Origin: Patescibacteria group bacterium
GTDB lineage: Bacteria > Patescibacteriota > Doudnabacteria > UBA920
Assembly (NCBI GenBank): GCA_036726225.1
Contig: DAIMCS010000002.1
Span: 123,743-187,742 of the forward strand
Reading direction: 5' to 3'
DNA length: 64,000 nt
Of the stretch, positions 1 to 64,000 are shown piece after piece. A model generated the notes under the pieces. The model was not told the origin of the DNA. It ran no database searches and saw only the letters and a program-made list of their open reading frames with translations. Each line of letters starts with the position of its first letter. Position 1 is the first letter of the stretch. Both the position numbers and the translations under genes were made by a program.

Positions 1-233
1 AAAAGAATATTCTCCCACTGACTCTGCCCAATACCAAAATACTGGTAAATCTTTAGTGGCGCTTTCCACTTGCTGGCCGGTTGGCAGCACAGCCAAAAGG
101 TTAGTTGTGTACGGCGAGTTAATGCAGGTTGAAAAGTAATAAGTTCGCTTTGCCCTTGACAACAAGAGATAAAACCATTATAATTAAAAGTTAAAATCAT
201 TATCCATCTTATTTAAGCTTTAAACGAGTACTT

Positions 234-3200
234 ATGAACAAAATATTACAAGTGTTAAAACCTCAAGTTAGTTTACCAATTGCCCTGGCCATTTTAGTTG
301 GCTTAAGCGGCGTTTTTGTAATGTCGCCAAGGGCCTCCAGAATTGTAAAAGCCGAAAATTGTAACAATGCCCCTTCTGTAGCGACTTTAAACTTTTACCC
401 GGTTACCTGGGGAAACGTTGCGGGTGTTAACTGTTTGGATTTTGCTCCTATATCTATAAGAAACGTAAACAATCCTAATTACGCCCCGAGCGTTTCTGCC
501 CAGCCCGGAGAAGAAATGTATGTAAGTATTTACGTACACAATGGCGCCAGACAAGATGGCGACCCAAACCAAACCACAGCCCAAAATGTAAACGGGAGCA
601 TTTCGCTTTCCGGCAATACCATTTCCACAAGTTTTGCAGGTTCTAATACCAACACCAAAACTGGTGATGTCACTGTAGATATGCCTTCCGGTGCGACTTT
701 GGAAATTATTCCGGGTACAGAGGAATTTTTTGACTATCAATTTAGACCCATTTCCAAAAGTGTCAATTTAACTACTACCGGCGGGAGTTTTAATTTAGGT
801 GATATGCTCGCCTGTTTTGAATATTCCATTCAGCTTCGTTTTAAAGTAAAAGTTGTCGGGGCGGCTGCAGGCACAGGCAATATTGACGCGCAGACAAAAG
901 ACCAAAACTGCCCGGCCGGCAATTACAACGGCATTGTAAGCTGGAATGTTAGCGGCGGCGTTACCCAATCTGCCGTTTATGTCGATGATTTAAATGACAA
1001 CTTAGGCCCGCAATATTTTAGCGGTGAGCTTTGGGCTGAAAACAAAGCAATCTCTTTAATTCCAAACCATACTTTTGTTTTTACTCTCTATTCTGTTCAA
1101 AACGGAGTTGAAACTAAAATCTCTGAGGATTCCACCGGCGTTGTACCTGCGCTTAATTGCGGCGAGGATGCCACCGGAAATATTGATGTAGTCGTGCAGA
1201 GTCAAAACTGCCCGGCCGGCAATTACAACGGCATTGTAAGCTGGAATGTTAGCGGCGGCGTTACCCAATCTGCCGTTTATGTCGATGATTTAAATGACAA
1301 CTTAGGCCCGCAATATTTTAGCGGTGAGCTTTGGGCTGAAAACAAAGCAATCTCTTTAATTCCAAACCATACTTTTGTTTTTACTCTCTATTCTGTTCAA
1401 AACGGAGTTGAAACTAAAATCTCTGAGGATTCCACCGGCGTTGTACCTGCGCTTAATTGCGGCGAAGGCCCCACCACTTTAGTTTGTACGCCCCAAACGC
1501 AGACTGTAAATTCCGGAGCCCAGGCAAGTATTACTGCCAGCGGAGGCACTGCTCCATATTCATGGAAAGAAGGCGGCGTAGTAGTCAGCACACAGCCTAC
1601 CATTACCAGGACTTATACCAACCCTCTAACCTCTACTCAAACCAATACGCTTACTGTTTCAAGCTCAGACGGTCAAACTAAAACTTGTATTATATATGTA
1701 AATGGAGTTAGCGCTCCGCAAAGCGCCAGTATTGTTATAACTAAAGATGTCAGAAATATTACCCAAAACCAGTCTACTTTTGTGGATTCTACATCTGCCA
1801 AACAAAACGATACTTTAGAATACCGCATTGTGGTATCGGCAGGCAGCTCTGTGGCTTTAAACAACGTTGTTGTAACCGACACCTTTGCATCCGGCTTAAC
1901 TTATTTAAGCGGTTCTATTAGGGTAAACGGCCAGCCGCACAGCGCCGGGCTCTCCAGCGGGGGATTAACTTTCTCTTCTGTTAGCCAGGGTTCTCCGTTA
2001 ACTATTACTTACCAGGCCACAGTTAACGCCTCCAGCGGCACTATTGTAAATACCGCTAAGGCCACTGCTTCTAATTCAATCAATTTTCCTAGCGATACTG
2101 CAACTGTAAACGTAACTACGAATCCGGTTTCAGTTAATTGTACTGCTAATCCGACCGTTATTAATATAAACGGTTCAACTACTTTTTCCGCCTCAGGCGG
2201 CAATGGTTCTTATTCTTGGACTGTAACCGGCGGCAGTGTAACCAATTCAACTCAACAAAGCTTTAACTCAACTTTCAACACTGCGGGCACTTTTATAGCC
2301 ACTGTCTCCAGCGGCGGCAATTCCGCCACCTGTAACGTTGTTGTAAACAGCAACCCTAACAATTTAGTTTGTTATGCTAACCCATCTGTAATAAGCTCCG
2401 GTCAAAGCGTGACTTTTACTGCCTCAGGCGGCAGCGGATCTTATACTTGGCATGACAACGGCAACACTTATTTCGGCAGCTCTTACACACCTAACCCAAA
2501 TTACATTAACAACTCTACAGGGTCTATTACCCGCACCGTAACTGTAAACAGCGGCGGCCAAACCGTGCAATGCAGCGTTACTATAAACGGTATTAGCAAC
2601 CCGGGCCAGGCCATTTTGAACATTTCCAAAATGGTCAGGAATACAAACGGCGGCGCTTATCAAAATAGCGTGACCGTAAATACTAATGACACTGTCCAGT
2701 TTGAAATTGTTGTAACCAACAACGGCAGCCAGACAGCAAACAATGTCCGCGTAACTGACAACCTAACTAACGGGTTAAGCTTAGTGCCGGGCAGCGTAAC
2801 TGTTGACGGTTCATACGCTTCTGATTCCACTATCTATTCAGGAATGTATTTAGGCAACTTAGTCCCCGGCCAACAAAAACGAATTAATTTTCAGGCCAGA
2901 ATTAATTCCACCGGTTCTTCCAGCATCCAAAATGTTGCCGTAGCCAACTCCGACAATGCGGGCAGCGTACAAGCCAGCGCCTGGGTTTTTGTAAGCCAGG
3001 TTTCTGGAGGTAATGTAAACTTAAATTACAGCAAGCGCGCTTTCAACGAAACTAGAAATGCCGATGCTACCACTGTTACTGCGCAAAGAGAAGACTTTAT
3101 TACTTATACTTTAACTGTCAACAACAGCGGCAATACACCTGCAAATAATTTCGTCATTACTGACGACCTAAGTCAGGTTTTGCAATATGCTGATATGGTG

Positions 3201-3512
3201 GACAATGGCGGGGGTAGTTTAAACGGCAGTGTTATAAATTATCCGGGTATAACTGTTCCGGCCGGCGGTAGCGTATCGCGCAGCTTTAAAGTGAGAGTCA
3301 AGTTCTCGCTTGCCAGCAACCTTAGCTACACTATGACTAACACTTACGGCAATACCGTAACTGTCAGAATTAACACTCCGCAGGTTTTAGGCAACTTTGT
3401 TGCTCCTAAGACCGGTGCGGAAACTGCGGCTTTCAGTTTTGCAGGCATATTTACCGGCGCTGCAGCGCTTATTAGAAAAAGAAAGTATTTAATGAAGCTT
3501 ATCTTTACTTAA
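234..3512 (+). CDS. Large secreted cell-surface protein with DUF11-type 'conserved repeat domain' modules and Ig-like repeats; C-terminal sortase-like sorting signal
   Basis: N-terminal signal peptide (KPQVSLPIALAILVGLSGVFVMSP). Repeated modules of type VVTDTFASGLTYLSGS / VTDNLTNGLSLVPGSVTV typical of DUF11. The C-terminus is VAPKTGAE + hydrophobic stretch + RKRK, resembling an LPXTG-type cell-wall sorting signal. A terminator follows. Confidence 0.8.
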   Translation: MNKILQVLKPQVSLPIALAILVGLSGVFVMSPRASRIVKAENCNNAPSVATLNFYPVTWGNVAGVNCLDFAPISIRNVNNPNYAPSVSAQPGEEMYVSIYVHNGARQDGDPNQTTAQNVNGSISLSGNTISTSFAGSNTNTKTGDVTVDMPSGATLEIIPGTEEFFDYQFRPISKSVNLTTTGGSFNLGDMLACFEYSIQLRFKVKVVGAAAGTGNIDAQTKDQNCPAGNYNGIVSWNVSGGVTQSAVYVDDLNDNLGPQYFSGELWAENKAISLIPNHTFVFTLYSVQNGVETKISEDSTGVVPALNCGEDATGNIDVVVQSQNCPAGNYNGIVSWNVSGGVTQSAVYVDDLNDNLGPQYFSGELWAENKAISLIPNHTFVFTLYSVQNGVETKISEDSTGVVPALNCGEGPTTLVCTPQTQTVNSGAQASITASGGTAPYSWKEGGVVVSTQPTITRTYTNPLTSTQTNTLTVSSSDGQTKTCIIYVNGVSAPQSASIVITKDVRNITQNQSTFVDSTSAKQNDTLEYRIVVSAGSSVALNNVVVTDTFASGLTYLSGSIRVNGQPHSAGLSSGGLTFSSVSQGSPLTITYQATVNASSGTIVNTAKATASNSINFPSDTATVNVTTNPVSVNCTANPTVININGSTTFSASGGNGSYSWTVTGGSVTNSTQQSFNSTFNTAGTFIATVSSGGNSATCNVVVNSNPNNLVCYANPSVISSGQSVTFTASGGSGSYTWHDNGNTYFGSSYTPNPNYINNSTGSITRTVTVNSGGQTVQCSVTINGISNPGQAILNISKMVRNTNGGAYQNSVTVNTNDTVQFEIVVTNNGSQTANNVRVTDNLTNGLSLVPGSVTVDGSYASDSTIYSGMYLGNLVPGQQKRINFQARINSTGSSSIQNVAVANSDNAGSVQASAWVFVSQVSGGNVNLNYSKRAFNETRNADATTVTAQREDFITYTLTVNNSGNTPANNFVITDDLSQVLQYADMVDNGGGSLNGSVINYPGITVPAGGSVSRSFKVRVKFSLASNLSYTMTNTYGNTVTVRINTPQVLGNFVAPKTGAETAAFSFAGIFTGAAALIRKRKYLMKLIFT
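903..1465 (+). repeat. Perfect tandem duplication (2 x 300 bp period, 263 bp identical) inside the adhesin gene, in frame
   Basis: Positions 903-1165 are identical base-for-base to 1203-1465 (checked line by line). They encode NCPAGNYNGIVSWNVSGGVTQSAVYVDDLNDNLGPQYF...VVPALNCGE twice. Confidence 0.95.
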
Positions 3513-3525
3513 AAATAAAATTAAA

Positions 3526-3566
3526 AAAGCCCCGAATCCGCTATCTGGCAGACGGGGCTTTTTTAC
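3526..3566 (+). terminator. Rho-independent terminator after adhesin gene
   Basis: aaagccccg...cggggctttttt hairpin plus T-run. Confidence 0.7.
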
Positions 3567-4086
3567 TTGCGCAATTTCGGGGAAGTGCTATTATAAAAGT
3601 AAATCGGGCTTAAAATGCCCTACCAAACAGAGGTGGAAATGAAGGTAGCTCCGTACGGCCGAGAAAGAAATGACCGGAAAAAAGTTTTGTTGCTGAGTTT
3701 ATTGGTAACTTTTTGCCTACTGTTTACGGCCTGGCAACTTGCGCAAACTCGCGTATACAGAGAAAGACCAGGGGAGCAATTGCAACCACTGCCTTCCCCG
3801 CTGACGGTTCAATATGTTTGCGGGCAAAAAGGAGTTGTGTGCGTATGGGGGTAGCCCACTTAATCAAAAGGGGGGCCGTCGGTACAAACCTTCCGCCCCT
3901 TCCTCATCTTAACAAAACAAAAACCAACAGCTAGAAAGCTGTTTTTATTTTTACCAGCCAACCAATGACTAACCAATATCTTTTAGACCTAATTCATGAA
4001 GCAAACAACCGCGGCGGCGGTATGGTTTTAAATTTGGACGGACAGCCCCAAGTTGTCGTTTTGACTTTGGATCGGTATAATCAAAT

Positions 4087-5077
4087 TATGAATAAGGAAT
4101 CAATAAAAAATAAAGAATTAAAAGTGCTGGTCACCGGCGGAGCGGGGTATATTGGCGGGCATTTGGTGAAAGAATTGACAGAAGCAGGTTATCAGGTGGT
4201 GGTTTTAGATAATTTATCCAGCGGCAAAAGAGAAAATATTGACCCCAGGGCTGTTTTTATAGAAGGGGATTTGGCCGACACAAATTTGCTTAAAGATATT
4301 TTTGCGGCCAATAAATTTGACGCAGTTTTCCATATGGCTGCGAGCGTGGAAGTGGAAGAATCGGTCAAAGAGCCTCAAAAATATTTTGACAACAATGTCA
4401 GCAATACCAACAAGCTTTTAAACGCAATGGCAGAAGCCGGGTGTAAAAAGATTATTTATTCCTCCACAGCCGCGGTTTACGGCGAAAGCCAAAACCCCAT
4501 AACCGAAACTTCACCGCTGCACCCTTCCAGCCCTTATGGCGCAAGCAAACTTTTGGGCGAGCGGGCCATAAAATATTTTTGCGAAAATTTGGGTTTTTCC
4601 GCCGTTGTATTCCGTTATTTTAATGCCTGCGGTTTTAACCCAAAAGCTAAAATTTTGCCTACCCACCAGTCGCATTTAATTTACAATGTTATGCAAGTTG
4701 CTTTGGGGCGAAAATCTGCCCTGCAGGTTTTTGGCAACAGTTACAACACCCTGGACGGCACGGGGATTCGGGATTATGTGCATATTTTGGATATTGTCCA
4801 TCCTCATATTCTGGCTTTAAATAAGCTGGACGGAAATAAATTCGAAATTATAAATATTGGTACCGGCAAAGGCAGTAGTGTTGCACAAGTAATTAATACC
4901 GCGTCAGAAGTTTTAAACAAAATTATTCCCATGGAGATTGTGGGGAAAAGAGCAGGGGACTCTGCTATTACCGTAGCCGACAACGCTAAGCTTCGGAAAG
5001 ATTTAGGTTATGAACTCAAATATAGTGATTTAGAGAATATAATTAGGACTAGTTGGGAAGGCATGAAGAACATATAG
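4087..5077 (+). CDS. galE: UDP-glucose 4-epimerase (NAD-dependent epimerase/dehydratase); the ORF is open upstream to 3965 (alternative start)
   Basis: Rossmann motif VLVTGGAGYIGGH, YSSTAAVYG, and catalytic SPYGASK (YxxxK). A TATAAT at 4074-4079 lies 7 nt before the ATG at 4087. Confidence 0.85.
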
Positions 5078-5096
5078 ATTAGAAACAAATTCACTT

Positions 5097-5124
5097 AAAA
5101 CCCGTCTATAAGTAGGCGGGTTTT
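5097..5124 (+). terminator. Terminator after galE, followed by an extended -10 promoter (TGtTATAAT 5125-5133)
   Basis: aaaacccgtctataagtaggcgggtttt hairpin. Confidence 0.6.
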
Positions 5125-5208
5125 GTGTTATAATTTATCTGGGTTCGCGGAAAACGTGCGGAATTTAACGCCCAAAGTACGCGGAAACTAGATAATTAAC
5201 ACATTAAA

Positions 5209-5928
5209 ATGAACAAACTGTCAGTTGTTATCCCGGCTTACAACGAGGAGCATCGTATTGCTCAAACGCTTGCGTCAGTAAGCGAGTATTTAAAAAAACA
5301 GCCTTACGATTACGAAATTTTGGTAGTCAACGACGGTTCTAAAGACTCAACAGCAAAAGCCGTATTAAGCCTTGAGTCACAAATCCCGAATTTAAGGTTA
5401 ATTGATAACCGGGAAAACCACGGCAAAGGCTGGGTAACAAAACAGGGTATGCTTGCGGCAACCGGGGATGTCAGGTTGTTTATGGACGCTGACAATTCCA
5501 CTAAGGTTGATGAAGTAAGCAAAATGTTGCCGTTTTTTTCGCAAGGGAATGACATAGTTATTGGCTCCCGCAGAATTAAAGGCTCGGTCATTGCCATCCA
5601 CCAGCCATGGTTTAGGGATTTTTTAGGCGGCGTGTTCCGGTTTATTGTGCATACGTTGGTTCCGCTTAATGTAACGGATTCGCAGTGCGGTTTTAAGACT
5701 TTTTCGGGCAAAGCCGCGCAAACCGTTTTTAGCAGACAAACTGTTTTTCGCTGGGCGTTTGACGTTGAAATTTTAGCAATTGCCCGCAGGCATAAATTAA
5801 AAATAGCAGAAGTGCCCATAACCTGGGTCAATGACGCAGAAAGCCACGTAAAATTTTCAGGGGAAGTGAATATGCTTTTGGAAATTTTTAAAACCAGGTT
5901 AAATTTATGGGCAGGAAAGTATAAATGA
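5209..5928 (+). CDS. Family 2 glycosyltransferase (dolichyl/polyprenyl-phosphate sugar synthase-like)
   Basis: VVIPAYNEE...VVNDGSKD...DADNS motifs (GT-A DXD). Confidence 0.85.
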   Translation: MNKLSVVIPAYNEEHRIAQTLASVSEYLKKQPYDYEILVVNDGSKDSTAKAVLSLESQIPNLRLIDNRENHGKGWVTKQGMLAATGDVRLFMDADNSTKVDEVSKMLPFFSQGNDIVIGSRRIKGSVIAIHQPWFRDFLGGVFRFIVHTLVPLNVTDSQCGFKTFSGKAAQTVFSRQTVFRWAFDVEILAIARRHKLKIAEVPITWVNDAESHVKFSGEVNMLLEIFKTRLNLWAGKYK

Positions 5929-7799
5929 GAATAACGCTTTCAAAATTTAGTAAATTAAAAAAAACGATTGCCATTTTTATGGTACTCATTTTTGTTTTTA
6001 TTCCCGAATTTTTGCCCACCAAAGCGGCTTTAGCCGGACAGGAAGCCGGGGGAACTTATATTATCAAACTTAAAGACACTAAAGATTACAGCCGGCTGCT
6101 TTTGGTTTCGGACTCAATTAAAAGGCGCTTTATCCAAAGTAAAAACATCCAATTTCAAAATATCTACACTTTTAATTCCAACTTAAGCCTTGCGGGTTTA
6201 AAAAATTTTTTAGCCGGTACGTATGAATACATTGAGCCCCAAAAAGTTTTACAGGTTTCTGAAGTTTTTGTAAATGACCCGGGTTTTACCCTCCAGGAGC
6301 AAAACGTCGATAAGCAGTGGGGTCTGGTTAAGGCCGGCTTTTCCCAAGCCTGGGCAAAAACCGTGGGCAGCGATGCAAATGTTGTTGCAATTATAGACAC
6401 AGGCATAGACGGGACCCACGAAGATTTACAAACTACAAATTTTGTATCCGGTTTTAATTTTATTTCCAACCAACCGATTGCGGCCGGACCAAACAATAAT
6501 TCGGACGACAACGGCCACGGCACTTTGGTTGCCGGCGTCCTGGGCGCGGCAACCAATAACGGCATGGGAGTTGCGGGAACTAACTGGGAAATTTCCCTAA
6601 TGGCCCTTAAAGCTTTGGATAAAGAGGGTAAAGGCGATGTTTCTGGCGTGGCTGAGGCAATTGTCTGGGCAACCGACCACGGCGCCCAGTTTGTAAATTT
6701 GAGCTTAGGCGGCATAGGTTTTGGCCACGACACGACTTTAGCCAACTCTATTAATTACGCCTTTAATAAAAACGTACTTATTGTCGCTGCCGCCGGTAAT
6801 GACACGGCAACAACGGGCAGTAACCTGGACCAGACGCCTGTTTTTCCGGTTTGTGACGACAATAATTTTAATATGATAATCGGCGTGGCGGCAACGGACC
6901 ATAATGATTTAAAACCCGCCTTCTCTAATTACGGTAAAAATTGCATAGATGTAACCGCACCCGGCAAAAGAATTTTATCTACAATTAATTTCGACCCGCT
7001 ATCCCAAAAGCCTTCGCCAAATTCTTATGCTTACGCTTCGGGAACTTCTTTGGCCGTGCCTTTTGTTGTAGGACAGGCCGCGCTTATAAAAGCCCTGTAC
7101 CCGCAAGCCACCAACATACAAATCCGCGACCGGATAATCGGCACGGCAGACACTATAGATAATTTAAACCTTATCCAGTGCGCAGGGGGTTCTTGTAGGG
7201 GGCTGGTCGGCGCGGGCAGGATTAATGTGTTTAGAAGTTTGCAAACAGAAATCCCTCTAGATTTTATTGAATGGGATATTGTGAAGGTCAACGATTTAAG
7301 CGGGGTGGTTTACCAAATTGTTGGCGGCCAAAAGAGGCTCATCTCCTCCTTTGTTTATAACCAGCGTTTTGCCAATTCCGAGTTTAAGACCGCCAATTTC
7401 GACCAGCTTGCCAACTTTCCCGAAGGCCCGTATGTAACGCCTCAAGATGGTACTTTAGTTAAATATGATACCAGCCCGACTGTTTACATAATGGACAAAG
7501 GGCAAAAGTTGCCCATAACCGCGCAGGTGTTTTTTCAAAGGAAACTTAGCTTTGCTGACGTTCGCACTTTAAGCGTTTCTGAACTCGACTCCTGGGCAAA
7601 AGGGAATTTTTACCCGCCGGCGGAAGGCACGCTGCTGAAAGCCGCAAAAAGCAAAACCGTCTATTGGGTGGTGGGTCAGGTACTACACCCTATAAATAAT
7701 ACATTCTATGCCGACAAGGGGCTAAAGGTTTTTCCTCTCATAACTTTTTCTGACGCGGATATTGCGAGTTTCCCCAAAGGCGAAGCTTATATTAGATAG
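5925..7799 (+). CDS. Secreted subtilisin-like serine protease (peptidase S8) with C-terminal ~55-aa repeat modules
   Basis: Signal/TM at N-terminus. Catalytic triad motifs AIIDTGID (Asp), HGTLVAG (His) and GTSLAVPFV (Ser). Three C-terminal repeats of the type DGTLVK..TVY.V..GQK.PI. Confidence 0.9.
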   Translation: MRITLSKFSKLKKTIAIFMVLIFVFIPEFLPTKAALAGQEAGGTYIIKLKDTKDYSRLLLVSDSIKRRFIQSKNIQFQNIYTFNSNLSLAGLKNFLAGTYEYIEPQKVLQVSEVFVNDPGFTLQEQNVDKQWGLVKAGFSQAWAKTVGSDANVVAIIDTGIDGTHEDLQTTNFVSGFNFISNQPIAAGPNNNSDDNGHGTLVAGVLGAATNNGMGVAGTNWEISLMALKALDKEGKGDVSGVAEAIVWATDHGAQFVNLSLGGIGFGHDTTLANSINYAFNKNVLIVAAAGNDTATTGSNLDQTPVFPVCDDNNFNMIIGVAATDHNDLKPAFSNYGKNCIDVTAPGKRILSTINFDPLSQKPSPNSYAYASGTSLAVPFVVGQAALIKALYPQATNIQIRDRIIGTADTIDNLNLIQCAGGSCRGLVGAGRINVFRSLQTEIPLDFIEWDIVKVNDLSGVVYQIVGGQKRLISSFVYNQRFANSEFKTANFDQLANFPEGPYVTPQDGTLVKYDTSPTVYIMDKGQKLPITAQVFFQRKLSFADVRTLSVSELDSWAKGNFYPPAEGTLLKAAKSKTVYWVVGQVLHPINNTFYADKGLKVFPLITFSDADIASFPKGEAYIR

Positions 7800-7842
7800 G
7801 AGTTTTAAAATAGGAGGTACAAAAAGCATTAAGAAAAAAAAT

Positions 7843-9699
7843 ATGCTCAAAAGAAAAATTTTAAAATTTATAAGCGCCGTAATATTATTCAGCTTCCCGC
7901 TGGCCGCGTTGGCTATGCCGGTTGACCCAAATTTTAACCCGGCCAAACTCATTGACGACAAAGTTTTTTCCGACATTCAAACTTTTGGCGGTCCGGAAGG
8001 CGTGCAGAAATTTTTGGAAAGTAAAAATTCGGTTTTGGCAAACACCTCCGCGGATTTTTTGGTTAAGCTCAAAGAGCCGCAGGCTACCCAACTAAAAGAA
8101 GGCCTGGAAGACCCGCAGCCAAATTTAGGCAGGCTTAGGACAGCTGCGGAGCTTATTTGGGACGCCTCCAGGCAAAGCGGGCTTAACCCCCAGGTACTCC
8201 TGGTGACTTTAAACAAAGAGCAGGGGTTAATTACTTCTGCCGGGGATTTTTCCCAAAGCCAGCTGCAAAAAGCTTTAGACAGATCTATGGGTTTTGATTG
8301 TCCGGACGGCGGAGGCTGCGGTAGTTTGTTTCCGGGTTTTTATTATCAATTATTTGGGAATTTTGACTCCGAAGGCAACCGTTATTTAGGCGCGGCCAAA
8401 TCTTTAATGAAATCTTTTACCACAGACGGCGGGCGGGGACCGATTATTGACGGGCGTACCGCAAAGGTAGGCGAGACAATAGTCTTGGGCAACACTTTAG
8501 GCGGCTATGAAAATATTTTGCCTTCGCAGTCGGTGTGGCTGACCAATAATGCAACCGCCGCGCTTTACCGGTATACTCCGCATGTTTTTAACGGCAATTA
8601 CAATTTTTGGAAATTTTTCCAGGCGTGGTTTAAATATCCCAACGGCACGCTGCTTAAAATGGCGAGCTCCGGGGAAACATACATTATCCAAAACGGACTT
8701 AAAGCTTTTGTCCCGCAATTCGTGGCAGCTGCCAGAGGGCTTGATTTAAACAGCACCGTTATAATTTCGCCTACGGAATACGAAAGTTATGTAACAGACA
8801 AGCCGTTGGGGCCGGAAAATAACACCATTGTGCAGCTGCCGGGCCAAAACGAGAAATACGTATTTATAGACAACGTCAGGCACTTGGCGTCAGATTTGGT
8901 AATTAAGCAAAGAGGTTTGGATCCTAAAAAAGTTTTGAGCATTTTGCCGGACGAAGCCGCAATTTTTGAAGCCGGCAGTGTTTTGCCTCCCAAAGACGGC
9001 ACAGTTATCCGCGGCACAACTAACCAGGCAGTATTTTTGGTTAAAGACGGCAAAATTAAAATGTTCAGCGCTTACACATTTGCCCAAAATAAAATTACCA
9101 AAAAAGATATTATAACTGTTCCGGATTCCGAAATTGGCACTTATTCCCAAAGCGGTTTTGTAGCACCGCTCGACGGCAGCCTGGTTAAATCGGCAAACGA
9201 TAGCACAGTTTATTTAGTCCAAAGCTCACTTAAGCAGCCGCTGCTCGGCGAGATTTTCAAGAACCGCGGCTTAAGCTTTAAAAAAGTGGCAATAATTTCA
9301 TCTGACGAGTTAAATGCTCTGCCTATGGGCGGGTTGGCTACGCCTAAAGAGCTTACCTACTTTGCTGCCGATTCAAAGACCGGGCCTTTGTATATTTTTA
9401 AAGAAGGTTCAGTGCACAGCATCTCCAGTTTTGTTGCCAAACAACGCGGCATTACCCCGGATTATATATTTAGCACCAGCGCAATAAATTTTTGGATTGT
9501 GGGAATTCCCATCCCGCCTAAAGACAACACCATTGTAAAAGGCGATACTGACAATACAGTCTATCTTGTTTTAAAAGGCCAGTTAAGGCCTTTAACCTAC
9601 CAAGCTTTCACCAACCGAAAAATTACGTCCAAGAAAATTGTGAGTTTGCCACAGGCCGAAGTTGACGCTTACGCCAAAGGGGAGATAATCACCAAGTAG
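7843..9699 (+). CDS. Secreted hypothetical protein with six C-terminal ~55-aa repeats of the same family as the S8 protease tail (ORF open from 7762)
   Basis: Signal peptide MLKRKILKFISAVILFSFPLAALA. Repeats DGTVIRGTTNQAVFLVKDGKIKMFS / DGSLVKSANDSTVYLVQSSLKQPL / DNTIVKGDTDNTVYLVLKGQLRPL. Confidence 0.75.
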   Translation: MLKRKILKFISAVILFSFPLAALAMPVDPNFNPAKLIDDKVFSDIQTFGGPEGVQKFLESKNSVLANTSADFLVKLKEPQATQLKEGLEDPQPNLGRLRTAAELIWDASRQSGLNPQVLLVTLNKEQGLITSAGDFSQSQLQKALDRSMGFDCPDGGGCGSLFPGFYYQLFGNFDSEGNRYLGAAKSLMKSFTTDGGRGPIIDGRTAKVGETIVLGNTLGGYENILPSQSVWLTNNATAALYRYTPHVFNGNYNFWKFFQAWFKYPNGTLLKMASSGETYIIQNGLKAFVPQFVAAARGLDLNSTVIISPTEYESYVTDKPLGPENNTIVQLPGQNEKYVFIDNVRHLASDLVIKQRGLDPKKVLSILPDEAAIFEAGSVLPPKDGTVIRGTTNQAVFLVKDGKIKMFSAYTFAQNKITKKDIITVPDSEIGTYSQSGFVAPLDGSLVKSANDSTVYLVQSSLKQPLLGEIFKNRGLSFKKVAIISSDELNALPMGGLATPKELTYFAADSKTGPLYIFKEGSVHSISSFVAKQRGITPDYIFSTSAINFWIVGIPIPPKDNTIVKGDTDNTVYLVLKGQLRPLTYQAFTNRKITSKKIVSLPQAEVDAYAKGEIITK

Positions 9700-9711
9700 C
9701 CGCAAATGCAA

Positions 9712-9740
9712 AAAGCCTTGCTATAACCAAGGCTTTTTTG
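9712..9740 (+). terminator. Rho-independent terminator
   Basis: aaagccttgctataaccaaggcttttttg. Confidence 0.7.
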
Positions 9741-9772
9741 TTATATTTGTAAGCAGATTTGGGGAGGCAAAA

Positions 9773-10051
9773 ATGATTATCGAAGTTGCGTTATTCGGGT
9801 TCCGCAATGACGTTGATGCTGCAAGGGCCGCTCTTTTGGGGCTGATCCGTGAAAAACAGCCTTACTGGAAGATGGAACACAAAAGGCGGAAAGACGGAAC
9901 TAGCGGCTGGACAGAAGAAAACCCCTGCGTGCACTGGATTATTACTATTACAGAGGACTTGACTGTAGGGGAAGTCTTGAGGCAGATTGACGCTTTAAAT
10001 TTTGGTTTCGTTCTTGGCACCGATTGCCGCGCGTGCCAGAATAAAATCTAG
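9773..10051 (+). CDS. Small hypothetical protein (92 aa), GC-richer than its flanks, strong SD
   Basis: GGGGAGG RBS 6 nt upstream of the ATG. Followed by a GC hairpin plus T-run (10050-10078). Confidence 0.5.
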   Translation: MIIEVALFGFRNDVDAARAALLGLIREKQPYWKMEHKRRKDGTSGWTEENPCVHWIITITEDLTVGEVLRQIDALNFGFVLGTDCRACQNKI

Positions 10052-10103
10052 GCGAGCGCGGATGCTCGTCTTTTTTTATTGCAAATGTTAAAATAGGCTG
10101 AGT

Positions 10104-11546
10104 ATGAGTTTAAGCGTTTCAAAAAATATTTTTTGGTTAACAATCTCGCGTATAGCGGCTTTGGTTTTGCTGGCAATTGCATATTTTGCCCTGTTTAGGT
10201 ATTTAAAGCCTTACGGCTCGGGGCAATACCAGTTCGTGCTTTCCTATGTGCTGATTTTTGGCACCATAGTCGACTTTGGCATACAGCAGTTTATTACCAA
10301 AAAAATCAGCGAAGACCCCAAAAACGCCAAACAGTATTTTCAGGAATTTTTTTCCTTTGAAACTGTGGTGGCGCTGTCTTTGCTCCTCCTGTTAGTCGTT
10401 ATAGCTTACTTTAAGCATTACGAGGCCACGGTTTTTTATGCAATTGTCGCGGCGGGTTTAGGTATGGCCTTAAACGCTCTCTGCTATCCGTTTATGGCCG
10501 TGCTGGCAGCCTTTCAGGATATTAAAAAAGTTGCCCTTATAAATTTTTTAAATTCGGTGGTGAACTTCAGCATGATTTTTCTTGCCATTTTTTTCCATCG
10601 ATACATAGTATTTTTAGCCGCGACCACCGTAGTTTTTGGAATTTTGGATTTAATTCTTTACCGCGCGTTCGTAACAAAACATTTGCCCCGCCCGCAGGTA
10701 CTCAAAGCGGCTTTCAGTTTGGATTTCCGCCTCATAAAAAATATTATAAAACAGGGCTGGCCGTTTGCTGTGTTAGTCGGCTTTAGCGCCATTTACAATC
10801 GTATTGATGTGCTTATTATTACCACGTTACAGGGTTATCAGGAAACCGGGCTGTATACCGCTGCTTATAAAATTTTTGACCTGCTCGGGTTTTTCCCTGC
10901 CGCTGTTTCCTTTACGCTTTTCCCTTTTTTTGCAAGCCTCATTGCCCAAAAGGCCGTAAGTGAGGTAAAAGGGGCTTTAGAAAAATATTTGAGGTTAATG
11001 GTTATTGCCGCTTTGCCCATGGCTGTTGGCGGAACCATATTGGCCGCCAAATTAATAAACCTTATTGCCGGGCCGGGTTATGAAAACGCCGCCGGTGTGC
11101 TCGCCATACTTATTTGGGCGCCGGCCATACTTTTTATTTACATACCGGTAAACGCACTGGTCATTTCCCAGCTAACCAAAAAAGCCGTCATAATTACGGG
11201 CGCTAACGTTTTAGTCAATATTGTCGGCAACTTAATTTTAATTCCCATTTACGGCATTAAAGCCGCAGCGGTTATGACCGTGGTTTCAGAAAGCATCCAG
11301 GGCATTTTTTATTTTTATTTTGTAAGAAAAAATATTACACATTTCAATTTTTTTGGGTTGTTTCTAAAACCGCTTTTTGCTGCGGTGGCCATGGGTCTGG
11401 TGCTCTGGCCAATCCGCGGCCAGCAGCTGTTAGTTACATTGCCGGTCGGGGCAACAGTGTATTTTTTAATTTTAATGATTACGGGTTTTGTGAGTAAGTC
11501 AGATTTAAGTTTAGTTAAAGGTTTAATAAAATCACCTAATTCATGA
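10104..11546 (+). CDS. Polysaccharide biosynthesis flippase (Wzx / MOP superfamily)
   Basis: 480 aa, ~12-14 predicted TM helices; architecture and context match oligosaccharide flippases. Confidence 0.75.
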   Translation: MSLSVSKNIFWLTISRIAALVLLAIAYFALFRYLKPYGSGQYQFVLSYVLIFGTIVDFGIQQFITKKISEDPKNAKQYFQEFFSFETVVALSLLLLLVVIAYFKHYEATVFYAIVAAGLGMALNALCYPFMAVLAAFQDIKKVALINFLNSVVNFSMIFLAIFFHRYIVFLAATTVVFGILDLILYRAFVTKHLPRPQVLKAAFSLDFRLIKNIIKQGWPFAVLVGFSAIYNRIDVLIITTLQGYQETGLYTAAYKIFDLLGFFPAAVSFTLFPFFASLIAQKAVSEVKGALEKYLRLMVIAALPMAVGGTILAAKLINLIAGPGYENAAGVLAILIWAPAILFIYIPVNALVISQLTKKAVIITGANVLVNIVGNLILIPIYGIKAAAVMTVVSESIQGIFYFYFVRKNITHFNFFGLFLKPLFAAVAMGLVLWPIRGQQLLVTLPVGATVYFLILMITGFVSKSDLSLVKGLIKSPNS

Positions 11547-11974
11547 AAAAGAATTTGACCAGGATTATGGTGTTCGGCACTTTTGATATTTTGCACCCGG
11601 GGCATTTAAATTTTTTTTTGCAGGCAAGGGGCCTGGCAAAAAATCCTTATTTAATTGTTTCGGTGGCCAGGGATGTAAACGTGAAAAGAATTAAAGGCAG
11701 GCCAACGTTCCATAAAGAGAAAGTAAGGCTTAAGGAAATAAAAAAAATTAAGCTTGTGGATAAAGCGGTTTTAGGAGGACTAACAAATCACCTACCTCAC
11801 ATACTAAAAGAAAAGCCGGCTATTTTGGCAATAGGCTATGACCAGAATAATTATCTGAAAAATCTTAAATCCGATTTAAAAAGGCGCGGTTTGCAGGTTA
11901 AGGTTTTTAGGTTAAAAGCTTTTAAGCCTAAAATTTACAAAGGCAGCCTTTTACAAGGCAGGCGGTTATCATAA
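11543..11974 (+). CDS. Cytidylyltransferase-like nucleotidyltransferase (TagD/RfaE-domain-II family)
   Basis: HxGH motif FGTFDILHPGHLNFF at the N-terminus; size 143 aa; start overlaps the flippase stop. Confidence 0.7.
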   Translation: MKKNLTRIMVFGTFDILHPGHLNFFLQARGLAKNPYLIVSVARDVNVKRIKGRPTFHKEKVRLKEIKKIKLVDKAVLGGLTNHLPHILKEKPAILAIGYDQNNYLKNLKSDLKRRGLQVKVFRLKAFKPKIYKGSLLQGRRLS

Positions 11975-12024
11975 ACAGCTGTTTTGTGCTATAATATTGT
12001 AAATATACAAATCAACAAAAATAA

Positions 12025-12216
12025 ATGGCGCAAAACATAAAAGACATAAAATTCAACATCACCTTTTGGCAGATGTTCACAATAATAGTGGTTGCGGTTG
12101 TGTTGGGGGGCGTTATTTATAAGTTTTCATACGACAACGTGCTCCAAGATGACATTCATTCCATTTCGTTCCCGGTTCACAAAGGAGATGAAGCTAAAAC
12201 GCCGCTCAAAAGATAA
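12025..12216 (+). CDS. Small single-TM hypothetical protein (63 aa)
   Basis: Extended -10 (TGcTATAAT) upstream; one hydrophobic helix; no homology recognised. Confidence 0.3.
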   Translation: MAQNIKDIKFNITFWQMFTIIVVAVVLGGVIYKFSYDNVLQDDIHSISFPVHKGDEAKTPLKR

Positions 12217-12273
12217 ATTGTACCTATTTAAAGGCCGCCTACAATGGCGGCTTTATTTTGCTATAATCACTGT

Positions 12274-13356
12274 ATGACTATAGGTATTGAGGCTGAGAGG
12301 GCGAATAATCCGCTTAAAACAGGGGTGGAGCATTATGCAAAGCAGCTAATTTTGCATTTGGCAAAAATAGACAGCACAAACTCTTACATTTTGTATTTGC
12401 GCACTAAGCCCCAAGCATGGTTTTTAAGTTTACCTAAAAATTTTCGCATAAAAGTCATGCCTTTCCCCATATTTTGGACGCAAATTAGAATAAGTATAGA
12501 AATGTTGCTTAACCCGGTTGACGTGCTTTTTATTCCCGCTTCCGCGCTGCCTTTAATTCACCCAAAAAAATCGGTAGTAACTATTCATGACCTGGCCTGG
12601 CGGTATTTTCCCGGTTCTTTTACCTGGTTTATGAAAATTTTTTTACAGTGGTCAACGGGGTTTGCGGTTAAGCGGGCGTCGCAAATAATTGCGGTTTCAC
12701 AAAGTACCGGGCGGGATTTGGTAAAGTTTTATGGCATTGAGGAAAAAAAGATTGCCGTGGTGCATCACGGGTATGAAGAAAGTAGACAGCATACGGTAGA
12801 CAGTATGCAGACAGGCATGGATTTGCCGGAAAAATATGTTTTGTTTTTATCCACGCTGCAGCCGAGGAAAAATTTGGAAGGCTTAATTGATGCTTTTAAA
12901 TTACTTAAGCAGGAACATCCCGAACTGCCTCACAAGCTTGTTGTGGCAGGCAAACCCGGTTGGAAGTTTGAACCAATTTTACAAAAAATAGAAAAAAATA
13001 AAGATTTTGTAATTTATTTGGACCATGTTTCTGACGAAGACCGCTTAACCATTTTATCGAAAGCTGACCTTTTGGTATTGCCCAGTTTTTATGAAGGCTT
13101 TGGTATGCAGATTTTAGAAAGCTTTGCCTCAAATGTGCCTGTTGCGACATCTAATGTTTCCAGCATGCCCGAGGTGGCAGGGAACGCAGCAGTTTATTTT
13201 AACCCCCACAGTACAACCGAAATAAAGAATGCAATAAAATTAGTTTTGACAGATAAATCATTATGTGAAAATTTGAAGGAAAAAGGCAAAGACAGGTTGT
13301 CTCATTTTTCTTGGGAAAAATGCGCCACAGAGACTTTGGCAGTTCTTGCAAAATAA
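12274..13356 (+). CDS. Family 4 glycosyltransferase (GT-B); ORF open from 12244 but the promoter TGCTATAAT (12259-12267) lies inside that extension
   Basis: EX7E-type motif EGFGMQILESFASNVPVATSNVSSMPEVAG. The ATG at 12274 is 6 nt after the -10, so the mRNA is probably leaderless. Confidence 0.85.
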   Translation: MTIGIEAERANNPLKTGVEHYAKQLILHLAKIDSTNSYILYLRTKPQAWFLSLPKNFRIKVMPFPIFWTQIRISIEMLLNPVDVLFIPASALPLIHPKKSVVTIHDLAWRYFPGSFTWFMKIFLQWSTGFAVKRASQIIAVSQSTGRDLVKFYGIEEKKIAVVHHGYEESRQHTVDSMQTGMDLPEKYVLFLSTLQPRKNLEGLIDAFKLLKQEHPELPHKLVVAGKPGWKFEPILQKIEKNKDFVIYLDHVSDEDRLTILSKADLLVLPSFYEGFGMQILESFASNVPVATSNVSSMPEVAGNAAVYFNPHSTTEIKNAIKLVLTDKSLCENLKEKGKDRLSHFSWEKCATETLAVLAK

Positions 13357-13358
13357 TT

Positions 13359-14936
13359 ATGACGCAAGCTTTAATTGAAAAAATAAAAAATTTACCAAGG
13401 CTTAGGCTGCTAATAATTTTATTAGTTATTTGGCAGTATTTTTGCGTAGCCGGCATTGGGCTTTTGAATTGGCCACAGTATTTAATTTGGGTAAATTTGG
13501 GCTTGCTGTTGGGATTCATTTTAATTTGCCCGGTTTATGAGTCGCTATTGCTTTTAATTCTATCAATCCCTTTTTCTGTAGCTTTGCCTAACGCTTACTT
13601 TGACGCGCTCCCTATGTGGCGGATTTTGTACCTGGCTTTATTTATTGTTTGGTTAATAAAAGAGAAAAAATTTAAGTTTAAGGAAATCCATTTTTTACCT
13701 TGGGATAAATTTTTAGCCATTTTTGCGGCAATTGGGCTAACTGTTTCTTTAATTTTTGCGCCTTACAAAGCGCAGGCAATTAAAGAAGTGGTTTTTTGGC
13801 TGAATATTTATTTTTTTTATATTGTCTTAATCAATTCAGTGCGGGGCAAACAGCATATTTTTGAAATTATACGCTATGTGCTTTGGTCGCTGACAATAAT
13901 TGTTGCGCTCGGGTTTGCCCAGCTCTTCGGCACTTTTTTTACCAGTTTAGATACTTTTTGGGTTTTTTGGGCGGCTAATATTACCAAACTTTATTATGGG
14001 GCAGATTTTGCTTCAGTCTCACTTTATTCCAATTCTTGGTTTTCTTATGTGGGGGCAAGGGAGCTGCGGATGTTTTCTATAATGCCGGACTCGCAGTCTT
14101 TTGCCTACATTTCTCTTTTTGGCCTGGCGTTAGGCACCGCGCTCACGCATAGCGTATTTAAGCACGTTAGAAAGTGGCTGTGGTCGGGAATCCGCTTTAG
14201 CGGCATGGCAATTATCCTTTCCGGCACGCGCGCGGTGTGGGTGGGTATGATAGTCCCGTTCTTAGCCGTAGCCTGGGCATACAGAAGAAATTTTCAAAAG
14301 CATTTAGCGGAAAAATTTTTGTGGCCGTTTATTATTATTTTTGCGCTATTTGCAGTATCGCCGCTAATTAACAAGGGTTTGCATTTTTTACGCGTGGAAA
14401 GTTTTAAGGAAAATTTCTTAAGCCGCGCCGCGAGCATTTACGATTTAAACGACACTTCTAACAGGGGCAGAATTGCCATTTGGGAGCACAGTTCTTTTTT
14501 TGCGCTAACGCATCCTTTGGGCATGGGTTTTGGCAATTTTATGGTCTCGGTAGACGGTTTTGATGGCGACAAAACCTACAATGAAGCAGCCGGCCAAATA
14601 AACGAGCGTTATAATTTGCCGGCAAAATACGTTTCGGCGCACAGCTTGTATCTGCAAGTTTTAGTGGAAACCGGTATCCTGGGCTTTATAGTTTTTATGA
14701 TGTTTTGGGGCAGGGTGTGCTGGTATTTTTGGCGGTTTGTAAAACACTACCATAACAAACATGACTTTTTAATTTATTTTGTCGCCCAGGCGCTTATTAC
14801 CGTTTTGTGGGTTTTGGCTGCTTCGATTTTTGACATAACGCTTTTAAACGACAAAGTACTTATGTTTTTCCTGATTAACATTGGCCTTGCCGGACTTATA
14901 GTTAAAAGATACCAGGAGTATGAAGTTGAGGAGTAG
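13359..14936 (+). CDS. O-antigen ligase / Wzy-like polysaccharide polymerase family membrane protein (ORF open from 13311)
   Basis: Polytopic membrane protein with a large periplasmic loop, typical of the Wzy_C/O-antigen ligase fold, in a glycan gene block. Confidence 0.65.
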   Translation: MTQALIEKIKNLPRLRLLIILLVIWQYFCVAGIGLLNWPQYLIWVNLGLLLGFILICPVYESLLLLILSIPFSVALPNAYFDALPMWRILYLALFIVWLIKEKKFKFKEIHFLPWDKFLAIFAAIGLTVSLIFAPYKAQAIKEVVFWLNIYFFYIVLINSVRGKQHIFEIIRYVLWSLTIIVALGFAQLFGTFFTSLDTFWVFWAANITKLYYGADFASVSLYSNSWFSYVGARELRMFSIMPDSQSFAYISLFGLALGTALTHSVFKHVRKWLWSGIRFSGMAIILSGTRAVWVGMIVPFLAVAWAYRRNFQKHLAEKFLWPFIIIFALFAVSPLINKGLHFLRVESFKENFLSRAASIYDLNDTSNRGRIAIWEHSSFFALTHPLGMGFGNFMVSVDGFDGDKTYNEAAGQINERYNLPAKYVSAHSLYLQVLVETGILGFIVFMMFWGRVCWYFWRFVKHYHNKHDFLIYFVAQALITVLWVLAASIFDITLLNDKVLMFFLINIGLAGLIVKRYQEYEVEE

Positions 14937-14945
14937 TTAATTTAT

Positions 14946-16034
14946 ATGCCTAAAGTTACTGTTGTCCAGGTTATATATAATTCCAAAAAATATATTCAGC
15001 CCGTCTTTGAGGCCATTTTTAGGCAAACCTTTAAAGATTTTAACGTGGTGGCGGTAATTGCAGGAAATGCAGACGGCGGTAAAGAATTTTTGTCTGAAAA
15101 ATTTCCGCAAGTTGAAATTATAGATCCCGGCTACAATATTGGTTTTGCCAAAGGCCATAATTTGGTTTTTGAAAAATATCCATCTGATTTTTTTCAGCTC
15201 GTAAACCCCGATCTAATTATGGAACCCAATTATATTGAGGAAATTTTAAAAGCTTTTGAGGATCCAAAAGTTGGCGCGGCAACAGGCAAGTTGCTGCGTT
15301 ATGATTTTGAAAACAATCAGCCAACGAAAACCATCGATTCGACCGGAGTTTCCATAAGCAAATCCGGCCGCGCCAGGGACAGGGGACAGCATGAAATTGA
15401 TTATCATCAGTTTGACGATTTAACATCCGTTGATGCCGTTTCCGGCGCCGGCGCTATGTATAGGAGGGAAGCTCTTAAAGCAATAAAAACTCCAATATTG
15501 TCATCCCGACCGAGCCCGAGCGAAAGCGAGGGCGAGCGGAGGGATCTATTAAAAGATTCCTCGACTCGTCCCGATAAATCGGGACTCGCTCGGAATGACA
15601 GGGAATTTGAATTCTTCGACGAAGATTTTCATAGTTATTGGGAGGATGTCGATCTTAGTTGGCGCATGGCAAATGCAGGATGGAAAAATGTTTATGTTCC
15701 GTCCGCGGTTGGCTATCACGGCAGGGCATCAGGGTCATCTAAGGGCGGCTATAAAGACATTGGCGGATTTATACGGCATCATCGCAAGCTTAGCTCCTTT
15801 GTGCGCCAGTTGAATTACAAAAACCATATTTTTATGTACATAAAAAATTCTAAATGGTTTTACCCGCAGTTTTTTGTTCGTGAGTTTTTTATGCTAATCT
15901 ATATATTGGTTTTTGAAACCGGAACTTTAAAAGTTTTGCCGGGAATATTTGAATTATTGCCTAAGATGTGGCAGAAAAGAAAAAACATACAAAATAAAAT
16001 CCATTTCGAACGAAGTGAGAAATCTGTTTTGTGA
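14946..16034 (+). CDS. Family 2 glycosyltransferase carrying an in-frame 102-bp MITE-like insertion
   Basis: N-terminal GT-A fold (VTVVQVIYNSKKYIQPVFEAIFRQT...). The low-complexity insert SSRPSPSESEGERRDLLKDSSTRPDKSGLARNDR corresponds to a palindromic element. Confidence 0.8.
   Translation: MPKVTVVQVIYNSKKYIQPVFEAIFRQTFKDFNVVAVIAGNADGGKEFLSEKFPQVEIIDPGYNIGFAKGHNLVFEKYPSDFFQLVNPDLIMEPNYIEEILKAFEDPKVGAATGKLLRYDFENNQPTKTIDSTGVSISKSGRARDRGQHEIDYHQFDDLTSVDAVSGAGAMYRREALKAIKTPILSSRPSPSESEGERRDLLKDSSTRPDKSGLARNDREFEFFDEDFHSYWEDVDLSWRMANAGWKNVYVPSAVGYHGRASGSSKGGYKDIGGFIRHHRKLSSFVRQLNYKNHIFMYIKNSKWFYPQFFVREFFMLIYILVFETGTLKVLPGIFELLPKMWQKRKNIQNKIHFERSEKSVL
15499..15600. mobile_element. MITE-like element with terminal inverted repeats TGTCATCCCGAccGAGC / GCTCGctCGGAATGACA, inserted in frame (34 codons) in the GT2 gene
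   Basis: TIRs read directly; an internal hairpin gtcccgataaatcgggac. Related copies at 28493-28527 (5' half only) and 45540-45616 (TIR TGTCATTGCGA). Confidence 0.7.
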
Positions 16035-16050
16035 CAGATCTCTCGCTCCG

Positions 16051-16070
16051 CCTGCCTGCCGGCAGGCAGG
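16051..16070. repeat. 20-bp perfect palindrome CCTGCCTGCCGGCAGGCAGG (mini-element); other copies at 25816-25835 and 33451-33471
   Basis: Exact string recurs three times in the window. Confidence 0.9.
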
Positions 16071-16089
16071 CTCGAGATGGAAAAGAAAT

Positions 16090-16124
16090 GGCGTTATCCT
16101 GATCATACGGATCAGGATAACGCC
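16090..16124. terminator. Bidirectional terminator hairpin between convergent genes
   Basis: ggcgttatcctgatc-atac-ggatcaggataacgcc, a perfect 15-bp stem. Confidence 0.7.
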
Positions 16125-16141
16125 ATAAGAGCCCCGGCGGG

Positions 16142-16357
16142 CTAACCGGAAAGCACAGACACCTCTTCTCCTTCCGGAAATACTTCCACGGGCCTGCCTG
16201 TGTTGGAAAAAACCAGTCCGTTGGGGCCGACCGTATAGGCGTAGTTGCCTGGTCCGGTGCTGGCAAGTTTTGCGCCTTCCTGAAGCTCTTCAAATCCGCA
16301 GCCGCTTTGAAAGCCCACCTTACCATCTTTTTCAGTCAATGTAACGAAGCGCGCCAT
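16142..16357 (-). CDS. Small Gly-rich hypothetical protein (71 aa), GC-rich, strong SD
   Basis: AAGGAGG 7 nt upstream of the ATG on the minus strand; flanked by the palindrome and a terminator; no homology recognised. Confidence 0.5.
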   Translation of the reverse strand: MARFVTLTEKDGKVGFQSGCGFEELQEGAKLASTGPGNYAYTVGPNGLVFSNTGRPVEVFPEGEEVSVLSG

Positions 16358-16412
16358 GAGTGAACCTCCTTATATTAGAAGAAATATATAACCTAAGTTT
16401 GTTTAAGTCAAT

Positions 16413-17273
16413 ATGGATCTTTCAATAATAATTCTTTCATATAAATCCAAAGAGCACCTCCAGGTGCTTTTGCCGAGTGTTTTTAATTCGACCAAAAAAT
16501 ATTCGTACGAAGTAATAGTGGTAGATAACGATTCGGGCGACGGAACGGCAGAAGCCGTTGAAAGTTTACTTCCTTCTATCCCTAATTTGAGGCTAATACG
16601 AAACCAAAACACGGGCTTTGCGGCCGGAAATAATTTAGGGATAAAGCAGGCAAAAGGTAAATATATTTTGTTGCTTAACCCTGACACCAAAGTTGAGCGC
16701 GATACTTTTGAAACAATGCTGGATATGATGGAGAACCGGCCTGAAGTGGGGATGTCCGGCTGTAAAATAATAAAACCCGACGGTACTTTAGATTTAGCTT
16801 GCCGCCGCCGTTTCCCAAACCCGTGGAATAGTTTTAAAACTTTATTTTTAGGCAGCAGGAAAAATTATAATTATAGCGATGTTGATGAAAACCAAGAAAT
16901 GGAAGTCGACAGCGTAGTTGGAGCGTTTTTGCTTATCCGAAAATCTGTAATAGAAAGAATTGGCTTGCTGGACGAAAGTTTTTTTATGTACGGGGAAGAT
17001 TTAGACTGGGCTTACCGCTGCCAGCGTAACGGATTTAAAGTATGGTATTACCCAAAAACTTTTATTACCCACTATAAGGGCGCTTCGTCTGCCAAAGCGC
17101 CGTTTAAAGCTTTAAAGTGGTTCCACGACGCTATGTGGATTTTTTACAAAAAACATTATGCCCGAAAATATGTTTTCGCCTTTAACTGGCTGGTGTTTTT
17201 AGGAATATATTTTAGGCTTTTAGTTTTAACTTTGGTTAATTTTTTTAAAAAGAAGCCTGTTGTGAGCCGTTAA
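16413..17273 (+). CDS. Family 2 glycosyltransferase
   Basis: LSIIILSYKSKEHL...VVDNDSGDGT...NPDT GT-A motifs. Confidence 0.85.
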   Translation: MDLSIIILSYKSKEHLQVLLPSVFNSTKKYSYEVIVVDNDSGDGTAEAVESLLPSIPNLRLIRNQNTGFAAGNNLGIKQAKGKYILLLNPDTKVERDTFETMLDMMENRPEVGMSGCKIIKPDGTLDLACRRRFPNPWNSFKTLFLGSRKNYNYSDVDENQEMEVDSVVGAFLLIRKSVIERIGLLDESFFMYGEDLDWAYRCQRNGFKVWYYPKTFITHYKGASSAKAPFKALKWFHDAMWIFYKKHYARKYVFAFNWLVFLGIYFRLLVLTLVNFFKKKPVVSR

Positions 17274-17348
17274 TTTGGAATTTTGATATCAACATCTTTT
17301 CTGTTATAATAAATAAGCAAAATTAATAAAATCATATAACATAACATC

Positions 17349-18605
17349 ATGGAACCAGGAAATTTTAGTCCCACTCAACCTCCTAAACCGAATCACGGCT
17401 TTTACATTCGCGGCATTGCCGTGATTTTAATTTTAATCATTACTTATTTCCTCGGCTACCAAACCGGCCACAAGGGTTTTGTGTTTGAACCCAAATCTTT
17501 TCAGGTTATTAACCAAAAAGACCAGTCCGTCACAGTTGACTATAACTTACTCTGGGACGCTTTGGAGGTCATAAATAACAAATACATAGACAATCCGGTT
17601 GACCAGCAAAAAATACTATACGGCGCCGTCAGAGGCGCGCTCGATTCTTTGGGTGACCCATATACCGTATTTTTGCCGCCAAAGGAGCTGGAGAATTTTC
17701 AAACCCAGCTTAGGGGCAGTTTTGGAGGCATTGGCGCAGAGGTTGGTAAAAAAGATGGGAACATAGTAGTTGTTGCGCCGCTGTCTGAAAGTCCGGCAGA
17801 GCGGGCCGGCATTTTGGCGGGTGATTTTATTATTTCAGTCAACGGTGAGTCCACTGCAGGCTGGTCTGTGGAGCAGGCGGTGGAAAAAATTCGCGGAGAA
17901 AAGGGCACGGAAGTTACTTTAAATCTTTACAGGGAAGGCAAAGACAAGCCTTTTGAAGTAAAAATTGTGCGCGACACTATTGTAATTAAAAGCGTGAAGC
18001 TGGCTTATAAAGAGTCTGAAGTCAACGGGCTGAAAAAAACCGTGGCGGTTATAACTTTAAGCGAGTTTGGAGACGATACCAAAATTCTTTTTGACAAGGT
18101 CGTTAATGAAATTTTAACCAAAAATGTTTCGGGCATAGTTTTAGATGTCCGCAACAACCCGGGCGGTTATTTGCAGACAGCCGTTGACCTTGCTTCCGTG
18201 TGGGTAAATAAAGGCGAGATTGTGGTTTCCGAGGAACACAGTGACGGAACAAGCAAAAAATATAATGCGAGCGGGAGTAACAGGCTTTCCGGCATTAAGA
18301 CTGTAATTTTAATAAACGGCGGGTCAGCTTCGGCTTCGGAAATTTTGGCCGGTGCGCTGCATGACCACGGTATTTCTAAGCTCATTGGCGAGAAAAGCTT
18401 TGGCAAGGGCAGTGTGCAGGAATTGGTAGATTTATCCGGCGGTAGTGCGGTAAAGGTGACGGTTGCCAAGTGGATTACGCCCTCGGGAAAAAATTTGAAT
18501 AAAGAAGGACTGGTGCCGGATTTTGAAGTAAAGATAACAGAAGAAGACATAGCGGCAAAAAAAGACCCGCAAATGGACAAGGCGGTAGAGGAAGTAACTA
18601 AGTGA
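17349..18605 (+). CDS. ctpA: Carboxy-terminal processing protease (peptidase S41) with PDZ domain
   Basis: PDZ segment GGIGAEVGKKDGNIVVVAPLSESPAERAGILAGDFII. Catalytic Ser in GSASASEILAGAL and Lys in FGKGSVQ. Confidence 0.9.
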   Translation: MEPGNFSPTQPPKPNHGFYIRGIAVILILIITYFLGYQTGHKGFVFEPKSFQVINQKDQSVTVDYNLLWDALEVINNKYIDNPVDQQKILYGAVRGALDSLGDPYTVFLPPKELENFQTQLRGSFGGIGAEVGKKDGNIVVVAPLSESPAERAGILAGDFIISVNGESTAGWSVEQAVEKIRGEKGTEVTLNLYREGKDKPFEVKIVRDTIVIKSVKLAYKESEVNGLKKTVAVITLSEFGDDTKILFDKVVNEILTKNVSGIVLDVRNNPGGYLQTAVDLASVWVNKGEIVVSEEHSDGTSKKYNASGSNRLSGIKTVILINGGSASASEILAGALHDHGISKLIGEKSFGKGSVQELVDLSGGSAVKVTVAKWITPSGKNLNKEGLVPDFEVKITEEDIAAKKDPQMDKAVEEVTK

Positions 18606-18702
18606 TTGATCAAGATTTAAAAGAGTTAAATGATTGACATGATTAAGACGCAGGCTATTCTTGTCACTCTTGATCAATCTTGTCATTCATGTCAATTAAT
18701 TT
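18604..18702 (+). repeat. Intergenic repeat-family element (TTGATCAA / TTGACA-rich) directly abutting the alaS start codon
   Basis: Shares the motifs tgatcaagattt, gattgaca, cttgatcaatctt, catgtcaat with copies at 24748-24844, 25790-25907 and 31114-31196. Confidence 0.7.
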
Positions 18703-20502
18703 ATGCCAAAAATAACTGCTCAAGAACTTAGGGAAAAGTATTTAAATTTCTTTAAGTCTAAAAACCATACTATTATTCCTTCGGCGTCTTTGGTGCCGGG
18801 GTCAGAAACGTCCGCGCTTTTTACCATGGCCGGTATGTTCCCTTTAGTGCCCTATCTTTTGGGAGAAAAACATCCCGGGGGGAGCAGGGTTACCAATGTG
18901 CAAAAATGTATACGCACTATAGATATTGATGACGTAGGTGACAACACGCACGGAACTTTTTTTGAAATGATGGGCAATTGGAGCTTTGGTGATTATTTTA
19001 AAAAAGAAGCCATTGAGTGGAGCTTTGAATTTTTAACTAACAAAGAAACCGGTCTGGGTTTGCCTATTGAGCGATTGGGTTTTTCGGTTTTTGCCGGGGA
19101 TGGAGACGCGCCATTTGACGAAGAGTCGGAAAAGATTTGGCTGTCTTTAGGTGTTCCCAAAGAACGCATTGCGCGGCTTCCTAAAGAAGACAACTGGTGG
19201 ATAGCAGGGGAAACCGGCCCCTGTGGCCCCGACACCGAAATGTTTTACTGGATAGACGACGGCACTCCGGCGCCATCCAAGTTTGAAGGCAATGCTAAAG
19301 ACAAAAGATGGGTTGAAATTTGGAATGATGTCTTTATGCAGTACAACAAACTGCAGGACGGCAAACTCGTCCCGCTTCAAAACCCAAACGTAGACACGGG
19401 TATGGGTTTGGACAGGACTTTGGCGGTTTTAAACGGACAGACATCGGCTTACGATACAGAGCTATATAAAGGCATGTGGGAGGTTTTGGCCCTAGACCAG
19501 GACATTATGACTAACGATGAAGTCCGCAAGGGTAGAATTGTGCTGGACCATGTTCGAGCTTCTGTATTTATAGCAGGGGACGGGGTTGAGCCTTCCAACA
19601 AAGACCGCGGTTATGTTTTGCGAAGGTTACTTCGCCGAGCAATGGTTATGGGAAGGTTGCTGAACTTGAAGCACCATTGGCTTGAGGCTTTAGTTGGAAA
19701 AGTTGTGGCTGAATATTCAGAGGCGTATCCTGATTTAATGGATAAATCTGAAAATATTTTTGAAGTTTTAGACAAAGAAAAAAATAAATTTGAAGTCACT
19801 TTGGAAAAGGGGTTAAAAGAGTTAGGCAAATTGGTGCAATCCGACAGTCACGTAAAACAACATCCGTTAACCGGTAAGCACGCTTTTGATTTATACCAGA
19901 CTTATGGTTTCCCCTGGGAGCTTACAAAAGAAATGGGGGAGCAGTTTGGGCAAAAGATAGACAAGAAAGAATTTGAGGAGGAATTTAAAAAGCACCAGGA
20001 ATTGTCCAGGACTTCTTCTGCCGGTATGTTTAAAGGCGGACTGGTTGACTTGGAACCAAAAACCATAAGACATCACACTGCGCACCATCTTTTACTTGCG
20101 GCACTGCGGCAGGTTTTAGGCGACCATGTTTTCCAGCGCGGTTCCAATGTTTCGTCAGAAAGATTGAGAATAGATTTTTCGCATGGTGAAAAAATGACGC
20201 CCGAGCAAATTAAACAGGTGGAAGAAATTGTAAACCAAAAAATAGAAGAAGACCTAAAAGTTGAAAGAAAAGAAATGGCAAAAACCGAAGCGGAAAAATT
20301 AGGCGCGCTAGCAGAGTTTGGTGCTAAGTACGGTGATACGGTTAGTGTTTATTCAATTTACGAAAATGACGGCACGGCTTTTTCCCGTGAATTTTGCGGC
20401 GGCCCGCACGTGGAGCACACGGCAGTAATAGGTAAATTCAAAATTATAAAAGAGGAAGCATCCAGCGCAGGGGTGAGAAGAATTAAAGCAAGTGTAGAAT
20501 AA
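18703..20502 (+). CDS. alaS: Alanine--tRNA ligase, short form (catalytic and editing domains; no long C-terminal domain)
   Basis: Class II AlaRS N-terminus (FTMAGMFPLVPYLLG, FEMMGNWSFGDYFK). Editing-domain motifs HHTAHHLL and CGGPHV. Confidence 0.85.
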   Translation: MPKITAQELREKYLNFFKSKNHTIIPSASLVPGSETSALFTMAGMFPLVPYLLGEKHPGGSRVTNVQKCIRTIDIDDVGDNTHGTFFEMMGNWSFGDYFKKEAIEWSFEFLTNKETGLGLPIERLGFSVFAGDGDAPFDEESEKIWLSLGVPKERIARLPKEDNWWIAGETGPCGPDTEMFYWIDDGTPAPSKFEGNAKDKRWVEIWNDVFMQYNKLQDGKLVPLQNPNVDTGMGLDRTLAVLNGQTSAYDTELYKGMWEVLALDQDIMTNDEVRKGRIVLDHVRASVFIAGDGVEPSNKDRGYVLRRLLRRAMVMGRLLNLKHHWLEALVGKVVAEYSEAYPDLMDKSENIFEVLDKEKNKFEVTLEKGLKELGKLVQSDSHVKQHPLTGKHAFDLYQTYGFPWELTKEMGEQFGQKIDKKEFEEEFKKHQELSRTSSAGMFKGGLVDLEPKTIRHHTAHHLLLAALRQVLGDHVFQRGSNVSSERLRIDFSHGEKMTPEQIKQVEEIVNQKIEEDLKVERKEMAKTEAEKLGALAEFGAKYGDTVSVYSIYENDGTAFSREFCGGPHVEHTAVIGKFKIIKEEASSAGVRRIKASVE

Positions 20503-20510
20503 GGATAAAT

Positions 20511-21212
20511 ATGAGTGAAAGATTATCTATTGAACTCGAGCCAATATCTGGGCGAAAGCCTCATATAATTGAAATAAAAGAGGAGCAGCCAATAATGGGA
20601 CAGGGGCTTGAACCTAAAGTTAAAGTGAGAGCCGAGACTTCATTTGGTAAAAAAAGGTTATTTAGAAAGAGAAAAAGGAAAGAAGTCAATTTTGTTGAAA
20701 GAAAGTTAAATTCTCTGGATTCAGATGATTATATTGCTAAATGGAAACAGTTCAGCGAGGCTGGTTTACCCGTAGTGTCCACATTAAGAAAAAGCTCTAG
20801 AGATTCTTTATTTCAAACAGACCTAAAAAGTGATGGAACCGAATTGTATGGGAAAGCTTTTTGGTATCTAATTTATTCTAAGTCGGAATTTAGACTAAGA
20901 CCGGTCGATAAAATATTTTTAAACTTAACTGATACCAATAACTTTCAAAAAATTGCTGAAAAAGTATTCATGTATAAAGATTTAGCAGATAAAAATGGAA
21001 TTTTGCTCCCATACGATGACCCTTTTGAGTTAATAGTACATCCTGATGGGAAGTGGGATTTTGTAATAATAGATTTGAGATTTGGCGAGAAGTTAGAAGC
21101 AGGCAGTGGAGAAAGTCGGAGGAATGAAATAGTTGAAAAAAATTCGAGATTCGTTGGAAATTTTCTGGATCAGTTAAAATATATTAGGGTAGCTCTTTTA
21201 GAAAAAATATGA
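20511..21212 (+). CDS. Hypothetical protein (233 aa)
   Basis: Long ORF in operon arrangement with alaS and pgi; no motif recognised. Confidence 0.55.
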   Translation: MSERLSIELEPISGRKPHIIEIKEEQPIMGQGLEPKVKVRAETSFGKKRLFRKRKRKEVNFVERKLNSLDSDDYIAKWKQFSEAGLPVVSTLRKSSRDSLFQTDLKSDGTELYGKAFWYLIYSKSEFRLRPVDKIFLNLTDTNNFQKIAEKVFMYKDLADKNGILLPYDDPFELIVHPDGKWDFVIIDLRFGEKLEAGSGESRRNEIVEKNSRFVGNFLDQLKYIRVALLEKI

Positions 21213-22396
21213 AACTTGAATTTTACAATTGTCCTCAACCCGAAAATATGGATTCCCGCCTGCGCGGGAATGGGGTTTCGATTTTGCCTGAAGCGCCGGA
21301 GTTTTTAACGTACAAACCGGATTTTGAAGGTATGAAAAAGATTGCGGATGGCTATGCTAATTATCAAAACATCCTAATTCTTGCGCACGGAGGCAGCCTT
21401 ACATCTTTTTATGGTTTTTATAATGCATTCTTAGAGCAAACCAAGAAGAAGGTTTATTTTTTAAACACAGTTGACCCGGATTATATTTTTGAGCTCAAGC
21501 AAAAGCTTATGCCGACAAACACGGTTGTGGTTGCAATTAGCAAGTCAGGAGAAAACACAACCCAACTCGAAATGTTAATGCAGTTTTTAGACTACCCGCT
21601 CATTATAGTTACCGGTAAAAGCAGTCCGCTTAGGGCAGTGGGGGAAAAAATAGGCGCAAAAATTGTAACTCACCCCCCAATTGGCGGCCGCTATACCGGC
21701 TTTACCGAAGTTGCGTTGCTGCCGGCTGCTATGTGCGGTCTGGACGTGCGCGGGTTTGAGGAAGGCGCGAAAGAATTTTATAAATTCTACCAAAAAGACA
21801 ATTTAGCCTGGAAAGCCGCGTCGGTTTTGTACCAGCTGGAGCAAAAAGGTTATGTAGATGTGTTTATGCCTTTTTACACGCATTATCTATTTTTTATGAG
21901 CAATATAATTGTCCAGCTTTGCCATGAGTCGTTTGGAAAGGAGGGGAAAGGCCAGACCTATTTTGCCCACGAGGCGCCCGAGTCCCAGCACCATACCAAT
22001 CAGAGGTTCTTTGGCGGACCCAAAAATATTTGCGGATTTTTTATTGGCGTGGAAAATTTTAACCATCCAACCCAAAATAATTTTCCTCTAGGCACACATA
22101 GCGTACAGCTAAAAGGCCATTCCCTTTTTGACATAAATAAAATTCCGTTGGAAAAGGCTTTGGAGTTTGAGCTGCAAGGCACAATGGAGGACGCCCGTAT
22201 TTACGGCATTCCTTTAATTCGTCTTTCCGTAACCAGTTTTACTGCTTTTGAAATTGGCCAGTTTTTGGCTTTTTGGCAGCTGTTTGCTGTCTACTCATCT
22301 GTGCTAAGGGGAGTGGACCCTTTTGACCAGCCGCAGGTGGAAAACAGCAAGAACATTAGCTTTAATAAAAGGCTAGGATATAAGGGGCTGCTTTAA
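21209..22396 (+). CDS. pgi: Glucose-6-phosphate isomerase, short SIS-domain type
   Basis: SIS/PGI motif VVAISKSGENTTQLE; 395 aa. Confidence 0.7.
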   Translation: MKLEFYNCPQPENMDSRLRGNGVSILPEAPEFLTYKPDFEGMKKIADGYANYQNILILAHGGSLTSFYGFYNAFLEQTKKKVYFLNTVDPDYIFELKQKLMPTNTVVVAISKSGENTTQLEMLMQFLDYPLIIVTGKSSPLRAVGEKIGAKIVTHPPIGGRYTGFTEVALLPAAMCGLDVRGFEEGAKEFYKFYQKDNLAWKAASVLYQLEQKGYVDVFMPFYTHYLFFMSNIIVQLCHESFGKEGKGQTYFAHEAPESQHHTNQRFFGGPKNICGFFIGVENFNHPTQNNFPLGTHSVQLKGHSLFDINKIPLEKALEFELQGTMEDARIYGIPLIRLSVTSFTAFEIGQFLAFWQLFAVYSSVLRGVDPFDQPQVENSKNISFNKRLGYKGLL

Positions 22397-22406
22397 TGCT
22401 GGAATT

Positions 22407-22482
22407 CGTATAAGGTATTAGGTATAATGTATAAAGTATAAGGCATCAGACCCCCTTATACTTTATACGGCATACCTTATAC
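22407..22482. repeat. ~76-bp imperfect palindromic element; its left arm (30 nt) recurs in frame inside pepN at 46371-46400
   Basis: cgtataaggtattaggtataatgtataaagtataagg ... ccttatactttatacggcataccttatac. Confidence 0.8.
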
Positions 22483-22489
22483 TTTCTAA

Positions 22490-24181
22490 ATGACCATACC
22501 CAGCATTTACATAAACCTTGAGGACGATGTAAGCAAAATTGTCCAAAGAATAAACCGGGAGAGATCTCCCAGTCTTATTTTAGTTTGCCCAAAACGCTGT
22601 TTTTTGTTTTCCGACAGCATTAACCTGAAGCTTTTAAAAAAGCAGACAGATGCATTAGGCAAAGAAATTTTTGTGCTGACTATGGATGAAAAGGGCCAGG
22701 CTTACGCCCAGGAAGCCGGTTTTCAGTTAAAGTTTTTGCCGAAAATGAATGCCAATAAGGCGATTTCCGATATCCGCGTGGCTAAAAAATCCAGCCCTGA
22801 AGAGCAGGCGGAAGCAGCAAAAGTAGAAGGAGTGTTGGCAAGCACTGTAAAAGAAGTGCAAGAAGTTGTAAAAAGATTTGTGCCGGCTTCGGTTTTAAAG
22901 TCGGAAAATATGGAAGCTGACCAGGAACCCGTTACTCCAATATTGTCCGACACCTATTACCCCCAAGAGAGCCAGGCGGTTTTAAAAAAACCTGCCAAAA
23001 AATCCCATATTAATAAATTTATTATTGCAACAGTCACAGTCTCTTTAATTGTTATTTTACTTTTGGTATTTGTAATTTTGCCAAAAGCCACGGTAATTGT
23101 TTACGCTCGAAGCGAGCCGCTTACCCGGGATTTTTTGGAAATAAGTTTGAGCCCGAACGTTAAGGCAATAGATTACGCAAAACTTTCGTTGCCCGCAGAA
23201 AAAATAGAGACAGATGTTTTTGCATTAGACGATTTTCAAAGCCAGGGCAAAAAGCAAGTTGGCAACAGAGCAGCCGGAACAATAAAAATTTATAATTTTA
23301 CCAAGGTGCCCATTAATTTAAAAGCTTCTACTACGAGCTTTGTTTTAGGCGGCAAGATTTATAACCTGCTCTCGGACGTTTCGGGCCTTAAACCCACAAC
23401 TTATAAAAACGCCCAAACCAAGGAAGTCAACGAGGGTTCTTTGGGTGAGCCTTTCCAAATAATTGCCGCACAGGGAGGCGAAGATTATAATTTGCCTGCC
23501 GGCACGCGTTTGGAAATTACCAACGAAGTTTTTGGCAGCCAGCCGCAGCTTTTATACGCCAAAACTGAGAGCGAACTTACGGGGGGCACAACCCGTTATC
23601 TTTCTGTAATTTCCGCTGAAGACGAAGCAGAGGCAAAAGAAGCTTTGCTGGAATTATCTTTAAAGGAGTTTAGGTCCAAACTTGCCGCCGAAGGCAAAGT
23701 TTTAGCAGACAAAGCTTTTGCCACAGACAGTTTAGATTTTAAATTAAGCAATCCGGTCGGCACTGAAACCCCAAGTTTTGATGCGAGCATTAAAGCAAAG
23801 GTTTCGGGCTTGGTTTTTAAAGGCGAAGATTTAAAAAAATTAATTTTCGGCAGAATAGAAGAAACTTTAGCTTCCAATAAGACTTTGCGCGCAAAGAATC
23901 CTGACAAAACGGTTTACAGGATAAAAAGCTTAGATTTGAATAACCAGGTGGCAGTTATGGAAGCGCATTTTGAGGGCGAAGCGGTTTATAATTTAAATTT
24001 GCCTTACATTGCGCCTGAACTGGTGGGCAAAACCCAAAACGAAGTTTATGAAATACTTCGCTCCAAAGCGGAAATAGACAAGGTGGATATTATTTTAGCC
24101 CCCTCCTGGCAGAAAAATTTCCCGTATTTTGCTAAGCAAATTGAGGTAAAAGTGGCAACAGAGAATTTGGTTGGTAATTAA
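22490..24181 (+). CDS. Hypothetical bitopic membrane protein (563 aa)
   Basis: Single TM helix (FIIATVTVSLIVILLLVFVIL) between cytoplasmic and extracytoplasmic domains; no motif recognised. Confidence 0.55.
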   Translation: MTIPSIYINLEDDVSKIVQRINRERSPSLILVCPKRCFLFSDSINLKLLKKQTDALGKEIFVLTMDEKGQAYAQEAGFQLKFLPKMNANKAISDIRVAKKSSPEEQAEAAKVEGVLASTVKEVQEVVKRFVPASVLKSENMEADQEPVTPILSDTYYPQESQAVLKKPAKKSHINKFIIATVTVSLIVILLLVFVILPKATVIVYARSEPLTRDFLEISLSPNVKAIDYAKLSLPAEKIETDVFALDDFQSQGKKQVGNRAAGTIKIYNFTKVPINLKASTTSFVLGGKIYNLLSDVSGLKPTTYKNAQTKEVNEGSLGEPFQIIAAQGGEDYNLPAGTRLEITNEVFGSQPQLLYAKTESELTGGTTRYLSVISAEDEAEAKEALLELSLKEFRSKLAAEGKVLADKAFATDSLDFKLSNPVGTETPSFDASIKAKVSGLVFKGEDLKKLIFGRIEETLASNKTLRAKNPDKTVYRIKSLDLNNQVAVMEAHFEGEAVYNLNLPYIAPELVGKTQNEVYEILRSKAEIDKVDIILAPSWQKNFPYFAKQIEVKVATENLVGN

Positions 24182-24295
24182 GCTTTTATTTAAGCCAAGT
24201 TTTTGAATTGGCGATTTTTTGGTATTCTTATTGACATAAGCCGGGGGCTTATGTTAGAATAGCCAAGATAAAACATCTAAAATTTATTTAACAGT

Positions 24296-24550
24296 TTGTC
24301 AAACGGAATTCAAGACTTAGGGAAGTCTGGTACAAATAAAAAGGAAGTAATTGAACTCGAGGGTAAAGTCGTTGAGAATTTACCTAATGCTATTTTTCGT
24401 GTGCAATTAGACAGCGGACAAACGGTTATCGGCCACCTTGCCGGCAAAATGCGGGTGAATATGATTAAAGTTATGCCCGGAGACAGGGTGGTAATTGAAA
24501 TGACTCCTTACGATTTAAGCAAAGGACGCATTACTCGCAGAATGAGGTAG
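24296..24550 (+). CDS. infA: Translation initiation factor IF-1 (S1-like OB fold); start codon uncertain (TTG at 24296 or internal)
   Basis: [62 protein letters not shown] matches IF-1. Promoter TTGACA-N17-TAGAAT at about 24228-24258. Confidence 0.85.
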
Positions 24551-24630
24551 GACGGTTTAACCGCAAATAAGTATATAAGCCAGTAAACAACTTACTCACT
24601 TATTTACTTACTCACTTATTTACTTATTTT

Positions 24631-24744
24631 ATGAAAGTTAGAGCTTCAGTAAAACCTATGTGCAAGAAATGCAAAATCGTCAGACGGTTCGGACGCGTTT
24701 ATATTATTTGTTCCAATCCTAAACATAAGCAGCGACAAGGATAA
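24631..24744 (+). CDS. rpmJ: 50S ribosomal protein L36 (37 aa; not in ORF track because it is below the 60-aa cut-off)
   Basis: Translation [37 protein letters not shown], a textbook L36 with zinc-ribbon Cys/His. Confidence 0.9.
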
Positions 24745-24747
24745 TTA

Positions 24748-24844
24748 ATTGACCAAGATTAAGTAAGATTTAAAAGATTGAACAAGAATGTAATGGCAAT
24801 CATGTCAATCTTGGTCAATCCTGATCAATCATTTAAATTCACCT
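24748..24844 (+). repeat. Intergenic repeat-family element abutting the rpsM start (copy B)
   Basis: Nearly identical to 25790-25907 except for the 20-bp palindrome insertion in that copy. The 3' 45 nt (aatcatgtcaatcttggtcaatcctgatcaatcatttaaattca) are identical in both. Confidence 0.85.
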
Positions 24845-25234
24845 ATGGCTAGAATTGCCGGGATAAATCTTCCCAACGAAAAAAGAATAGAAGCAGCCTT
24901 GCCCTACATCTACGGTGTAGGTTTAAGTTTGTCAAAAAAAATTCTGGCGGAAACCAGCGTTGATCCTAATAAAAGAACAAAAGATTTATCTGAACCCGAA
25001 CTTAACAGAATTAGGGAATATATAGAAAAAAGCTTTAAGGTAGAAGGGGAATTGCGACAGCAAATTTTGCTCAACATAAAACGCCTTAAAGAAATTGGGT
25101 CTTACCGAGGGGTCAGGCACATTAAAGGCCTGCCGGTCAGAGGACAAAGAACCAAAACCAATTCCCGTACCCGAAGAGGTAACGTTAGAAAAACCGCAGG
25201 CTCGGGTAGAAAGAACGCGGCGGAAAAAACCTAG
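24845..25234 (+). CDS. rpsM: 30S ribosomal protein S13
   Basis: [26 protein letters not shown]... Confidence 0.92.
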
Positions 25235-25315
25235 CGCTTCCGGCGCAGTAAAAAGTGACAAGTTGAAAGTAAAAAGTACTTTTAACTTTACACTTTCAAC
25301 TTTTAACTATATTTT

Positions 25316-25786
25316 ATGGCTGAAGAAAATATTACAACCGAAGAGGTAACCCAAGAAACTCCGGCAACTGCCGAAGCTGTTTCTCCTGTGGTTGAGGCTT
25401 CTGCAAAAATTAAGTCCAAGAAAAAGAAAAGCAAAGCCAAAATTACCAAAGGCAAAATTTACATTAACTCCACTTATAACAACACAATTGTCAGCCTTAC
25501 AGATATGGTTGGAAATGTACTTGTTTGGAGCTCGGCCGGTAAAATTGGTTTTAAAGGTTCAAAGAAATCCACTCCGTACGCCGGACAAAGAACCATGGAA
25601 GACGTGCTTGCCAAACTTCGTGAACGCGGACTTTCGGAGCTCGATGTTTTAATTAAAGGTATTGGCTCAGGCAGAGAATCTGCTATTAGGGCGCTTCAAG
25701 GCAGCGGATTAAATATTTTGTCTATTAAAGACCAGACCCCAATTCCTCACGGTGGCGTAAGGCCAAAGAAACCGAGACGAGTGTAA
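25316..25786 (+). CDS. rpsK: 30S ribosomal protein S11 with Lys/Ala-rich N-terminal extension
   Basis: IYINSTYNNTIVSLTDMVGNVLVWSSAGKIGFKGSKKSTPYAGQ. Confidence 0.92.
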   Translation: MAEENITTEEVTQETPATAEAVSPVVEASAKIKSKKKKSKAKITKGKIYINSTYNNTIVSLTDMVGNVLVWSSAGKIGFKGSKKSTPYAGQRTMEDVLAKLRERGLSELDVLIKGIGSGRESAIRALQGSGLNILSIKDQTPIPHGGVRPKKPRRV

Positions 25787-25789
25787 GTT

Positions 25790-25907
25790 AATTGAACAAG
25801 ATTAAGTAAGATTTACCTGCCTGCCGGCAGGCAGGAATGATTGAACAAGAGTGTACAGACAATCATGTCAATCTTGGTCAATCCTGATCAATCATTTAAA
25901 TTCATTT
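25790..25907 (+). repeat. Intergenic repeat-family element abutting the rpsD start (copy C), carrying a nested CCTGCCTGCCGGCAGGCAGG palindrome at 25816-25835
   Basis: Alignment by eye to copy B shows a clean 20-bp insertion. Confidence 0.85.
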
Positions 25908-26516
25908 ATGCGTTATACAGGTCCAAAAGTAAAAAAAGCAAGACGCCTGGGGATGGCTTTTACCCCCAAAGACGTAAAAATCCTCCAAAAGAGGAATTTT
26001 GCGCCTGGCCAGCACGGCCAAAACCGCAGCCGTCTTTCTGAATACGGAACCCAGCTCAAAGAAAAGCAGAAAGCTAAAGTGGCTTATGGAATAATGGAAC
26101 GCCAGTTCGAAATTTATTTTAACAAAGCTTTAAAGCAAACGGGAGTTACCGGTGACAACTTGCTCAAACTTTTGGAGCACCGGTTAGATAACATTGTTTT
26201 CCGTTTAGGTTTTGCTGAAACCCGCGCCCAGGCCAGACAGTTAGTTAACCACGGTTTTTTTGAAGTTAACGGCAAGCGCGTAGACATCCCTTCTTTTTCT
26301 GTTAAAGTCGGTGACATTGTTTCCGTCAGGCCGGTTAAACAGAAGAAAGCTTATATTGAAAAGATTAAAGAGAAGTTAAAGAATTTTAAAACTTTAGACT
26401 GGCTGCAATTAAACCCCGGTGAATTTAAAGGTAAAATTGTAAGCAGCCCGGAAGTCGAATCTTTGGGCTCCGAAATTAACACTCAGCTTATTGTTGAGCA
26501 TTATAGTAGGACATAA
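25908..26516 (+). CDS. rpsD: 30S ribosomal protein S4 (ORF track starts at an upstream in-frame M inside the repeat; true start MRYTGPK)
   Basis: MRYTGPKVKKARRLG...LDNIVFRLGFAETRAQARQLVNHG. Confidence 0.9.
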   Translation: MRYTGPKVKKARRLGMAFTPKDVKILQKRNFAPGQHGQNRSRLSEYGTQLKEKQKAKVAYGIMERQFEIYFNKALKQTGVTGDNLLKLLEHRLDNIVFRLGFAETRAQARQLVNHGFFEVNGKRVDIPSFSVKVGDIVSVRPVKQKKAYIEKIKEKLKNFKTLDWLQLNPGEFKGKIVSSPEVESLGSEINTQLIVEHYSRT

Positions 26517-26646
26517 ATTCGAAGTAAGAAATTCGAAATCCGAAAAATACAGAATTTCAAAAATTTAAATATTTATACATTAGAATTTAATAAGTGTTTC
26601 GAATTTCGATATTCGAATTTCGATATTAATTTGGAGGTCAAATTTT

Positions 26647-27585
26647 ATGGAAGCTATACCACTGCCAAATCGCGTTAAAGTTAGCGACCTTGGCAACAAC
26701 AAATACAGTCTGGTACTTGAGCCGCTATACCCCGGCTACGGTGTTACTATTGGTAATGCCATGCGCAGAGTATTTCTTTCCTCTATGCCTGGCGCTGCCG
26801 TAACCGCTGTCAAAATAAAATTCGTTGACCACGAATTTTCCACCATCCCGAACGTGAAGGAAGATGTTATCCAAATAATTTTGAACTTAAAACAGTTAAG
26901 GGTAAAAAGTTTTAGCGCAGAGCCCGTTAAATTGAGCCTGAAAGTTAAAGGTGAAAAAGTTGTTACTGCTGCGGACATTAAAGAAACCGACCAGGTCCAG
27001 GTTATAAGCAAAGAGTTGCATATTGCCACTTTGGACAACAAAAATTCCGAATTAGATATGGAATTAACAATTGAACAGGGCAGGGGATATGTGCCGGTGG
27101 AAGCCAGGGAGAACCAAAAACAGGAAGTCGGAGTAATTGCCATAGATGCAATATACACCCCGGTAAAGTCCGTGCACTTCGATGTCTCCAATGTGCGTGT
27201 CGGGCAGTTAACTAACTTTGACAAGCTGGAAATAGTTTTGGAAACCGACGGTTCGCTTTCCGGCCAGGAAGCTATGGATATTTGCGCTCATATTTTGGTT
27301 GACCACTTTACTATGATGTTTGGCGGAGATTTTGCCAAAGTTGAAAGTCCGGTTGTGGAAATGCAGACTGCAGAAGCCGCTGAAGCTATGGAAGCAATGA
27401 GCGAGCCTGCGGGTGAAAATGAAATCCAGGCCTCCATTCTTTCAACCAGGGCAAAAAATGCATTGGTTAAAAATGGCATTACCACTATGGCCCAACTTTC
27501 GGCTTTAACAGATGACCAAATTTCCAACCTTAGCGGACTTGGTGAAAAGACCATTACAGAAATTAAGGATTTTTTGAAAAGATAA
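26647..27585 (+). CDS. rpoA: DNA-directed RNA polymerase subunit alpha
   Basis: LEPLYPGYGVTIGNAMRRVLLSS-type N-terminal domain; C-terminal domain with ...LSTRAKNAL...; GGAGG SD upstream. Confidence 0.92.
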   Translation: MEAIPLPNRVKVSDLGNNKYSLVLEPLYPGYGVTIGNAMRRVFLSSMPGAAVTAVKIKFVDHEFSTIPNVKEDVIQIILNLKQLRVKSFSAEPVKLSLKVKGEKVVTAADIKETDQVQVISKELHIATLDNKNSELDMELTIEQGRGYVPVEARENQKQEVGVIAIDAIYTPVKSVHFDVSNVRVGQLTNFDKLEIVLETDGSLSGQEAMDICAHILVDHFTMMFGGDFAKVESPVVEMQTAEAAEAMEAMSEPAGENEIQASILSTRAKNALVKNGITTMAQLSALTDDQISNLSGLGEKTITEIKDFLKR

Positions 27586-27666
27586 CAGATACACACTAAT
27601 TGAATCAGCGGATGAACACGGATCAGTGTTAATCCGTAAATATCAGCGTTTATTAGTTTTACTTAT

Positions 27667-28011
27667 ATGAGGCATCAAAAGAAGAAAAAAATTGGTAAGG
27701 GTATGGATCACCGCAGGAAGCTGCTTCGCACTTTGGCTTCTTCGCTTGTTTTGTATGAAAAAATCCAGACCAATTACGCCAACGGTAAAGCTGCTAAATC
27801 TTACGTTGAAAAAGCCATTACTATTTCTAAAGTTAACTCATTGCATAGCCGCAGGCTTTTGCTTTCTAAGCTTTCGCCCATGGCTGCAAAAAAAGCTCTG
27901 GAAGTTTTAGGGCCTAAATACCAAGAGCGAAAAGGTGGCTATACACGTTTAATTAAACTTAATAATCCCAAAGCGGGAGCTTCTAAGGTAATTTTAGAAT
28001 TAGTAGAATAA
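27667..28011 (+). CDS. rplQ: 50S ribosomal protein L17
   Basis: MRHQKKKKIGKGMDHRRKLLRTLASSL... Confidence 0.9.
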   Translation: MRHQKKKKIGKGMDHRRKLLRTLASSLVLYEKIQTNYANGKAAKSYVEKAITISKVNSLHSRRLLLSKLSPMAAKKALEVLGPKYQERKGGYTRLIKLNNPKAGASKVILELVE

Positions 28012-28063
28012 TAGATTCAGCGTGTTATCAGCTTACTAATCCGCGATAATTCAGCGATTTAAT

Positions 28064-28486
28064 ATGAAATCTCAAATCACTACATTAGCAAATAAAGTCA
28101 GCCGCAAATGGCATCAAGTAGATGTTTCTAAAGAGCCAATGGGCCGCGTGGCAACACATATTGCCAATCTTTTGCGTGGTAAGCATAAGAGAGATTTTAC
28201 CCCGCACGTGGATATGGGCGACTACGTTATTGCCATTAATGCCGGGCATTTAAAACTCACGGGGCGAAAAGTTGCGCAAAAAAAATATTACAGACATTCG
28301 GGATACTTAGGGGGAATTAAATCTACCGCTTTAAAAGATTTAATTATAAAAAACCCGGAAGACGTGCTTAAGCGAGCAGTATTTTCTATGATAGACGATT
28401 TGAAATTTAGGAAGCAAATTATGTCACGTTTAAAAATTGTTAAAGGCGACAAGCACGATTATAAAGTGACAAACAATAATTCATAA
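28064..28486 (+). CDS. rplM: 50S ribosomal protein L13
   Basis: WHQVDVSKEPMGRVATHIANLLRGKHKRDFTPHVDMGDYVIAINA. Confidence 0.9.
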   Translation: MKSQITTLANKVSRKWHQVDVSKEPMGRVATHIANLLRGKHKRDFTPHVDMGDYVIAINAGHLKLTGRKVAQKKYYRHSGYLGGIKSTALKDLIIKNPEDVLKRAVFSMIDDLKFRKQIMSRLKIVKGDKHDYKVTNNNS

Positions 28487-28540
28487 AATAGTTGTCATCC
28501 CGAGCGACCGAAGGGAGTCGAGGGATCTCATCCAAGCATT

Positions 28541-29122
28541 ATGGTAACCAAAACACCCACAACCTCCGCCAAAGGCGGATCCGCCTCTGGCGGAAAATCA
28601 ACAGCCATTAAAGCGCCTCGTAAGCCCAGAGGTGCTGCTAAACCTGTCAAAGCAAAAGAAGTCGAGGAAGTTAAAACTCACGCGACTGCTGTTCATCCGC
28701 ATCCTGTAGAGCATAAACCGGCTCATGCTGAAAAAGGCAGGTATATTTTTGCAACCGGACGCAGAAAAACCGCTATTGCTAACGTCAGACTTTTTGAAGG
28801 CAAAGGCGAACAGGTTGTAAATAAACTTCCGCTTAAAAATTATTTTAACTATTCTTTTTATTTCGACGAAGTCATAAGGCCTCTGGAAGTTACAGGTCTT
28901 GAAGGCAAATATCACTTTACTGCACACATAAATGGCGGCGGCCCGCACGCCCAAGCAACCGCTTTGCGCCACGGTATAAGCATCGCCTTAGGCAGCATTT
29001 CTCAGGAAGTTAGAAAAGTTTTAAAAAAGAACGGCTTTTTAACCCGCGACGACAGAAAGAAAGAACGTAAGAAACCGGGTTTGAAGCGTGCAAGACGTTC
29101 CCCACAGTGGGCCAAGCGTTAA
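28541..29122 (+). CDS. rpsI: 30S ribosomal protein S9 with ~60-aa K/A/P-rich N-terminal extension
   Basis: RYIFATGRRKTAIANVRL...GGGPHAQATALRHGISIAL...KRARRSPQWAKR. Confidence 0.9.
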   Translation: MVTKTPTTSAKGGSASGGKSTAIKAPRKPRGAAKPVKAKEVEEVKTHATAVHPHPVEHKPAHAEKGRYIFATGRRKTAIANVRLFEGKGEQVVNKLPLKNYFNYSFYFDEVIRPLEVTGLEGKYHFTAHINGGGPHAQATALRHGISIALGSISQEVRKVLKKNGFLTRDDRKKERKKPGLKRARRSPQWAKR

Positions 29123-29138
29123 TCATTGCAAATTTAAA

Positions 29139-29166
29139 AAGACCACACTTATGTGCGGTCTTTTTT
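29139..29166. terminator. Hairpin plus T-run between rpsI (+) and the 3' end of rnpB (-)
   Basis: agaccacacttatgtgcggtcttttttt. Confidence 0.6.
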
Positions 29167-29168
29167 AA

Positions 29169-29512
29169 TGCTTTAAGCAAACTCGTAAGCCGAATTCTGT
29201 TTCTAAATAATCATCTATCTGGTCACGTTATTGCTAACGTGATCAAGCAACCTACCTAATTTGGTCTTGCACTCAAGTAAGGATTTGGCCGTTTCACCTT
29301 TAATGTTTCCATCAAAGCTAATCTCTTGCGAGATCCTTGGCGTCTTTCGTACCAAGCGTCTCTGTTCGCACCTCTAGGATTACTCCCGACGGGAATTACC
29401 CGCTACCAGTTTTGATAACTCATATGAGGCTATCAAATAAGTGTTCGGACTTTCCTCCCCAACCGGCATCTTGCGATGCCAATTAAAGCGATTATTCGGT
29501 TTGCTTAAAGCC
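29169..29512 (-). ncRNA. rnpB: RNase P RNA, bacterial type A
   Basis: The minus-strand reading contains GGGGAGGAAAGTCCG (P4 / CR-I), AAAGGTGAAACGGCC (GGUGAAA region) and ACAGAATTCGGCTTACGAG (ACAGAAnCCGGCUUA, CR-V). The P1 stem is gctttaagcaaac / gtttgcttaaagc. Length ~344 nt. Confidence 0.85.
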
Positions 29513-29533
29513 TAAAAAGTTTAACAAAAATAG

Positions 29534-29656
29534 TTGTTTTTGTCAAGGGAAAATGGTATAATAACTACAGAAAATTTTTGAAACACTACAGATAACTACA
29601 GAAAAATAAGCCAGTTACTTCTGTAGTCATCTGTAGATTTTTTTAGCTTCTGTAGT
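29534..29656 (+). promoter_or_regulatory. Promoter (TTGTCA ... extended -10 TGgTATAAT) followed by an array of CTACAGA / TCTGTAG direct and inverted repeats upstream of the initiating glycosyltransferase
   Basis: ggtataataactacagaaaatttttgaaacactacagataactacagaaaaataagccagttacttctgtagtcatctgtagatttttttagcttctgtagtttATG: three CTACAGA then three TCTGTAG. Confidence 0.6.
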
Positions 29657-29658
29657 TT

Positions 29659-31113
29659 ATGAAAAAAACCGAGCTTATTTTTAACCTTATTTCAATTGGT
29701 TTTGACGCTGTTTTTCTGCTCCTGGCGGGGATCGCGTCTTTTTATTTGAGGCAGACGAATTTTGCCACCAGGATAGTCGGCCACCCTGTAAGTTACGATT
29801 TGCAATTTCAGCAATTTATTTCTTCGGCTTACTCCGTGCTTCCGGTTTTGCTTTTAATTTTCGCGGCTTTAGGGCTGTATAATTTAAAAGGTACCCGAAA
29901 GTTTTCTTCCGAAATTGGGAGAATTATGGTCGGCACTTCGCTTAGCTTGCTGCTCATTATTTTAATTTTCTTTTTTAACACCAATTTTTTTGAGGACATA
30001 TTCCCTTCCAGGTTTATAATTCTTGCTGCCTGGGCTTTGGGGACATTGTTTGTCATTTTTGGCAGAACGCTTTTAAAACAGCTGCAAGTGTTAACGTTTA
30101 AAAATAATATAGGTTTGCATAAGTTGGTAATTATAAACGGCGGTCCCGAGCTCGACGTTATTGAAAGTATTTTGAAAAAAAAGGAACATGGTTATGAAAT
30201 TACCGGCGAATTCGCTTTTTCTGAAAATATTTTTGAGCAGCTGGAAAAATTGTATGAAGAAGGCAGGGTGGATGAAATTTTACAGGGCAATTCCAACTTG
30301 AATGACTCTGCAAATTTAAAATTGGTGCAATTTGCGCGTGACAAAGGCTTAAAATTCAGCTTTGTGCCCAATTTGTTTGAGGTGCAAAGAAACATTATTG
30401 AAACTGACAATTTAGACGGTATTCCGCTTATCAGTTTAAAAAATACTCCATTGGACGGCTGGGGCAAAGTGGTAAAGAGAATTATGGATATTATTTTAAG
30501 CGCGGTATGTCTTATTGCTACGTCGCCAATATTTTTAATTGTTTCCGTTCTAATTAAGTTCGATTCGGCCGGTAAAGTTATTTATTCTGCCGTTCGCGGC
30601 GGGCGCGGCAAAAATTTTAAGTTTTACAAATTCAGGAGTATGTACAGCCATTTAAGCATTGGCGAGGACTACGGCGGCCGGCAGGCGGAACAACTTAGAG
30701 AGCAGCTTTGGGAAAAAAATGACCGTGGCGGCAAAGAAGGGCCGTTTTTAAAAATTAAAGACGACCCTCGTGTGACTAAAATTGGCCGTTTTTTGCGCAG
30801 GACCAAACTGGACGAAATCCCGCAGTTTTGGAACGTGTTTGTGGGGGATATGAGTATGGTGGGCCCCAGGGCGCACGTGTTAGATGAGGTCGACAGGTAC
30901 AGGAACCGCTACCCCAGAATGTTTAGCATTAAGCCCGGGACTTTTGGGCTTTCACAAATTGCGCAAATGAACTGGCCGGATTTGCCGTTTGAGGAAGAAA
31001 TTAGGCTGAACACTTTTTATATTGAGAACTGGTCGCTGTGGCTGGATGTAAAAATTTTAGCAAAAAGTTTTTGGCAGCTGTTTTTTGGAAAAAAGCCCAA
31101 GGCAAACTATTAG
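29659..31113 (+). CDS. Undecaprenyl-phosphate hexose-1-phosphate transferase (WbaP/WcaJ-like 'bacterial sugar transferase')
   Basis: N-terminal TM bundle plus C-terminal catalytic domain with IMDIILSAVCLIATSPIFLIV...KFRSM...KDDPRVTKIGRFLRRTKLDEIPQFWNVFVGDMSMVGPR. Confidence 0.85.
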   Translation: MKKTELIFNLISIGFDAVFLLLAGIASFYLRQTNFATRIVGHPVSYDLQFQQFISSAYSVLPVLLLIFAALGLYNLKGTRKFSSEIGRIMVGTSLSLLLIILIFFFNTNFFEDIFPSRFIILAAWALGTLFVIFGRTLLKQLQVLTFKNNIGLHKLVIINGGPELDVIESILKKKEHGYEITGEFAFSENIFEQLEKLYEEGRVDEILQGNSNLNDSANLKLVQFARDKGLKFSFVPNLFEVQRNIIETDNLDGIPLISLKNTPLDGWGKVVKRIMDIILSAVCLIATSPIFLIVSVLIKFDSAGKVIYSAVRGGRGKNFKFYKFRSMYSHLSIGEDYGGRQAEQLREQLWEKNDRGGKEGPFLKIKDDPRVTKIGRFLRRTKLDEIPQFWNVFVGDMSMVGPRAHVLDEVDRYRNRYPRMFSIKPGTFGLSQIAQMNWPDLPFEEEIRLNTFYIENWSLWLDVKILAKSFWQLFFGKKPKANY

Positions 31114-31196
31114 AGTGAACAAGATTGATCAAGATTGACAAGAATGTCATCTAAAATCATGTCAATCTTTTAAATCTTATTTATTCTTGGTCAATT
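31114..31196 (+). repeat. Intergenic repeat-family element abutting the GT4 start (copy D)
   Basis: agtgaacaagattgatcaagattgacaagaatgtcatctaaaatcatgtcaatctt...cttggtcaattATG. Confidence 0.7.
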
Positions 31197-32270
31197 ATGA
31201 GGATCGCATTAGCACATGATTCCCTTACTCAAATGGGCGGGGCGGAAAGAGTGGTAGATGCATTACACGAACTTTTTCCAAACGCGCCTGTTTTTACATT
31301 GGTCTTTGACCCAAAGTTTAAAGAAAAGTATAAAGATTGGGACATTCAAACTTCACCACTACAGTCGCTGTACTTGGTTTTAGGAAAACTGCAATATTGT
31401 TTGCCGCTAATCCCGTGGGCGGTGGACCAGCTAAACTTTAGCGGCTACGATTTAGTTATTTCCTCCAGCTCGGGTTTTGTAAAAAATATCCGTGTGCCAA
31501 AAAATTGTGTGCATATAAATTATTGTCACACCCCAACCAGATTTTTGTGGAGCGATAACGATTATGTCAAACAGGAAGTAAATTTTTTCCTAAGGCCTTT
31601 TGTAAAAGTTTTTTTATCTAAAATGCGGAAGTGGGATTTAATTGGCGCCAAAAGGGTAACGCATTTTATTGCCAATTCAAAAGAAGTCCAGGATAGAATC
31701 CAAAAATATTATCAGCGTACTAGTACGCTGATATACCCGTTTGTGGATTCAAAATTTTGGAATTCGACAACGCCTAAGGGCGATTACTTCTTACTTGCAG
31801 GCAGGCTACATCCCCATAAAAAAAATGACCTTATTGTGGAAGTTTTTAATGACCTAAATATCCCGCTCCACGTTGTGGGTACAGGGAGGCAAGAGGGTTA
31901 TTTGAAGTCGATTGCTAAGCAAAATATTAGCTTTTTGGGCAGAATAAGCGACGAAGCGCTTAGGGATGAGTATAGCGCTGCTTTAGGGTTTATTTACCCA
32001 CAAATTGAAGATTTTGGCCTTATGCCACTGGAAGCCGCCGGCTGCGGCACAGCCACACTGGCTTACGGTGAGGGCGGCGCTAAAGAGACTGTTCTGCCCG
32101 GGGTAACCGGGGAGCTGTTTGACTCTTACAATGAGGAGAAAATTAAGCAGATGGTTTTGTCTTGGGATGCAAAAAAATATCGAACGGATGACTTAAAAAA
32201 CCAGGCAGAGAAATTTAGTAAAGAAAAATTTAAAAGTGAAATGTTAAATTTTGTAAAATCCCATGTCTGA
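31197..32270 (+). CDS. Family 4 glycosyltransferase; contains the 22-bp palindrome ATCAGCGTACTAGTACGCTGAT at 31720-31741
   Basis: GT-B C-terminal motif LAGRLHPHKKNDL...EDFGLMPLEAAGCGTATLAYGEGGAKETV. Confidence 0.85.
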   Translation: MRIALAHDSLTQMGGAERVVDALHELFPNAPVFTLVFDPKFKEKYKDWDIQTSPLQSLYLVLGKLQYCLPLIPWAVDQLNFSGYDLVISSSSGFVKNIRVPKNCVHINYCHTPTRFLWSDNDYVKQEVNFFLRPFVKVFLSKMRKWDLIGAKRVTHFIANSKEVQDRIQKYYQRTSTLIYPFVDSKFWNSTTPKGDYFLLAGRLHPHKKNDLIVEVFNDLNIPLHVVGTGRQEGYLKSIAKQNISFLGRISDEALRDEYSAALGFIYPQIEDFGLMPLEAAGCGTATLAYGEGGAKETVLPGVTGELFDSYNEEKIKQMVLSWDAKKYRTDDLKNQAEKFSKEKFKSEMLNFVKSHV

Positions 32271-33417
32271 AAACATACCCCAAAAAGGCGGGCCTGCCTC
32301 CGGCAGAAAAATTGCTATTGATTTAAGGAGTCTGTCTTCAGGCCGGGTTTCGGGGGTGGAAAATTACTGTTTGAATCTGCTGGAGAGTATGCCGCCGCTG
32401 GATAATCGCAACCAATATACATTTTTTTACAACTCACTGCGCAGACGCAAACTGCCCGATTTTCATTTTGTTAATTCCACCGTCCGCCATAGTCATATCC
32501 CCAACAAAATTTTAAATTTGGCATTAAAGTTAAACCTTACCAAGCTGGAAAATTTTATAGGAGAAACAGATTGGATTTTTATGCCTAATTTAAACCAATT
32601 TTCAATATATCCCAAATCCAAACTTGCCGTAACTGTTCACGACCTTTCGCCGGTTATGGCACCTGAATTCTATAATGTAAAAAGGAGGCTGTGGCATAAA
32701 TTTTTAAACTATAAAAAAGCTTTGGAAAGGGCGGATATTATTTTTACCGTGTCGGAATATACAAAAAACGATCTTATAAAAATTTTTAGTGTTCCCGCCG
32801 AAAAAATTAAAGTTGTTTACCCGGGGGTAAGCCACAAAGCTTTTCATCCGAACCTGCCGGAAAATTATTTAAGGGAAGTTAGAAATTTGTACAGTTTGCC
32901 CGGAAAATTTATTTTATTTTTAAACACAGTTGAGCCCAGGAAAAATTTAGGCACACTCGTTAAAGCTTTTGAAAAATTGCAGGACTCGACTAATTTGGTC
33001 GTGGCCGGAAGGCTTGGATGGAAGTATCGGGCAGATTTTAAGTTAATAAATAACAGCAGGAAATTGAACAAAATAAAATATATTGGCTACGTACAAGAGC
33101 AACATAAGCCCGCGCTTATTAAACTTGCTTCTGCTTTGGTTTACCCTTCGTTTTATGAAGGTTTTGGTTTCCAGTTACTTGAAGCCATGGCTGTGGGTAC
33201 ACCTGTGGTTGCCAGTCAGTTAACTTCTATTCCCGAGGTTACGGGTGATGCAGCATTGCTAGTTAACCCTTATGATGAAAATAGTTTAGCTGAAGCTTTG
33301 AGCGAAGTTTTAAATAATGAGGGCTTGAGGCAGGCATTGGTCGCTAAGGGAATTAGGCGGGCACAGCATTTCAACTGGCAAAAAACCGCCACAGGGATAT
33401 TGGGAGGATTGAAATAA
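32263..33417 (+). CDS. Family 4 glycosyltransferase
   Basis: EGFGFQLLEAMAVGTPVVASQLTSIPEVTGDAALLVNP. Confidence 0.88.
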   Translation: MSENIPQKGGPASGRKIAIDLRSLSSGRVSGVENYCLNLLESMPPLDNRNQYTFFYNSLRRRKLPDFHFVNSTVRHSHIPNKILNLALKLNLTKLENFIGETDWIFMPNLNQFSIYPKSKLAVTVHDLSPVMAPEFYNVKRRLWHKFLNYKKALERADIIFTVSEYTKNDLIKIFSVPAEKIKVVYPGVSHKAFHPNLPENYLREVRNLYSLPGKFILFLNTVEPRKNLGTLVKAFEKLQDSTNLVVAGRLGWKYRADFKLINNSRKLNKIKYIGYVQEQHKPALIKLASALVYPSFYEGFGFQLLEAMAVGTPVVASQLTSIPEVTGDAALLVNPYDENSLAEALSEVLNNEGLRQALVAKGIRRAQHFNWQKTATGILGGLK

Positions 33418-33418
33418 T

Positions 33419-34603
33419 ATGAATAATTACACGCTCTCCAAAGGCCGGTCCCTGCCTGTCCGGCAGGCAGGCGCCTTCGGCAGAAAAATCGGCTTAGATT
33501 TAAGGCTATTTGGCACAGCTCACGGGGGCATTGGCAGGTACTGCGAACAGCTTTTCCCGCGGCTTTTAAAATTGGACAAAGCAAACCAATATTTTGCCTT
33601 TGTGAATTCCAAAATGCTTCACACAGGCGCTTTAAAAGCGCTGGAAAGTTTGAATAACTGCAAAATTGTGGAAACAAATGCCAGGCATTATTCTTTTGGC
33701 GAGCAGCTAAGCTTTTTAAGGCTGTTAAATAAATATAAATTGGATTTAGTCCATTTCCCGAATTTTAATATGCCGATTTTCTACAAACGCCCGTTTGTAG
33801 TTACTATCCATGACATGGTTCACCATAAAATTAGCGGTGCAAAAAAAAGTCATCTGCTGCATTTTTTAGCCTATAAAAAAGTAATTGAGACCGCGGGCAG
33901 GCAGTCAAAAAAAATTATCACAGTATCCCAGGCTTCCAAAAAAGACATAAGCAATTTTTTGCAAATTCCCAATGACAAAATCGAGGTAATTTACGAAGCC
34001 GCATCTTTAAGTCCCCAAATCCAGGCCGCAAAAGTTTTAGAAATAAAAAAGAGCTACCTTTTAAGCAGCCCGTATTTTTTGTTTGTCGGGGTATTGGAAC
34101 GCAAGAAAAATTTAATTAATTTAACCAGGGGGTTTGACTATTTTTTACAAAAATATAAATTGAAAATGGACCTGGTTTTGGTCGGAAAAAAAGATCCGCA
34201 CTACCCGGACATTAAGCATAAGGCTATGGACATTAAGCATAAAGACAACTTAGTTTTTGCAGACCAGGTGGATGATGAAGAATTGGCAGCTCTCTATAGC
34301 GGGGCTTATGCTTTTACCTCGGCTTCTTTACATGAAGGCTTTGGCTTGCCCGGGGTAGAGGCTTTGAGTTTTGGTTTGCCGCTGCTTGCTTCTAATATTG
34401 AAGTTTTTAATGAAATCTATGACAACGCTGCTATGTATTTTAACCCGCTTGACCCGGCCGATATAGCTGAAAAAATGAACCTGCTGGCAAGGGACAAACA
34501 ATTTTACGAACAAATGAGCAAGAAAAGTTTAGAAAGGGCTCAAAAGTTTGGCTGGGACGAGGCAGCTGCGGCCACTTTAGAAGTATACAAACAAATTTTA
34601 TGA
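33419..34603 (+). CDS. Family 4 glycosyltransferase with an in-frame palindrome insertion near the N-terminus
   Basis: EGFGLPGVEALSFGLPLLASNIEVFNEIY. The N-terminus aligns to the upstream paralog (GRKIaIDLR) except for the extra LPVRQAGA encoded by cctgcctgtccggcaggcagg. Confidence 0.88.
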   Translation: MNNYTLSKGRSLPVRQAGAFGRKIGLDLRLFGTAHGGIGRYCEQLFPRLLKLDKANQYFAFVNSKMLHTGALKALESLNNCKIVETNARHYSFGEQLSFLRLLNKYKLDLVHFPNFNMPIFYKRPFVVTIHDMVHHKISGAKKSHLLHFLAYKKVIETAGRQSKKIITVSQASKKDISNFLQIPNDKIEVIYEAASLSPQIQAAKVLEIKKSYLLSSPYFLFVGVLERKKNLINLTRGFDYFLQKYKLKMDLVLVGKKDPHYPDIKHKAMDIKHKDNLVFADQVDDEELAALYSGAYAFTSASLHEGFGLPGVEALSFGLPLLASNIEVFNEIYDNAAMYFNPLDPADIAEKMNLLARDKQFYEQMSKKSLERAQKFGWDEAAAATLEVYKQIL

Positions 34604-35694
34604 AGATATTACTTGTGGGCGGCGGAAGCGGCGGGCCGGTTGCACCGCTATTGGCCGTTGCCCGGGCAATAAAAAAGAATCATCAAAAAACCGACTTTTT
34701 ACTGGTGGGGGGCAAGAGTGGCCCCGAAAAACTTATGGCGCAAAATGCGGGGCTTGCTTTTGAAGCTATTAATGCAGGCAAACTAAGGCGCTATTTTTCC
34801 CTTAAAAATTTTGGCTCACCCTTTTTAACTTTAGCCGGTTTTATCCAAAGCCTGAAAATTTTAAAAAAGTTTAAGCCTGACTGCGTTTTTGGCACGGGCA
34901 GCTTTATTCAAGTCCCCATGGTTTGGGCTGCGGGGCTTTTAAACATTCCGGTAGTCTTACACCAGCAGGATGTCGCACCGAGTCTGGCAAACAGGTTATG
35001 CCAGCTTATGGCAAAAAAAATTACGGTCAGCTTTGAGTCCAGCTTAAAGGATTTTGCTTCATCTTTAGGTGTTTTTTACAAGAAAAATCAGGATAAAGTT
35101 ATTTTAACCGGCAATCCCTTTAGGGAAGAACTAAAAGAAGGCAGCAGGCAACAGGGACTTAAGATTTTTAATCTAAAAAGCGATTTGCCGACTTTGCTGG
35201 TTTTAGGAGGCGGCACCGGGGCAGAGTTTATTAACGAATTAATAAAAGGATGTCTACCGAAGCTTTCTAAAAGCGTGCAAATTATCCACTCAACCGGTGC
35301 GGGCAAACAGACTTTGGAAGAGAGCGAGAATTACCACCCTTTTGAGTTTATAAAAGATATGGGAGAGGCTTATGCTGTAGCTGATATTGTTTTGGCCAGG
35401 GCAGGACTTTCCACCTTAGCTGAATTGTCAAACCTTAAGAAAGTAAGTATAATAATCCCCATACCGCAAAGCCACCAGGAAATAAATGCGCTGTATTTGG
35501 CGCACACCCAGGCAGCCATTACGCTTAACCAAAACCGCACAACCCCAAACGGCTTTACCGCACTTATTAGGAAATTATTGTTTGCTCACGATTTTTTGGA
35601 AGTGCTTAAAGAGAATATTGAAAAAGTAATGCCCCATAATTCCGGCGAGATGATTGCGGAGATAATTGTGAAGGAATCATTAAAAGATGGATAA
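34600..35694 (+). CDS. murG: GT28 family glycosyltransferase, MurG-like
   Basis: MKILLVGGGSGGPVAPLLAVARAI N-terminal glycine loop; C-terminal GGGTGAEFINELI. It sits between the GT4 cluster and murC/murB, so the substrate (lipid I or another acceptor) is not certain. Confidence 0.65.
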   Translation: MKILLVGGGSGGPVAPLLAVARAIKKNHQKTDFLLVGGKSGPEKLMAQNAGLAFEAINAGKLRRYFSLKNFGSPFLTLAGFIQSLKILKKFKPDCVFGTGSFIQVPMVWAAGLLNIPVVLHQQDVAPSLANRLCQLMAKKITVSFESSLKDFASSLGVFYKKNQDKVILTGNPFREELKEGSRQQGLKIFNLKSDLPTLLVLGGGTGAEFINELIKGCLPKLSKSVQIIHSTGAGKQTLEESENYHPFEFIKDMGEAYAVADIVLARAGLSTLAELSNLKKVSIIIPIPQSHQEINALYLAHTQAAITLNQNRTTPNGFTALIRKLLFAHDFLEVLKENIEKVMPHNSGEMIAEIIVKESLKDG

Positions 35695-36679
35695 TTTAAA
35701 CAGACCAAAATTGGGTTTGGCTTTAAGCGGCGCGGCTGCAAGGTCAGTTTTCTACATAGGTTTTTTGGAAGTCCTGCAGGAAAACCAAATCCACATAGAT
35801 TACATTTCCGCCAACTCCGGCGCGTGCATAGTGGCCGCGGCTTTTGCCTGCGGGACACTTTCCGAGCTAAAAGAAAAAGCACTTTCTATGGATAAAGAGT
35901 TTTTATTTTCCATAATCCAAAGAAGCAAAGACAAGGGCGGCCTTTACAGTATGGATAAAGTGGAGGAGGCTTTCCAAAAATACACCAAAGGTATGAATTT
36001 TGAGCAGGTCAGGCCGCTAATGGGTTTTACCTGCACTAATATTAACAGCGGCGAGGAAATTATTTTAACTATGGGCGACATTGCTAAAGCCATTTCGGCT
36101 TCCTGCGCGCTACCCGGAATTTTTAAACCTGTGCGCTGGGGACAGTGGGACTTGGTAGACGGCGGTTTGGTAAGCATAGTGCCGGGCCACGCTGCCAGGA
36201 CAGCGGGCTGTGACGCGGTTATTGGCATTTATGTTTCGCCAAAAGAGCGGGTGTTTAACAATTTTGAAATCGCTATTAAAAAGACTGTGAATTTTTTTTA
36301 CAGGCTCTTCGGTTTTCACGGGGCAAGGCGTATGTTTAGGAGTTTTATGAGCGTTTTAGAAAAAAATAAATATTTTAGTTACTTTTATGACCTGGAAGAA
36401 GCAGAGCCAAAAACCTCCGGGATGTTTGAAATTTTAGGCAAGGCCATGGACATTGCCATAAAAGCCCAAAATAAACAGCACTTGCTGCCGCCAAATTTTG
36501 ATTGTGATTTTATAATAAGGCCCACTCTGCCCACGGAATCGGCGTTTAAACGTCTTTCTTATTTGTACTTGGCAGATTTTAGCGGTTCAAAGCGGCTTTA
36601 TGAGTTTGGCCGGCAAACCGCAACCAGCAGTTTGCCCAGGATAAAAAATTTGCTTTTAGAAAAATCTAAAGAACTTTAA
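35687..36679 (+). CDS. Patatin-like phospholipase family protein with non-canonical nucleophile motif
   Basis: LALSGAAARSVFYIGFLEVL (oxyanion-region analogue), DGGLVSIVP (Asp of dyad). The canonical GxSxG is replaced by SANSGAC. Confidence 0.55.
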   Translation: MDNLNRPKLGLALSGAAARSVFYIGFLEVLQENQIHIDYISANSGACIVAAAFACGTLSELKEKALSMDKEFLFSIIQRSKDKGGLYSMDKVEEAFQKYTKGMNFEQVRPLMGFTCTNINSGEEIILTMGDIAKAISASCALPGIFKPVRWGQWDLVDGGLVSIVPGHAARTAGCDAVIGIYVSPKERVFNNFEIAIKKTVNFFYRLFGFHGARRMFRSFMSVLEKNKYFSYFYDLEEAEPKTSGMFEILGKAMDIAIKAQNKQHLLPPNFDCDFIIRPTLPTESAFKRLSYLYLADFSGSKRLYEFGRQTATSSLPRIKNLLLEKSKEL

Positions 36680-36683
36680 ATGT

Positions 36684-38135
36684 ATGCTGGAAACCGACCT
36701 GGAAAATATACTTTCAAAAGACGCCGCTAAAATTTATTTTGTCGGCATTGGCGGCATTGCTATGTCGGCCGCGGCAAACATTGCCGCTTCTTTTGGCTAT
36801 GAAATACAAGGTTCGGACAGCAAAGAAATTTACTCGCCTGCCAAGGACGTATTGGATGATTCTAAAATAAGTTATTTTAAAAGTTATTCCGAAGAAAACG
36901 TAAAAAATAGCAACGCAGATTTATTTGTGCTTTCTGCCGGGGAAGATTTAAACAATCCGGAAGTTAAATATATAGAAAAAAATAAATTACCTCACTTAGG
37001 CTTTCCCGAACTCATTTATTTTTTAACCAGGGATAAGCTAAGAGTGGTGGCCACGGGTACCCACGGCAAATCTACCACTACCGGCCTGCTCGGGCATATT
37101 TTTAAAAATCTAGACGACAGCTCCTTTATGGCCGGCGCTGTGCTGCAGAATTATTCCAGCAACTTTCATTTGGGCGTGGGCAACTATTTTGTCATTGAAG
37201 GCGACGAGTACAAGTCCGAATACGACGACCCCACGCCCAAATTCCATTATTACAAGGCTGACATTTTAGTTTTAACCAATTTGGAATATGACCACCCGGA
37301 CCTCTTCCCAAACTTTAAAGCCCTGGAAGATGAATTCCGCCACCTTATTGCCAATATGCCGCAAGACGGTCTAATTGTTTATAATGCCGACGATGTTAAT
37401 TTAAGCCGCCTGGTGCACGAGTCCAACGTCAGCAGCGCAAGTTATGGCATTGACAATGAGGCGGATTTTAGGGCAGAGCAAATTCAGTACGGGGAAGAGT
37501 TTACGACTATTGAAGTAATAAATAAATTTTCAAAAAATATTTCCAGCAAACTTTTGGGGCAAACTGAACAGTACAAAATTCAGCTGCCCGGAAAAATAAA
37601 CGTCTACAACGCGCTCGCGGCCATTGCGACGCTTCGTTCCTTAGGGTTTGCCCAGGACCAAATTGCCCTGGATTTACTTATTTATAAAGGCGTTAAAAGG
37701 CGTTTTGAAATTGTGGCAGTCAAAAAGGGGATTACAATTGTGGACGATTACGCCCATCACCCAACCGCAGTCAGGGAAACCCTTAACGCCGCGCGTTTAA
37801 AATTTCCAAAGTCAAAAATTTGGGCAATTTTTGAGCCACATACTTTTAGCCGCACAGAGGCAACATTGGAAGATTTAACCAAAAGCTTTGAAGGGGCCGA
37901 TGAAGTCTTAATTTCAGATATTTACCCGGCAAGAGAAAAGAAAACTAAGTCGTCAGTAACATCAGAACAAGTGGTGGAAGCGGTTAAACAAAACGCAAAA
38001 AATGCCAGGCTCATTCACAACAAAAAAGAAGCTTTGGAAATTTTGAAAAATGAAGTTAAGCCGGGCGAAGCCGTAATTATAATGGCCGTGGGCGATTTTA
38101 ACCGTTTGGCTTACGATTTAAAGGATATATTATAG
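36684..38135 (+). CDS. murC: UDP-N-acetylmuramate--L-alanine ligase
   Basis: KIYFVGIGGIAMSAAANIA, VATGTHGKSTTTGLL. Confidence 0.9.
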   Translation: MLETDLENILSKDAAKIYFVGIGGIAMSAAANIAASFGYEIQGSDSKEIYSPAKDVLDDSKISYFKSYSEENVKNSNADLFVLSAGEDLNNPEVKYIEKNKLPHLGFPELIYFLTRDKLRVVATGTHGKSTTTGLLGHIFKNLDDSSFMAGAVLQNYSSNFHLGVGNYFVIEGDEYKSEYDDPTPKFHYYKADILVLTNLEYDHPDLFPNFKALEDEFRHLIANMPQDGLIVYNADDVNLSRLVHESNVSSASYGIDNEADFRAEQIQYGEEFTTIEVINKFSKNISSKLLGQTEQYKIQLPGKINVYNALAAIATLRSLGFAQDQIALDLLIYKGVKRRFEIVAVKKGITIVDDYAHHPTAVRETLNAARLKFPKSKIWAIFEPHTFSRTEATLEDLTKSFEGADEVLISDIYPAREKKTKSSVTSEQVVEAVKQNAKNARLIHNKKEALEILKNEVKPGEAVIIMAVGDFNRLAYDLKDIL

Positions 38136-38136
38136 A

Positions 38137-39252
38137 ATGAAAATCCAGGAAAACGTTTTGCTAGCTCCATACACCACTTTTAAAATCGGCGGGCCGGCGA
38201 AGTTTTTTTGCATTGTAAACGACCAGTTCGATGCGCTTTCGGCCTATGACTTTGCGGACAAAAATCGGCTTAAAACCTTAGTTTTGGGCGGCGGAAGCAA
38301 TGTGTTAATTAGTGACAAAGGTTTTGACGGGCTTGTTTTAAAGGTGGAGAACAAGGGCATTGAAATTTTGTTTCAAAATGAAAATTTTGTAACCTTAAAA
38401 GTTGCTTCCGGTGAAAATTGGGATGAAGTTGTAAAATTTGCGGTAAAAAATAACTGGTGGGGGATTGAAAATCTTTCCCACATTCCCGGCTCCAGCGGGG
38501 CCATTGCCGTACAAAATGTTGGCGCTTACGGACAGGAAGCTAAAAATGTAATTGAATCGGTTGTGGTTTTTAACAAAGCCACTCACGAAATACAAAATTT
38601 GCAAACTCAAGATTGCCACTTTGCTTACCGCTCCAGTATTTTTAACGCCAGCCGCAAAGGTAATTTTATTATTTTTTATATTGTTTTTAAATTGTCCAAG
38701 ATGGCAAAACCTATTTTGTCTTACCGTGATCTGAAAAAGTACTTTCAGCTTTCAGAAACCCTCTCTGCCCCGGCTGTGCCGGGGCATCTCCCCCAAAAGG
38801 GGGAGAATAATAATGTATTATCGCTTGAAAAAATTCGCGAGGCGATAATCTATATACGTGACAAAAAATTCCCCTTTCCCACAGAGGCAAAAAAAGGGAA
38901 TGCCGGGTCATTTTTTAAGAATCCTGTTTTAAGTAAAGAACAATATAACGTGCTTAAAGAAACTCTTGATGTAAATTTTGGCACTCAAAAAGTTGCGGAG
39001 CTGGAAACAAAGCAATTTGTGGAAGAGGAAAAAATTAAAGTTCCGGCCGCTTTTTTAATAGACCTTTGCGGCTTAAAAGATCTGCAAGTCGGAGGCGCAG
39101 CAATTAACGCAAACCAGCCTTTGGTAATTGTAAATGAAAGCGGCACTGCGAGCGCACAAGACGTGCTTAGTTTGGCAAACAGGGTAAAAGCAGAGGTTAA
39201 AAATAAAACCGGTATTGAACTAATGTTTGAACCGGAGTTGATTGGTTTTTAA
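38137..39252 (+). CDS. murB: UDP-N-acetylenolpyruvoylglucosamine reductase carrying an in-frame twin-hairpin insertion
   Basis: FAD-binding N-terminus TTFKIGGPAKFFCIV...LVLGGGSNVLISDKGFDG. Insert ...APAVPGHLPQKGENNNV... at 38767-38815. Confidence 0.88.
   Translation: MKIQENVLLAPYTTFKIGGPAKFFCIVNDQFDALSAYDFADKNRLKTLVLGGGSNVLISDKGFDGLVLKVENKGIEILFQNENFVTLKVASGENWDEVVKFAVKNNWWGIENLSHIPGSSGAIAVQNVGAYGQEAKNVIESVVVFNKATHEIQNLQTQDCHFAYRSSIFNASRKGNFIIFYIVFKLSKMAKPILSYRDLKKYFQLSETLSAPAVPGHLPQKGENNNVLSLEKIREAIIYIRDKKFPFPTEAKKGNAGSFFKNPVLSKEQYNVLKETLDVNFGTQKVAELETKQFVEEEKIKVPAAFLIDLCGLKDLQVGGAAINANQPLVIVNESGTASAQDVLSLANRVKAEVKNKTGIELMFEPELIGF
38767..38815. repeat. Twin-hairpin mini-element (gccccggctgtgccggggc + tctcccccaaaagggggaga + ATAATAATG) in frame inside murB
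   Basis: Same architecture at 49744-49795 (upstream of secD) and single G5/C5 hairpins at 46849-46869 (in pepN) and 52264-52291 (secF terminator). Confidence 0.75.
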
Positions 39253-39406
39253 AAATTTGGTATAGTTTAAATGTGCAAAGAACAAAAATAATGAAAGCGC
39301 TAATAATTTTTGCAATTCTATTAATCCTAAGTTTTATAATATTTGTTTTGTATCAGCTGACTGTCGTTGGAGATTCATTTCTTAAAGGTTCTCAATTTTA
39401 GATAAT

Positions 39407-39727
39407 ATGAACATAAACATCAAAGCGACAAACACTACATTAACTCCGTCTATTAGGGGCTTTATTGAAGAAAAACTGGAAAGCTTGGCAAAATTTATTA
39501 AAGAAGAAGACAAAATCCGCGTAGAAATAGAAGTGGACAAAAAACGCACTGGTGAGGCTCGTTTTAGGGCGGAAATAGACATTCAACCCCGCGGGCATTA
39601 CGCAGAGGCAAGGGGAGTGGATGAATACGCGGCAATAGATTTAGTTTTGCCAAAAATTAAAGAGCAGCTAACCCGAAAAAAGGACAAGGAAGTCAGCCTA
39701 AGAAGGAGAAGAACAAAGCTTAGGTAA
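39407..39727 (+). CDS. hpf: Ribosome hibernation promoting factor / ribosome-associated inhibitor A
   Basis: [35 protein letters not shown]...VEIEVD...[26 protein letters not shown]. Confidence 0.85.
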
Positions 39728-39743
39728 TAAGGGATAATTTACT

Positions 39744-39772
39744 TGACAAAGCCAGTTTTAGGATATAAAATA
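39744..39772 (+). promoter_or_regulatory. Canonical sigma70-type promoter TTGACA-N17-TAAAAT at the left edge of the GC-rich islet
   Basis: ttacTTGACAaagccagttttaggataTAAAAT. Confidence 0.55.
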
Positions 39773-39785
39773 ATTTTAGTGAAAA

Positions 39786-39935
39786 AAATACTCAAAATTT
39801 CTAATGGGATTGGTTTTTGGTTTTATTTTACTCCGGCAGTTGAGCCCGGAAATTTTGAGTTGATTACCAAGTAGTTTTGTAAAATAATCGACTTTAAATC
39901 TCCGGCCTCAACGAGGCCGGTTTTGTTTTTTGCAG
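39786..39935 (+). ncRNA. Candidate structured leader or small RNA (promoter to intrinsic terminator, ~150 nt) upstream of the strong-SD Cys-rich ORF
   Basis: Long-range complementarity actcaaaatttc / gaaattttgagt. Terminal hairpin ccggcctcaacgaggccgg plus T7 at 39902-39933. The RBS of the next ORF lies 40 nt downstream. Confidence 0.35.
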
Positions 39936-39986
39936 TTTTCCAAATCGCTGTGTGGATGTGAGCAAAACAAGCAAGGAGGATTGATT

Positions 39987-40259
39987 ATGGCTAACCCGTT
40001 CGATTGGCATGGAACAAGCCGCGATATGTGCGGACAAGTTTGTTATATCTTTGAAGTCAAAAACCTGTCGGGACTTCGGAAGAAAAAAAGAAGGCGTAAG
40101 CCCGCGACTTACCTCATTAAAGCCAGGACCGAAATTGGCACGAATATAAAGTTTTACTGTCGGCTTACAGCTGGCCAATGGAAAGTCTGGAGAGTTCCTA
40201 GAGGGATGCCAAACCCAAAACGGCAAGTATCTCGTGTTTCCTTTGGTGACAGCCGTTGA
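39987..40259 (+). CDS. Small basic Cys-containing hypothetical protein (90 aa)
   Basis: AGGAGG 8 nt upstream of the ATG; perfect terminator hairpin agcaggaagcgaatttacattcgcttcctgc at 40268-40298; GC and codon use differ from the surrounding genes. Confidence 0.55.
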   Translation: MANPFDWHGTSRDMCGQVCYIFEVKNLSGLRKKKRRRKPATYLIKARTEIGTNIKFYCRLTAGQWKVWRVPRGMPNPKRQVSRVSFGDSR

Positions 40260-40409
40260 AAGTGCCTAGCAGGAAGCGAATTTACATTCGCTTCCTGCGT
40301 CACAATACTAATTACTTTTTTATGAGAACAATAAACTCAAAATTATATATTTCCATTTGGTGGGTTTTGCAATTCCCGCAAAGCCGTCTTTAAGCGTGTT
40401 TAGTTACAA

Positions 40410-40446
40410 AAACATCCCGACGGCCGTCGGGATGTTTTTGTTTTGG
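40410..40446. terminator. Terminator hairpin, followed by a 15-bp palindrome GATTGTCAAACAATC (40455-40469, -35/operator-like)
   Basis: aaaacatcccgacggccgtcgggatgtttttgtttt. Confidence 0.65.
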
Positions 40447-40506
40447 CTTTTGATTGTCAAACAATCGAGAGCCAGCACAAAAGCTGGAGAAGGCAGGAGG
40501 AATATT

Positions 40507-40878
40507 ATGTCAGAGGAGATCGTCCGTTGGTGTTTTGTTCAGTTGGTATATGAGCGTTTTGTAAGACAGTTAATGGATGCCGAGGAAGAAGAAAGATTTA
40601 CAATCCATCTTTCCAGGTGTGCTTTATGCCGAAATGCCGTGGAGCAGACAGATGAGGAGCTGGCGCAAGCCAAGCTTGAAGCCGGAGAAAAAAAAGTACG
40701 CTTGCTCATTCGGCAAATTGGCAGAACGAAACACAACATGAGGAAAGTTCGCGCAATCAACGGTAAAAGGGTCTTAAAAAACAACGAAGCTAGAGAGCGA
40801 CAGATTAAAATAATGGAAGGACAACTGCTTGAAGCGGAGGCAAATATTTTTGCTTTGAGATGTAAGTATTTGCCATGA
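40507..40878 (+). CDS. Hypothetical coiled-coil protein (123 aa; ORF track start 40357 lies inside a terminator, so the AGGAGG-served ATG at 40507 is used)
   Basis: ggcAGGAGGaatattATG; terminator aagacagg...ccctgtcttatttttt after the stop. Confidence 0.55.
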   Translation: MSEEIVRWCFVQLVYERFVRQLMDAEEEERFTIHLSRCALCRNAVEQTDEELAQAKLEAGEKKVRLLIRQIGRTKHNMRKVRAINGKRVLKNNEARERQIKIMEGQLLEAEANIFALRCKYLP

Positions 40879-40910
40879 TCTCAACTAATAAGACAGGATT
40901 TGTCCCTGTC

Positions 40911-41204
40911 TTATTTTTTGTAATATTTTTTCCAAATAGTATTAAAGCCGCCGTTTTTGTTAAGCAGTTCTTTCACGCCTCTGTTTATGGTTGCCACTCC
41001 TACTTTTAGGCGTTTGGCAATTTCGCGATGGGGGATTTTTGCTTTAAGCATTTTAACTATTTGCCAGCGTACCGCCATTTCAGAATATTCTGCATGCGAA
41101 AGCAGATCGAACAAAAATTCGCGTAAAAGTTTTTTATCCCGCTCTTTTGAAATTTTACCAATAAGCTCCTCCAGCTCTACTCCGTATTCGTGTTTATACT
41201 TCAT
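40911..41204 (-). CDS. TrpR-like YerC/YecD family DNA-binding protein
   Basis: 97 aa, ...EMAVRWQIVKMLKAKIPHREIAKRLKVGVATINRGVKEL... helix-turn-helix typical of YerC/YecD. Confidence 0.65.
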   Translation of the reverse strand: MKYKHEYGVELEELIGKISKERDKKLLREFLFDLLSHAEYSEMAVRWQIVKMLKAKIPHREIAKRLKVGVATINRGVKELLNKNGGFNTIWKKYYKK

Positions 41205-41217
41205 TTTGTATTGCGTG

Positions 41218-41322
41218 TTAGCGTACTAGTACAGTAGCACGCAGCAGGGTTTTATTTCAAGCTGTGGATAAAAATTATTAAAATAAATAAAATTCGATGT
41301 TTCAGCGTACTAGTACGCTATT
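41218..41322. promoter_or_regulatory. Divergent control region with two copies of the palindromic core AGCGTACTAGTAC(GCT)
   Basis: gttAGCGTACTAGTACagtagcacgc (41218-41243) and ttCAGCGTACTAGTACGCTattgac (41303-41327). A perfect 22-bp version lies inside the GT4 gene at 31720-31741. Confidence 0.5.
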
Positions 41323-41394
41323 GACTAAAGGAATTGGTTCAATGTACGCTAAGTGAAGTTCGTGCAAAAAAATACACCAGTAAGGAGGAAGTAA

Positions 41395-41604
41395 GTGACG
41401 CAGGAAGCTGCTCGTTTGGATACTTGCCCTCAAGGAACATCTTTTTGCTATTGGATGGAACAAAAATCCAGGAGCGTTGAAGGCTCGGTGATTGTGTTTT
41501 GTTCCACCTGTGACAAGGCCAGATGCAAAGAATGCTGGAAACCGGCGGTCCAAGTTGAGGGAACTGACAAATACCGGTGTCCGGACTTATGTAAGGCAAG
41601 CTAG
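41395..41604 (+). CDS. Small Cys-rich (8 Cys) hypothetical protein, GTG start
   Basis: AAGGAGG 7 nt upstream; CxxxxxxC...CxxC...CxxC...CxxxC pattern; two terminator hairpins downstream (41618-41640; 41655-41712). Confidence 0.5.
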   Translation: MTQEAARLDTCPQGTSFCYWMEQKSRSVEGSVIVFCSTCDKARCKECWKPAVQVEGTDKYRCPDLCKAS

Positions 41605-41726
41605 CGGCAAAATCGCCCGGGCTGAGAGCAATCTCAGCCTGTCTTTTATTTGAAAATAAAAATAACCGTGAACGGAATGCAAGCAGTTGGCTGCTCTTTT
41701 CCGTTCACGGTTTTTGCTTTTGGGCT

Positions 41727-41953
41727 TTAGGGTTTTGCTTTCCTGATGGGAGCCAGGAGGAACTTTATGTCGGTCTCCTCGCCCTCAATTTTGTAGCGCT
41801 TGGCTTGTTTAGTCCGGAGACTTGTAATGGCCACACCTTTTTTGTAAAACTGTGCCGCCTTGCCGGTCTTTAGGTCGTGCCTTGTAAATTTTGATCCGCC
41901 TTTGATCAAAACCCGTGTGGCTATCGATGAGGTCACTAGCCGTTCAATTACCA
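41727..41953 (-). CDS. Small basic hypothetical protein (75 aa; strong-SD start MVIERL)
   Basis: gaAGGAGGGct ATG on the minus strand; the ORF-track N-terminal extension lacks an RBS. Confidence 0.5.
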
Positions 41954-42088
41954 TAGCCCTCCTTCTTAAGTTTGGGAACACAATGATGCTAACTTTACCA
42001 TAGGTACTTTTAGTTGTAAATAAAAAAACCGCCTTAAGCGGGAAGAACAGGGACGCAAGAGGGGTGCCTCTTGCGTCCCTTACATGGT

Positions 42089-42292
42089 TTAGGCTTCAAC
42101 TAAGCATTCCCAGCGTTTTGGGCCCGAAATTTTGTATATCCAATTGCAATCGGACCATACTGCTGTGAGAAATCGTCCGTCGGCAAGTACTACCGAACCT
42201 TCTGTGTTCTGGGCCCCTTTTAGGGTCTCCTGGGTAACGCCCGCAATTTCCAGGGCTTGGAATCGTTTAATCCAGGTCGAATCGTCGTCCAT
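42089..42292 (-). CDS. Small hypothetical protein (67 aa)
   Basis: ORF with downstream terminator hairpin gggacgcaagaggggtgcctcttgcgtccc (42043-42072); weak RBS. Confidence 0.35.
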   Translation of the reverse strand: MDDDSTWIKRFQALEIAGVTQETLKGAQNTEGSVVLADGRFLTAVWSDCNWIYKISGPKRWECLVEA

Positions 42293-42474
42293 AATTACCT
42301 CGTGGGATTGGGGTTATGTGGTGTTTCGTCGCCTTAGCTATGGCATCCTCCTTCAAAGCGCACTCTACCAAAAATTGCCTTTTTAGGCAAGGTTTTAAGC
42401 TTTTCAGGCAGGGCTTTTTTTGTTATAATCAAACAGTTATCCAGTACTGCCTATAGACTATTTACTACTAATTT

Positions 42475-45198
42475 ATGTCTTTTTTAAGCAATTTATTTAG
42501 CGGACAAAAGAACCCTTTGGACAGGTTTTCCAAAGAGCTTTTGGAAGTTAACAGTTACAGGGAAGAAGTGGAAAAGCTCACACAGGAGCAAATGAGAAAA
42601 GAAGTGACAAGTTACAAGTCACAAGTAACAAGTTTAGAAACTGACAAAGAGATTTTTTTAAAGCTTCAGCAAATTGCTCCCAGGGTTTTTGCCCTAATCC
42701 GCGAAGCCGCAAAAAGGTCCATTGGCCAGTTCCATTACGACGTCCAGCTCGCCGGCGGTTTTGTTTTGTCCAGCGGGAAAATTGCTGAAATGAAAACCGG
42801 AGAAGGAAAAACTCTAACTGCGACTTTGCCGCTCGGGCTTTTTGCGCTTGCAGGCAAAGGCGCGCATTTGGTCACAGTAAACGACTATTTAGCCAGGTGG
42901 CAAGCCTCTCTTATGGGCCCGGTTTTCCATTATCTTGGACTTTCTACTTCATCCATTCAGCACGAAGCCTCGTTTTTGTACGACTCAAGCTACCAGCCAG
43001 AACAGGAAGAAATTACCAAGCTCGAAGGCGAGACCCAGGGTTTGGTAATGGATGTAAAACATATGCGGCCGGTTAAACGCAAAGAAGCCTACGCCGCGGA
43101 TATAACTTACGGCACCAACAACGAATATGGCTTTGACTATTTGCGCGACAATATGGCGCAAAACGTTTCGCAAATAGTTCAGCGCGAATTGTTTTTTGCA
43201 ATTGTCGACGAAGTTGACTCTATTTTAATAGATGAAGCGCGTACCCCTCTTATCATTAGCATGCCGGACGCAGAGCCAACCAGCAAGTATTACGATTTTG
43301 CCAAATTAGTTGAGCGGTTAGACGAAAGCACAGACTATATAGTTGACGAAAAGCACAAATCAGCATCGCTGACCGATGCGGGCATTAATAAAATTGAAAG
43401 CATTTTAAAAGTGCCGAACATTTACGACACTTCCAAAGGCGTTACTACCATCCACCATATTGAACAGGCTTTAAGGGCCAGGACTTTGTTTAAAAAAGAC
43501 AGGGACTATGTGGTGCGTGAAGGCGAAATTATTATTGTAGACGAATTTACCGGGCGTTTAATGTTTGGCCGCAGGTATTCAGAAGGACTGCACCAGGCAA
43601 TTGAGGCAAAAGAAAACGTAAAAATCCAGCAGGAAAGCAAAACCCTTGCCACCATAACCTTCCAAAATTTATTTAGGCTTTACAAAAAACTTTCGGGTAT
43701 GACCGGAACGGCCAAAACCGAGGAAGAGGAGTTCTTTAAAATTTATCAGCTTACAGTTGAGCAAATCCCAACCCATAGGCCAATGGTAAGGGCAGACGGC
43801 GCGGATATGATTTATAAAACTGAGGAAGCCAAGTTTAAAGCTATTGCAAAAGAAGTAAAAGAACGCCACAAAAAAGGCCAGCCGGTTTTAATTGGTACGG
43901 TAAGCATTGCCAAAAACGAAATGCTGGCAGAAGTTTTAAAGAGCGAAGGGCTGACTTTTGAAATTTTAAACGCTAAAAACCACGAACGTGAGGCGCATAT
44001 TATTTCCCAGGCCGGCCGCTTGGGGCAAATTACTTTGGCCACTAACATTGCCGGTCGCGGTGTGGACATTTTGCTCGGCGGCAACCCCATAGACCAGCAG
44101 GAGGCCAAAGCTGTGCGAGATGCGGGTGGTCTGCACATTTTGGGCACGGAGCGCCACGAATCGCGCCGTATAGACAACCAGCTTCGCGGGCGCGCCGGCC
44201 GTCAGGGTGACCCGGGGTCTTCGCAGTTTTTTGTTTCTATGGAAGATGACCTTATGCGCCTTTTTGGCGGCGAGCGGATGAAGTCCTTAATGACCACTTT
44301 GGGCCTGCCGGACGACCAGCCAATTGAAGCAAAATTGGTTTCGCGGTCTATTGAGTCTGCGCAAAAGAAAATTGAAGGCTTAAACTTTGACACCAGAAAA
44401 CACGTGCTTGAATTTGACGACGTATTAAACCACCAGCGCAACGTAATTTACAAAAGGCGCCGCGCGTTTTTGGCAGACACAGAAGAAAGCAAACAGGGGG
44501 ATTTGAAAAAAGAAATTTTGGAAATGGTGGAAAAGGAAATTGGGGAGCTGGTGACAACTAATTTAAATGCGTTAGACGAACTTGGCAATAAAAAAGAGGA
44601 CTGGGATAATTTGTTTAAAACTGCAAACAGCATAATTCCTGTTGATCAGAATCTTATTGCTAAAATAAAAGAAGAAGCAAAAAATGCGGCAGACAGGGAA
44701 TTTGCAGTTGCCGATGTGCTATATAAAGCAGCGGCTGATTTTTGGGAAAAGAAAGAGCAGGAAATGGGCAGGGAGGTTTTTGAAGGCGCGCAACGGTTTG
44801 TGGCTTTGCAGTCTTTAGACAACCTTTGGATGGAGCATTTGGACACTATGGACCATTTGCGCGACTCGGTAAGGCTCCGCGGCTATGGCCAAAGGGATCC
44901 GCTTGTTGAGTACAAAAAAGAAGGGCATTTAATGTTCCAGCGTTTGACCGCAGAAATAAACAAGCAAATTGTCTTTACTATTTTCCACATAAGTGTCCAA
45001 GCCAAGCCACAGCAACAGGTCCAGCCAATGAATTTGAATTTATCGAGTCAATCAGCGAATCAGTCAATCAGCGAATCAGCTGATAAAAGTGTGGGCAGAA
45101 ACGAGCCTTGCCCCTGCGGCAGCGGGAAGAAATGGAAAAAATGCGGGATGATAAATTCCCAAGAACATCAAACGAATATATCTAAAACTAATCACTAA
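42475..45198 (+). CDS. secA: Preprotein translocase ATPase SecA
   Basis: DVQLAGGFVL, MKTGEGKTLTATLP (Walker A), DEVDSILIDEARTPLIIS; C-terminal zinc motif CPCGSGKKWKKCG. Confidence 0.95.
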   Translation: MSFLSNLFSGQKNPLDRFSKELLEVNSYREEVEKLTQEQMRKEVTSYKSQVTSLETDKEIFLKLQQIAPRVFALIREAAKRSIGQFHYDVQLAGGFVLSSGKIAEMKTGEGKTLTATLPLGLFALAGKGAHLVTVNDYLARWQASLMGPVFHYLGLSTSSIQHEASFLYDSSYQPEQEEITKLEGETQGLVMDVKHMRPVKRKEAYAADITYGTNNEYGFDYLRDNMAQNVSQIVQRELFFAIVDEVDSILIDEARTPLIISMPDAEPTSKYYDFAKLVERLDESTDYIVDEKHKSASLTDAGINKIESILKVPNIYDTSKGVTTIHHIEQALRARTLFKKDRDYVVREGEIIIVDEFTGRLMFGRRYSEGLHQAIEAKENVKIQQESKTLATITFQNLFRLYKKLSGMTGTAKTEEEEFFKIYQLTVEQIPTHRPMVRADGADMIYKTEEAKFKAIAKEVKERHKKGQPVLIGTVSIAKNEMLAEVLKSEGLTFEILNAKNHEREAHIISQAGRLGQITLATNIAGRGVDILLGGNPIDQQEAKAVRDAGGLHILGTERHESRRIDNQLRGRAGRQGDPGSSQFFVSMEDDLMRLFGGERMKSLMTTLGLPDDQPIEAKLVSRSIESAQKKIEGLNFDTRKHVLEFDDVLNHQRNVIYKRRRAFLADTEESKQGDLKKEILEMVEKEIGELVTTNLNALDELGNKKEDWDNLFKTANSIIPVDQNLIAKIKEEAKNAADREFAVADVLYKAAADFWEKKEQEMGREVFEGAQRFVALQSLDNLWMEHLDTMDHLRDSVRLRGYGQRDPLVEYKKEGHLMFQRLTAEINKQIVFTIFHISVQAKPQQQVQPMNLNLSSQSANQSISESADKSVGRNEPCPCGSGKKWKKCGMINSQEHQTNISKTNH

Positions 45199-45223
45199 CA
45201 ACTAATTACTATTCACTAACCCT

Positions 45224-45532
45224 ATGCCCAACGATTTCGTAAAAAAAGAACCCACAAAAAACGAAAAAATGCTCCAGGAATTGGCTATGGCCCAGTACCA
45301 AATGGAAAGGGGACTTTGGTCCACTTCTACTTTAGTTATGGTTTTGTCCATACTCACCAAACAAAAACCCGAAGATGTGGCTGACTTAATGGTCAACGGC
45401 GACGAAAAAATAAAAGAGTTCAGCAACAAAGTTAATGAAGTTGTAAGGAAGCTGGAAGCAGAAAAACATCCGGAAAAACACGGCCAGAGTCACGAAGGCC
45501 ACAACCACAGTGATCATAATCACGAACACTAA
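45224..45532 (+). CDS. Small hypothetical protein with His-rich C-terminus (HEGHNHSDHNHEH)
   Basis: ORF only; possible metal-binding tail. Confidence 0.4.
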   Translation: MPNDFVKKEPTKNEKMLQELAMAQYQMERGLWSTSTLVMVLSILTKQKPEDVADLMVNGDEKIKEFSNKVNEVVRKLEAEKHPEKHGQSHEGHNHSDHNHEH

Positions 45533-45539
45533 GAACAAA

Positions 45540-45616
45540 TGTCATTGCGATCCGCCAAAGGCGGAGAAGCAATCCAAAATAAGATTGCTTCGTCGCTATC
45601 GCTCCTCGCAATGACA
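45540..45616. mobile_element. 77-bp MITE-like element with perfect 11-bp TIRs TGTCATTGCGA / TCGCAATGACA and an internal hairpin
   Basis: Read directly; the TIR is related to TGTCATCCCGA of the 15499 element. Confidence 0.75.
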
Positions 45617-45623
45617 GAAATGT

Positions 45624-46166
45624 ATGCTTAAATTTATTACCGGAAATAAAGGTAAATTTAAAGAAATAGAAAAGTCTTTCCTGCCGTTAAAGTTAAAGCA
45701 GGAGAATATTGATTTGGAGGAAATTCAAGAAATAGACGTCGGTAAAATTATAAGACACAAAGTTCAGCAGGCTTTAAAACATCATGAAGCTAATTTTTTT
45801 GTGGAAGACACGAGTTTGTATTACGAGGCTTTAAAAAACAAATTGCCGGGGCCGTTAATAAAATGGTTTTTAGACGCACTCAAGCCCAAGGGTTTGTATG
45901 AAATGGCAAAAAAGCTCGGAAATACCAAGGTTGAACTTAAAAGCGTGGTGGCTTATGTGGACCAAAAAAAGAAGGTCCATTTTTTTGAAGCATCAACTAA
46001 GGGCATATTGGTAAAGCCAATAGGGACTAACGGTTTTGGACTCGATCCGATTTTTAAACCTTCAGGGTATCAAAAGACTTTAGCGCAAATGTCAGTTTTC
46101 GAGAGGCCAAAGTTTAGCCCTCGCGCAAAAGCAGTCGCAAAGCTTAAAAAATTTCTGTTACAATAA
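45624..46166 (+). CDS. rdgB: Non-canonical purine NTP pyrophosphatase (Ham1/RdgB family)
   Basis: FITGNKGKFKEIE and FFVEDTSL motifs. Confidence 0.8.
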   Translation: MLKFITGNKGKFKEIEKSFLPLKLKQENIDLEEIQEIDVGKIIRHKVQQALKHHEANFFVEDTSLYYEALKNKLPGPLIKWFLDALKPKGLYEMAKKLGNTKVELKSVVAYVDQKKKVHFFEASTKGILVKPIGTNGFGLDPIFKPSGYQKTLAQMSVFERPKFSPRAKAVAKLKKFLLQ

Positions 46167-46198
46167 AGTAAGGTAATCGTTATAGCAATATATTAGAT

Positions 46199-48790
46199 AT
46201 GAAAAATGTTAGATTGCCAGCTTACATAAAACCCGAACGTTACCAAATTTTAATGAAACCTAATTTGGAGGGTTTTACTTTTGATGGTGAGGAAACAATA
46301 TATTTGAGGCTGGATAAATCAACACGCGAAATAGTTTTGCATGCAAAGGAATTAAAAATAGCTGAGGCATCGTATAAGGTATTAGGTATAACGTATAAAG
46401 GGAAGGTTTCTTATGATGTTAAAGCTGAAACGGCAGCATTTGCTTTCCCAAAATCCCTACCTAGAGGGAAAGGGGAATTAAAACTTTCTTTCAAAGGAAT
46501 TTTAAACGACCAAATGCGCGGGTTTTACCGGAGCCGCTACACCCACGAGGGCAAAGAAAAGCATATGGCCACAACGCAGTTTGAAGCCACAGATGCCCGC
46601 AGAGCTTTTCCTTGTTTTGATGAGCCGGCACAAAAAGCGATTTTTGACGTAACTTTAATGGTGCCAAAGGGACTGACGGCCATCTCTAACACCATTGAAA
46701 CATCAATAGCCGAGCATGAAAGCGGTTACCAGGTTGTAAAATTTGCGCCTACGCCCAAAATGTCCACCTATCTTTTGGCATTTATAGTGGGGGATTTTGA
46801 ATTTATAGAAGGCTGGGCCAAACCATCCAAAATTTCACCCCCACCTAACCTCCCCCCTCAAGGGGGAGGAAAAAATAAAGGAACCTTAGTACGTGTATTC
46901 GTAACTCCGGGGAAAAAGCACCAGGCAAAATTTGCGTTGGGCACGGCCATTAAAATGCTTGAGTTTTATAATAAATATTTTGACATCCCATATCCTTTGC
47001 CGGTTTTGGATTTAATTGCAATTCCAGATTTTTCCCACGGCGCTATGGAAAATTGGGGCGCGGTAACTTACCGCGAATCTGCCCTCTTGGTTGACACTAA
47101 ATTATCATCCGCTGCTAACAAGCAATGGGTGGCTTTGGTTATTGCCCACGAGCTGGCCCACCAATGGTTTGGTAATTTGGTAACCATGGAATGGTGGACC
47201 CATTTGTGGCTTAACGAAGGGTTTGCATCTTATATAGAATATTTGGCAGTTGACCATCTTTTTCCTAAATGGGACATTTGGACGCAGTTTGCCGCGCACG
47301 ATTTAAACCCGGCCTTAGAACTCGATTCGCTAAAGCACACCCATCCTATAGAGGTGGAAGTCCGCCACCCCGACGAGATTGGTGAAATTTTTGACGAAAT
47401 TAGCTACAGCAAAGGCTCAAGTGTTATTCGTATGCTGGCCGGTTACTTGGGTAAAACAGATTTTCGTGACGGCCTGCGTTATTATTTAAAAAAACATTCC
47501 TACAAAAATGCTTCCACTATAGATTTGTGGGAAGCTTTTGAAAAAGTGTCGAAAAAACCCGTCAGCGCGCTTATGCAAAATTGGACAGGCAAAGGCGGAT
47601 ACCCGGTAGTAAAAATTATTCAAAAACCGAAAAGTTTGCAATTTACCCAAAGCAGGTTTTTTTCTTCGCCCGTTTCCAAAAAGCAGGTAGGGGACAAAAC
47701 CGTTTGGCAGGTACCGGTGTCAGTTACGGGTGACGGGGTAGGGGTGACGGGTTATTTGATGGAAAAAAAATCTATGAGCATACCCAAACCAAAAGGGGAG
47801 TGGGTAAAAGTTAATTTTGGCGAAACAGGATTTTTTAGGGTTAATTACCCCTCTCAAATGCTTGCTGAGTTTAAACCGGCAATTAAATCTAAAAAATTGC
47901 CCTCAATTGACCGGTTGGGAATTATTAGAGACGCGTTTGCGCTTTCTGAAGCCGGAGATTTGCCGGCAGCCCGGGCGCTGGCTTTAACGAATGCTTATAT
48001 AACAGAAAACGATTATACAGTCTGGTTGCAGCTGGCTTCGTCTTTGGCGGACATAAAAATGCTCATTTTTGGCCAAAAGTATTATTTTTTATTTGAAAAT
48101 TACGCGCGCACTGTTTTTGAAAATGTAGGTAAAAAAGTCGGCTGGAAGGTAAAAGCAGGGGAAGGCCATACCGAGGCTTTGCTTAGAAGCTTGGTTTTGC
48201 ATCAGCTTGCTTCTTATAACCACGCGCCAACAATAAAAAAAGGTTTGCAAATTTATAAATCCAAGAATATTTCGGCAGATATAAAGAGCGTAGTTTACCA
48301 GATTGCGGCCCAGCAGGGAGGCGCAAAAGAACATCAAAAATTTATTCAAAGTTACAAAACAGAAAGCCTAAGTGAGGAGAAAAACCGAATTGGCCGCGCT
48401 TTGGGACAATTTACAAACCCGGGTCTTTTGAAAAAAAGTTTGCAGTTTGCCTTGTCCAAAGAAGTTAGGATCCAGGATACAGCCGGAATTTTTATGTCAG
48501 TCTGGAATAACCCGCAAGGAAGGCAAATAGCCTGGCAGTTTACCAAAAAGAGTTGGGGAGATTTGCTTAAGAGGTATCCATCGTCGGGGCATATGTTGTC
48601 TCGGTTCATAAAACCCGCAGGCAATTTTGTTTCTGCAAAAGATGCAAAAGACGTAGGCGCGTTTTTTAAAAAGCATAAAGCGCCGGGCGCCAAAAGGGCG
48701 GTTGAGCAGGTTTTAGAAAAAATTTACAGCCAGGACGCCTGGTTTTTGCGCGACGGCAAGCATATAGAAAATTGGTTGAAAAGTTTATGA
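46199..48790 (+). CDS. pepN: Aminopeptidase N (M1 family metallopeptidase) carrying two in-frame mini-element insertions
   Basis: GAMENWG exopeptidase motif; HELAHQWFGNLVTMEWWTHLWLNEGFA (HEXXH-18-E). Insertions at 46371-46400 and 46849-46869. Confidence 0.9.
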   Translation: MKNVRLPAYIKPERYQILMKPNLEGFTFDGEETIYLRLDKSTREIVLHAKELKIAEASYKVLGITYKGKVSYDVKAETAAFAFPKSLPRGKGELKLSFKGILNDQMRGFYRSRYTHEGKEKHMATTQFEATDARRAFPCFDEPAQKAIFDVTLMVPKGLTAISNTIETSIAEHESGYQVVKFAPTPKMSTYLLAFIVGDFEFIEGWAKPSKISPPPNLPPQGGGKNKGTLVRVFVTPGKKHQAKFALGTAIKMLEFYNKYFDIPYPLPVLDLIAIPDFSHGAMENWGAVTYRESALLVDTKLSSAANKQWVALVIAHELAHQWFGNLVTMEWWTHLWLNEGFASYIEYLAVDHLFPKWDIWTQFAAHDLNPALELDSLKHTHPIEVEVRHPDEIGEIFDEISYSKGSSVIRMLAGYLGKTDFRDGLRYYLKKHSYKNASTIDLWEAFEKVSKKPVSALMQNWTGKGGYPVVKIIQKPKSLQFTQSRFFSSPVSKKQVGDKTVWQVPVSVTGDGVGVTGYLMEKKSMSIPKPKGEWVKVNFGETGFFRVNYPSQMLAEFKPAIKSKKLPSIDRLGIIRDAFALSEAGDLPAARALALTNAYITENDYTVWLQLASSLADIKMLIFGQKYYFLFENYARTVFENVGKKVGWKVKAGEGHTEALLRSLVLHQLASYNHAPTIKKGLQIYKSKNISADIKSVVYQIAAQQGGAKEHQKFIQSYKTESLSEEKNRIGRALGQFTNPGLLKKSLQFALSKEVRIQDTAGIFMSVWNNPQGRQIAWQFTKKSWGDLLKRYPSSGHMLSRFIKPAGNFVSAKDAKDVGAFFKKHKAPGAKRAVEQVLEKIYSQDAWFLRDGKHIENWLKSL

Positions 48791-49401
48791 AGTTAGGAAT
48801 ATTCATTTTTATTTTGGCAATAGTCATCCCCGGAAAGCTTTTGGCGCAGGGGAGCCTTGAACCGTTAAGCATTGCACAACAAAAAACCATTGATTCCGAC
48901 AGCGACGGATTAAGCGATTATTACGAAATTTATGTTTACCATACTTCCATTAGCAACCCTGATACTGACCATGACGGTTTTTTAGACGGAGGCGAAGTAC
49001 AATTCGCTTTTGACCCTAACAAAAACGGGAATGACAAATTACAAAAAGAAATTGTAGTCACACTCGCTGACCAGAGTTTAAGTTATAAGCTGGGGGATTA
49101 CATTGTTGGTACTTTTAAAATTTCCAGCGGCAAAAAATATTTTTCCACACCATTGGGAGAGTTTTCGGTTTTGAAAAAAAGGCCGATTGTGGATTATGTA
49201 GGTCTTGGGTATAGCTATCCTAAAACCAAATGGAACTTAATGTTTAGGCCGGGCAGAGTGGGGAACTTTTATATTCACGGGGCATATTGGCACAACAATT
49301 TTGGCACGCCCATGAGCCATGGGTGTGTAAACGTTTCTTACGCTAATATGGAAGCGCTCTATAATTGGGCGGAAGTTGGCACAAAAGTCGTCATAAAATA
49401 A
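48772..49401 (+). CDS. L,D-transpeptidase (YkuD fold) with N-terminal signal peptide and Asp-rich Ca-binding-like segment
   Basis: Catalytic motif SHGCVNVS near the C-terminus; DSDSDGLSDYYE...DTDHDGFLDGGE. Confidence 0.8.
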   Translation: MVEKFMKLGIFIFILAIVIPGKLLAQGSLEPLSIAQQKTIDSDSDGLSDYYEIYVYHTSISNPDTDHDGFLDGGEVQFAFDPNKNGNDKLQKEIVVTLADQSLSYKLGDYIVGTFKISSGKKYFSTPLGEFSVLKKRPIVDYVGLGYSYPKTKWNLMFRPGRVGNFYIHGAYWHNNFGTPMSHGCVNVSYANMEALYNWAEVGTKVVIK

Positions 49402-49459
49402 AATATGGCAATTAGCAGCTTGGTCTGGTAAAATACTAGTATCTTGATGGGAGGGCGGT

Positions 49460-49615
49460 ATGCTAACAGATCCTGTTTGCGGTATGGGAGTCAGTGATGA
49501 AACAATGTTTAATTCGGTCCACGAAGGCTCGACGTACTTTTTTTGCTCTCAAGACTGTATGGATGAGTTTGAGCAAAACCCGGAGGAATATGAAACTGAA
49601 TCTGGCCACAAATGA
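49460..49615 (+). CDS. Unannotated 51-aa YHS/TRASH-type metal-binding domain protein (below ORF-track cut-off)
   Basis: Translation MLTDPVCGMGVSDETMFNSVHEGSTYFFCSQDCMDEFEQNPEEYETESGHK shows the DPVCGM...Y.FCS..C...F YHS signature. GGGAGGGCGG SD upstream and a terminator (49627-49667) downstream. Confidence 0.7.
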   Translation: MLTDPVCGMGVSDETMFNSVHEGSTYFFCSQDCMDEFEQNPEEYETESGHK

Positions 49616-49743
49616 GGCAGCCGTAAGCGGGAAGCAGCGTTTAGCTGCTTCCCGCACTTTCTTTTTTAAGCATTGCCAAAACCGCTGGTTTTGCTATAAT
49701 ATGCCAAGTATAAATCTGAGCTGTAAACATCGACCCCCTCATC

Positions 49744-49795
49744 TGTCCTGCCAAAGGCAGGACATCTTCTCCCGCTAGGGGAGAAGATAATAATG
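49744..49795 (+). repeat. Twin-hairpin mini-element (tgtcctgccaaaggcaggaca + cttctcccgctaggggagaag + ATAATAATG); its terminal ATG is the annotated secD start
   Basis: Same architecture as 38767-38815 in murB. Confidence 0.75.
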
Positions 49796-51319
49796 AATGC
49801 TATGCATCCAAAACTTAAGATATTTCTGCCGCTATTTGCCATTTTAATTATTACCGCAGCGGCTGTCTGGATAAACCTGCCGCAAGGTTCAAAAATCAAC
49901 TTAACCAAGCTTAAAATCCCTTACAATAAGGAGTTTAGGGTGCGTTTAGGTTTGGACTTGCAGGGCGGTAGCCGTTTGGTTTACCAGGCCGACTTTAAAG
50001 ATATAAAATCGGAAGACCAGGCAGACGCGCTTAACGCCATTCGCGACACAGTTGAGCGCAGGGTTAACAGTTTTGGTGTCAGCGAACCACAAGTGGTGGT
50101 AACCGGCACGGACAGAATTATTGTTGAGCTTCCCGGCATAAAAGATATTAATGAGGCAATAAACCAAATTGGTCAAACACCGTTTTTGGAATTTAAACTG
50201 GCAAACCCAAATCCCACTTCGGCGTCTTTGGATGAGTCGGGCCAGGCAGTTATTAATTCAGATGACCAGTGGATCGCAACCGGACTTTCGGGCAAGCAGC
50301 TTTCCAAAGCAACTGTAGATTTCCAGCAGGGAGCAGGCATAAGCAGCCAGGTGGTAGTGCGCCTGCAATTTAACGACGAAGGTAAAAAACTTTTTTCCGA
50401 AATTACATCGGCTAATATTGGTAAACAAATTGCCATATTTTTAGACGGCCAAATACTTTCGGCCCCCACCGTGCAAACCGCAATTACTGACGGCGTGGCG
50501 ATTATTAGCGGCAACTTTAAAATTGAGGATGCCAAAGAATTAGCAACGCGCTTAAACAGCGGCGCTTTGCCGGTGCCCATTAAACTTATTTCGCAAGAAA
50601 CCGTGGGCGCAACTTTGGGCAAGGAATCGGTCCAGAAATCCGTGGCCGCGGGGCTTATTGGTTTGGTAATGATAGTGCTGTTTATGCTAATTTATTACCG
50701 TCTGCCCGGGCTGCTTGCCGCCATAGCTTTGCTTATTTACGCCGTTGTTTCGTTTGCCGTCTTTAAGATCGGCATATCATTTACCGCTGTGGTTTTAGTC
50801 GGCTTGTTTTTCTTTTTAGGTTTAACCGTAAGCACGTGGTTTGGCGGCCTGGCCCTGTTAAGTTATATTGGGTTGATATTTTTAGGGGGGCTTTCCCCGG
50901 TGACTCTGACTCTAGCCGGCATTGCAGGTTTCATTTTGTCCATTGGTATGGCAGTAGACGCCAACATTTTAATTTTTGAAAGGTTAAAAGAAGAAATTCG
51001 CGCCGGTAAAGAAATCCACAAAGCAGTGGATGACGGTTTTGCCAGGGCATGGCTCTCCATCCGCGACTCTAACGTGTCCAGCCTTATTACCACCGCAATT
51101 TTATATGTTTTCGGCACCCCGAGCATAAAAGGTTTTGCAGTTACCTTGGGAGTCGGTATTTTAATTTCTATGTTTACAGCAATTACAGTCACCCGCACGT
51201 TTTTGAAAATTTTTGTGGGCAACACAATTTTAAGCCATCCTTGGCTGTTTGGAGTAGGTAGAGTAAAATCTAACAGCCAAGATCCAAATACCAATCAATC
51301 TCCAAATATTAATATTTAA
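49793..51319 (+). CDS. secD: Protein translocase subunit SecD
   Basis: Large periplasmic domain plus C-terminal 6-TM region; immediately upstream of secF. Confidence 0.9.
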   Translation: MNAMHPKLKIFLPLFAILIITAAAVWINLPQGSKINLTKLKIPYNKEFRVRLGLDLQGGSRLVYQADFKDIKSEDQADALNAIRDTVERRVNSFGVSEPQVVVTGTDRIIVELPGIKDINEAINQIGQTPFLEFKLANPNPTSASLDESGQAVINSDDQWIATGLSGKQLSKATVDFQQGAGISSQVVVRLQFNDEGKKLFSEITSANIGKQIAIFLDGQILSAPTVQTAITDGVAIISGNFKIEDAKELATRLNSGALPVPIKLISQETVGATLGKESVQKSVAAGLIGLVMIVLFMLIYYRLPGLLAAIALLIYAVVSFAVFKIGISFTAVVLVGLFFFLGLTVSTWFGGLALLSYIGLIFLGGLSPVTLTLAGIAGFILSIGMAVDANILIFERLKEEIRAGKEIHKAVDDGFARAWLSIRDSNVSSLITTAILYVFGTPSIKGFAVTLGVGILISMFTAITVTRTFLKIFVGNTILSHPWLFGVGRVKSNSQDPNTNQSPNINI

Positions 51320-51370
51320 AATTTTTATCTTGTTTGGTTTTTGTGATTTGATATTTGTTACTTACTAAAT

Positions 51371-52264
51371 ATGTTCAACACTTTAAAATACTACAAACTT
51401 TGGTTTATTATTTCCGGCCTAATTTTGCTTTTTGGTATTGTCTCTCTTTCGGTCTACGGTCTTAAGTTAGGCATAGATTTTACCGGCGGAACTGAAATTC
51501 AGCTCCAATTTAACAACCAGGTGGATATAGGCAAAGTCAGGGAGGCTGCCACTTCCCAAAACATAGGCCACTTCCAAATCCAAACCACCGGCGAAAATGG
51601 GCTTATAATAAAAACCCCGCCTATTGAAAAAGAACAACACGACAAACTGCTTGAAGAAATAAAAAAACAGGCCGGCGATTTTTCCGAGATCCATTATGAC
51701 TCCATTGGCCCGCTTATTGGCAGTGAGTTGAAAAAAAATGCCTTTTTGCAATTATTGTTTGTGTCTTTAGGTATTATTTTTTACATTGGTTATGCTTTCC
51801 GCAAAGTAAGCAAGCCCGTGACTTCCTGGCGCTTTGGCGGAGCGGCAATTATTGCGCTTTTCCACGACTTACTTTTTGTGCTCGGCGTCTTTTCCCTCCT
51901 GGGCCACTATAAGGGCGTGGAAATTGACAGTTTATTTGTGACCGCTATGTTAACCGTGTTGGGTTTTTCAGTTCATGACACAATTGTTGTCTTTGACCGA
52001 ATTCGAGAAAATTTAAGGGTTTACCCGGGACAGGGGATAGAGTTTGTGGTCAACCATAGTATTGCCCAGACTTTAGTCAGGTCACTAAATACTTCACTCA
52101 CAGTTTTGTTCGTGTTATTTAGCTTACTATTGTTTGGCGGAGAAACCATAAGATATTTTGTCCTGGCGTTGTTTATAGGTATTATAGTCGGAACTTATTC
52201 ATCGATATTCATAGCCAGTCCGGTTTTAGTACTTTGGCAAAAATGGAAAACCAGGCAGTTGTAA
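51371..52264 (+). CDS. secF: Protein translocase subunit SecF
   Basis: LGIDFTGGTEIQ motif; 6 TM. Confidence 0.9.
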   Translation: MFNTLKYYKLWFIISGLILLFGIVSLSVYGLKLGIDFTGGTEIQLQFNNQVDIGKVREAATSQNIGHFQIQTTGENGLIIKTPPIEKEQHDKLLEEIKKQAGDFSEIHYDSIGPLIGSELKKNAFLQLLFVSLGIIFYIGYAFRKVSKPVTSWRFGGAAIIALFHDLLFVLGVFSLLGHYKGVEIDSLFVTAMLTVLGFSVHDTIVVFDRIRENLRVYPGQGIEFVVNHSIAQTLVRSLNTSLTVLFVLFSLLLFGGETIRYFVLALFIGIIVGTYSSIFIASPVLVLWQKWKTRQL

Positions 52265-52291
52265 AAACCCCCTAAAAATAGGGGGTTTTTT
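52264..52291 (+). terminator. Terminator hairpin aaaaccccctaaaaatagggggtttttt after secF
   Basis: G5/C5 stem plus T-run, followed by taataat. Confidence 0.75.
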
Positions 52292-52444
52292 AATAATCAG
52301 AAATCAGGCGCAGGGACTATTTACAAAACTCCTTTTAAATAAGACATTATTCGCCCATTTAATTGACAATAATTATAATTTTGTGCTATACTATGGGAAA
52401 TTAATTTTTTCACTTAATTTCCTTTTTCCAGCTTTTTAAATTTT

Positions 52445-53530
52445 ATGGGCATCCTCGACACCATTATTCATACCAAACAAACCGAAAGTTTAAGCCAATT
52501 TAGCCCGTCTGACGTGGTTAAAGAGGTTTTGGAATTGCTTAAAGAGCGTGACAGGAAAATTTTAATAAACCGTTACGGCCTTGAAGGCGGAGAAATAAAA
52601 ACTTTGGCTTCCATTGGCCAGGAGCATAATTTAACCCGCGAACGCGTAAGGCAAATTGAAAAAGATTTAATTAAGAATTTAAAGAAAACCAGTTTGCAAA
52701 AAAAGACATTTGCAGACGCTAAAGATTTTTTGCTGAACATTATTACTGAACACGGCAGGATTATAGCCGAAGAAAGCCTGCTTTTGCATTTGAGCATAAA
52801 AGAGCAAAAAGAACGCAATGCGCTTATTTTTATTTTGCATTTAATTGAAGAGTTGGACCATTTTATCCACCAAAACTATAAAAAGTCCTGGGTGAACGTG
52901 CTTTTTAAAGAAGATTTATTGCACAGTTTTTCCGACGAAAGCAAGAAAGTTTTAGGTGACCAAAATAAGCCCTTGCCGGCGGACGAGTTTTTGGAACATT
53001 TTAAGCAAACCCAGTTTTACCAGGAGCACAAAGAAGACTTAACTGACAAAATTGTTTTAAATTATTTGGAATTGACCGTCCACATACAAAAAAATGTGTT
53101 TGGCCATTGGGGACTTTCTTTATGGAAAGAAGTTAAGCCCAAAGACGTTGGTGACAAAGCTTATTTGGTCATGAAGCACCATAAGCAGCCCGAACATTAC
53201 GCCCAAATTACCGAAATGATTAACAAAGCCAAGTTTGACGCGCGTCCCGCTTACAAAGAAACTGTGCATAATGAACTTATTAAAGATCCGCGTTTTATTT
53301 TAATTGGCCGCGGCATTTACGCCCTTTCTGAATGGGGCTACAAACCCGGCGTAGTTGCCGACGTAATTGCTGAAATTTTAAAGCATTCCGGCCAGCCCGT
53401 GCCAAAAGACAAAATTATTGAAGAGGTATTAAAACGCCGAATGGTGAAAAAGAACACCATATTAGTCGGCCTTTCCAACAAAAAGCTGTTTAAAAAGGTA
53501 GGTAAAAACGCTTACGCATTAGTGGCCTAA
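52445..53530 (+). CDS. Sigma-70 region-4-like HTH domain protein with large uncharacterised C-terminal domain
   Basis: ILINRYGLEGGEIKTLASIGQEHNLTRERVRQIEKDLIKNLKK resembles the sigma factor region 4 HTH; no regions 2 or 3 recognisable. Confidence 0.55.
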   Translation: MGILDTIIHTKQTESLSQFSPSDVVKEVLELLKERDRKILINRYGLEGGEIKTLASIGQEHNLTRERVRQIEKDLIKNLKKTSLQKKTFADAKDFLLNIITEHGRIIAEESLLLHLSIKEQKERNALIFILHLIEELDHFIHQNYKKSWVNVLFKEDLLHSFSDESKKVLGDQNKPLPADEFLEHFKQTQFYQEHKEDLTDKIVLNYLELTVHIQKNVFGHWGLSLWKEVKPKDVGDKAYLVMKHHKQPEHYAQITEMINKAKFDARPAYKETVHNELIKDPRFILIGRGIYALSEWGYKPGVVADVIAEILKHSGQPVPKDKIIEEVLKRRMVKKNTILVGLSNKKLFKKVGKNAYALVA

Positions 53531-53641
53531 GTCCGCTGAATTAACGCGGATAGGAACGCCGAAGAATCGCGGAAAAAATTTTCAGCGTGTGATCAGCGTC
53601 CTCATCAGCGACTCATCTGCGGTATCAGAAATAAAAACGAA

Positions 53642-54994
53642 ATGGAAGTAATAAAAGACATTTTCCCAAATTTTTTTGAAATTTTCCACCTAGCCTTCAG
53701 GTTTATGTTTGAGTATTACGGGTGGGTGCTTTTTGTTATTGGCTTTTTTGTAATGTTCAAACATGAGTACGTGGAAGAAATCCAGGGGCAATTTGTAAGG
53801 AGCACGGAGTGGGTTTTTTTGCAGATTTTAGTGCCTAAGGAAAACAAAACCAGCACACTGGCGGTGGAAAATATTTTCGCGCAAATGCATGTTTTGCATA
53901 GGGGCTTGACCTTCCAGGAAAAATATACAGAAGGCAAATTCCAGCTTTGGTATTCCCTGGAAATTGCGTCTTTTGGCGGCAAGGTTTCTTTTATTATCCG
54001 CACGCCCAAAAAATCGCAGCATTTAGTGGAATCGGCTTTTTATTCCCAATATCCAAACGCGGAAATCCACGAAATTTCCGATTATATGGAAAATTTTAAT
54101 TTAAGCCCGTATGACGATAATACCGAATACGACTTTTTTGGGACTGAATGGAAAACCACCGAAGACAGCGTCATCCCGATTAAAACTTATAAAGATTTTG
54201 AGCATCCATCGGCCGAGGAAAAAATTATTGACCCGCTGACTAATTTAATTGAAACCATGGAACGGGTAAAACCCCATGAGTTTTTAGCGCTGCAAATTTT
54301 AACCCAGCCTATTCAAAACAATGAATGGGAAGACAAGGCAAAAAATAAAATTAAGGAGCTGACAGGGGAAGAAATGGAGCATGGTTTTAGTTTTTTGGGT
54401 TTGCTTATGAAACCTTTTGACTGGTTTGCTAAGTTTAGTTATAAAGAGTTGTTCCAAAGCCATGCGCATGAAAATCCGAATGCCAACAAACCCAGGAACA
54501 ACTGGCTAAATATGACAGAAGCGGAAAAGAAACGTGTTACTTTAATTGAGGAAAAAATTAACAAACCTTGCTATAACTCAAAAATTAGACTCTTGTATAT
54601 TGCGCCTAAGAACGATTTTGACAAAGGCAGGCGTTTTGAATTAATAGGCGCTTTAAGGCATTTAAGCCCCGGAGGCGGATCGGGCACGCATAACACCCTT
54701 AAAGCCGATATGAGTATTTGGACAAAAGTTGACCCGTATTTTTCGCCCGCGCTGGAGGGTCCGGTTATCCAAAGTATGACCAAGTCCAGGAAGTATTGGT
54801 TTTTAAGAGGCTATAAAGCTCGCAGTATGTATGTGGGTTCGCCAAAATTTTTATTGAGCGTAGAAGAGATTGCCACGCTTTTCCATTTTCCAATTACGCC
54901 CGAAGGCGGTATGACGCCGGCAAATGTGGGGACCGTGGCCAGTAAAACTTCGCGTCCGCCGGCAAACTTGCCTGTTGGGGATATAAACCAGTAA
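53642..54994 (+). CDS. Hypothetical protein with N-terminal TM anchor (450 aa)
   Basis: YYGWVLFVIGFFVMF helix; 38 nt upstream of the VirD4/TraD-like ATPase gene, same strand. Confidence 0.55.
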   Translation: MEVIKDIFPNFFEIFHLAFRFMFEYYGWVLFVIGFFVMFKHEYVEEIQGQFVRSTEWVFLQILVPKENKTSTLAVENIFAQMHVLHRGLTFQEKYTEGKFQLWYSLEIASFGGKVSFIIRTPKKSQHLVESAFYSQYPNAEIHEISDYMENFNLSPYDDNTEYDFFGTEWKTTEDSVIPIKTYKDFEHPSAEEKIIDPLTNLIETMERVKPHEFLALQILTQPIQNNEWEDKAKNKIKELTGEEMEHGFSFLGLLMKPFDWFAKFSYKELFQSHAHENPNANKPRNNWLNMTEAEKKRVTLIEEKINKPCYNSKIRLLYIAPKNDFDKGRRFELIGALRHLSPGGGSGTHNTLKADMSIWTKVDPYFSPALEGPVIQSMTKSRKYWFLRGYKARSMYVGSPKFLLSVEEIATLFHFPITPEGGMTPANVGTVASKTSRPPANLPVGDINQ

Positions 54995-55032
54995 TTCCCA
55001 CCAATATCTACTTTTAGTATAGGCAATAAATT

Positions 55033-56925
55033 ATGAGCAACGAACAAGATAAAATTACAGTGTTTGCCAAAACCAACTTCAGGAGCCATGAGGTGCCTTT
55101 TGGCATTAAGACAGACGACAGGCGGAGGCATATGTACTTAATTGGTAAGACCGGCATGGGCAAGACTACGCTTATGGAAAATATGGTTATTCAGGATATA
55201 CGAAACGGGCACGGGGTTGCGTTTTTAGACCCGCACGGCGACAGCATCCAGAGAATTTTAAATTGCGTGCCTGCCAACAGGGTAAACGACGTAATTTATT
55301 TCAACCCCGCAGACCTTGACCATCCTTTGGCTTTTAATATTTTGGAATCGGTCGACCCGCGTTACAAGCATTTGGTGGCCAGCGGGCTTATGGGGGTGTT
55401 TACCAAAATTTGGGCCAACTTGTGGTCAGCCAGAATGGAATATATTTTAAACAACACCATTTTAGCGCTGCTTGATAGCCCGGGCAACACGCTTTTGGGA
55501 ATAACCAGAATGTATGTGGACAAAAAATACCGCAAGAAAATTGTCGACAATGTAAAAGACCCGATGGTCAGGACTTTTTGGACAGACGAGTTTGCAAATT
55601 ACAACGAAAAGTACAGGACAGAAGCCATTGCCCCAATTCAAAATAAGGTCGGGCAGTTTTTGTCTTCGGGAATTATCCGTAATATTGTGGGCCAGCCGCG
55701 CTCAACCATAGATTTGCGGGAAGTTATGGACCAGCAGAAAATTTTAATAATGGATTTGTCCAAAGGCAAAGTCGGTGAGGACAACAGCGCGCTTTTGGGG
55801 GCTATGTTGGTCACTAAAATCCAGCTCGCGGCTATGTCGCGCACGGATATTGAGGAGAAAGACAGGAAAGATTTTTACCTTTATGTGGACGAGTTCCAGA
55901 ATTTTGCCACAGACAGTTTTGCGACAATCTTGAGTGAAGCCAGAAAGTACAGGCTGAATTTAATTGTCGGCCACCAGTACATTGGCCAGCTCGTCCAGGA
56001 AAAAAATACTAAGGTGCGGGATGCAATTTTTGGCAACGTCGGCACGTTAGTGGTGTTTAGAATTGGCGCAGAGGACGCGGAGTTTTTGGTTAAGGAGTTT
56101 GAGCCGGTCTTTACAGAGATAGACATTGTGAATTTGCCTAAGTACCATATACTTTTAAAGTTAATGATCAACGGCGTTGCGTCCGATCCGTTTTCTGCAA
56201 TTACTATGTCGCCTAACCCTAATTACCAGACTGACAATGCCGACAAAGTCATAAAAGTTTCGCGTGAGCGCTACGCAAACCCGGTGGCGGAAGTGGAAGA
56301 AAAAATTTCCCGCTGGATGGGCGCCGAGTACCATCAGGAAGCTGCTATTGTAATTGGCACTGAAGGTGAGACTAAGGAATTGCCTAAAGAACAGAATATT
56401 ACCATTCAACAGCCTAAAATGGTGCAAATCCAACAGCCGGCGGGAGATACGGTAATTGAACAGGTTTTAGAAAAGACGGCTGTCCGCGAGGAAAATGACT
56501 TCGTTGATGAGCCGCATACAGCGCCAAAAGCAGAAGTCCTGCCACCGCCACCGGCTCCGCCTGTACAAACCGCGCATCATTTTAAGCCGCGCGAAGAAAG
56601 GCATCAGCCAAGGCAGGAACACAAACCACACCCGCCCAGGCACAAAGAACCGCCTCACTTTTCCCATAAACCACAATTTAGCAAGCATCACACAAACCCT
56701 AAAAGCCAGTTCCCTCAAAAAAAAGAAAACCCTATTTGGGACAAAGTGCTGGGTTTCCAAAAGGAAAAGATTCAGGAGTCCAAACAAAAGTCCCAAAATA
56801 TTGTCAGCCAAATTGAGTCTATTTCTTTAGAGCCTCCGGCCGCGGCCCAGAGCCAGGCCTCAAAAGCGCCTGTGCCGTCGGTGGACAGAAAAGTATTACG
56901 GCCGGGGGAGTCACAATCTTTATAA
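55033..56925 (+). CDS. VirD4/TraD/TraG-family (type IV coupling protein-like) P-loop ATPase with P/H/K-rich low-complexity tail
   Basis: Walker A LIGKTGMGKTTL followed by AFLDPHGD (cf. the TraD ...VDPNGD motif). Walker B YVDEFQNF. C-terminal PPPPAPPVQTAHHFKPREERHQPRQEHKPHPPRHK. Confidence 0.55.
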   Translation: MSNEQDKITVFAKTNFRSHEVPFGIKTDDRRRHMYLIGKTGMGKTTLMENMVIQDIRNGHGVAFLDPHGDSIQRILNCVPANRVNDVIYFNPADLDHPLAFNILESVDPRYKHLVASGLMGVFTKIWANLWSARMEYILNNTILALLDSPGNTLLGITRMYVDKKYRKKIVDNVKDPMVRTFWTDEFANYNEKYRTEAIAPIQNKVGQFLSSGIIRNIVGQPRSTIDLREVMDQQKILIMDLSKGKVGEDNSALLGAMLVTKIQLAAMSRTDIEEKDRKDFYLYVDEFQNFATDSFATILSEARKYRLNLIVGHQYIGQLVQEKNTKVRDAIFGNVGTLVVFRIGAEDAEFLVKEFEPVFTEIDIVNLPKYHILLKLMINGVASDPFSAITMSPNPNYQTDNADKVIKVSRERYANPVAEVEEKISRWMGAEYHQEAAIVIGTEGETKELPKEQNITIQQPKMVQIQQPAGDTVIEQVLEKTAVREENDFVDEPHTAPKAEVLPPPPAPPVQTAHHFKPREERHQPRQEHKPHPPRHKEPPHFSHKPQFSKHHTNPKSQFPQKKENPIWDKVLGFQKEKIQESKQKSQNIVSQIESISLEPPAAAQSQASKAPVPSVDRKVLRPGESQSL

Positions 56926-56933
56926 CTGCAAAT

Positions 56934-56969
56934 AAAAATTCCCCAAAGGCAATGCCTTTGGGGAATTTT
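56934..56969. terminator. Bidirectional terminator between the ATPase gene and trxA
   Basis: aaaaattccccaaaggcaatgcctttggggaatttt. Confidence 0.75.
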
Positions 56970-56976
56970 AGCAGGG

Positions 56977-57297
56977 TTATAAATGTTTTTTTATTTCCGC
57001 TTCCACTGTAGCCTTTGGCGCGGCGCCAATTAGTTCGCCCACTACCTTGCCGCCTTTATAGAATTTTAAGGTGGGGATGCTCATAACATTGTACCGCATA
57101 GCCAAATTGTTGTTTTCGTCTACATTTACTTTGCCCACTTTGAGCTTACCGGAGTAATCGTTGGCCAGCTCTTCTACAATTGGCCCTAAAACCTTGCATG
57201 GACCGCACCAAATTGCCCAAAAATCCACCATTACGGGCAATTCCGAGGTTAAAACCTCTTTGTCAAAATTTTTTTCATCTAAAGTAATTTGCGCCAT
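56977..57297 (-). CDS. trxA: Thioredoxin (start taken at MAQITLDE; ORF open further upstream to 57423)
   Basis: WCGPCK active site; ...VMVDFWAIWCGPCKVLGPIVEELA...MSIPTLKFYKGG. Confidence 0.85.
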   Translation of the reverse strand: MAQITLDEKNFDKEVLTSELPVMVDFWAIWCGPCKVLGPIVEELANDYSGKLKVGKVNVDENNNLAMRYNVMSIPTLKFYKGGKVVGELIGAAPKATVEAEIKKHL

Positions 57298-57416
57298 ATA
57301 GTGTGACTGATAATTAATAACAGTTAATTGCTGCTTAACTATATTATCCACAACTAAAAGCTTTGTCAATGAGTTATACTTTAAATAAGCATAACAGCAG
57401 AAATTAATTAAAAAAA

Positions 57417-58379
57417 TTGGCAATTAAAACAAAAATTTTCAAAATCCTTCCGTTCTGGCTTGCTGCCGTTATAGTAGTCACCGCTCTTCAGTTAGGGGTT
57501 GCTTTGCAGTTAAAAGGCAATAACCCAATATCCGGGGCCACAGAGGAAGCACAACCGAAAGTTTTGGGGGTAAGCACACAAATTAGAGGCGAGCCGGAAG
57601 AGGTAGGGGATTTATTAGTAGAGAAAATTAGCGAACCAAATGTTGAGGAAGTTAACGCGAAAAGTTTTTTAGTTTTTGATCTTGCCGGCGGGCAGGTGCT
57701 TTTGGCAAAAAACAGCAAAATTAGGCTGGGCATAGCCAGCCTGACTAAATTGATGACTGCGTTAGTTGCCTACGAACACGGGGATTTAAACAAAAGTTTT
57801 ATTGTTGAGGGCAAAGATACGTCTAACATAAATCCGGTGCTGGATTTAGCCGCAGGAGACGAGGTTTTGGCCTTAGATATTTTTAATGCCATGTTGGTTG
57901 GCTCGAGTAACGATGCCGCCTTAGCGCTTTCTAATTTCGTTGCTACATCTACCGGACAAAATTTTGTCGATCTTATGAACGCGGAAGCAAAAACTTTGGG
58001 TATGAACAGCTCCCACTTTTCCAACGCCCTGGGCTTTGACAGCTACTATAATTATTCTACGGCTGAAGATTTAAAAATCCTCATTTCCAAAACTCAAAAG
58101 CTGGCTGCTTTCAGCAATTTGGGCAGGCGCAATTCTTACGAGTTTTTGGGTAAATTTAGACTAAGATACTTTGCTCCCGCCACCAACAAACTCATCCAAG
58201 CCAACTCCGATATGTCGGCAATAAAAACCGGATACACGGCCGGTTCTTTAGGAGCAATGGCCACTAAACTACAAGTAGGCAACAGGGACATTGTAATTTT
58301 AGTTCTGGGCAGTAAAGACAGGGAAGGGGATACGCTGAAGTTAAAAGACGCGATTTCTAAAAGTTTTAAATTTCAATAG
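57417..58379 (+). CDS. D-alanyl-D-alanine carboxypeptidase (peptidase S11, low-MW PBP), TTG start
   Basis: SxxK (ASLTKLM), SxN (GSSND), KTG (AIKTGYT) motifs. Confidence 0.8.
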   Translation: MAIKTKIFKILPFWLAAVIVVTALQLGVALQLKGNNPISGATEEAQPKVLGVSTQIRGEPEEVGDLLVEKISEPNVEEVNAKSFLVFDLAGGQVLLAKNSKIRLGIASLTKLMTALVAYEHGDLNKSFIVEGKDTSNINPVLDLAAGDEVLALDIFNAMLVGSSNDAALALSNFVATSTGQNFVDLMNAEAKTLGMNSSHFSNALGFDSYYNYSTAEDLKILISKTQKLAAFSNLGRRNSYEFLGKFRLRYFAPATNKLIQANSDMSAIKTGYTAGSLGAMATKLQVGNRDIVILVLGSKDREGDTLKLKDAISKSFKFQ

Positions 58380-58427
58380 ACAAATTTAAAAAGCACTCGC
58401 AACATCCATGAAAAACGCGGGTGCTTT

Positions 58428-58721
58428 TTATTGTTGGAACGGGAGTCTTACTGCTGTGATGAGCACGACTAAGAATAGTAAGACACACAGTATAGCCAAA
58501 ACTACAAAGGCAGTTAACAAAACGAGATGCCAAAGTATTCCCGGGCCTTGACTCTGATTGTGCTCAATGGCCTCCAGTAATAAATAAAATATGGAGACGC
58601 CAACTATTACTATAACCTGGGTCAAAAATTCCTTTGAGGCTTCGTCATCTGCAGTAAAAAAAGCAAATATCAGGCTTCCAACCACCATGAGCAAAATTAT
58701 GACCCTTGTTCCTCTGTCCAT
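58428..58721 (-). CDS. Small three-TM hypothetical membrane protein
   Basis: ORF with three hydrophobic helices; no motif recognised. Confidence 0.4.
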   Translation of the reverse strand: MDRGTRVIILLMVVGSLIFAFFTADDEASKEFLTQVIVIVGVSIFYLLLEAIEHNQSQGPGILWHLVLLTAFVVLAILCVLLFLVVLITAVRLPFQQ

Positions 58722-58915
58722 TGAGTCCCCCTTTTGTTTTGAGCATCAGAATATAGGTAAATAGGCACTTAGTCAAGGTTTTAAAAAACCTGATTTTATG
58801 GTATAATTTTACTATGGAATCCGTTAGAAGTTGTTATTTTTAACGGCCCAATACAGTTATCGGATTTTTTACTGAATTCATAAGACTTATAAGTATAATT
58901 AAATTTTTAAACGGG

Positions 58916-59953
58916 ATGGAATACTCGGTTTTGACTAAAATTTTTACCTTAACTTCCCTTGCTTTTATTTTTGCCCTGGCCGTCACTCCGCTTTTAAGCA
59001 ATTTCCTCCACAAAAACAAATTAGGCAAACAAATACGTAACGACGGTTCAACTCCGCTCTTTTCCAAAATGCATAAATCCAAAGCCGGCACTCCCACAAT
59101 GGGCGGGATTTTAGTCTGGGGCACGCTTTTGATTATAATGGGGATTTTTTGGTTTTTAAACCGGGTTTTAAATATTGAACAGTTTGGATTTTTAGATTTT
59201 TACTCCAGAAAAGAAACCTTGCTGCCCTTAGGCGCGCTTTTGGGAGCTTCCATTGTGGGCGCTATAGATGACTGGCTCGACATCCGCCAGCTTGGGCATA
59301 AAGGCAGGGGACTGCGCTTTCGTTTTAAGTTTATGCTTTACACGCTGGTTGCAACCATTGGGGCATGGTGGTTTTATTTCAAGCTCGAATTTTCTGCAGT
59401 CCACGTGCCGTTTGTGGGCGCGGTTGACCTGGGTATGTGGTTTATCCCGTTTTTTATTCTGGCCGTTGTCGCTGCCAGCTTTGCGGTTAATGAAACCGAC
59501 GGGCTGGACGGGCTTGCTGCCGGAAGTTTAATGATTGCTTTTTTTGCTTACGGGCTCATTGCTTTTTTGCAGGGGAAAAATGACCTCGCATCATTTATTG
59601 GGGTAATCTGCGGAGGGCTGCTTGCGTTTTTATGGTTTAACGTCCATCCGGCCAAATTTTTTATGGGTGATACCGGCTCAATGGGTCTTGGTGTTTTACT
59701 GGCTGTGGTGGCTTTTTTAACCAATTCCATTTTTTTGCTCGGTCTTATAGGTTTTGTATTTATGGCAGAGGCCGCATCTTTTTTATTACAATTGCTGTGG
59801 CGCAAGGCATTCCATAAAAAATTGTTCCTTTCCGCCCCGCTACACCACCATTTAGAGGCCTTGGGCTGGCCCGAAGCCAAAGTGACAATGCGGTTTTGGA
59901 TAATCGCAGCCGTTACGAGTATTGTAGGCGTAATAATTTATTTTTTGGGATAA
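58916..59953 (+). CDS. mraY: Phospho-N-acetylmuramoyl-pentapeptide transferase
   Basis: NETDGLDGLA and MGDTGSMGLG motifs; extended -10 TGgTATAAT at 58797-58808. Confidence 0.9.
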   Translation: MEYSVLTKIFTLTSLAFIFALAVTPLLSNFLHKNKLGKQIRNDGSTPLFSKMHKSKAGTPTMGGILVWGTLLIIMGIFWFLNRVLNIEQFGFLDFYSRKETLLPLGALLGASIVGAIDDWLDIRQLGHKGRGLRFRFKFMLYTLVATIGAWWFYFKLEFSAVHVPFVGAVDLGMWFIPFFILAVVAASFAVNETDGLDGLAAGSLMIAFFAYGLIAFLQGKNDLASFIGVICGGLLAFLWFNVHPAKFFMGDTGSMGLGVLLAVVAFLTNSIFLLGLIGFVFMAEAASFLLQLLWRKAFHKKLFLSAPLHHHLEALGWPEAKVTMRFWIIAAVTSIVGVIIYFLG

Positions 59954-61519
59954 ATGTATTCTTTATTAATAAAAAATGCAAGCGTAATTGACGGGACGGG
60001 GTCGCCCGCACAAATAATGGACGTTGCGGTCCAGGGCGACCAAATTGTAAATGTTGCGCCGAAAATAAATTCCCAGGCACAAACCACTGTAGATGCTTCC
60101 GGCAAAATTTTAGCCCCGGGATTTATAGATTTGCAAAACCACAGCGATAGCTACTGGCAAATTTTCGACAACCCGTCTTTGGAGAGCTTAATTTCGCAGG
60201 GTTTTACCACCATCCTGCTGGGCAACTGCGGAGCCAGCTTAGCGCCCCTCCTTTCCCGCGAGGCCCTTTTGGCAATGCAAAAATGGCACAACTTAGAGGG
60301 CGTTAATGTTAACTGGCAAACTTTTTCAGAGTTTATGGAAGAGCTTGCTAAAAAGCGTTTTGCCTGCAACGTTGGCAGCTTAGTGGGTTACGCGACCTTG
60401 AGGCGTGCAATTGTTGGTGACCAAATTCGCGGGCTTGAGAAGGGCGAAACCGATAGTTTAAAAATGGCGCTGGAAGAAAGTATGGATGCGGGGGCGTTTG
60501 GGCTGTCCAGCGGGCTTTCATATGCCCATGAGATTATTATTTCCGAACTTGAGCTTTTTGAAGCCGCCAAAATTGTTAAAAGTAAAAACGGTATGTTTGC
60601 CATTCACTTAAGGAGCGAAGGCACAGAAGTAGTGGAAGCCGTGGATGAAGCTTTAGAAATTGCCAAGAGGACAGAAAGCAATGTAAGAATTTCGCATTTA
60701 AAAGCGCGCAATGAAGCAAACTGGGAAAAACTCCCCGAAATGCTTAACTTAATTGATACCGCGTACCACCAGGGCGTCAACATTCATTTTGACCTCTACC
60801 CTTACGAAATTATGTGGCAGCCGCTTTACAGTTATTTGCCGAAATGGGCAATTGAGGGTGGTAGGCAATTAATGATTAAGCATTTTTCAGATTCAGTCCA
60901 AAAAAATAAAATCCTTTTGTATTTGAATAATTCCGGAATAAAATTTGCGGACGTTAAAGTCGCATCTACGGCCAATAAATTAAATTTTACAGGCAAAACT
61001 ATTGGGCAAATTGCAAAAAATTTGGAATGTAGCTCTGAACAGGCAGTTTTGCATTTAATACAAAACGGCGGGTCGGAGATTATGGTGTTTGAAAATAATT
61101 TAAATATGGCGCAAGTTGAGCAGCTTTTGTCCCATCCCCTGTCATTTATTGCTACAGACGGGGCGGGGTTTAGCCAAACCGGCCAAGCGGGCCTGGTACA
61201 CCCGCGCTCTTTTGGTACAGCCGCAAAATTTTTAAACTGGGCAATTACAAAAAAGACTTTAGACTTGCCCCAGGCAATAAAAAAATTAACTGGCGGCCCG
61301 GCTAAAAAAATGGGGCTAAAAAAGCGGGGAGAAATTAAAATAGGTAATTTTGCTGACCTGGTTATTTTTGATGCCGGCAAAATTCAAGACAAAGCCACTT
61401 ACGAAAACCCCTACCAGTTCAGCGAAGGCGTGGAGTATGTTTTTGTAAACGGAAAAGCTGCAGTGGCGGAAGGAAAATTAACAGGGCAGCTCACAGGCTA
61501 TGCTTTAAGGAAAAGTTAA
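59954..61519 (+). CDS. Metal-dependent amidohydrolase of the D-aminoacylase / N-acyl-D-amino-acid deacylase type
   Basis: GFIDLQNHSD metal-binding start of the amidohydrolase fold; 521 aa; inserted between mraY and murD. Confidence 0.65.
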   Translation: MYSLLIKNASVIDGTGSPAQIMDVAVQGDQIVNVAPKINSQAQTTVDASGKILAPGFIDLQNHSDSYWQIFDNPSLESLISQGFTTILLGNCGASLAPLLSREALLAMQKWHNLEGVNVNWQTFSEFMEELAKKRFACNVGSLVGYATLRRAIVGDQIRGLEKGETDSLKMALEESMDAGAFGLSSGLSYAHEIIISELELFEAAKIVKSKNGMFAIHLRSEGTEVVEAVDEALEIAKRTESNVRISHLKARNEANWEKLPEMLNLIDTAYHQGVNIHFDLYPYEIMWQPLYSYLPKWAIEGGRQLMIKHFSDSVQKNKILLYLNNSGIKFADVKVASTANKLNFTGKTIGQIAKNLECSSEQAVLHLIQNGGSEIMVFENNLNMAQVEQLLSHPLSFIATDGAGFSQTGQAGLVHPRSFGTAAKFLNWAITKKTLDLPQAIKKLTGGPAKKMGLKKRGEIKIGNFADLVIFDAGKIQDKATYENPYQFSEGVEYVFVNGKAAVAEGKLTGQLTGYALRKS

Positions 61520-61528
61520 TGACCTAAA

Positions 61529-62866
61529 ATGGGAATAAAAGATTTAAATAACAGAAAAGTAGCGGTTTTGGGGTTTGGTTTAGAAGGTAAAGCCGTTATA
61601 CGATACTTAACCAAGCACGGACTTCAGCCCGTGCTGTTTGATCAAAAGCCGCTTAATGATTGGAGTGAGGAAGACCAAAAAGAATTAGAGTTGCTTTCTG
61701 TGGAATCGGTTTTGGGTTCTAATTGCTTTGAAAAATTAAAAGATTTTGAAATTGCTTTTAGAAGTCCGGGGATAAAGTTGTTACAAGTTATAAGTGACAA
61801 GTTGCAAGTGACAAGCCAGACCAAATTCTTTTTTGAAAATTGCCCTTCCAAAATTATTGGCGTTACCGGTACTAAAGGCAAAGGCACAACCTGCGCGCTA
61901 ATTTTTGAAATGCTGAAGGCTGATAAAAAATCGGCGCATCTAACGGGCAATATTGGCAAAGTCCAGCCTTTGGAAATTTTAGACGACTTAAAACCCGAAG
62001 ATTGGATTGTTTATGAGCTTTCTAGTTTTCAGCTCCAGGATCTTAGCCAAAGCCCTTATGTGGGTGTTGTGCTTATGGTAACGTCTGAACATTTAGATTA
62101 TCACACAGGCCACGGCGAGTACCTGGAGGCTAAGTCAGCAATTACTAAATTCCAAAACGCGGAAGATTTTGCAGTTATAAATGCGGATTTTGAAAATTCA
62201 AAAAAAATTGGCGAATTGTCAAAAGGCAAAAAGTTATATTTTAGCAGAAAATCGGACGCGGACTGTTTTGTAAAGGACGGGAAAATAATTGCCCCCAAAT
62301 TTGGTTTTGAATTTAAAATTACAAATTTGCAACTGCGCGGCGAACATAATTTAGAGAATGTTTGCGCTGCAGTTTTAGCTGCTAATTCGGCCCGGTGCTC
62401 GGCTTTGGCAATTGAGTCAGCTATTAAAGGTTTTAAGGGCCTTGAGCATCGTTTGGAGTTTGTAACGGAAAAAAACGGAATTAAATTCTACAACGATTCT
62501 TTTTCCACGACTCCGGAAACCGCAATTGCCGCAATTAAATCTTTTAGTGAGCCGCTAATTGTTATTTTGGGAGGTTCTTCTAAGAATTCTAATTTTAATG
62601 AGTTGGGCAAAGTTATAAACACATCTAAAAATATTAAAACGCTAATTTTAGTCGGCCAGGAGGCACAAAAAATTAAACAATCCCTGGATAGCTCAAGCCT
62701 TAAATTAATGGAGGGCGCAAAAAATATGGTTGAGATTTTTAATCAAATTACGTCTGTGGCTAAACCGGGTGACGTAGTTTTACTTAGCCCCGCCTGTGCT
62801 TCGTTTGGTATGTTTAAAAATTATAAAGACAGGGGAGAACAGTTTAAAAAGCAGGCAGGGGACTAA
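61529..62866 (+). CDS. murD: UDP-N-acetylmuramoylalanine--D-glutamate ligase
   Basis: VTGTKGKGTT P-loop; Mur ligase middle and C-terminal domains. Confidence 0.88.
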   Translation: MGIKDLNNRKVAVLGFGLEGKAVIRYLTKHGLQPVLFDQKPLNDWSEEDQKELELLSVESVLGSNCFEKLKDFEIAFRSPGIKLLQVISDKLQVTSQTKFFFENCPSKIIGVTGTKGKGTTCALIFEMLKADKKSAHLTGNIGKVQPLEILDDLKPEDWIVYELSSFQLQDLSQSPYVGVVLMVTSEHLDYHTGHGEYLEAKSAITKFQNAEDFAVINADFENSKKIGELSKGKKLYFSRKSDADCFVKDGKIIAPKFGFEFKITNLQLRGEHNLENVCAAVLAANSARCSALAIESAIKGFKGLEHRLEFVTEKNGIKFYNDSFSTTPETAIAAIKSFSEPLIVILGGSSKNSNFNELGKVINTSKNIKTLILVGQEAQKIKQSLDSSSLKLMEGAKNMVEIFNQITSVAKPGDVVLLSPACASFGMFKNYKDRGEQFKKQAGD

Positions 62867-62888
62867 AAGTTAGGGATTAGCTTGACCT

Positions 62889-63995
62889 ATGTCAATAAGA
62901 AAATCAAATTCCACATTAGACTTTTCGTTGTTAGCCATAGTCTTAGGGCTGCTTTCTTACGGGCTTGTGGTGCTATATTCGGCATCTACCGTAGATTCTT
63001 TTGCAAACTTTGGCAACACCAACTACTATATTGTCCACCAGCTCCTTTACGGCGCGGGGGTGGGGCTTATTGCTATGTATATTTGTTCCAGGATAGATTA
63101 CCATGTTTGGCAAAAGTACTTGCCGCTTTTAATTTTTGCCTCCCTGTTTTTGCTTTTTTTGGTAAAAATTCCAGGACTGGGGTTTGCTTCCGGCGGGGCG
63201 GAGAGGTGGATCCATGTTGGTTTTTTTACTTTTCAGCCCGCAGAGCTGGCTAAGCTGGTTATAATTTTTTACGTGGCCTCATGGGTGGACAGAAAACGCG
63301 GAGAACTAAACGATTTTTATTTTGGTCTGCTTCCTTCGCTTATTATTATTAGTTTATTCGCGGCCCTCATTTTATGGCAGCCGGATTTCGGCACTATGTT
63401 AGTGTTACTGCTTGTGGCTTTTTGTATGCTTTTTGCAGCCGGTATCCCGTGGAAATATTTTTTTTACTGCGGCGTTGTCGGCTTTTTGGCGCTTTACGCT
63501 TTTGTAAAATTTGAGCCTTACAGGGCCAGAAGGCTTACTACTTTTTTCAATCCTGCCCTAGACCCTAAAGGCATTGGTTACCAAATTAACCAGGCACTTT
63601 TGGCAATTGGTTCAGGCGGGGCCTGGGGTTTTGGCTATGGGCTGTCCCGCCAAAAACATGACTATCTGCCCGAGGTTATGAATGACTCTATTTTTGCTGT
63701 TTTTGCCGAAGAGCTCGGCTTTTTTAGGGTGAGCGCCGCGGTGTTGCTATTTACCGCCTTTGCGTACAAGGGATACAAAGTGGCAGTACGGGCGCCCGAC
63801 ACTTTTGGCAAAATGGTCGCGCTGGGAATTACCTGCTGGGTCACTGTACAGACTTTAATTAACATTGGGGCTATAATCAACCTGCTCCCCTTAACGGGCA
63901 TCCCGCTGCCTTTTTTTTCTTACGGCGGAACGGCAATGATTGCCAACCTGGCGGCCGTAGGCATACTGCTAAATATTTCCCGCCACGGGCGTTAG
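62889..63995 (+). CDS. ftsW: SEDS family cell-division/elongation glycosyltransferase (FtsW/RodA)
   Basis: 10-TM protein with the PEx/ExxFAEELG-like segment (FAVFAEELGF) and PFFSYGGTAM; located after murD. Confidence 0.85.
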   Translation: MSIRKSNSTLDFSLLAIVLGLLSYGLVVLYSASTVDSFANFGNTNYYIVHQLLYGAGVGLIAMYICSRIDYHVWQKYLPLLIFASLFLLFLVKIPGLGFASGGAERWIHVGFFTFQPAELAKLVIIFYVASWVDRKRGELNDFYFGLLPSLIIISLFAALILWQPDFGTMLVLLLVAFCMLFAAGIPWKYFFYCGVVGFLALYAFVKFEPYRARRLTTFFNPALDPKGIGYQINQALLAIGSGGAWGFGYGLSRQKHDYLPEVMNDSIFAVFAEELGFFRVSAAVLLFTAFAYKGYKVAVRAPDTFGKMVALGITCWVTVQTLINIGAIINLLPLTGIPLPFFSYGGTAMIANLAAVGILLNISRHGR

Positions 63996-64000
63996 TTTAA

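Follow-up and report, generated by a model that had tools for sequence, protein, structure and literature searches.

The TrpR repressor of E. coli and other gammaproteobacteria (trpO, aroH, trpR) acts at palindromes built on GTACTAGT/ACTAGTAC around CTAG. These are included both in the published TrpR motif, TGTAcTnGTnnACnAgTACA (PMC9413887), and in E. coli trpO, CGAACTAGTTAACTAGTACGCAAG (PMC11748629). One site covers the regulator's own promoter (autoregulation), and repression is combined with a leader containing Trp codons and a terminator. In the trpL attenuator, downstream of the operator-controlled promoter, two adjacent Trp codons are directly followed by a hairpin, and a GC hairpin with a T-run is present. 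HisR (YerC/YecD) of Firmicutes, with the motif cacTTTAnnnnnnTAAAgtg (PMC9413887), is also a TrpR-family protein, of less than 100 aa, with palindromic operators of ~20 bp and frequent autoregulation. It controls his genes and histidine transporters. Other described elements lie between genes. REP/BIME and BOX elements are imperfect intercistronic palindromes of operons, modular and of fixed polarity, with several families per genome and variable copy number, and they may affect mRNA stability. Between cistrons of one transcript, long stems with internal loops serve as RNase III processing hairpins, as in the phage T7 early region and in rRNA and r-protein operons.

The window analysed here, i.e. 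the whole 64-kb stretch of DNA, encodes a 97-aa regulator. Its host is an uncultured ultra-small (CPR) bacterium; CPR bacteria are described in one report as unable to synthesize amino acids. The regulator belongs to the same Pfam family as TrpR, the recognition helices can be aligned (VATINRG versus IATITRG) and its candidate operators are likewise palindromes around CTAG, one of them probably over its own promoter. The Trp-codon leader with terminator, downstream of a predicted operator-controlled promoter, and the link to a tryptophan gene (TrpB2) are matched in relatives. However, identity to E. coli TrpR is ~26% over 65 aligned residues. The operator here has one CTAG centre (10-bp core) whereas that of E. 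coli has two, 8 bp apart, in an 18–20-bp site, so the binding geometry may differ. Predicted targets differ as well: salvage TrpB2, small ORFs without assigned family and an intragenic glycosyltransferase site. Protein size, palindromic operators and probable autoregulation are also as in HisR, but the HisR motif is unlike GTACTAGTAC, neither his genes nor histidine transporters were seen here, and the leader peptides of relatives contain Trp-Trp and no His runs. Unlike trpL, the leaders of relatives precede variable genes, mostly without known function, with TrpB2 in three genomes only, and a trpL-type leader is absent from this window. The intercistronic repeats described below differ from REP/BIME and BOX by a 6–8-nt word repeated 2–4 times per arm with variable spacers, by many word families without a single consensus and by an exact stop-to-start span. 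Known RNase III sites show no such word periodicity.

The original prediction had placed the heptamer (A/T)TCAGCG and a 22-bp palindrome in one regulon of a YerC/TrpR-like protein. The window probably contains two unrelated features instead: a TrpR-type operator with the core GTACTAGTAC, and TCAGCG arrays, which would not be operator half-sites but one family (TCAGCG/CGCNGA) among the many short-word intercistronic repeats, often hairpin-forming, of this lineage.

The heptamer and the candidate operator core in the window

WTCAGCG was found 21 times in the window against 11.2 expected (at least 21 in two of 100 shuffles) and the hexamer TCAGCG 29 times against 17. Five adjacent same-strand pairs were separated by 45 nt or less (0.07 expected; one at most in any of 300 shuffles), and nine of the 29 hexamers fell in the intergenic 6.7% of the window (p = 8e-5). 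The heptamer clusters proposed originally are non-random, and the strong signal lies in the clustering. The core GTACTAGTAC (10 bp) occurred exactly three times, twice upstream of the regulator gene (−28 and −112) and once within a GT4 glycosyltransferase gene. A fourth copy is located in the same genome 8 kb past the right end of the window, between convergent gene ends. Coordinates are given in Table 1.

Table 1. Features of the 64-kb window (positions from its first nucleotide)
Feature	Position	Strand	Description
rpoA–rplQ spacer array	27604..27648	+	ATCAGCG, ATCAGTG, ATCAGCG; 28-nt hairpin 27609–27636 between/overlapping
rplQ–rplM spacer array	28016..28056	+	TTCAGCG, variant ATCAGCT, TTCAGCG; direct repeats only
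Putative intragenic operator copy	31711..31732	.	Core 31717–31726, codons Q-R-T-S-T-L of GT4 gene
Gene of 97-aa TrpR-family helix-turn-helix regulator	40911..41204	−	Pfam PF01371 Trp_repressor
Putative proximal operator	41217..41238	.	Exact core GTACTAGTAC 41223–41232, −19 to −28 from regulator ATG
Putative regulator-gene promoter	41231..41260	−	TTGAAA (41260–41255), 18-nt spacer, TACTGT (41236–41231); read from sequence
Putative distal operator	41301..41322	.	Exact 16-mer; core 41307–41316, −103 to −112
Putative divergent promoter	41321..41350	+	TTGACT, 18-nt spacer, TACGCT; directly downstream of distal operator
69-aa Cys-rich ORF and terminator	41395..41650	+	SD aaggagg; terminator-like hairpin 41618–41641 and T-run
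Perfect 16-bp tandem duplication (AGTCAATCAGCGAATC x2.1)	45046..45079	+	TRF 100% matches, score 68
53.5-kb interrupted hairpin	53533..53622	+	CGCTGA, CGCGGA, CGCCGA, CGCGGA, then TCAGCG x3, TCTGCG

Word repeats between genes

The three ATCAGYG copies announced before rplQ were all present (ATCAGCG at 27604 and 27642, ATCAGTG at 27622). Before rplM, TTCAGCG was exact at 28016 and 28050, but the third copy was the mismatched TATCAGCT (~28026–28033). Before the 53642 gene, three of four copies were exact (53581, 53592 and 53604) and the one at 53615 was only a variant, ATCTGCG; an inverted CGCTGAA at 53534 had been missed. This 53.5-kb element has an 11–12-nt period (period 11 with TRF), starts 3 nt past the upstream stop, ends 20 nt short of the 53642 ATG and reads the same in another assembly of this genome. 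An 11–12-bp period would also fit a protein binding one face of the DNA. The predicted fold of the spacer pairs the arms word by word (MFE −31.4 kcal/mol; z −1.5 sense, −2.8 antisense). The rpoA–rplQ spacer (MFE −17.1 kcal/mol, z −2.4) resembles elements in L022 and L012/L013/L020 (TCAGCGttta...). The fold of the rplQ–rplM spacer, whose array ends 7 nt ahead of the rplM ATG, was not significant (z −1.2). An any-word test per spacer gave p = 0.005 for the 53.5-kb spacer and was not significant for the rplQ and rplM spacers taken singly (p = 0.79 and 0.66). What argues for these two arrays is the word they have in common and the orthologous arrays of relatives. Arrays of TCAGCG x3–4 with the spacer 'tact(t/a)a' precede rplM in L007, L011 and L026, and among these only L026 has the complementary CGCTGA x4 arm. 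The arm is lacking in the rplQ and rplM arrays of the window, two of its three, as in the rplM arrays of L007 and L011. TCAGCG arrays recur in L007, L011, L026 and L063, and in L026 complete hairpins of CGCTGA x4/TCAGCG x4 flank rplQ on both sides.

Word repeats were present in many further spacers of the window. Neighbouring and orthologous spacers had the same architecture with different words, and at rplQ the words differed from genome to genome. A typical element consists of 2–4 copies of a 6–8-nt word, spaced by ~7–14 nt, followed by an equal number of reverse complements, and spans from just past a stop codon to a few nt before the next start. Strict word hairpins numbered 41 in 307 kb (5.3 expected), with ~25 different words. 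Spacing was equal in both arms in 11 of 32 hairpins, and mirrored spacers were 63% complementary. The window and L057 share a CTACAGA hairpin that directly follows TATAAT, in one and the same polarity, ahead of different genes. The word repeats matched no Rfam family, and no description of them was found in the literature searched.

Arrays without function, produced by replication slippage and template switching in quasi-palindromes or by selfish dispersed palindromic repeats, are conceivable but rather unlikely. Turnover between genomes was fast, many relatives had no spacer at all, and higher-order duplications (e.g. (TCAGCGaccaaTCAGCGtactta)x2 in L026) and decayed or one-armed copies were observed. 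Folds were strand-symmetric: in the 59 spacers analysed, the sense strand was favoured neither by folding energy nor by G–U pairs, which gives no positive sign of RNA-level selection. Predicted folds beat shuffles only modestly (z −1.2 to −2.8), and the sole alignable word-hairpin family was too conserved to show covariation. Even secA contains a 16-bp slippage duplication. On the other hand, words were better conserved than the intervening spacers, elements filled the distance between stop and start codons precisely, and families recurred in the same polarity at non-orthologous genes of different genomes. Moreover, in a streamlined genome, every spacer of the rpsM–rpsI ribosomal-protein cluster had a word element.

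The secA tandem had been listed originally with the leader motifs. It is real, and the identity of the gene was confirmed, but the repeat lies inside the coding region, in the linker ahead of the SEC-C zinc motif, and its copies are read in different frames (QSANQ/SISES). It is unrelated to the operator and to the TCAGCG arrays.

Recognition of the TCAGCG arrays by a different protein, as direct repeats placed once per helical turn to regulate rplQ, rplM and the 53642 gene, appears improbable (an OmpR/PhoB-type response regulator or a centromere/iteron-binding protein would be examples). The 11–12-bp spacing and the use of one word in three spacers of one genome speak for it, and the absent sense-strand RNA signature is compatible with a role at the DNA level. 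Also in its favour, direct-only arrays are conserved at rplM in L007 and L011 as in the window, where a hairpin arm fails to explain the persistence of the direct words. But the ~25 other words would require as many specific proteins in genomes of roughly 1 Mb, the orthologous spacers of many relatives are absent (~10 nt) or other-worded, and complete copies continue with the reverse complements of their words at matched spacing.

A single regulon, with (A/T)TCAGCG as the recognition unit of the TrpR/YerC-like protein at the palindrome and at the rplQ, rplM and 53642 arrays, is very improbable, and membership of the heptamers was not supported. Of the three operator copies found in this window, two do have TCAGCG as a flank, gcTGAAAC/TTTCAGC is the commonest distal-site flank in the closest relatives, and the arrays lie just ahead of start codons. 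But what stays invariant in the operator is GTACTAGTAC, and the flank varies, TCAGCG being one variant and TCAAC, TCACT, TTAGC or CTACT replacing it in relatives. None of the three heptamer arrays contains the GTAC/CTAG core. GTACTAGTAC was absent from 44 of 44 rplQ loci of relatives, several of which carry TCAGCG arrays, and spacers of the same architecture carry unrelated words. In L063, the operator has no TCAGCG flank, and a CGCTGA/TCAGCG hairpin stands apart from it, ~900 bp away. At the glycosyltransferase site, Tyr-Gln codons determine the TCAG, and L073, L074 and L076 do not keep the symmetric right flank. On these comparisons the candidate operator is of TrpR type, and the TCAGCG beside it only a variable flank. 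The proposal of a motif bound by a TrpR-like protein is supported for the palindrome and the GTACTAGTAC sites and not supported for the heptamers.

The probable TrpR-type operator

The 22-bp perfect palindrome ATCAGCGTACTAGTACGCTGAT exists as predicted, 9 bp to the left of the position first given (31720–31741), and reaches 24 bp (31710–31733) with the flanking T/A. The 16-mer AGCGTACTAGTACGCT was exact at 31714 and 41304 and had two mismatches at 41220 (0.06 matches expected). The proposed kinship with the paired sites at the regulator promoter was confirmed, the 10-bp core being exact at all three. Extended, the motif reads roughly T[CT]A-RY-GTACTAGTAC-RY-T[AG]A.

Relatives were compared at 23 genome loci (regulator identity 45–73%). 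Exact GTACTAGTAC was found upstream of the regulator gene in 18 of them, and in 19 with one mismatch allowed; three of the five loci without an exact operator keep the leader. Cores were mostly at two positions from the regulator start, −25 to −45 (13/23) and −81 to −140 (16/23). About 39 exact cores were counted in ~125 kb of relatives' loci, against roughly 0.1 expected (estimated as 125,000/4^10). Mean column identity was 35% across the aligned upstream regions, where the spacer was otherwise not conserved and most invariant columns fell into the two cores and the −35 next to them; GTCAA beside the distal core (TTGAC on the opposite strand) was invariant. The distal context tcaatagcGTACTAGTACgctgaaac was identical in L050, L051 and L052. 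Throughout the lineage, the aligned loci show the candidate core to be invariant and to keep two set positions ahead of the regulator gene.

GTACTAGTAC also matches a half-site of the published TrpR operator consensus. Conserved position in 18 of 23 genomes, likeness to this consensus and overlap with promoter elements support the view that the palindrome and the two regulator-adjacent sites are one motif, with the TrpR-family protein as the obvious candidate binder. The palindrome is very probably a DNA binding site of this small regulator. Restriction–modification targets (SpeI ACTAGT and GTAC are contained in it) or small hairpin terminators are scarcely credible: the minus strand does score terminator-like where ATATTTTT follows the 24-bp palindrome, the copy beyond the window separates convergent gene ends and that of L052, a 26-bp perfect palindrome, is near gene ends, but the core keeps its two positions relative to the regulator start codon across 45–73% protein identity, adjoins conserved −35/−10 elements and matches the TrpR motif, and the two promoter copies have no T-run after them.

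The intragenic copy lies within ORF 31197–32270 and encodes YYQRTSTLIY. GTACTAGTAC was present at identical glycosyltransferase codons in L073, L074 and L076. In L074, Cys (TGT) replaces a nearly invariant Arg and the DNA site is kept; in L075, RTST is encoded by different codons and the site is lost. Most glycosyltransferase orthologues are without it, and 29 of 34 homologues have different residues at these codons. At least three other genomes maintain the putative operator copy as a DNA sequence.

Regulator and predicted divergent transcript

The 97-aa regulator matched Pfam PF01371 with an E-value of 6.9e-18 (64.9 bits, cut-off 27). NCBIfam equivalog models for TrpR (39.7 bits) and YerC/YecD (TIGR02531, 27 bits) both scored below their curated cut-offs. 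Helix VGVATINRGVKEL aligned with AGIATITRGSNSL of E. coli TrpR (hhalign probability 95%), and PDB relatives of YerC/HisR type (3frw, 3kor, 3g1c) slightly outscored E. coli TrpR. The label 'YerC-like' given originally is imprecise in view of these scores, and the operator is unlike the published YerC (HisR) motif. The search for homologues of the regulator gave 42, of which those with names are from Doudnabacteria/Patescibacteria MAGs.

A promoter consensus scan called neither the regulator promoter nor the divergent one (the window hexamers are weak and the divergent −10 is degenerate); both are putative, and the former was read from the sequence. Its counterpart in L003 is TTGCCT-17-TACTGT before the proximal operator, and the place of the divergent promoter reads TTGACA-17-TATAAT in relatives, e.g. 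L001. The 69-aa ORF matched no Pfam or NCBIfam family and had no homologue in loci L001–L076; its region is likely the transcript of the predicted operator-controlled divergent promoter in this genome. In relatives its place is taken by a Trp-Trp leader peptide, with the distal site adjoining the promoter ahead of it. Trp-Trp leader ORFs followed by terminator-like hairpins were found at 14 loci, and in three genomes a SerK-like/TrpB2 operon lies beyond. As in trpL, these leaders of relatives show a conserved hairpin right behind the paired Trp codons and a GC hairpin carrying a T-run. In L005/L054, TrpB2 (NF009057, 2.4e-213) and a SerK-like ORF follow the leader, with the operator ~47 bp upstream; L059 and L065 have PALP-domain TrpB2-like genes at this position. 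The leader is missing at the divergent locus of this genome, and no trpB2 was seen within the 64-kb window.

Discussion

The word arrays, which we take as probably distinct from the operator, expand, contract and decay fast. If active at all, they would most likely act as interrupted stem-loops on polycistronic mRNA. Candidate roles are the stability of segments, RNase III-type processing or the coupling of a downstream start lacking an SD to upstream termination.

The proximal operator would overlap the −10/start of the regulator's own promoter, pointing to autorepression, and the distal operator would abut the −35 of the divergent promoter and block RNA polymerase there. The intragenic copy could, as a guess, be a roadblock or a titration site. 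In relatives, the short ORF with tandem Trp codons and the terminator after the divergent promoter resemble a classical attenuator, and in three genomes this promoter would also precede the SerK-like/TrpB2 (indole salvage) operon. Because of this leader/terminator and operon, the co-repressor is likely to be L-tryptophan. In the present genome, the 69-aa Cys-rich ORF would stand in for the Trp-Trp leader.

The probable operator and its conservation

A perfect 22-bp palindrome had been placed 9 bp too far to the right; it exists, at 31711-31732, within the open reading frame (ORF) of a GT4 glycosyltransferase. It had also been said to share its core with paired sites by the gene for a 97-aa regulator (40911-41204, minus strand), and this was borne out: all three sites have the 10-bp core GTACTAGTAC without a mismatch. 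The 16-mer AGCGTACTAGTACGCT is exact at 31714 and 41304 and has two mismatches at 41220 (0.06 expected). A second assembly (L077), 100% identical to the window's genome, reaches 8.9 kb further right and carries a fourth exact AGCGTACTAGTACGCT at 20651-20666, about 8.2 kb right of the window end. The spacer holding this copy has a hicA-like gene on one side and a convergent ORF of 83 aa on the other; after the copy come a short ORF and a bidirectional terminator-like hairpin. Three adjacent spacers around the hicA-like gene (L077 20006-20030, 20600-20625 and 21085-21110) contain the motif (A)TGGGGACATGNCCCAT(T), possibly an operator for another regulator.

Regulator loci were obtained by exact-protein look-ups and by one scan of GTDB species genomes. 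Of 23 genome loci, 18 (19 allowing one mismatch) have the exact core upstream of the regulator gene, and regulator identity across the core-bearing loci ranged from 73% down to 45%. Cores mostly lie at -25 to -45 and -81 to -140 in relatives, and at -28 and -112 in the window. Mean column identity was 35% in an alignment of 14 upstream regions, and the invariant columns were mostly the two cores, short TA/TAA flanks and GTCAA beside the distal core. Regulator loci totalling about 125 kb contain about 39 exact cores by our count, versus about 0.1 by chance (our estimate); the core was absent from all 44 rplQ loci. Judged from these sequences, the palindrome and the regulator very probably form a conserved TrpR-type operator-repressor pair in this lineage of ultra-small (CPR) bacteria.

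The proximal core overlaps the inferred -10 of a minus-strand promoter read from the sequence (TTGAAA-18-TACTGT); the equivalent at this position in the related locus L003 is TTGCCT-17-TACTGT. Binding at the proximal core would repress the regulator's own gene, the promoter itself being a predicted one. On the opposite strand, TTGAC(A/T) directly follows the distal core, and TTGACA-17-TATAAT, directed away from the regulator, is found at the distal operator in relatives. Between the two operators, a perfect DnaA-box consensus, TTATCCACA, lies at 41263-41271 (minus strand), close to the inferred -35 of the regulator promoter and on its upstream side. The same box or a one-mismatch form was seen at this place in 11 of 14 aligned genomes; DnaA boxes with at most one mismatch are enriched in the window (26 versus 13.4 expected).

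Family placement of the regulator

The regulator scored 64.9 bits against Pfam PF01371 Trp_repressor (gathering score 27), over profile positions 2-85 of 88. With hhalign, its recognition helix VGVATINRGVKEL was matched to AGIATITRGSNSL in E. coli TrpR at a probability of 95%. The TrpR chains 1trr and 1tro of the PDB match it with E of about 6e-6, and PDB relatives of the TrpR and YerC types gave similar scores. It remained below the cut-offs of the NCBIfam TrpR equivalog TIGR01321 (39.7 bits, cut-off 67.25) and of the YerC/YecD model TIGR02531 (27 bits, cut-off 42.2).

Published consensus sites are TGTAcTnGTnnACnAgTACA for TrpR and cacTTTAnnnnnnTAAAgtg for HisR(YerC) (PMC9413887); the trp operator of E. 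coli reads CGAACTAGTTAACTAGTACGCAAG (PMC11748629). GTACTAGTAC has the CTAG-centred GTACTAGT/ACTAGTAC palindrome of TrpR operators when set against TGTAcTnGTnnACnAgTACA and trpO. The published and E. coli TrpR operators have two CTAG centres, whereas the window site has one. From this comparison, the CPR site resembles half of a TrpR operator turned into a symmetric site about a single CTAG, and the HisR site bears no resemblance to it. Membership of the HisR/YerC subfamily was rejected: neither its operator nor a his/histidine-transporter regulon was found, the regulator's site being GTACTAGTAC, and no his genes adjoin any operator site examined. On the curated-model scores, the PDB scores and the site comparison, the earlier label 'YerC' was dropped and the protein filed as a TrpR-family member with presumed TrpR-like DNA specificity.

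Leader ORFs and TrpB2 genes in relatives

In 14 related loci, an ORF of 15-33 codons with an adjacent Trp codon pair lies behind the TTGACA-17-TATAAT promoter that adjoins the distal operator, about 40-50 nt past this operator (e.g. MNKYSTNSAAVVWWTLLNRKA, MSKAVIKYTVSAWWTLPSFAKFVV). The hairpin CTTTGC...GCAAAG recurs after the Trp codons in the printed leaders, and a GC hairpin with a T-run follows the leader hairpin in most loci. The arrangement of trp-type attenuators, a short ORF with tandem codons and then a terminator, is present in all 14, and the relatives' leader could be a classical Trp attenuator of CPR bacteria. The 5' arm of the terminator contains CCACC, complementary to UGGUGG codons, in several leader loci. 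The window has at 41320-41650 a Cys-rich ORF of 69 aa, in which no two Trp codons are adjacent; the Trp-Trp leader is lost from this genome's locus. The Cys-rich ORF, after the operator and TTGACT, is preceded by a good Shine-Dalgarno sequence and equipped with a terminator; the related loci L001-L076 contain no homologue of it, and it matches no Pfam or NCBIfam family. Two small minus-strand ORFs, 41727-41981 (84 aa) and 42089-42292 (67 aa), between it and secA likewise have no Pfam or NCBIfam family and no homologue in L001-L076. Their segment, in place of the relatives' leader and small-ORF region, may be an insertion.

After the leader, L005 and L054 carry an ORF of about 135 aa resembling SerK/SbnI-N and a TrpB2 gene (NF009057, 2.4e-213), with a further GTACTAGTAC operator about 47 bp before the SerK/SbnI-like ORF. 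In L059 and L065, PALP-domain genes come after small ORFs homologous to it. The TrpB2 operons come from three genomes of relatives, and they and the Trp-Trp leaders all lie outside the window. Their gene content suggests an operon for salvage of indole and phosphoserine under TrpR-type control. A literature search on TrpB2 and O-phosphoserine returned nothing usable. From the Trp-Trp leader ORFs and the TrpB2 operons together, we infer that tryptophan is probably the signal and co-repressor. The Rfam 'trpB motif' RF04312 at 41620-41722 was rejected: it scored 33 bits where gathering requires 59, consists of two generic terminator-like hairpins, and is also missing in relatives that carry trpB2.

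The copy within the glycosyltransferase gene

The site in the glycosyltransferase gene is read as CAG CGT ACT AGT ACG CTG. (R/C)TST occurs there in five of 34 orthologues, the others having mostly RDSE-type residues. Among four further orthologues with DNA fetched, three (L073, L074 and L076) have the exact core; the fourth, L075, encodes RTST by other codons and lacks the site. In L074, Cys (TGT) replaces the family's nearly invariant Arg, preserving GTACTAGTAC. L073 shares one contig with the regulator locus L003, and the L074 protein is also present on the contig of the regulator locus L050. The retained cores, the Arg-to-Cys replacement and the sharing of contigs with regulator loci argue for a DNA-level constraint on this site in a subset of genomes. 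A promoter scan around the site gave nothing convincing; speculatively, it might act as a roadblock or titration site. On the minus strand, 31710-31733 is a 24-bp palindrome followed by ATATTTTT, with an intrinsic-terminator-like score; this site could stop antisense transcription inside the glycosyltransferase gene.

The TCAGCG arrays

WTCAGCG occurs 21 times in the window versus 11.2 expected, and TCAGCG 29 times versus 17. The clustering described for the heptamer is real, as is an intergenic bias: five adjacent same-strand pairs lie within 45 nt of each other versus 0.07 expected (maximum one across 300 shuffles), and nine of the 29 TCAGCG copies fall in intergenic DNA, which makes up 6.7% of the window (p=8e-5). 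The three copies reported before rplQ were recovered at 27604, 27622 (a variant) and 27642. Before rplM, two of three are exact (28016 and 28050) and the third, at about 28026, is a variant. Before the gene at 53642, three of four are exact (53581, 53592 and 53604), the fourth, 53615, is a variant, and an inverted copy at 53534 had been missed. When each spacer was tested for any repeated word, the one at 53.5 kb gave p=0.005, and those of rplQ (p=0.79) and rplM (p=0.66) were not significant alone.

That the arrays belong to the operator regulon, as had been supposed, was not supported. They are a separate repeat class and resemble the operator only in a 6-bp flank that varies. The original prediction held in part, both as observation and as interpretation. 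A tandem in the secA 3' region, also taken for the motif, is a perfect 16-bp coding duplication (2.1 copies, 45046-45079) unrelated to array or operator. Its copies, which lie immediately ahead of the SEC-C zinc motif, are read in different frames (QSANQ and SISES); the 16-bp gain must either have been compensated nearby or its frame change tolerated by the linker.

Word repeats in gene spacers

When all window spacers were listed, many proved to contain a repeated word of their own, and the reverse complement of that word often comes after it. Such elements occupy every spacer of the rpsM-rpsI ribosomal-protein cluster. With a strict criterion (a word in at least two copies, then its complement in at least two), 41 hairpin regions were found versus 5.3 expected in 307 kb of window and related loci, with about 25 words. 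They typically start within a few nt of the upstream stop codon and stop 3-20 nt short of the next ATG; a Shine-Dalgarno sequence is usually missing at that ATG.

Features of the window and of related loci
Feature	Position	Remark
rpoA	26647-27585	
rplQ	27667-28011	
rplM	28064-28486	
rpsI	28541-29122	
secA	42475-45198	
GCGGAA x3	5147-5206	
AAGATTGA/TCAATCTT	18606-18702, 24748-24844, 25787-25850, 31114-31196	
GTATAAGG/CCTTATAC	22397-22489	
CTTACTCACTTATTTA x2; GTTGAAAGT/ACTTTCAAC	24551-24630, 25235-25315	Further word repeats
ATTCGAA	26517-26646	As ATTCGAA(A)T, about x5
CTACAGA x3 then TCTGTAG x3	29564-29656	
Trp-Trp leader ORF	about 130-300 nt upstream of trpR-like gene, opposite strand	L001, L003, L050-L055, L059, L060, L062, L064, L065, L068
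SerK-like/TrpB2 region	L005 101-1820; L054 601-2320; L059 35-1232; L065 999-2706	

The same build was seen in rplQ-flanking spacers of 44 related contigs, with the words TAGCGT, TTTAGC, TACGAA, CGCGAA, ACAAAT and others; in several relatives the spacer at rplQ is absent altogether. TCAGCG is one of the recurring word families. The 53.5-kb spacer is a degenerate member of it (CGCTGA, CGCGGA, CGCCGA, CGCGGA, then TCAGCG x3 and TCTGCG), whose arms are predicted to pair with each other; the rplQ and rplM spacers have the TCAGCG arm only. In L026, complete CGCTGA x4 / TCAGCG x4 hairpins flank rplQ on both sides. TCAGCG x3 precedes rplM in L007 and L011, which share a 'tact(t/a)a' spacer with the window; L063 has a CGCTGA x2 / TCAGCG x3 hairpin at another place, and L012, L013 and L020 have the variant ACGCNG / CAGCGT. 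The CTACAGA hairpin directly follows TATAAT and ends 4-9 nt before a start codon. It has one polarity at both of its sites, ahead of the window's sugar-transferase gene and ahead of secA in L057 (684-770, minus strand), so word families recur at non-orthologous genes, here as a shared 5'-UTR module.

Other dispersed elements were noted. The AAGATTGA family is built as AAGATTGA ... CAAGAATG-loop-CATGTCAATCTT and is dispersed among spacers, with at least four window copies in one polarity and another in a related genome (L012 1220-1300). The GC-rich palindrome CTGCCTGCCGGCAGGCAGG is found in two window spacers (16048-16067 and 25815-25834), and in the related genome of L055 (3410-3447) it takes the form of a CTGCCT/AGGCAG word hairpin. 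The element gtcatcccgagcgaccgaagggagtcgagggatc of the rplM-rpsI spacer (28487-28540), another small dispersed palindrome, resembles the ggtcaccccgagcgaagtcgaggggtg insert that both rplQ-flanking TCAGCG hairpins of L026 carry in their loops.

What the arrays may do

Under the favoured reading, the arrays would be transcribed as interrupted stem-loops acting on polycistronic mRNA. Spacing is equal in both arms of 11 of 32 hairpins, and mirrored spacers are 63% complementary. The correlation of arm spacing over all 32 (r about 0) is uninformative, degenerate words having been skipped, and only the excess of equal spacing is usable. Fold z-scores were modest, and when sense and antisense strands were compared over 59 spacers, the sense strand came out ahead in neither folding energy nor G-U pairs. 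Just one hairpin family could be aligned, that of L012, L013 and L020, and it was too conserved for covariation, with one compensatory pair of 23. In an Rfam 15 scan at gathering scores, RNase P alone passed and the spacer elements had no match. A permissive Rfam scan of 22300-31300 gave weak matches resembling miRNA precursors and amino-acid-operon leaders, all below gathering, and one of 53400-53700 gave none. No description of REP-like or other intergenic repeats in CPR bacteria, nor of a CPR-TrpR link, was found in the literature searched.

Extended to all word repeats, the stem-loop reading would make them an undescribed, selected class of element in Doudnabacteria-like CPR. Stop-to-start stem-loops drawn from a small recurring vocabulary of 6-8 nt would organise polycistronic mRNA expression in regulator-poor genomes, acting on processing or stability or coupling the translation of cistrons that have no Shine-Dalgarno sequence. 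We put this forward tentatively and consider it unlikely as it stands. That the arrays have no function, and arose by slippage and template switching or as a selfish repeat, is a serious, though less likely, rival. Intergenic location and imperfect dyad symmetry of the REP/BIME type are seen at 53533-53622 and in many other spacers; as to multiple copies, only three TCAGCG elements are visible in 64 kb, two of them one-armed. Recognition of direct repeats with an 11-12-bp period by a DNA-binding protein is an unlikely alternative, hard to square with the many different words.

Genomic setting

The window has about 42% GC and nearly all genes on the plus strand. Named homologues of its proteins come from Candidatus Doudnabacteria or Patescibacteria MAGs, which some assembly records label 'uncultured Candidatus Saccharibacteria'. 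The gene names rpoA, rplQ, rplM, rpsI and secA, as used earlier, were correct by gene check. The product of the gene at 53642 (450 aa) has a DUF8128 match on its database record and no NCBIfam or Pfam-A match; a VirD4/TraD-like gene adjoins it. A bacterial class A RNase P RNA (122 bits) lies at 29170-29507 (minus strand), antisense to its neighbours, between rpsI and the polysaccharide cluster.

Significance

To our knowledge, almost nothing is known of gene regulation in CPR/Patescibacteria. The regulator and GTACTAGTAC, with their conserved geometry, provide a directly testable regulator-operator pair in this group. The pair is of the TrpR kind already known, and the arrays are a separate class for which no description was found. 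Splitting the operator from the arrays averts a false regulon call on ribosomal-protein genes, and a widespread spacer repeat architecture of streamlined genomes, of which Rfam scans and the literature searched gave no description, is brought to notice. CPR bacteria are reported in a published abstract to be unable to synthesise amino acids. Taken with the auxotrophy as that abstract states it, the operator pair, the relatives' Trp-Trp leader and the SerK-like/TrpB2 salvage operon suggest that episymbiont-like CPR bacteria sense tryptophan. The conserved operator copy in a cell-envelope glycosyltransferase gene hints that tryptophan supply is tied to surface polysaccharide synthesis.

Follow-up and report, generated by a model that had tools for sequence, protein, structure and literature searches.

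The window analysed here is a 64-kb stretch of a Doudnabacteria genome, and the feature under study is an array of short repeats in the leader of a gene for a polyprenyl-phosphate glycosyl-phosphotransferase of the WbaP/large PGT type. This gene heads a glycosyltransferase/Mur cluster, in which it is followed by three GT4 genes and by genes for GT28, a patatin, a MurC-like protein and MurB. Upstream of the array, and divergent from the transferase gene, lies rnpB, which is transcribed away from the array. The features to which we refer below, with the six units of the array named L1 to L3 and R1 to R3, are these:

29170-29507, minus strand: RNase P RNA gene of bacterial class A (rnpB), full-length (Rfam RF00010, 122.2 bits against a gathering score of 100)
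29518-29546, minus strand: rnpB promoter, with -35 TTGACA at 29546-29541, a 17-nt spacer and -10 TAAACT at 29523-29518 (promoter scan, 10/12 matches)
29534-29562, plus strand: putative transferase promoter, read from the sequence, with a possible -35 TTGTTT at 29534-39, a 17-nt spacer with TG, and an extended -10 box TGGTATAAT at 29554-62
29563-29657, plus strand: whole imperfect palindrome, or fold-back module (inverted repeats I1, I7 and I8; RNA fold)
29565-29571, plus strand: unit L1, CTACAGA (extended form AACTACAGAA, 29563-72), overlapping the predicted transcription start
29586-29592, plus strand: unit L2, CTACAGA (exact search, inverted repeats)
29596-29602, plus strand: unit L3, CTACAGA (extended form AACTACAGAA, 29594-603; exact search, inverted repeats)
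29603-29619, plus strand: apical loop region, from the fold; not conserved in the related locus L086
29620-29626, plus strand: unit R1, TCTGTAG (within TCTGTAGTCATCTGT, identical in L086 and L059)
29630-29636, plus strand: unit R2, TCTGTAG (exact search, inverted repeats)
29638-29644, plus strand: run of seven T directly behind the inner hairpin, a terminator-like tail read from the sequence and missed by the terminator scan
29649-29655, plus strand: unit R3, TCTGTAG (extended form TTCTGTAGTT, 29648-57), 3 nt upstream of the ATG
29659-31113, plus strand: glycosyl-phosphotransferase gene (Pfam Bac_transf, 4.6e-55; CoA_binding_3, 4.5e-9)
31114-31196, plus strand: spacer between the transferase and GT4 genes, a second fold-back module with another unit (AAGATT/AATCTT, TTGAnCAAGA-type; fold -19.5 kcal/mol, z = -2.5)

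The rnpB and transferase promoters overlap back to back. TTGTCA (29540-45), which figured in the original prediction, corresponds to the reverse complement of the rnpB -35 box, and the plus-strand hexamer at 17-nt spacing is TTGTTT; the TTGTCAA block is kept in orthologous loci that have rnpB upstream. For comparison we used ~70 transferase orthologues and 75 species-representative genomes. The extended -10 box is conserved across the orthologues: TGnTATAAT lies upstream of nearly all of the ~70, mostly 6-12 nt from the ATG. In the window, transcription is predicted from the promoter sequence to start at about 29567-29571, inside unit L1.

An exact search recovered three plus-strand copies of CTACAGA followed by three of its complement TCTGTAG, and the inverted repeats arrange them as the nested palindromes that had been described at this locus; the sequence and the Pfam assignment likewise bear out their placement, which is downstream of an extended -10 promoter and ahead of a WbaP-like gene. 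Together the six copies form an imperfect palindrome of 95 bp, with its symmetry centre at ~29611 and a start-to-start unit spacing of 21, 10, (24), 10 and 19. The array spans exactly the interval from -10 box to ATG, beginning 2 nt past the one and ending 3 nt short of the other; an array-less junction would read TATAATAA joined directly to TTTATG. The true repeat unit is ~10 nt long, as AACTACAGAA, present at both L1 and L3, is perfectly complementary to TTCTGTAGTT at R3, and the terminal inverted repeats of the palindrome thus match at 10/10 positions (inverted repeat I7). ATAACTACAGAAAA is present in two identical copies, complementarity between the inner arms (29581-603 and 29619-41) is 87% along 23 nt, and a 21-bp tandem duplication takes in the -10 region (repeat family D2). 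The window holds nine copies of the heptamer against 2.48 +/- 1.68 expected, and at least nine were reached in none of 100 shuffles; the three copies outside the array are singletons (375, 13575 and 61152), which is the chance level for the window. The leader is 100% identical in six contigs of the same species from different metagenomes.

As RNA, the palindrome is predicted to fold at -33.3 kcal/mol (z = -6.66), and none of 200 shuffles was equally stable; folded from the predicted transcription start, the leader still gives z = -3.0. The predicted helices are an inner one of 18 bp that pairs L2L3 with R1R2 with one mismatch, and an outer one of up to 6-10 bp that pairs L1 with R3. Against a hairpin reading, a start at ~29569 would leave most of L1 outside the RNA and reduce the outer helix to 4-6 bp. 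The base of the hairpin lies near the predicted 5' end, and its other end just ahead of the start codon. No Rfam 15 family reached its gathering score for the leader, rnpB being the sole feature of the window to do so, an E-value threshold gave the leader no family either, and on both strands of 29480-29760 the Rfam matches were sub-threshold generic hairpins only. RNAalifold applied to four inner hairpins (the window, L086, L059 and L015) returned seven invariant pairs, in an alignment in which MAFFT had misaligned L015. By hand, 6/8 of the 5'-arm deviations in L086 and L015 are wobble-compatible; L099 and the window add A-C or other mismatches.

We found that the leader is patchily distributed among relatives. 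In about half of the ~70 orthologues the -10 box lies 6-12 nt from the ATG, and these genes look as if they are transcribed leaderless. Long leaders (48-115 nt) are dispersed over the tree and consist mostly of hairpins or repeat arrays with units of their own (L015, L076, L029, L011 and L009). Of the roughly equidistant relatives (70-76% identity), L086 has the array, as the window does, L007 and L166 have none, and in L167 a TCAGCG array takes its place. The original prediction had made conservation of the leader in relatives a test of its reading, and the outcome is mixed, leaning to the negative: L086 alone keeps the heptamer, the closest relative, L007 (76% protein identity), has neither array nor leader, and most other orthologues have no leader either. 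The exact heptamer occurs at the orthologous promoter in none of the 75 species-representative genomes, and a related ATCTGTG is carried by the transferase leaders of L015, L037 and L017. The homologous leader of L086 is predicted to form a stronger hairpin (-45.2 kcal/mol, z = -7.8); between it and the window the 3' arm is identical at 18/18 positions and the 5' arm at 17/20, and the loop and outer spacers are unalignable. The window, L086 and L059 share one and the same 3' arm, TCTGTAGTCATCTGT, and every deviation falls in the 5' arms. In L037, L017, L097-L100 and L167 the arrays are mostly in one orientation and abut the ATG.

The array is one member of a class of spacers, which we define as stretches of 70-130 nt in which n direct units are followed by a loop and the same number of inverted ones, folding far better than shuffles, starting a few nt from a -10 box or stop codon and finishing a few nt from an ATG. 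The CTACAGA array belongs to this class, with 3 + 3 units, a start 2 nt past the -10 box, an end 3 nt before the ATG and z = -6.7. The class is phylum-wide in Doudnabacteria, where modules of 70-130 nt, each with its own unit, stand in place of spacers of 0-30 nt, and is apparently undescribed; in the literature on promoters, leaderless genes and intergenic repeats of CPR/Patescibacteria and on Doudnabacteria, only the papers on TAACTGA repeats and on TIGR-Tas cited below proved relevant. Within the window, three or more copies of one 7-mer occur in 5 of 35 intergenic gaps; among 175 coding controls the figure is 3. Strict arrays number 46 in 166 kb of intergenic DNA from Doudnabacteria, where 0.8 were expected, at ~16 times the density of coding DNA, and in 18 of the 46 at least two inverted partners lie no more than 100 nt away. 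Conserved ribosomal-protein genes are separated by spacers with a bimodal length distribution; of the long ones inspected, most consist of direct and then inverted units. Among 199 long co-directional spacers, 67% fold at z < -2 (median z -3.1), and the outermost helix starts a median of 5 nt past the stop codon and ends a median of 11 nt before the start codon; class modules in general start 1-8 nt past a stop codon or -10 box and stop a few nt short of the ATG.

Equivalent arrays with other units occupy housekeeping spacers (rpoA, rpsK, rpmJ, rplQ, alaS), both in the window and across the phylum. One orthologous spacer holds at least ten unrelated unit families in different species, no two of five L076 spacers use the same unit, and ~10 core families recur across the phylum. 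In the TACGAA family, the one resolved best, the complementarity of the arms exceeds the shared core, the order is nested and two perfect 15-bp helices result; such nested complementarity beyond the core indicates a true hairpin or palindrome and not a cluster of sites. Across the class, the commonest unit spacings are 8 and 10 nt rather than 10.5-11. The sense strand folded better than the antisense in 3 strict palindromic arrays and the antisense in 8, with 20 G-U pairs against 19, and the corresponding counts for the 199 spacers were 112 and 86. As sense and antisense fold about equally well, the folds give no specific sign that the sense RNA is under selection.

With moderate confidence, we read the array as a fold-back spacer module whose transcript forms a hairpin in the 5' UTR and which would act through its structure. 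The bases of this reading are the palindrome with its strong predicted fold, which persists when folding begins at the predicted start; the stronger hairpin of L086, whose helices are kept while loop and spacers diverge; the scattering of long leaders with units of their own among orthologues of which about half have a short gap; and the statistics of the class, that is, the excess of strict arrays, the bimodal spacers and the high proportion of long spacers with stable folds. Transcription would start within L1, and the 5' UTR would fold into a long hairpin with an inner L2L3/R1R2 helix and an outer L1/R3 helix. The base of this hairpin would set the mRNA 5' end beside the AUG, and the AUG and the A-rich first codons would stay unpaired. 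We infer from this that the module would act at the RNA level and could affect expression by way of a paired 5' end and the accessibility of the start region, perhaps with some termination at the U7 tract, and that it would not serve as a sequence-specific operator for a regulator of polysaccharide genes. However, a hairpin function accounts neither for the repetition of one unit within each arm nor for an invariant 3' arm TCTGTAGTCATCTGT with deviations confined to the 5' arms.

The proposal from which the work started is a regulator-binding array controlling the polysaccharide operon. Spelled out further, such an array would have its six heptamers bound on a single helical face by a sequence-specific protein such as an OmpR/PhoB-type response regulator or one of the ribbon-helix-helix kind; this protein would block initiation at L1, form a roadblock to transcription of the leader and thereby regulate the envelope-polysaccharide operon. 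The position of L1 stands up, as it lies over the predicted transcription start, 2 nt past the -10 box, a classic place for an operator; the spacings of 21, 10, 10 and 19 bp come close to whole numbers of helical turns, and cores are kept and spacers vary between the window and L086, just as the TCAGCG arrays combine an 11-12-11 spacing pattern with free spacer sequence. An ATCTGT(A/G) core recurs in the leader of the next gene in L059, in the rplM-rpsI spacer of L037 and in the transferase leaders of L015, L037 and L017, and clusters of it number 6 in 1.36 Mb as against 0-2 in shuffles. That only ~10 core families recur phylum-wide, and that sense and antisense folds show no asymmetry, as for a DNA-level feature, are also in keeping with an operator, and a sequence-specific reader fits the one-orientation arrays at the ATG better than does a hairpin. 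The binding array itself fares poorly, however. The original prediction had looked to further copies of the heptamer in the genome, but 74 kb (the window and a further 10 kb) contain no second CTACAGA array, and near-matches to the 10-mer in the window are not clustered. Pfam analysis of the 50 larger ORFs found no transcription-factor gene in the window, apart from a protein with Sigma70_r4 and HARE-HTH domains at 52445-53530, 23 kb away. Equivalent arrays fill the stop-to-start spacer between co-directional ribosomal-protein genes, which form conserved operons in other bacteria. The ten or more unrelated units at one orthologous spacer and the five units of L076 tell against a binding site, as do the class-wide spacing peaks, the nested complementarity that reaches past the cores and the lack of an array in the closest relative. 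On this evidence, read from sequence as the proposal itself was, we regard a DNA operator array as improbable.

A second alternative is that the palindrome is neutral or selfish, having arisen by local duplication and template switching or as a MITE-like fold-back insertion, and is merely tolerated, since its folding keeps it from interfering, with no selected function at the transferase gene. The patchiness among roughly equidistant relatives would fit this, as would the bimodal spacer lengths, which are those expected of discrete insertions of ~70-110 bp, the perfect 10-bp terminal inverted repeats and the 21-bp tandem duplication. Families also change site: TACGAA occupies the spacer between the transferase and GT4 genes in L014, L017 and L035, whereas L076 has it between rplQ and rplM, and the ACAGAT family lies at different sites in L059 and the window. 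The helices are near-perfect Watson-Crick with no strand asymmetry, as in palindromes that are young or corrected at the DNA level. Of the marks of a MITE or fold-back element, however, only the terminal inverted repeats are present: the module ends show no target-site duplication (flanks ..TATAAT and TATG..), 74 kb of the genome contain no other copy, and none of the larger predicted proteins of the window that were scanned is a transposase. BLAST of this and six other modules from the window against 1.1 Mb of Doudnabacteria loci gave short core matches only, and a scan of viral contigs with the 16-mer TCTGTAGTCATCTGTA gave 28 matches, by estimate about the number expected by chance. Between the window and L086 the arms differ little or not at all, but loop and spacers can no longer be aligned, a pattern that suggests constraint if the two are orthologous; we consider the neutral or selfish origin unlikely, if still a serious competitor. 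Much less plausible is a transcription attenuator, in which the inner hairpin (29586-29636) and the U7 tract (29638-44) would form an intrinsic terminator, with read-through set by alternative pairing or by a factor that binds the units. An 18-bp stem with one mismatch is followed by A and then U7, L015 has the same layout with U5, and the redundant units permit other pairings (L3 with R3, a perfect 10 bp; the L2 flank with R3-AUG, 15/18). An intrinsic terminator typically has a G+C-rich stem of 5-11 bp and a small loop ahead of its U tract. The terminator scan makes no call on this A+U-rich stem with its 15-nt loop, the U tract is missing from L086, the best homologue, and from most modules of the class, no upstream anti-terminator segment is complementary to the 5' arm, and no known attenuator or riboswitch family matches.

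As for the class as a whole, Doudnabacteria, and perhaps other CPR, may possess an undescribed phylum-wide system of fold-back spacer elements that turn leaderless or tightly coupled junctions into structured junctions of ~90 nt, a suggestion that we make only tentatively. The arms of the palindromes would be arrays of one short unit, with about ten unit families shared across species and fast turnover at orthologous spacers. The elements would be either a new small mobile or self-propagating kind or a lineage-specific organiser of transcript 5' ends and intercistronic junctions; as organisers, in a host lineage largely without Shine-Dalgarno sequences, they might keep a 5' end or stop codon beside the next start codon, or mark sites of RNase processing. 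Among these elements would be the CTACAGA array, for which a factor recognising the invariant 3' arm is a possible reader. Control of gene expression in CPR is little known, with tiny genomes, few regulators and no cultured member of the host lineage. Here a gene for envelope glycan synthesis that looks leaderless in most species has a hairpin leader of 95 nt built of repeats in some, and modules of the same kind fill the spacers of ribosomal-protein clusters across the phylum. A symmetric repeat cluster near a promoter need not, therefore, be annotated as an operator, and if the modules turn out to move or to be needed for a function, they would constitute a new class of small genomic element.

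Several known systems resemble the array in part. Operator arrays of response regulators and ribbon-helix-helix proteins resemble it in having direct and inverted copies of a short core at intervals of ~10-11 bp about a promoter: Pho boxes are 7-bp direct repeats every 11 bp, and omega and ParR bind heptad or iteron arrays. There is a further parallel in Bacillus subtilis, where PhoP controls the teichuronic-acid operon, whose first gene, tuaA, encodes a putative initiating sugar transferase. The present array differs in lying wholly downstream of the -10 box and reaching the ATG, in lacking regulon copies or a regulator gene in what was searched, in having class relatives between ribosomal-protein genes and in a spacing that is not consistently helical. 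Other candidates were rejected at the level of the motif. The JUMPStart/ops element of polysaccharide operons, on which RfaH acts, has the core GGCGGTAG, which does not occur in the leader (29563-29658), and the half-sites of the LexA box CTGT-N8-ACAG occur here in the wrong order. An invertible promoter or shufflon is set aside by the single orientation in all six same-species contigs, and an upstream activator array for rnpB by relatives that have the same rnpB promoter and no array.

REP/BIME elements of proteobacteria are likewise imperfect palindromes in transcribed intergenic spacers, including those within operons, that can form RNA hairpins, and the unit contains GTAG/CTAC, the tetranucleotide conserved in REPs. 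REPs, in contrast, are units of 20-40 nt in tens to hundreds of near-identical copies and are linked to the RAYT transposase; here there is a single locus in 74 kb, no RAYT (TnpA-REP) gene is among the scanned ORFs of the window, the arms are built of sub-repeats and most modules have a unit of their own. The 5'-terminal stem-loops that stabilise bacterial mRNAs, and the leader hairpins that govern how accessible a start codon is, such as that of the ompA 5' UTR, also place a stable hairpin at or a few nt from the predicted 5' end and stop just before the start codon, but the array, at ~90 nt, is far longer, consists of repeated units and is not kept in most orthologues. TIGR arrays, from the TIGR-Tas RNA-guided systems of CPR and phages, are built from ~36-nt units that contain box C/D motifs and two spacers, adjacent to a tas gene with a Nop domain (bioRxiv 10.64898/2026.09.09.750476); the unit period here is 10-21 nt, there is no UGAUGA/CUGA motif and no Nop-domain protein is among those scanned in the window, and we rejected this candidate. 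A partial likeness is also seen to the direct repeats of the heptamer TAACTGA upstream of start codons in marine Beggiatoaceae, some Cyanobacteria and Bacteroidetes, for which a post-transcriptional role has been proposed (MacGregor 2015, PMC4679880). Both consist of 7-nt repeats in 2-6 copies, almost all intergenic, that end a few nt before a start codon without a Shine-Dalgarno sequence and precede unrelated genes, including ribosomal-protein genes, and the one-orientation arrays of Doudnabacteria face the gene as the TAACTGA sets do. TAACTGA, however, is one heptamer used genome-wide, in direct-repeat sets that are sometimes broken by a related 7-mer and have essentially no inverted partners, whereas the Doudnabacteria arrays comprise many unit families with spacers of 1-14 nt and usually include an inverted array, which yields a long palindrome.

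By the naming of its closest proteins and genomes, the organism is a Candidatus Doudnabacteria bacterium (Patescibacteria/CPR). The open reading frame at 29659-31113 has Bac_transf and CoA_binding_3 domains and therefore encodes a large polyprenyl-phosphate glycosyl-phosphotransferase. Downstream of this transferase gene come three GT4 genes, one GT28 (MurG-like) and one patatin gene, and beyond them MurC-like and MurB genes; rpoA, rplQ, rplM and rpsI lie upstream of the CTACAGA array on the plus strand. Because the gap between rpsI and the array contains a divergent RNase P RNA gene, the intergenic region is one of back-to-back promoters, with the following features:

29170-29507, minus strand: RNase P RNA (rnpB), 122 bits
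29546-29518, minus strand: rnpB promoter TTGACA-17-TAAACT, from a promoter scan
29554-62, plus strand: transferase-gene promoter, extended -10 box TGGTATAAT
29565, 29586 and 29596, plus strand: CTACAGA, by exact search
29620, 29630 and 29649, plus strand: TCTGTAG, the complement of CTACAGA, by exact search
29638-44, plus strand: U7 tract within the array

Both promoters fall within about 45 bp, and the plus-strand promoter has a spacer that overlaps the rnpB -35 box TTGACA; the TTGTCA named in the original prediction turns out to be the complement of this -35 box. Many Doudnabacteria have kept the block TTGTTTTTGTCAAG..TGGTATAAT, and transcription is predicted to start about 5-9 nt past the -10 box, at 29567-71, inside the first heptamer. 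Across the window, envelope genes on a single strand predominate (3965-17273, 29659-39252 and 58916-63995). The window also holds a second polysaccharide cluster (epimerase, GT2, flippase, cytidylyltransferase, GT4 and a Wzy-like protein), further envelope genes (Mur ligases, MurB, an MraY-like GT4 and FtsW), a DUF11 surface-type protein of 1092 aa (234-3512) and a TraG/VirD4-like ATPase (55033-56925).

The three CTACAGA and three TCTGTAG copies predicted in 29534-29656 were all recovered by exact search. Counting both orientations, the heptamer occurs nine times in the 64-kb window, compared with 2.5 +/- 1.7 expected (none of 100 shuffles reached nine); three of the nine lie outside the array, in line with chance. 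The repeat unit exceeds seven bases: AACTACAGAA (29563-72 and 29594-603) is the perfect complement of TTCTGTAGTT (29648-57), and ATAACTACAGAAAA has two identical occurrences. With inner arms (29581-603 and 29619-41) showing 87% complementarity across 23 nt, the whole spans 29563-29657 as an imperfect palindrome with its centre near 29611. Its predicted RNA fold has an energy of -33.3 kcal/mol (z = -6.7), a stability equalled in none of 200 shuffles. The leader sequence is identical across six same-species contigs from different metagenomes.

We compared leaders of orthologous transferase genes in Doudnabacteria (L-numbers denote individual loci): 79 from species-representative genomes, 80 from metagenomes (of which the gene start was usable in about 42) and two by exact-protein look-up. 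The motif TGnTATAAT is almost universal upstream of these genes and lies 6-12 nt from the ATG in about half of some 70, so that the mRNAs look leaderless or near-leaderless; leaders of at least 43 nt occur in about 22 orthologues, scattered across the protein tree. Close relatives are nearly equidistant from the window protein (70-76%). Distribution of the array is patchy: no array is present in the 22-nt leader of L007 (76% identity), the nearest neighbour in the protein tree, and the heptamer is found within 170 nt 5' of the gene in none of 75 genome loci, whereas the metagenomic L086 (73.6%) carries a module that is clearly homologous and keeps the CTACAGA-type unit. There, TATAAT is followed by TTACAGA, CTACAAA, CTACAGA and CTATAAA, a loop, and then TCTGTAG-tca-TCTGTAG, TCTGTAG, TTTGTAG and atttATG (-45.2 kcal/mol, z = -7.8). 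When the window is compared with L086, 18 of 18 positions are identical in the 3' inner arm and 17 of 20 in the 5' inner arm, while the loop and outer spacers are unalignable. Other leaders carry related or different units: TATAGA, CGCAGA and TACAGA, then three ATCTGTG and U5 in L015; ATCTGTG-type copies in a single orientation in L037 and L017; three CGCTGAA and three TT(C)AGCG in L076; and four to five (A/T)TCAGCG copies, spaced 11-12 nt apart and reaching the ATG, in L097-L100 and L167. Other strong hairpins occur in L029, L011 and L009. In L053 a contiguous TGCTAGT tandem repeat, interrupted by an N run in the assembly, directly abuts the -10 box of the transferase promoter; this uninterrupted heptamer repeat is of a different kind from the array.

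Short-unit arrays of the same design, direct then inverted and each with its own unit, were found in other spacers of the window:

5147-5186: GT2 gene at 5209, GCGGAA x3
22376-22489: spacer of ORF 22490 (unknown), TATAAGG x3 / CCTTATA x2
24560-24632: spacer of an rpmJ-like ORF, AAATAAG / CTTATTT x3
25235-25315: rpsK spacer, GTAAAAAGT / ACTTTTAAC (AAAAGT unit)
26517-26646: rpoA spacer, ATTCGAA / TTCGAAT
27586-27666: rplQ spacer, ATCAGCG unit
31114-31196: GT4 gene directly 3' of the transferase gene, AAGATT / AATCTT
53531-53641: spacer of ORF 53642 (unknown), TCAGCG x3 spaced by 11 and 12 nt

At least three non-overlapping copies of a 7-mer occur in five of 35 intergenic gaps (each P <= 0.013), compared with three of 175 size-matched coding segments. 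A TTGA(n)CAAGATT / AATCTTG(n)TCAA family occupies at least four window spacers (18607-18700, 24750-24835, 25785-25850 and 31114-31196) and has BLAST matches in other species (L015, L037); because its units contain -35-like TTGACA words, it may be promoter-associated or REP-like. A perfect G+C-rich hairpin, (G)CCTGCCTGCC-GGCAGGCAGG(C), has two spacer copies 10 kb apart (~16050-16072 and ~25816-25835) and may be a terminator-like or REP-like element.

We then surveyed 121 non-redundant Doudnabacteria loci (L007-L136, L166-L167) for strict arrays, defined as at least three exact 6-mers at a spacing of 8-14 nt. The 166 kb of intergenic DNA contain 46 such arrays compared with 0.8 expected, a density about 16 times that of coding DNA, and 18 of them have at least two inverted partners within 100 nt. 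Spacers between conserved neighbours (rpoA-rplQ, rplQ-rplM, rplM-rpsI, rpsK-rpsD, rpsD-rpoA and transferase-GT4) are bimodal in length, either up to about 30 nt or about 70-130 nt. Among the long spacers listed, the majority consist of direct units, a centre and inverted units. The modules start 1-8 nt past a stop codon or -10 box and end a few nt 5' of the next ATG; of the long co-directional spacers (n = 199), 67% have a fold at z < -2, the median being -3.1. Some ten core families reappear from species to species (TACGAA, ACAGAT, GAAATA, CGCGGA, CGCTGA, GATTGA/AAGATT, ACTAAA, TACAAA, AATATC and CCGAAT) yet shift between spacers. The CTACAGA array belongs to the ACAGAT family, which, as ACAGAT/ATCTGT, is also present in the L059 transferase-GT4 and L037 rplM-rpsI spacers; TACGAA occupies the transferase-GT4 spacer in L014, L017 and L035 and the rplQ-rplM spacer in L076. 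In the latter, near-identical arms form two perfect 15-bp helices, so that complementarity exceeds the shared core and follows a nested order. At least ten unit families occur in the transferase-GT4 spacer among species, and five spacers of the L076 genome have five different units. This pattern may stem from a mobile element, from local duplication and template switching, or from selection; it is more interesting than the CTACAGA locus alone.

We rate the array as a variant of kinds already known, namely structured leaders and intergenic elements made of palindromes or repeats. It lacks the full set of defining features of REP/BIME, MITEs, Pho-box or iteron operators, intrinsic terminators, Rfam families, TIGR arrays and JUMPStart/ops, and our literature search turned up no account of such arrays in CPR bacteria. 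Among published systems, the closest analogue comes from Beggiatoaceae, where TAACTGA heptamer repeats abut Shine-Dalgarno-less start codons (PMC4679880); unlike the Doudnabacteria modules, that system uses a single unit genome-wide with almost no inverted partners.

With moderate confidence, we read the array as one of these fold-back spacer modules (direct units, loop, inverted units) and not as a polysaccharide-regulator operator: transcribed from 29567-71, it would fold as a long 5'-UTR hairpin whose base would bring the 5' end beside the AUG. The AUG and A-rich first codons would be left open, compatible with Shine-Dalgarno-poor initiation, and the hairpin might protect the mRNA, tune initiation or merely be tolerated. 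Shine-Dalgarno-like 4-mers precede 18% of 1077 called genes, about chance by our estimate, so translation start in Doudnabacteria appears largely Shine-Dalgarno-independent. A structural role, probably at the RNA level, is favoured by the strength of the palindromes, by their exact placement between -10 box or stop codon and start codon, and by helices that the window and L086 have both kept while their loops have diverged. The two strands, sense and antisense, fold equally well and thus give no specific pointer to selection on the sense RNA. Repeated units, which a hairpin does not require, fit this reading poorly. So does the 3' arm TCTGTAGTCATCTGT (29620-29634), invariant in the window, L086 (~133-150) and a different spacer in L059 (7478-7493), with all four deviations from perfect pairing around it in 5' arms (L015 shares this bias; L099 reverses it).

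Two further misfits, the first unit lying over the predicted transcription start and the mostly one-orientation arrays abutting the ATG in some relatives, speak for a DNA operator with a sequence-specific reader. All these misfits, with the strand symmetry, keep the rival explanations alive, among them a neutral or selfish palindrome, which we consider unlikely. The operator seems to us distinctly unlikely: 74 kb of this genome contained no second CTACAGA array, the stray window copies being at chance level, no regulator gene was found in the window, and the same design is found between ribosomal-protein genes as well. Units also turn over at orthologous sites, and class-wide spacing peaks at 8 and 10 nt, not at the helical repeat. 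The operator idea of the original prediction is weak; its anatomy stands. A terminator-type attenuator built on the U7 tract is highly improbable, the tract not being conserved in L086.

The unit family that argues most strongly for a sequence-specific reader is (A/T)TCAGCG. Its units keep an 11-12-11-nt spacing with free spacer sequence and precede different genes in different species (window 53583-53611; transferase leaders of L076, L097-L100 and L167; L098 2149-2250; L099 4438-4522). In the window they lie 3' of a gene for a Sigma70_r4 and HARE-HTH protein (52445-53530).

Follow-up and report, generated by a model that had tools for sequence, protein, structure and literature searches.

In the host-dependent Chlamydia trachomatis, the trpRBA locus holds just tryptophan-synthase salvage genes under TrpR and intergenic-leader control (PMC7755916), the extra control being credited to the iron repressor YtgR. 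Leaderless polycysteine short ORFs of mycobacteria are Cys-responsive attenuators (10.1101/834739), and in Bacillus subtilis a shortage of charged tRNA-Trp induces anti-TRAP, a small zinc-binding regulator and not an enzyme (PMC10327191, PMC4027176). HisR/YerC, a TrpR-family histidine repressor of Firmicutes, recognizes the operator cacTTTA-N6-TAAAgtg (PMC9413887).

Here, the gap between hpf and secA was analyzed in a 64,000-nt stretch of DNA from a Patescibacteria group bacterium, the whole of which is referred to as the window. The region is probably a trp-type regulatory locus of Doudnabacteria-like Patescibacteria with three sensors of Trp/aromatic supply. Similar to the E. coli trp operon (TrpR plus trpL), it combines a TrpR-family repressor and a palindromic operator over a promoter with a leader ORF that carries tandem Trp codons and is accompanied by a hairpin, a candidate antiterminator and an intrinsic terminator. 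It differs from the E. coli operon in that it has (near-)leaderless leader ORFs, a further attenuator contains mixed Phe/Trp/Tyr codons, a single GTACTAGTAC core replaces the two ACTAGT units, and this genome would regulate small orphan proteins, with no biosynthetic gene at the locus. The gap is filled by six small ORFs, O1-O6, arranged as follows.

39407-39727, hpf (PF02482)
39987-40259, plus strand, O1, 90 aa, basic, 3 Trp
40507-40878, plus strand, O2, 123 aa
40887-40915, bidirectional terminator common to the convergent O2 and O3
40911-41204, minus strand, O3, 97 aa, TrpR-family repressor (PF01371)
41395-41604, plus strand, O4, 69 aa, 8 Cys
41618-41715, two terminator hairpins separating the convergent O4 and O5
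41727-41954, minus strand, O5, 75 aa, basic
42029-42080, minus strand, tandem terminator hairpins of O6
42089-42292, minus strand, O6, 67 aa, 4 Trp
42475-45198, secA

The small genes reported here by an earlier note on this DNA are thus real, including the two further minus-strand proteins (O5 and O6), as the ORFs come with terminators and, in most cases, strong SD sites. The units of the block are indeed bordered by strong hairpin and T-run terminators, but the claim that every small ORF has one fails at O1, whose own 3' hairpin lacks a T-run. A match of the Rfam trpB-motif to the 41618-41715 terminators was sub-threshold (33 bits vs. 59) and was judged to be due to chance.

O3 matched the Trp_repressor family PF01371 with 64.9 bits (cut-off 27, E = 6.9e-18) and TIGR01321 with E = 4.8e-10, while it reached 39.7 on the NCBIfam TrpR equivalog, under the 67.25 cut-off; having passed the former and missed the latter, O3 is by sequence a TrpR-family repressor, but not an assured TrpR orthologue. 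In E. coli TrpR, residues R54, R69, A80, T81, R84 and G85 form the helix-turn-helix DNA contacts and the ligand sandwich. O3 residues R46, R60, A71, T72, R75 and G76 align with them (HMMER, 1trr/1tro), and the substitutions I79 to V, T83 to N and S88 to E were found relative to the E. coli protein. Trp is probably the corepressor of O3. The search recovered 43 O3 homologues of 52-74% identity; wherever the gene neighbourhood was read (L010 and L092-L099), the homologue sits between hpf and secA.

The operators and the associated promoter are the following.

41219-41236, operator 1, core GTACTAGTAC (41223-41232), placed over the -10 box of the promoter of O3
within 41302-41350, operator 2, TCAGCGTACTAGTACGCT, core 41307-41316, abutting the -35 TTGACT of the O4 promoter
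within 41302-41350, plus strand, O4 promoter, -35 TTGACT 41321-41326, -10 TACGCT 41345-41350
31711-31732, third operator copy, perfect 22-bp palindrome ATCAGCGTACTAGTACGCTGAT, outside the islet and within a GT4 glycosyltransferase gene (31197-32270)

The palindrome core overlaps both divergent promoters, and O3 would bind these putative GTACTAGTAC palindromes at its own and at the divergent O4 promoter; since operator 1 lies over the O3 -10 box, O3 may well be autoregulated. The third copy matches operator 2 exactly over 17 nt, far beyond chance expectation. In the window, L007-L086 and L090-L095, GTACTAGTAC was counted 18 times and was confined to repressor-encoding sources, being absent from the other ~1.3 Mb of fetched sequence; the TrpR loci L096-L099 contribute 11 more. 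The operator-TTGACA junction also occurs in L010 and L091-L099, in all of which but L097 (that is, L010, L091-L096 and L098-L099) repression and attenuation would act, as in the E. coli trp operon, on one promoter.

These results bear on the description of O3 as a YerC/TrpR-like regulator with paired palindromic operators and a Firmicute flavour. The palindromes and the TrpR family (PF01371) hold, whereas the YerC part does not: O3 scored 27 bits on the YerC/YecD (HisR) model TIGR02531, short of the 42.2-bit cut-off, his genes are absent, and the operators resemble the E. coli TrpR motif, not the HisR motif, as these are quoted in PMC9413887. O3 thus shares with HisR/YerC the PF01371 domain, the small size and a palindromic operator, but its context is Trp/aromatic leaders and trpB and not his genes, and its operator is not cacTTTA-N6-TAAAgtg. 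Nor is a self-contained cassette under one regulator supported, as operators are just at O3 and O4.

The region previously described as a promoter and structured RNA is structured and terminator-bearing, but its identity had been missed: two units, ahead of O1 and O2, are candidate leader-peptide attenuators with aromatic or Trp codons, in the light of which the region as a whole reads as a regulatory locus of the trp type. They are the only intergenic short ORFs of the window with an aromatic or WW run plus a terminator. Leader 1 has these elements.

39743-39771, plus strand, promoter, TTGACA, 17 nt, TAAAAT, scan match 11/12
39779-39874, plus strand, leader peptide 1 ORF, VKKILKISNGIGFWFYFTPAVEPGNFELITK*, 31 codons, aromatic run F-W-F-Y-F at 39815-39829
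39836-39917, plus strand, antiterminator, in which 39836-39866 pairs with 39885-39917, including the terminator 5' arm
39902-39931, plus strand, intrinsic terminator, CCGGCCTC AAC GAGGCCGG plus T-run

As the ORF starts 7 nt past the -10 box, the transcript would be near-leaderless, and this geometry is repeated in L090 and L094. GTG is a poor leaderless start in model bacteria, and the window's leader 1 begins with GTG. Homologues were found in 6 loci, with the runs FWFYF, FWYYF, FFFYF or FWFFFYF in L007, L090, L091, L094 and L096. When the aromatic run was masked in constrained folding, the antiterminator formed (-29.7 kcal/mol), while masking at the stop codon left only the terminator; under the stall-site mask, the leaders of the window, L090 and L094 folded into the antiterminator, and those of L007 and L091 retained the terminator. 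The 22 antiterminator pairs were 92.7% paired in five sequences, as compared with at most 52% when the partner was slid, and they are conserved more than covarying, with one double change. The leader ORFs here resemble the mycobacterial polycysteine ORFs, also leaderless, at the operon 5' end and enriched in codons for the amino acid sensed, or here presumably sensed, and differ from them in amino acid and phylum and in their visible canonical terminator and candidate antiterminator.

Leader 2, with the elements below, has the tandem Trp codons.

40322-40393, plus strand, leader peptide 2 ORF, MRTINSKLYISIWWVLQFPQSRL*, 23 codons, tandem Trp codons 40358-40363
40363-40385, plus strand, hairpin P1 right after the Trp codons, attenuator segments 1:2
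40379-40449, plus strand, antiterminator strand (~40379-40405) and terminator, a perfect 36-nt palindrome (40406-40441) plus T-run
40472-40487, plus strand, conserved small hairpin CCAGCACAAAAGCTGG just upstream of the O2 SD

Its homologues number 11 loci (WW in 10, WQ in one), of which 7 of the 10 WW loci and the WQ locus place exactly 12 codons ahead of the first Trp codon, the peptide being otherwise unconserved. P1 is 95% paired in eight sequences, with compensatory double changes at two pairs, and the stop at 40391 lies 13 nt ahead of the terminator arm, where a terminating ribosome would block the antiterminator strand. This strand co-varies with the terminator of its own locus: the duplex energies of segments 2 and 3 from one and the same locus summed to -66.4, and those of mismatched partners to -45.9 on average (sd 3.6); none of 1854 derangements reached the own-partner energy, although the sequences are related, so that the shuffle statistics overstate independence. 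However, the antiterminator pairing yields no more than -6 to -12 kcal/mol, which is weak, and with the stall site masked the minimum-energy fold kept the terminator in three of the four loci tested, so the antiterminator would have to win kinetically. The CCAGCACAAA...GCTGG element is also found ahead of the cargo SD in L091, L092, L093 and L094.

The anatomy of the two leaders, its conservation and its capacity for alternative pairing are direct observations, and they were weighed against another reading, in which the leaders are stand-alone small RNAs or hpf/O1 3'-UTR or terminator structures and the short ORFs untranslated U/G-rich by-products. Both leaders do fold well (z = -3.0 and -5.2) and end in strong terminators, which are kept in all homologues; leader 1 of L007 has no obvious promoter and could be an hpf 3' UTR, and terminated attenuator RNAs of rhizobia can work in trans (10.1101/606483). 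Yet every leader copy retains an in-frame start and stop, the start, an ATG in leader 2, lies 6-9 nt past the -10 box in nearly all copies, most loci hold WW at a constant distance of 12 codons though the intervening sequence diverges, and leader 1 preserves the frame of its aromatic run in spite of frameshifts further downstream. Such structures without a translated peptide are therefore improbable, and attenuation by leader peptides is preferred.

Consistently with attenuators of the trp type, these leaders stand ahead of trpBA or a TrpB-like gene in relatives, while here they precede O1 and O2. The order in L090 is hpf-leader1-ORF-leader2-ORF-trpB-trpA, and in L094 an operator-promoter-WW leader is followed by a 135-aa ORF and a 435-aa PALP (TrpB-like) gene. 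L090 (trpBA) and L094 (TrpB-like) match the layout of Chlamydia trpRBA, from which these loci differ in having a candidate leader-peptide terminator/antiterminator where the extra chlamydial control is assigned to YtgR; the locus of the window genome differs further in lacking trpBA, no trpB or trpA being found in the 64-kb window.

The block had earlier been read as a GC-richer islet of ~2.6 kb, either foreign or a product of a chimeric contig. Chimerism is refuted because the junctions are identical across independent JGI, ENA and Logan assemblies, at least 24 contigs, assembled from independent samples, having the hpf-to-secA arrangement with ~100% identity. All copies found of this genome are identical. 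A horizontally acquired islet, or a mobile-element remnant, of small genes inserted between hpf and secA would fit a gap that varies from ~140 bp to 5.2 kb among relatives, cargo ORFs that are not the same in almost any two genomes, the near-orphan state of O1 and O2, and the SD-led style and higher GC of the cargo ORFs (0.43-0.50 vs. 0.417 in host genes; Mann-Whitney p = 1e-5). It would also fit the codon usage of O1 and O4 (-6 sd) and O2 (-3.7 sd) relative to host genes, to which the reported codon-usage shift is limited, O3 being host-like and thereby speaking against an insertion. However, only the cargo ORFs are GC-richer: the GC of 39740-42300 is ordinary (0.428, as compared with a window mean of 0.420, sd 0.018; 66th percentile), with GC-poor spacers (0.35-0.46). 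No integrase, transposase or phage families, no tRNA and no flanking direct repeats were found, a genomic-island test on deviant composition, mobility genes and tRNA insertion or direct repeats was negative, and O4 and O5 had no viral relatives. Moreover, the TrpR gene, the operator-promoter and both leader elements share the hpf-secA gap in 11 related Patescibacteria loci (TrpR identity 52-74%, SecA identity 77-80%) and appear inherited in place across the clade; because of this shared position a foreign origin is unsupported, and conserved synteny refutes it for the backbone. We consider an insertion unlikely.

The SD sites were located as follows.

39973-39979, plus strand, O1 SD AAGGAGG
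40495-40500, plus strand, O2 SD AGGAGG
within 41382-41604, plus strand, O4 SD AAGGAGG
41958-41964, minus strand, O5 SD AAGGAGG

The canonical AGGAGG once ascribed to every small ORF is present in O1, O2, O4 and O5 (as AAGGAGG or AGGAGG), while O6 has only GAGG and O3 no SD; all these sites are at a working distance to the start. The computed anti-SD duplexes of the five cargo ORFs (O1, O2, O4, O5 and O6) ranged from -7.2 to -12.7 kcal/mol, in contrast to a mean of -1.55 for 46 long host genes, of which only four reached -7 or lower, confirming that strong SD sites are unlike most host genes. Four of the nine AAGGAGG sites of the window sit within this 2.6 kb. The similar micro-islets noted near 9760-10080 and 16035-16360 are likewise real, being SD-led small ORFs at 9773-10051(+) and 16142-16357(-). 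Since single small ORFs of this GC-richer, SD-led kind are found at other places of the window too, the style belongs to the small genes of this genome and does not point to a donor, which again argues against an insertion.

The cargo is nearly orphan and differs among genomes. O1 has no homologue among 1.84 billion representatives. O2 carries an HxxxCxxC motif (H34, C38, C41) followed by a helical hairpin, of which the AF2 model is confident for helices 50-121 and of low confidence in the N-terminal part; its sole relative is p71 of L092 (E = 3e-5), an ORF at the same position. An assignment of O2 to the zf-HC2 anti-sigma factors was rejected (13.5 bits vs. 22.2, no sigma gene nearby). O4 is zinc-ribbon-like (FCxxC...CxxC) and probably zinc-binding, which agrees with the earlier description of a Cys-rich small protein in a regulator-associated cluster; weak relatives stand behind leader 1 in L007 and L094 (BLASTP E = 8e-4; alignment), and a profile search of solved structures found nothing. 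For O5, no family was found, the AF2 model (pLDDT 48) was too poor for a fold search, and a KH-domain assignment was dropped, as it had a single match (1dtj, E = 1.2). O5, with a promoter-like site at 42020-41992, and O6 each form an SD-led unit of their own, and neither shows a tie to the sensors.

Some or all of these ORFs, especially O1 and O4, might not encode functional proteins, their frames being kept by chance or by RNA-level constraint. The codon scores of O1 and O4, which are indistinguishable from those of non-coding control ORFs, the lack of homologues or domains found and the low AF2 confidence for O5 are in line with this. On the other hand, each ORF is set between a near-perfect SD at working distance and a terminator just after it, chance is very unlikely to have left a frame of 67-123 codons behind every one of five SD sites, the FCxxC...CxxC core of O4 recurs in ORFs of L007 and L094, and a segment of O2 is shared with the L092 ORF. 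We regard non-functional frames as very improbable, and the cargo as probably translated small proteins.

From this anatomy we infer Trp responsiveness, transcript structure and cargo function as follows. Repressor O3 would bind the GTACTAGTAC palindromes, gating its own promoter and O4. Transcription from the 39743 promoter would start almost at the leader 1 start codon, and when charged Phe/Trp/Tyr-tRNA is scarce, a ribosome would stall at F-W-F-Y-F, so that the downstream strand could pair with the terminator 5' arm as an antiterminator and RNA polymerase could enter O1; with good supply, a ribosome at the leader 1 stop would cover the antiterminator strand, and the terminator at 39902-39920 would form. 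Leader 2, through its tandem Trp codons, may follow the same logic ahead of O2. Because neither O1 nor leader 2 has its own promoter, they probably belong to one transcript, P-leader1-O1-leader2-O2, with two serial attenuators. The genes thus switched on would yield small proteins from strong SD sites.

O1, O2 and O4 may help the cell to respond when aromatic amino acids run short, one possibility being that they are small regulators like Bacillus anti-TRAP. Anti-TRAP is a precedent for Trp-controlled cargo of the O4 kind, but the analogy is confined to the logic, as it has no sequence relationship to O4 and is induced via a T-box. No TRAP is known in this lineage. Tentatively, host-dependent Patescibacteria with little or no amino-acid synthesis could have kept the classical Trp sensors, TrpR and leader-peptide attenuators, uncoupled from biosynthesis, with a supply gauge beside a ribosome hibernation gene driving fast-turnover, SD-dependent small proteins (the O4 zinc-ribbon and O2 coiled-coil families). 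If this is true, the small proteins would serve as effectors of starvation or as anti-regulators, and their strong SD would let them be translated with priority, SD sites being hardly used in the rest of the genome.

The gap between hpf and secA was found to contain six small ORFs (O1–O6), of which O3 encodes a TrpR-family repressor, and the remaining five are referred to as cargo.

Features of the hpf–secA gap
39407-39727: hpf, hibernation factor gene (PF02482)
39987-40259, + strand: O1
40507-40878, + strand: O2
40911-41204, - strand: O3
41395-41604, + strand: O4
41727-41954, - strand: O5
42089-42292, - strand: O6
42475-45198: secA

An AAGGAGG or AGGAGG Shine-Dalgarno (SD) site precedes O1, O2, O4 and O5, and a GAGG precedes O6. 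The computed anti-SD duplexes of these five ORFs were -7.2 to -12.7 kcal/mol, vs. a mean of -1.55 kcal/mol for 46 long genes, with 4 of the 46 reaching -7 or lower. The window has nine AAGGAGG sites, four of them within the 2.6-kb islet (39740-42300), and strong terminators bracket the units of the islet. The strong-SD small ORFs and the terminators described in an earlier note were therefore borne out, the SD contrast with host genes being real and strong. The upward GC shift claimed there held for the cargo ORFs (0.43-0.50 vs. 0.417, p = 1e-5) and not for the block, which at 0.428 sits at the 66th percentile (mean 0.420, sd 0.018); the islet spacers are GC-poor. Likewise, with a codon model trained on host genes, the claimed codon shift was found for O1 and O4 (~6 sd low, the level of non-coding control ORFs) and O2 (3.7 sd low), with O5 and O6 ~2 sd low, and not for O3, which is host-like.

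Two further SD-like elements were observed. Upstream of O6 (42339-42353, - strand), a perfect AAGGAGG is joined directly to ATG-CCA-TAG, a two-codon mini-ORF preceded by a hairpin with a T-run and separated by 54 nt from the start of O6. Antisense to O5, the stretch 41751-41771 (+ strand) matches the ribosome-binding region of O2 at 86% (AGCCAGGAGGAACTTTATGTC vs. AGGCAGGAGGAATATTATGTC) and opens a frame of only 9 codons.

In independent JGI, ENA and Logan assemblies, at least 24 contigs that are 99.9-100% identical show exactly this hpf-to-secA arrangement and no variant within the islet, and these shared junctions refute the chimeric contig suspected earlier. Three Logan contigs break at 40412, within the perfect 36-nt palindrome of the leader 2 terminator (40406-40441); a strain junction was considered for these ends and rejected, as they are a de Bruijn-graph artefact of the palindrome. 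The source organism is a Patescibacteria bacterium, its closest species representatives showing 77-80% SecA identity and one being named Candidatus Doudnabacteria. Among loci of relatives (L numbers), the hpf–secA gap varies from about 140 bp (L009, L011) up to 5.2 kb (L094), yet the backbone of regulatory elements within it is inherited. The islet has no tRNA and no integrase, transposase or phage family, and scans of viral contigs returned no relatives of O4 or O5. With an inherited backbone and no mobility genes, the proposal of a horizontally acquired islet was not upheld.

Strong SD sites were also found at three stand-alone small genes elsewhere.

Stand-alone small ORFs, each with a GGAGG-class SD and its own terminator
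9773-10051, + strand: ORF of 92 aa
16142-16357, - strand: ORF of 71 aa
49460-49615, + strand: YHS-domain protein of 51 aa

All three are GC-richer and occur singly outside the islet, and the first two correspond to the further strong-SD micro-islets (9760-10080 and 16035-16360) that had been noticed previously; the 71-aa ORF is absent from the plain ORF list, a longer frame overlapping it. SD sites are otherwise nearly absent from the genome. Since single SD-led, GC-richer small ORFs occur elsewhere, a strong SD is a trait of the stand-alone small genes of this genome and is not a mark of foreign DNA.

When the six ORFs were scanned with Pfam, PHROGs and NCBIfam, O3 was the sole match (Trp_repressor, 64.9 bits), and O1, O2, O4, O5 and O6 fell into no family. 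O3 scored higher on the TrpR than on the YerC/YecD model, both below the equivalog cut-offs, and its alignment to E. coli TrpR kept the equivalents of R54, R69, A80, T81, R84 and G85. Two putative O3 palindromes with the core GTACTAGTAC lie at the divergent promoters.

Putative O3 operators, core GTACTAGTAC
41223-41232: overlaps the -10 box of the O3 promoter
41307-41316: adjoins the -35 TTGACT of the divergent O4 promoter

Across the window, L007-L086 and L090-L095, 18 copies of this core were counted, all confined to sources encoding an O3 homologue, with zero copies in the other ~1.3 Mb fetched; the TrpR loci L096-L099 contributed 11 more. Of the two motifs given in PMC9413887, the core is like that of E. 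coli TrpR and unlike that of HisR (YerC). The paired palindromes at a divergent regulator were confirmed, and the regulator itself, previously taken as YerC/TrpR-like, is better described by the TrpR model. The 43 O3 homologues share 52-74% identity, and an O3-type gene was placed in the hpf–secA gap in all 9 contexts read.

The operator core also appears at other positions. A perfect 22-bp palindrome with the identical core (ATCAGCGTACTAGTACGCTGAT, 31711-31732) is located within the GT4 glycosyltransferase coding sequence at 31197-32270, as a possible intragenic roadblock or additional regulon member. In L095, L096 and L099, a second context, GTACTAGTAC(A/G)CTAGTGCAAAAGG, was found 3′ of leader terminators and 5′ of either cargo or leader 1, and its recurrence suggests TrpR sites at several points of the locus.

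Leader 1 is a short ORF with an aromatic run, followed by a terminator, 5′ of O1. Its promoter (39743-39771) matches the consensus at 11/12, and the transcript is predicted to start at the GTG opening the ORF VKKILKISNGIGFWFYFTPAVEPGNFELITK (39779-39874, stop included). Its in-frame FWFYF run recurs in L007 and L094, with FWYYF (L090), FFFYF (L091) and FWFFFYF (L096) as variants. A difference of a single base puts L090 into another frame 3′ of the run, indicating that the run is kept as codons and the remainder as RNA. When the bases under a ribosome stalled on the run were masked, a long antiterminator pairing with the terminator 5′ arm formed in the window, L090 and L094 (-29.7, -28.3 and -31.7 kcal/mol, respectively), and masking at the stop codon left the terminator alone; the minimum-energy folds of L007 and L091 gave no switch. 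The antiterminator has 22 pairs, mostly invariant, and these were 92.7% paired in five sequences vs. at most 52% with the partner slid. A metagenome scan with the leader 1 pattern returned two contigs only, both informative. Leader 1 is thus a predicted aromatic-codon attenuator.

Leader 2, the ORF MRTINSKLYISIWWVLQFPQSRL (40322-40393, stop included), carries tandem Trp codons (WW) and opens the structured RNA 5′ of O2. Homologues with WW were found in L010, L090, L092-L096, L098 and L099, and a WQ version in L091; every copy has an ATG and a stop codon of its own. The first Trp codon comes after exactly 12 codons in the WQ locus and in 7 of the 10 WW loci, and the peptide is unconserved apart from the Trp codons and this spacing. 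In nine loci (L010, L091-L096, L098, L099), the operator-bearing promoter has its -10 box 6-9 nt ahead of the ATG; there, the ORF would thus be leaderless or nearly so. The last base of the second Trp codon is also the first of a hairpin that shows 95% pairing across 8 sequences and compensatory double changes at two pairs; a very strong terminator follows 3′. The strand past the hairpin mimics the terminator 3′ arm in every locus, despite differing terminators: the summed duplex with its own terminator arm was -66.4 kcal/mol vs. -45.9 (sd 3.6) with mismatched partners, and 0 of 1854 derangements equalled the former value. With the stall site masked, the terminator still won in 3 of 4 loci, and the switch would therefore have to be kinetic.

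These features identify leader 2 as a predicted Trp attenuator, and the two leaders are the only short ORFs of the window that join a codon run, an intergenic position and a terminator. The promoter with structured RNA reported earlier was real as structure, and is better read as predicted leader-peptide attenuators with Trp or aromatic codons. In JGI gene calls, leader 2, its terminator and O2 are merged into one 172-173-aa ORF with a TTG start (40357-40878), whose spurious hydrophobic segment comes from the T-rich terminator, and the same over-call of leader 2 and cargo occurs in L010.

Two smaller elements lie nearby. A conserved hairpin (CCAGCACAAA...GCTGG; 40472-40487, also in L091-L094) separates the leader 2 terminator from the SD of the following cargo ORF. 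A 14-nt perfect inverted repeat links the 3′ arm of the post-O1 hairpin (GCTTCCTGCGTCAC, 40290-40303) with the opening 14 nt of O4, GTG start included (41395-41408), and may reflect RNA-RNA pairing or the scar of a rearrangement that parted leader 2 from the operator promoter.

The cargo proteins have few relatives. An exhaustive phmmer search of 1.84 billion representatives returned O1 itself only; weak matches were rejected as Ig-repeat motifs, and a by-eye similarity to the 93-aa ORF of L090 gained no support from BLASTP. A word-indexed search with O2 likewise found only itself, its sole relative being a 71-aa ORF at the equivalent position in L092 (E = 3e-5). The HxxxCxxC motif of O2 scores under the zf-HC2 threshold, and its model contains a confident, generic C-terminal helical hairpin (Foldseek E > 1). 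FCxxC...CxxC is common to O4 and the ORFs after leader 1 in L007 and L094, which together form a small predicted zinc-ribbon family. For O5 and O6, neither relatives nor adjacent operators or leaders were found, and the structure prediction of O5 was unusable (pLDDT 48). PDB sequence and profile searches gave nothing for O1, O2, O5 or the O4 family.

No match at the gathering score was obtained in an Rfam scan of the islet. A trpB-motif candidate at 41620-41722 was rejected (33 vs. 59 bits), being two terminators; that family is a Firmicutes/Fusobacteria riboswitch candidate (PMC11109978). The sole family of the window at the gathering score is a bacterial class A RNase P RNA (29170-29507, - strand, 122 bits).

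In relatives, the same leaders stand before tryptophan genes. L090 has the order murB-hpf-leader 1-93-aa ORF-leader 2-70-aa ORF-trpB-trpA. L094 carries TrpR, an operator-promoter and a WW leader, then a 135-aa ORF and a 435-aa PALP (TrpB-like) gene, and farther along leader 1 and a 64-aa CxxC ORF. By tblastn with L090 TrpB and TrpA (E ≤ 1), neither trpB/trpA nor remnants were found in the window. The gap of relatives can also hold ordinary genes. In L094 (reverse complement ~1330-3050), these are the 135-aa ORF, which has a DGHHR motif and is ParB/Srx-like by eye, and the PALP gene; L012 (7929-9671) contains S-adenosylmethionine decarboxylase-like and deoxyhypusine synthase-like ORFs, likewise by eye.

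We propose that O3, with Trp as the presumed corepressor, would repress its own promoter and O4, and that the promoter at 39743 would drive leader 1-O1-leader 2-O2 with two attenuators in series. Leader 1 would read charged Phe/Trp/Tyr-tRNA and leader 2 Trp-tRNA; shortage would cause stalling and antitermination, and the SD-led small proteins would be expressed, as tryptophan synthase would be by the same switches in relatives. This regulatory reading, TrpR plus two attenuators, is considered probable, and any function of the cargo is held with low confidence.

The predicted parts of the locus are textbook ones, as in E. coli TrpR and trpL, and the Chlamydia trpRBA layout (PMC7755916) is likewise a textbook counterpart. 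Leaderless amino-acid-sensing short ORFs, as predicted here, are known in mycobacteria (10.1101/834739). Bacillus anti-TRAP, a small zinc-binding regulator induced on Trp shortage (PMC10327191), offers a precedent for such induction, with no homology found. A full-text literature search found no report combining leader peptide, attenuation and Patescibacteria. New are the Patescibacteria setting, the leaderless leader ORFs with canonical terminators, the mixed aromatic leader and, above all, a variable orphan small-protein cargo, with biosynthetic genes absent from the locus here.

To our knowledge, essentially nothing is known of how ultra-small auxotrophic Patescibacteria sense supply from hosts or surroundings. 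The present reading would explain conserved "structured RNAs" and over-called ORFs of 172-173 aa in annotation, and would place textbook ribosome-mediated attenuation, as predicted from sequence, in the Patescibacteria radiation. The locus offers a concrete, testable three-part sensor, a TrpR-type repressor with two attenuators predicted to read charged aromatic tRNAs, and defines a set of orphan small proteins whose expression should report aromatic-amino-acid shortage.
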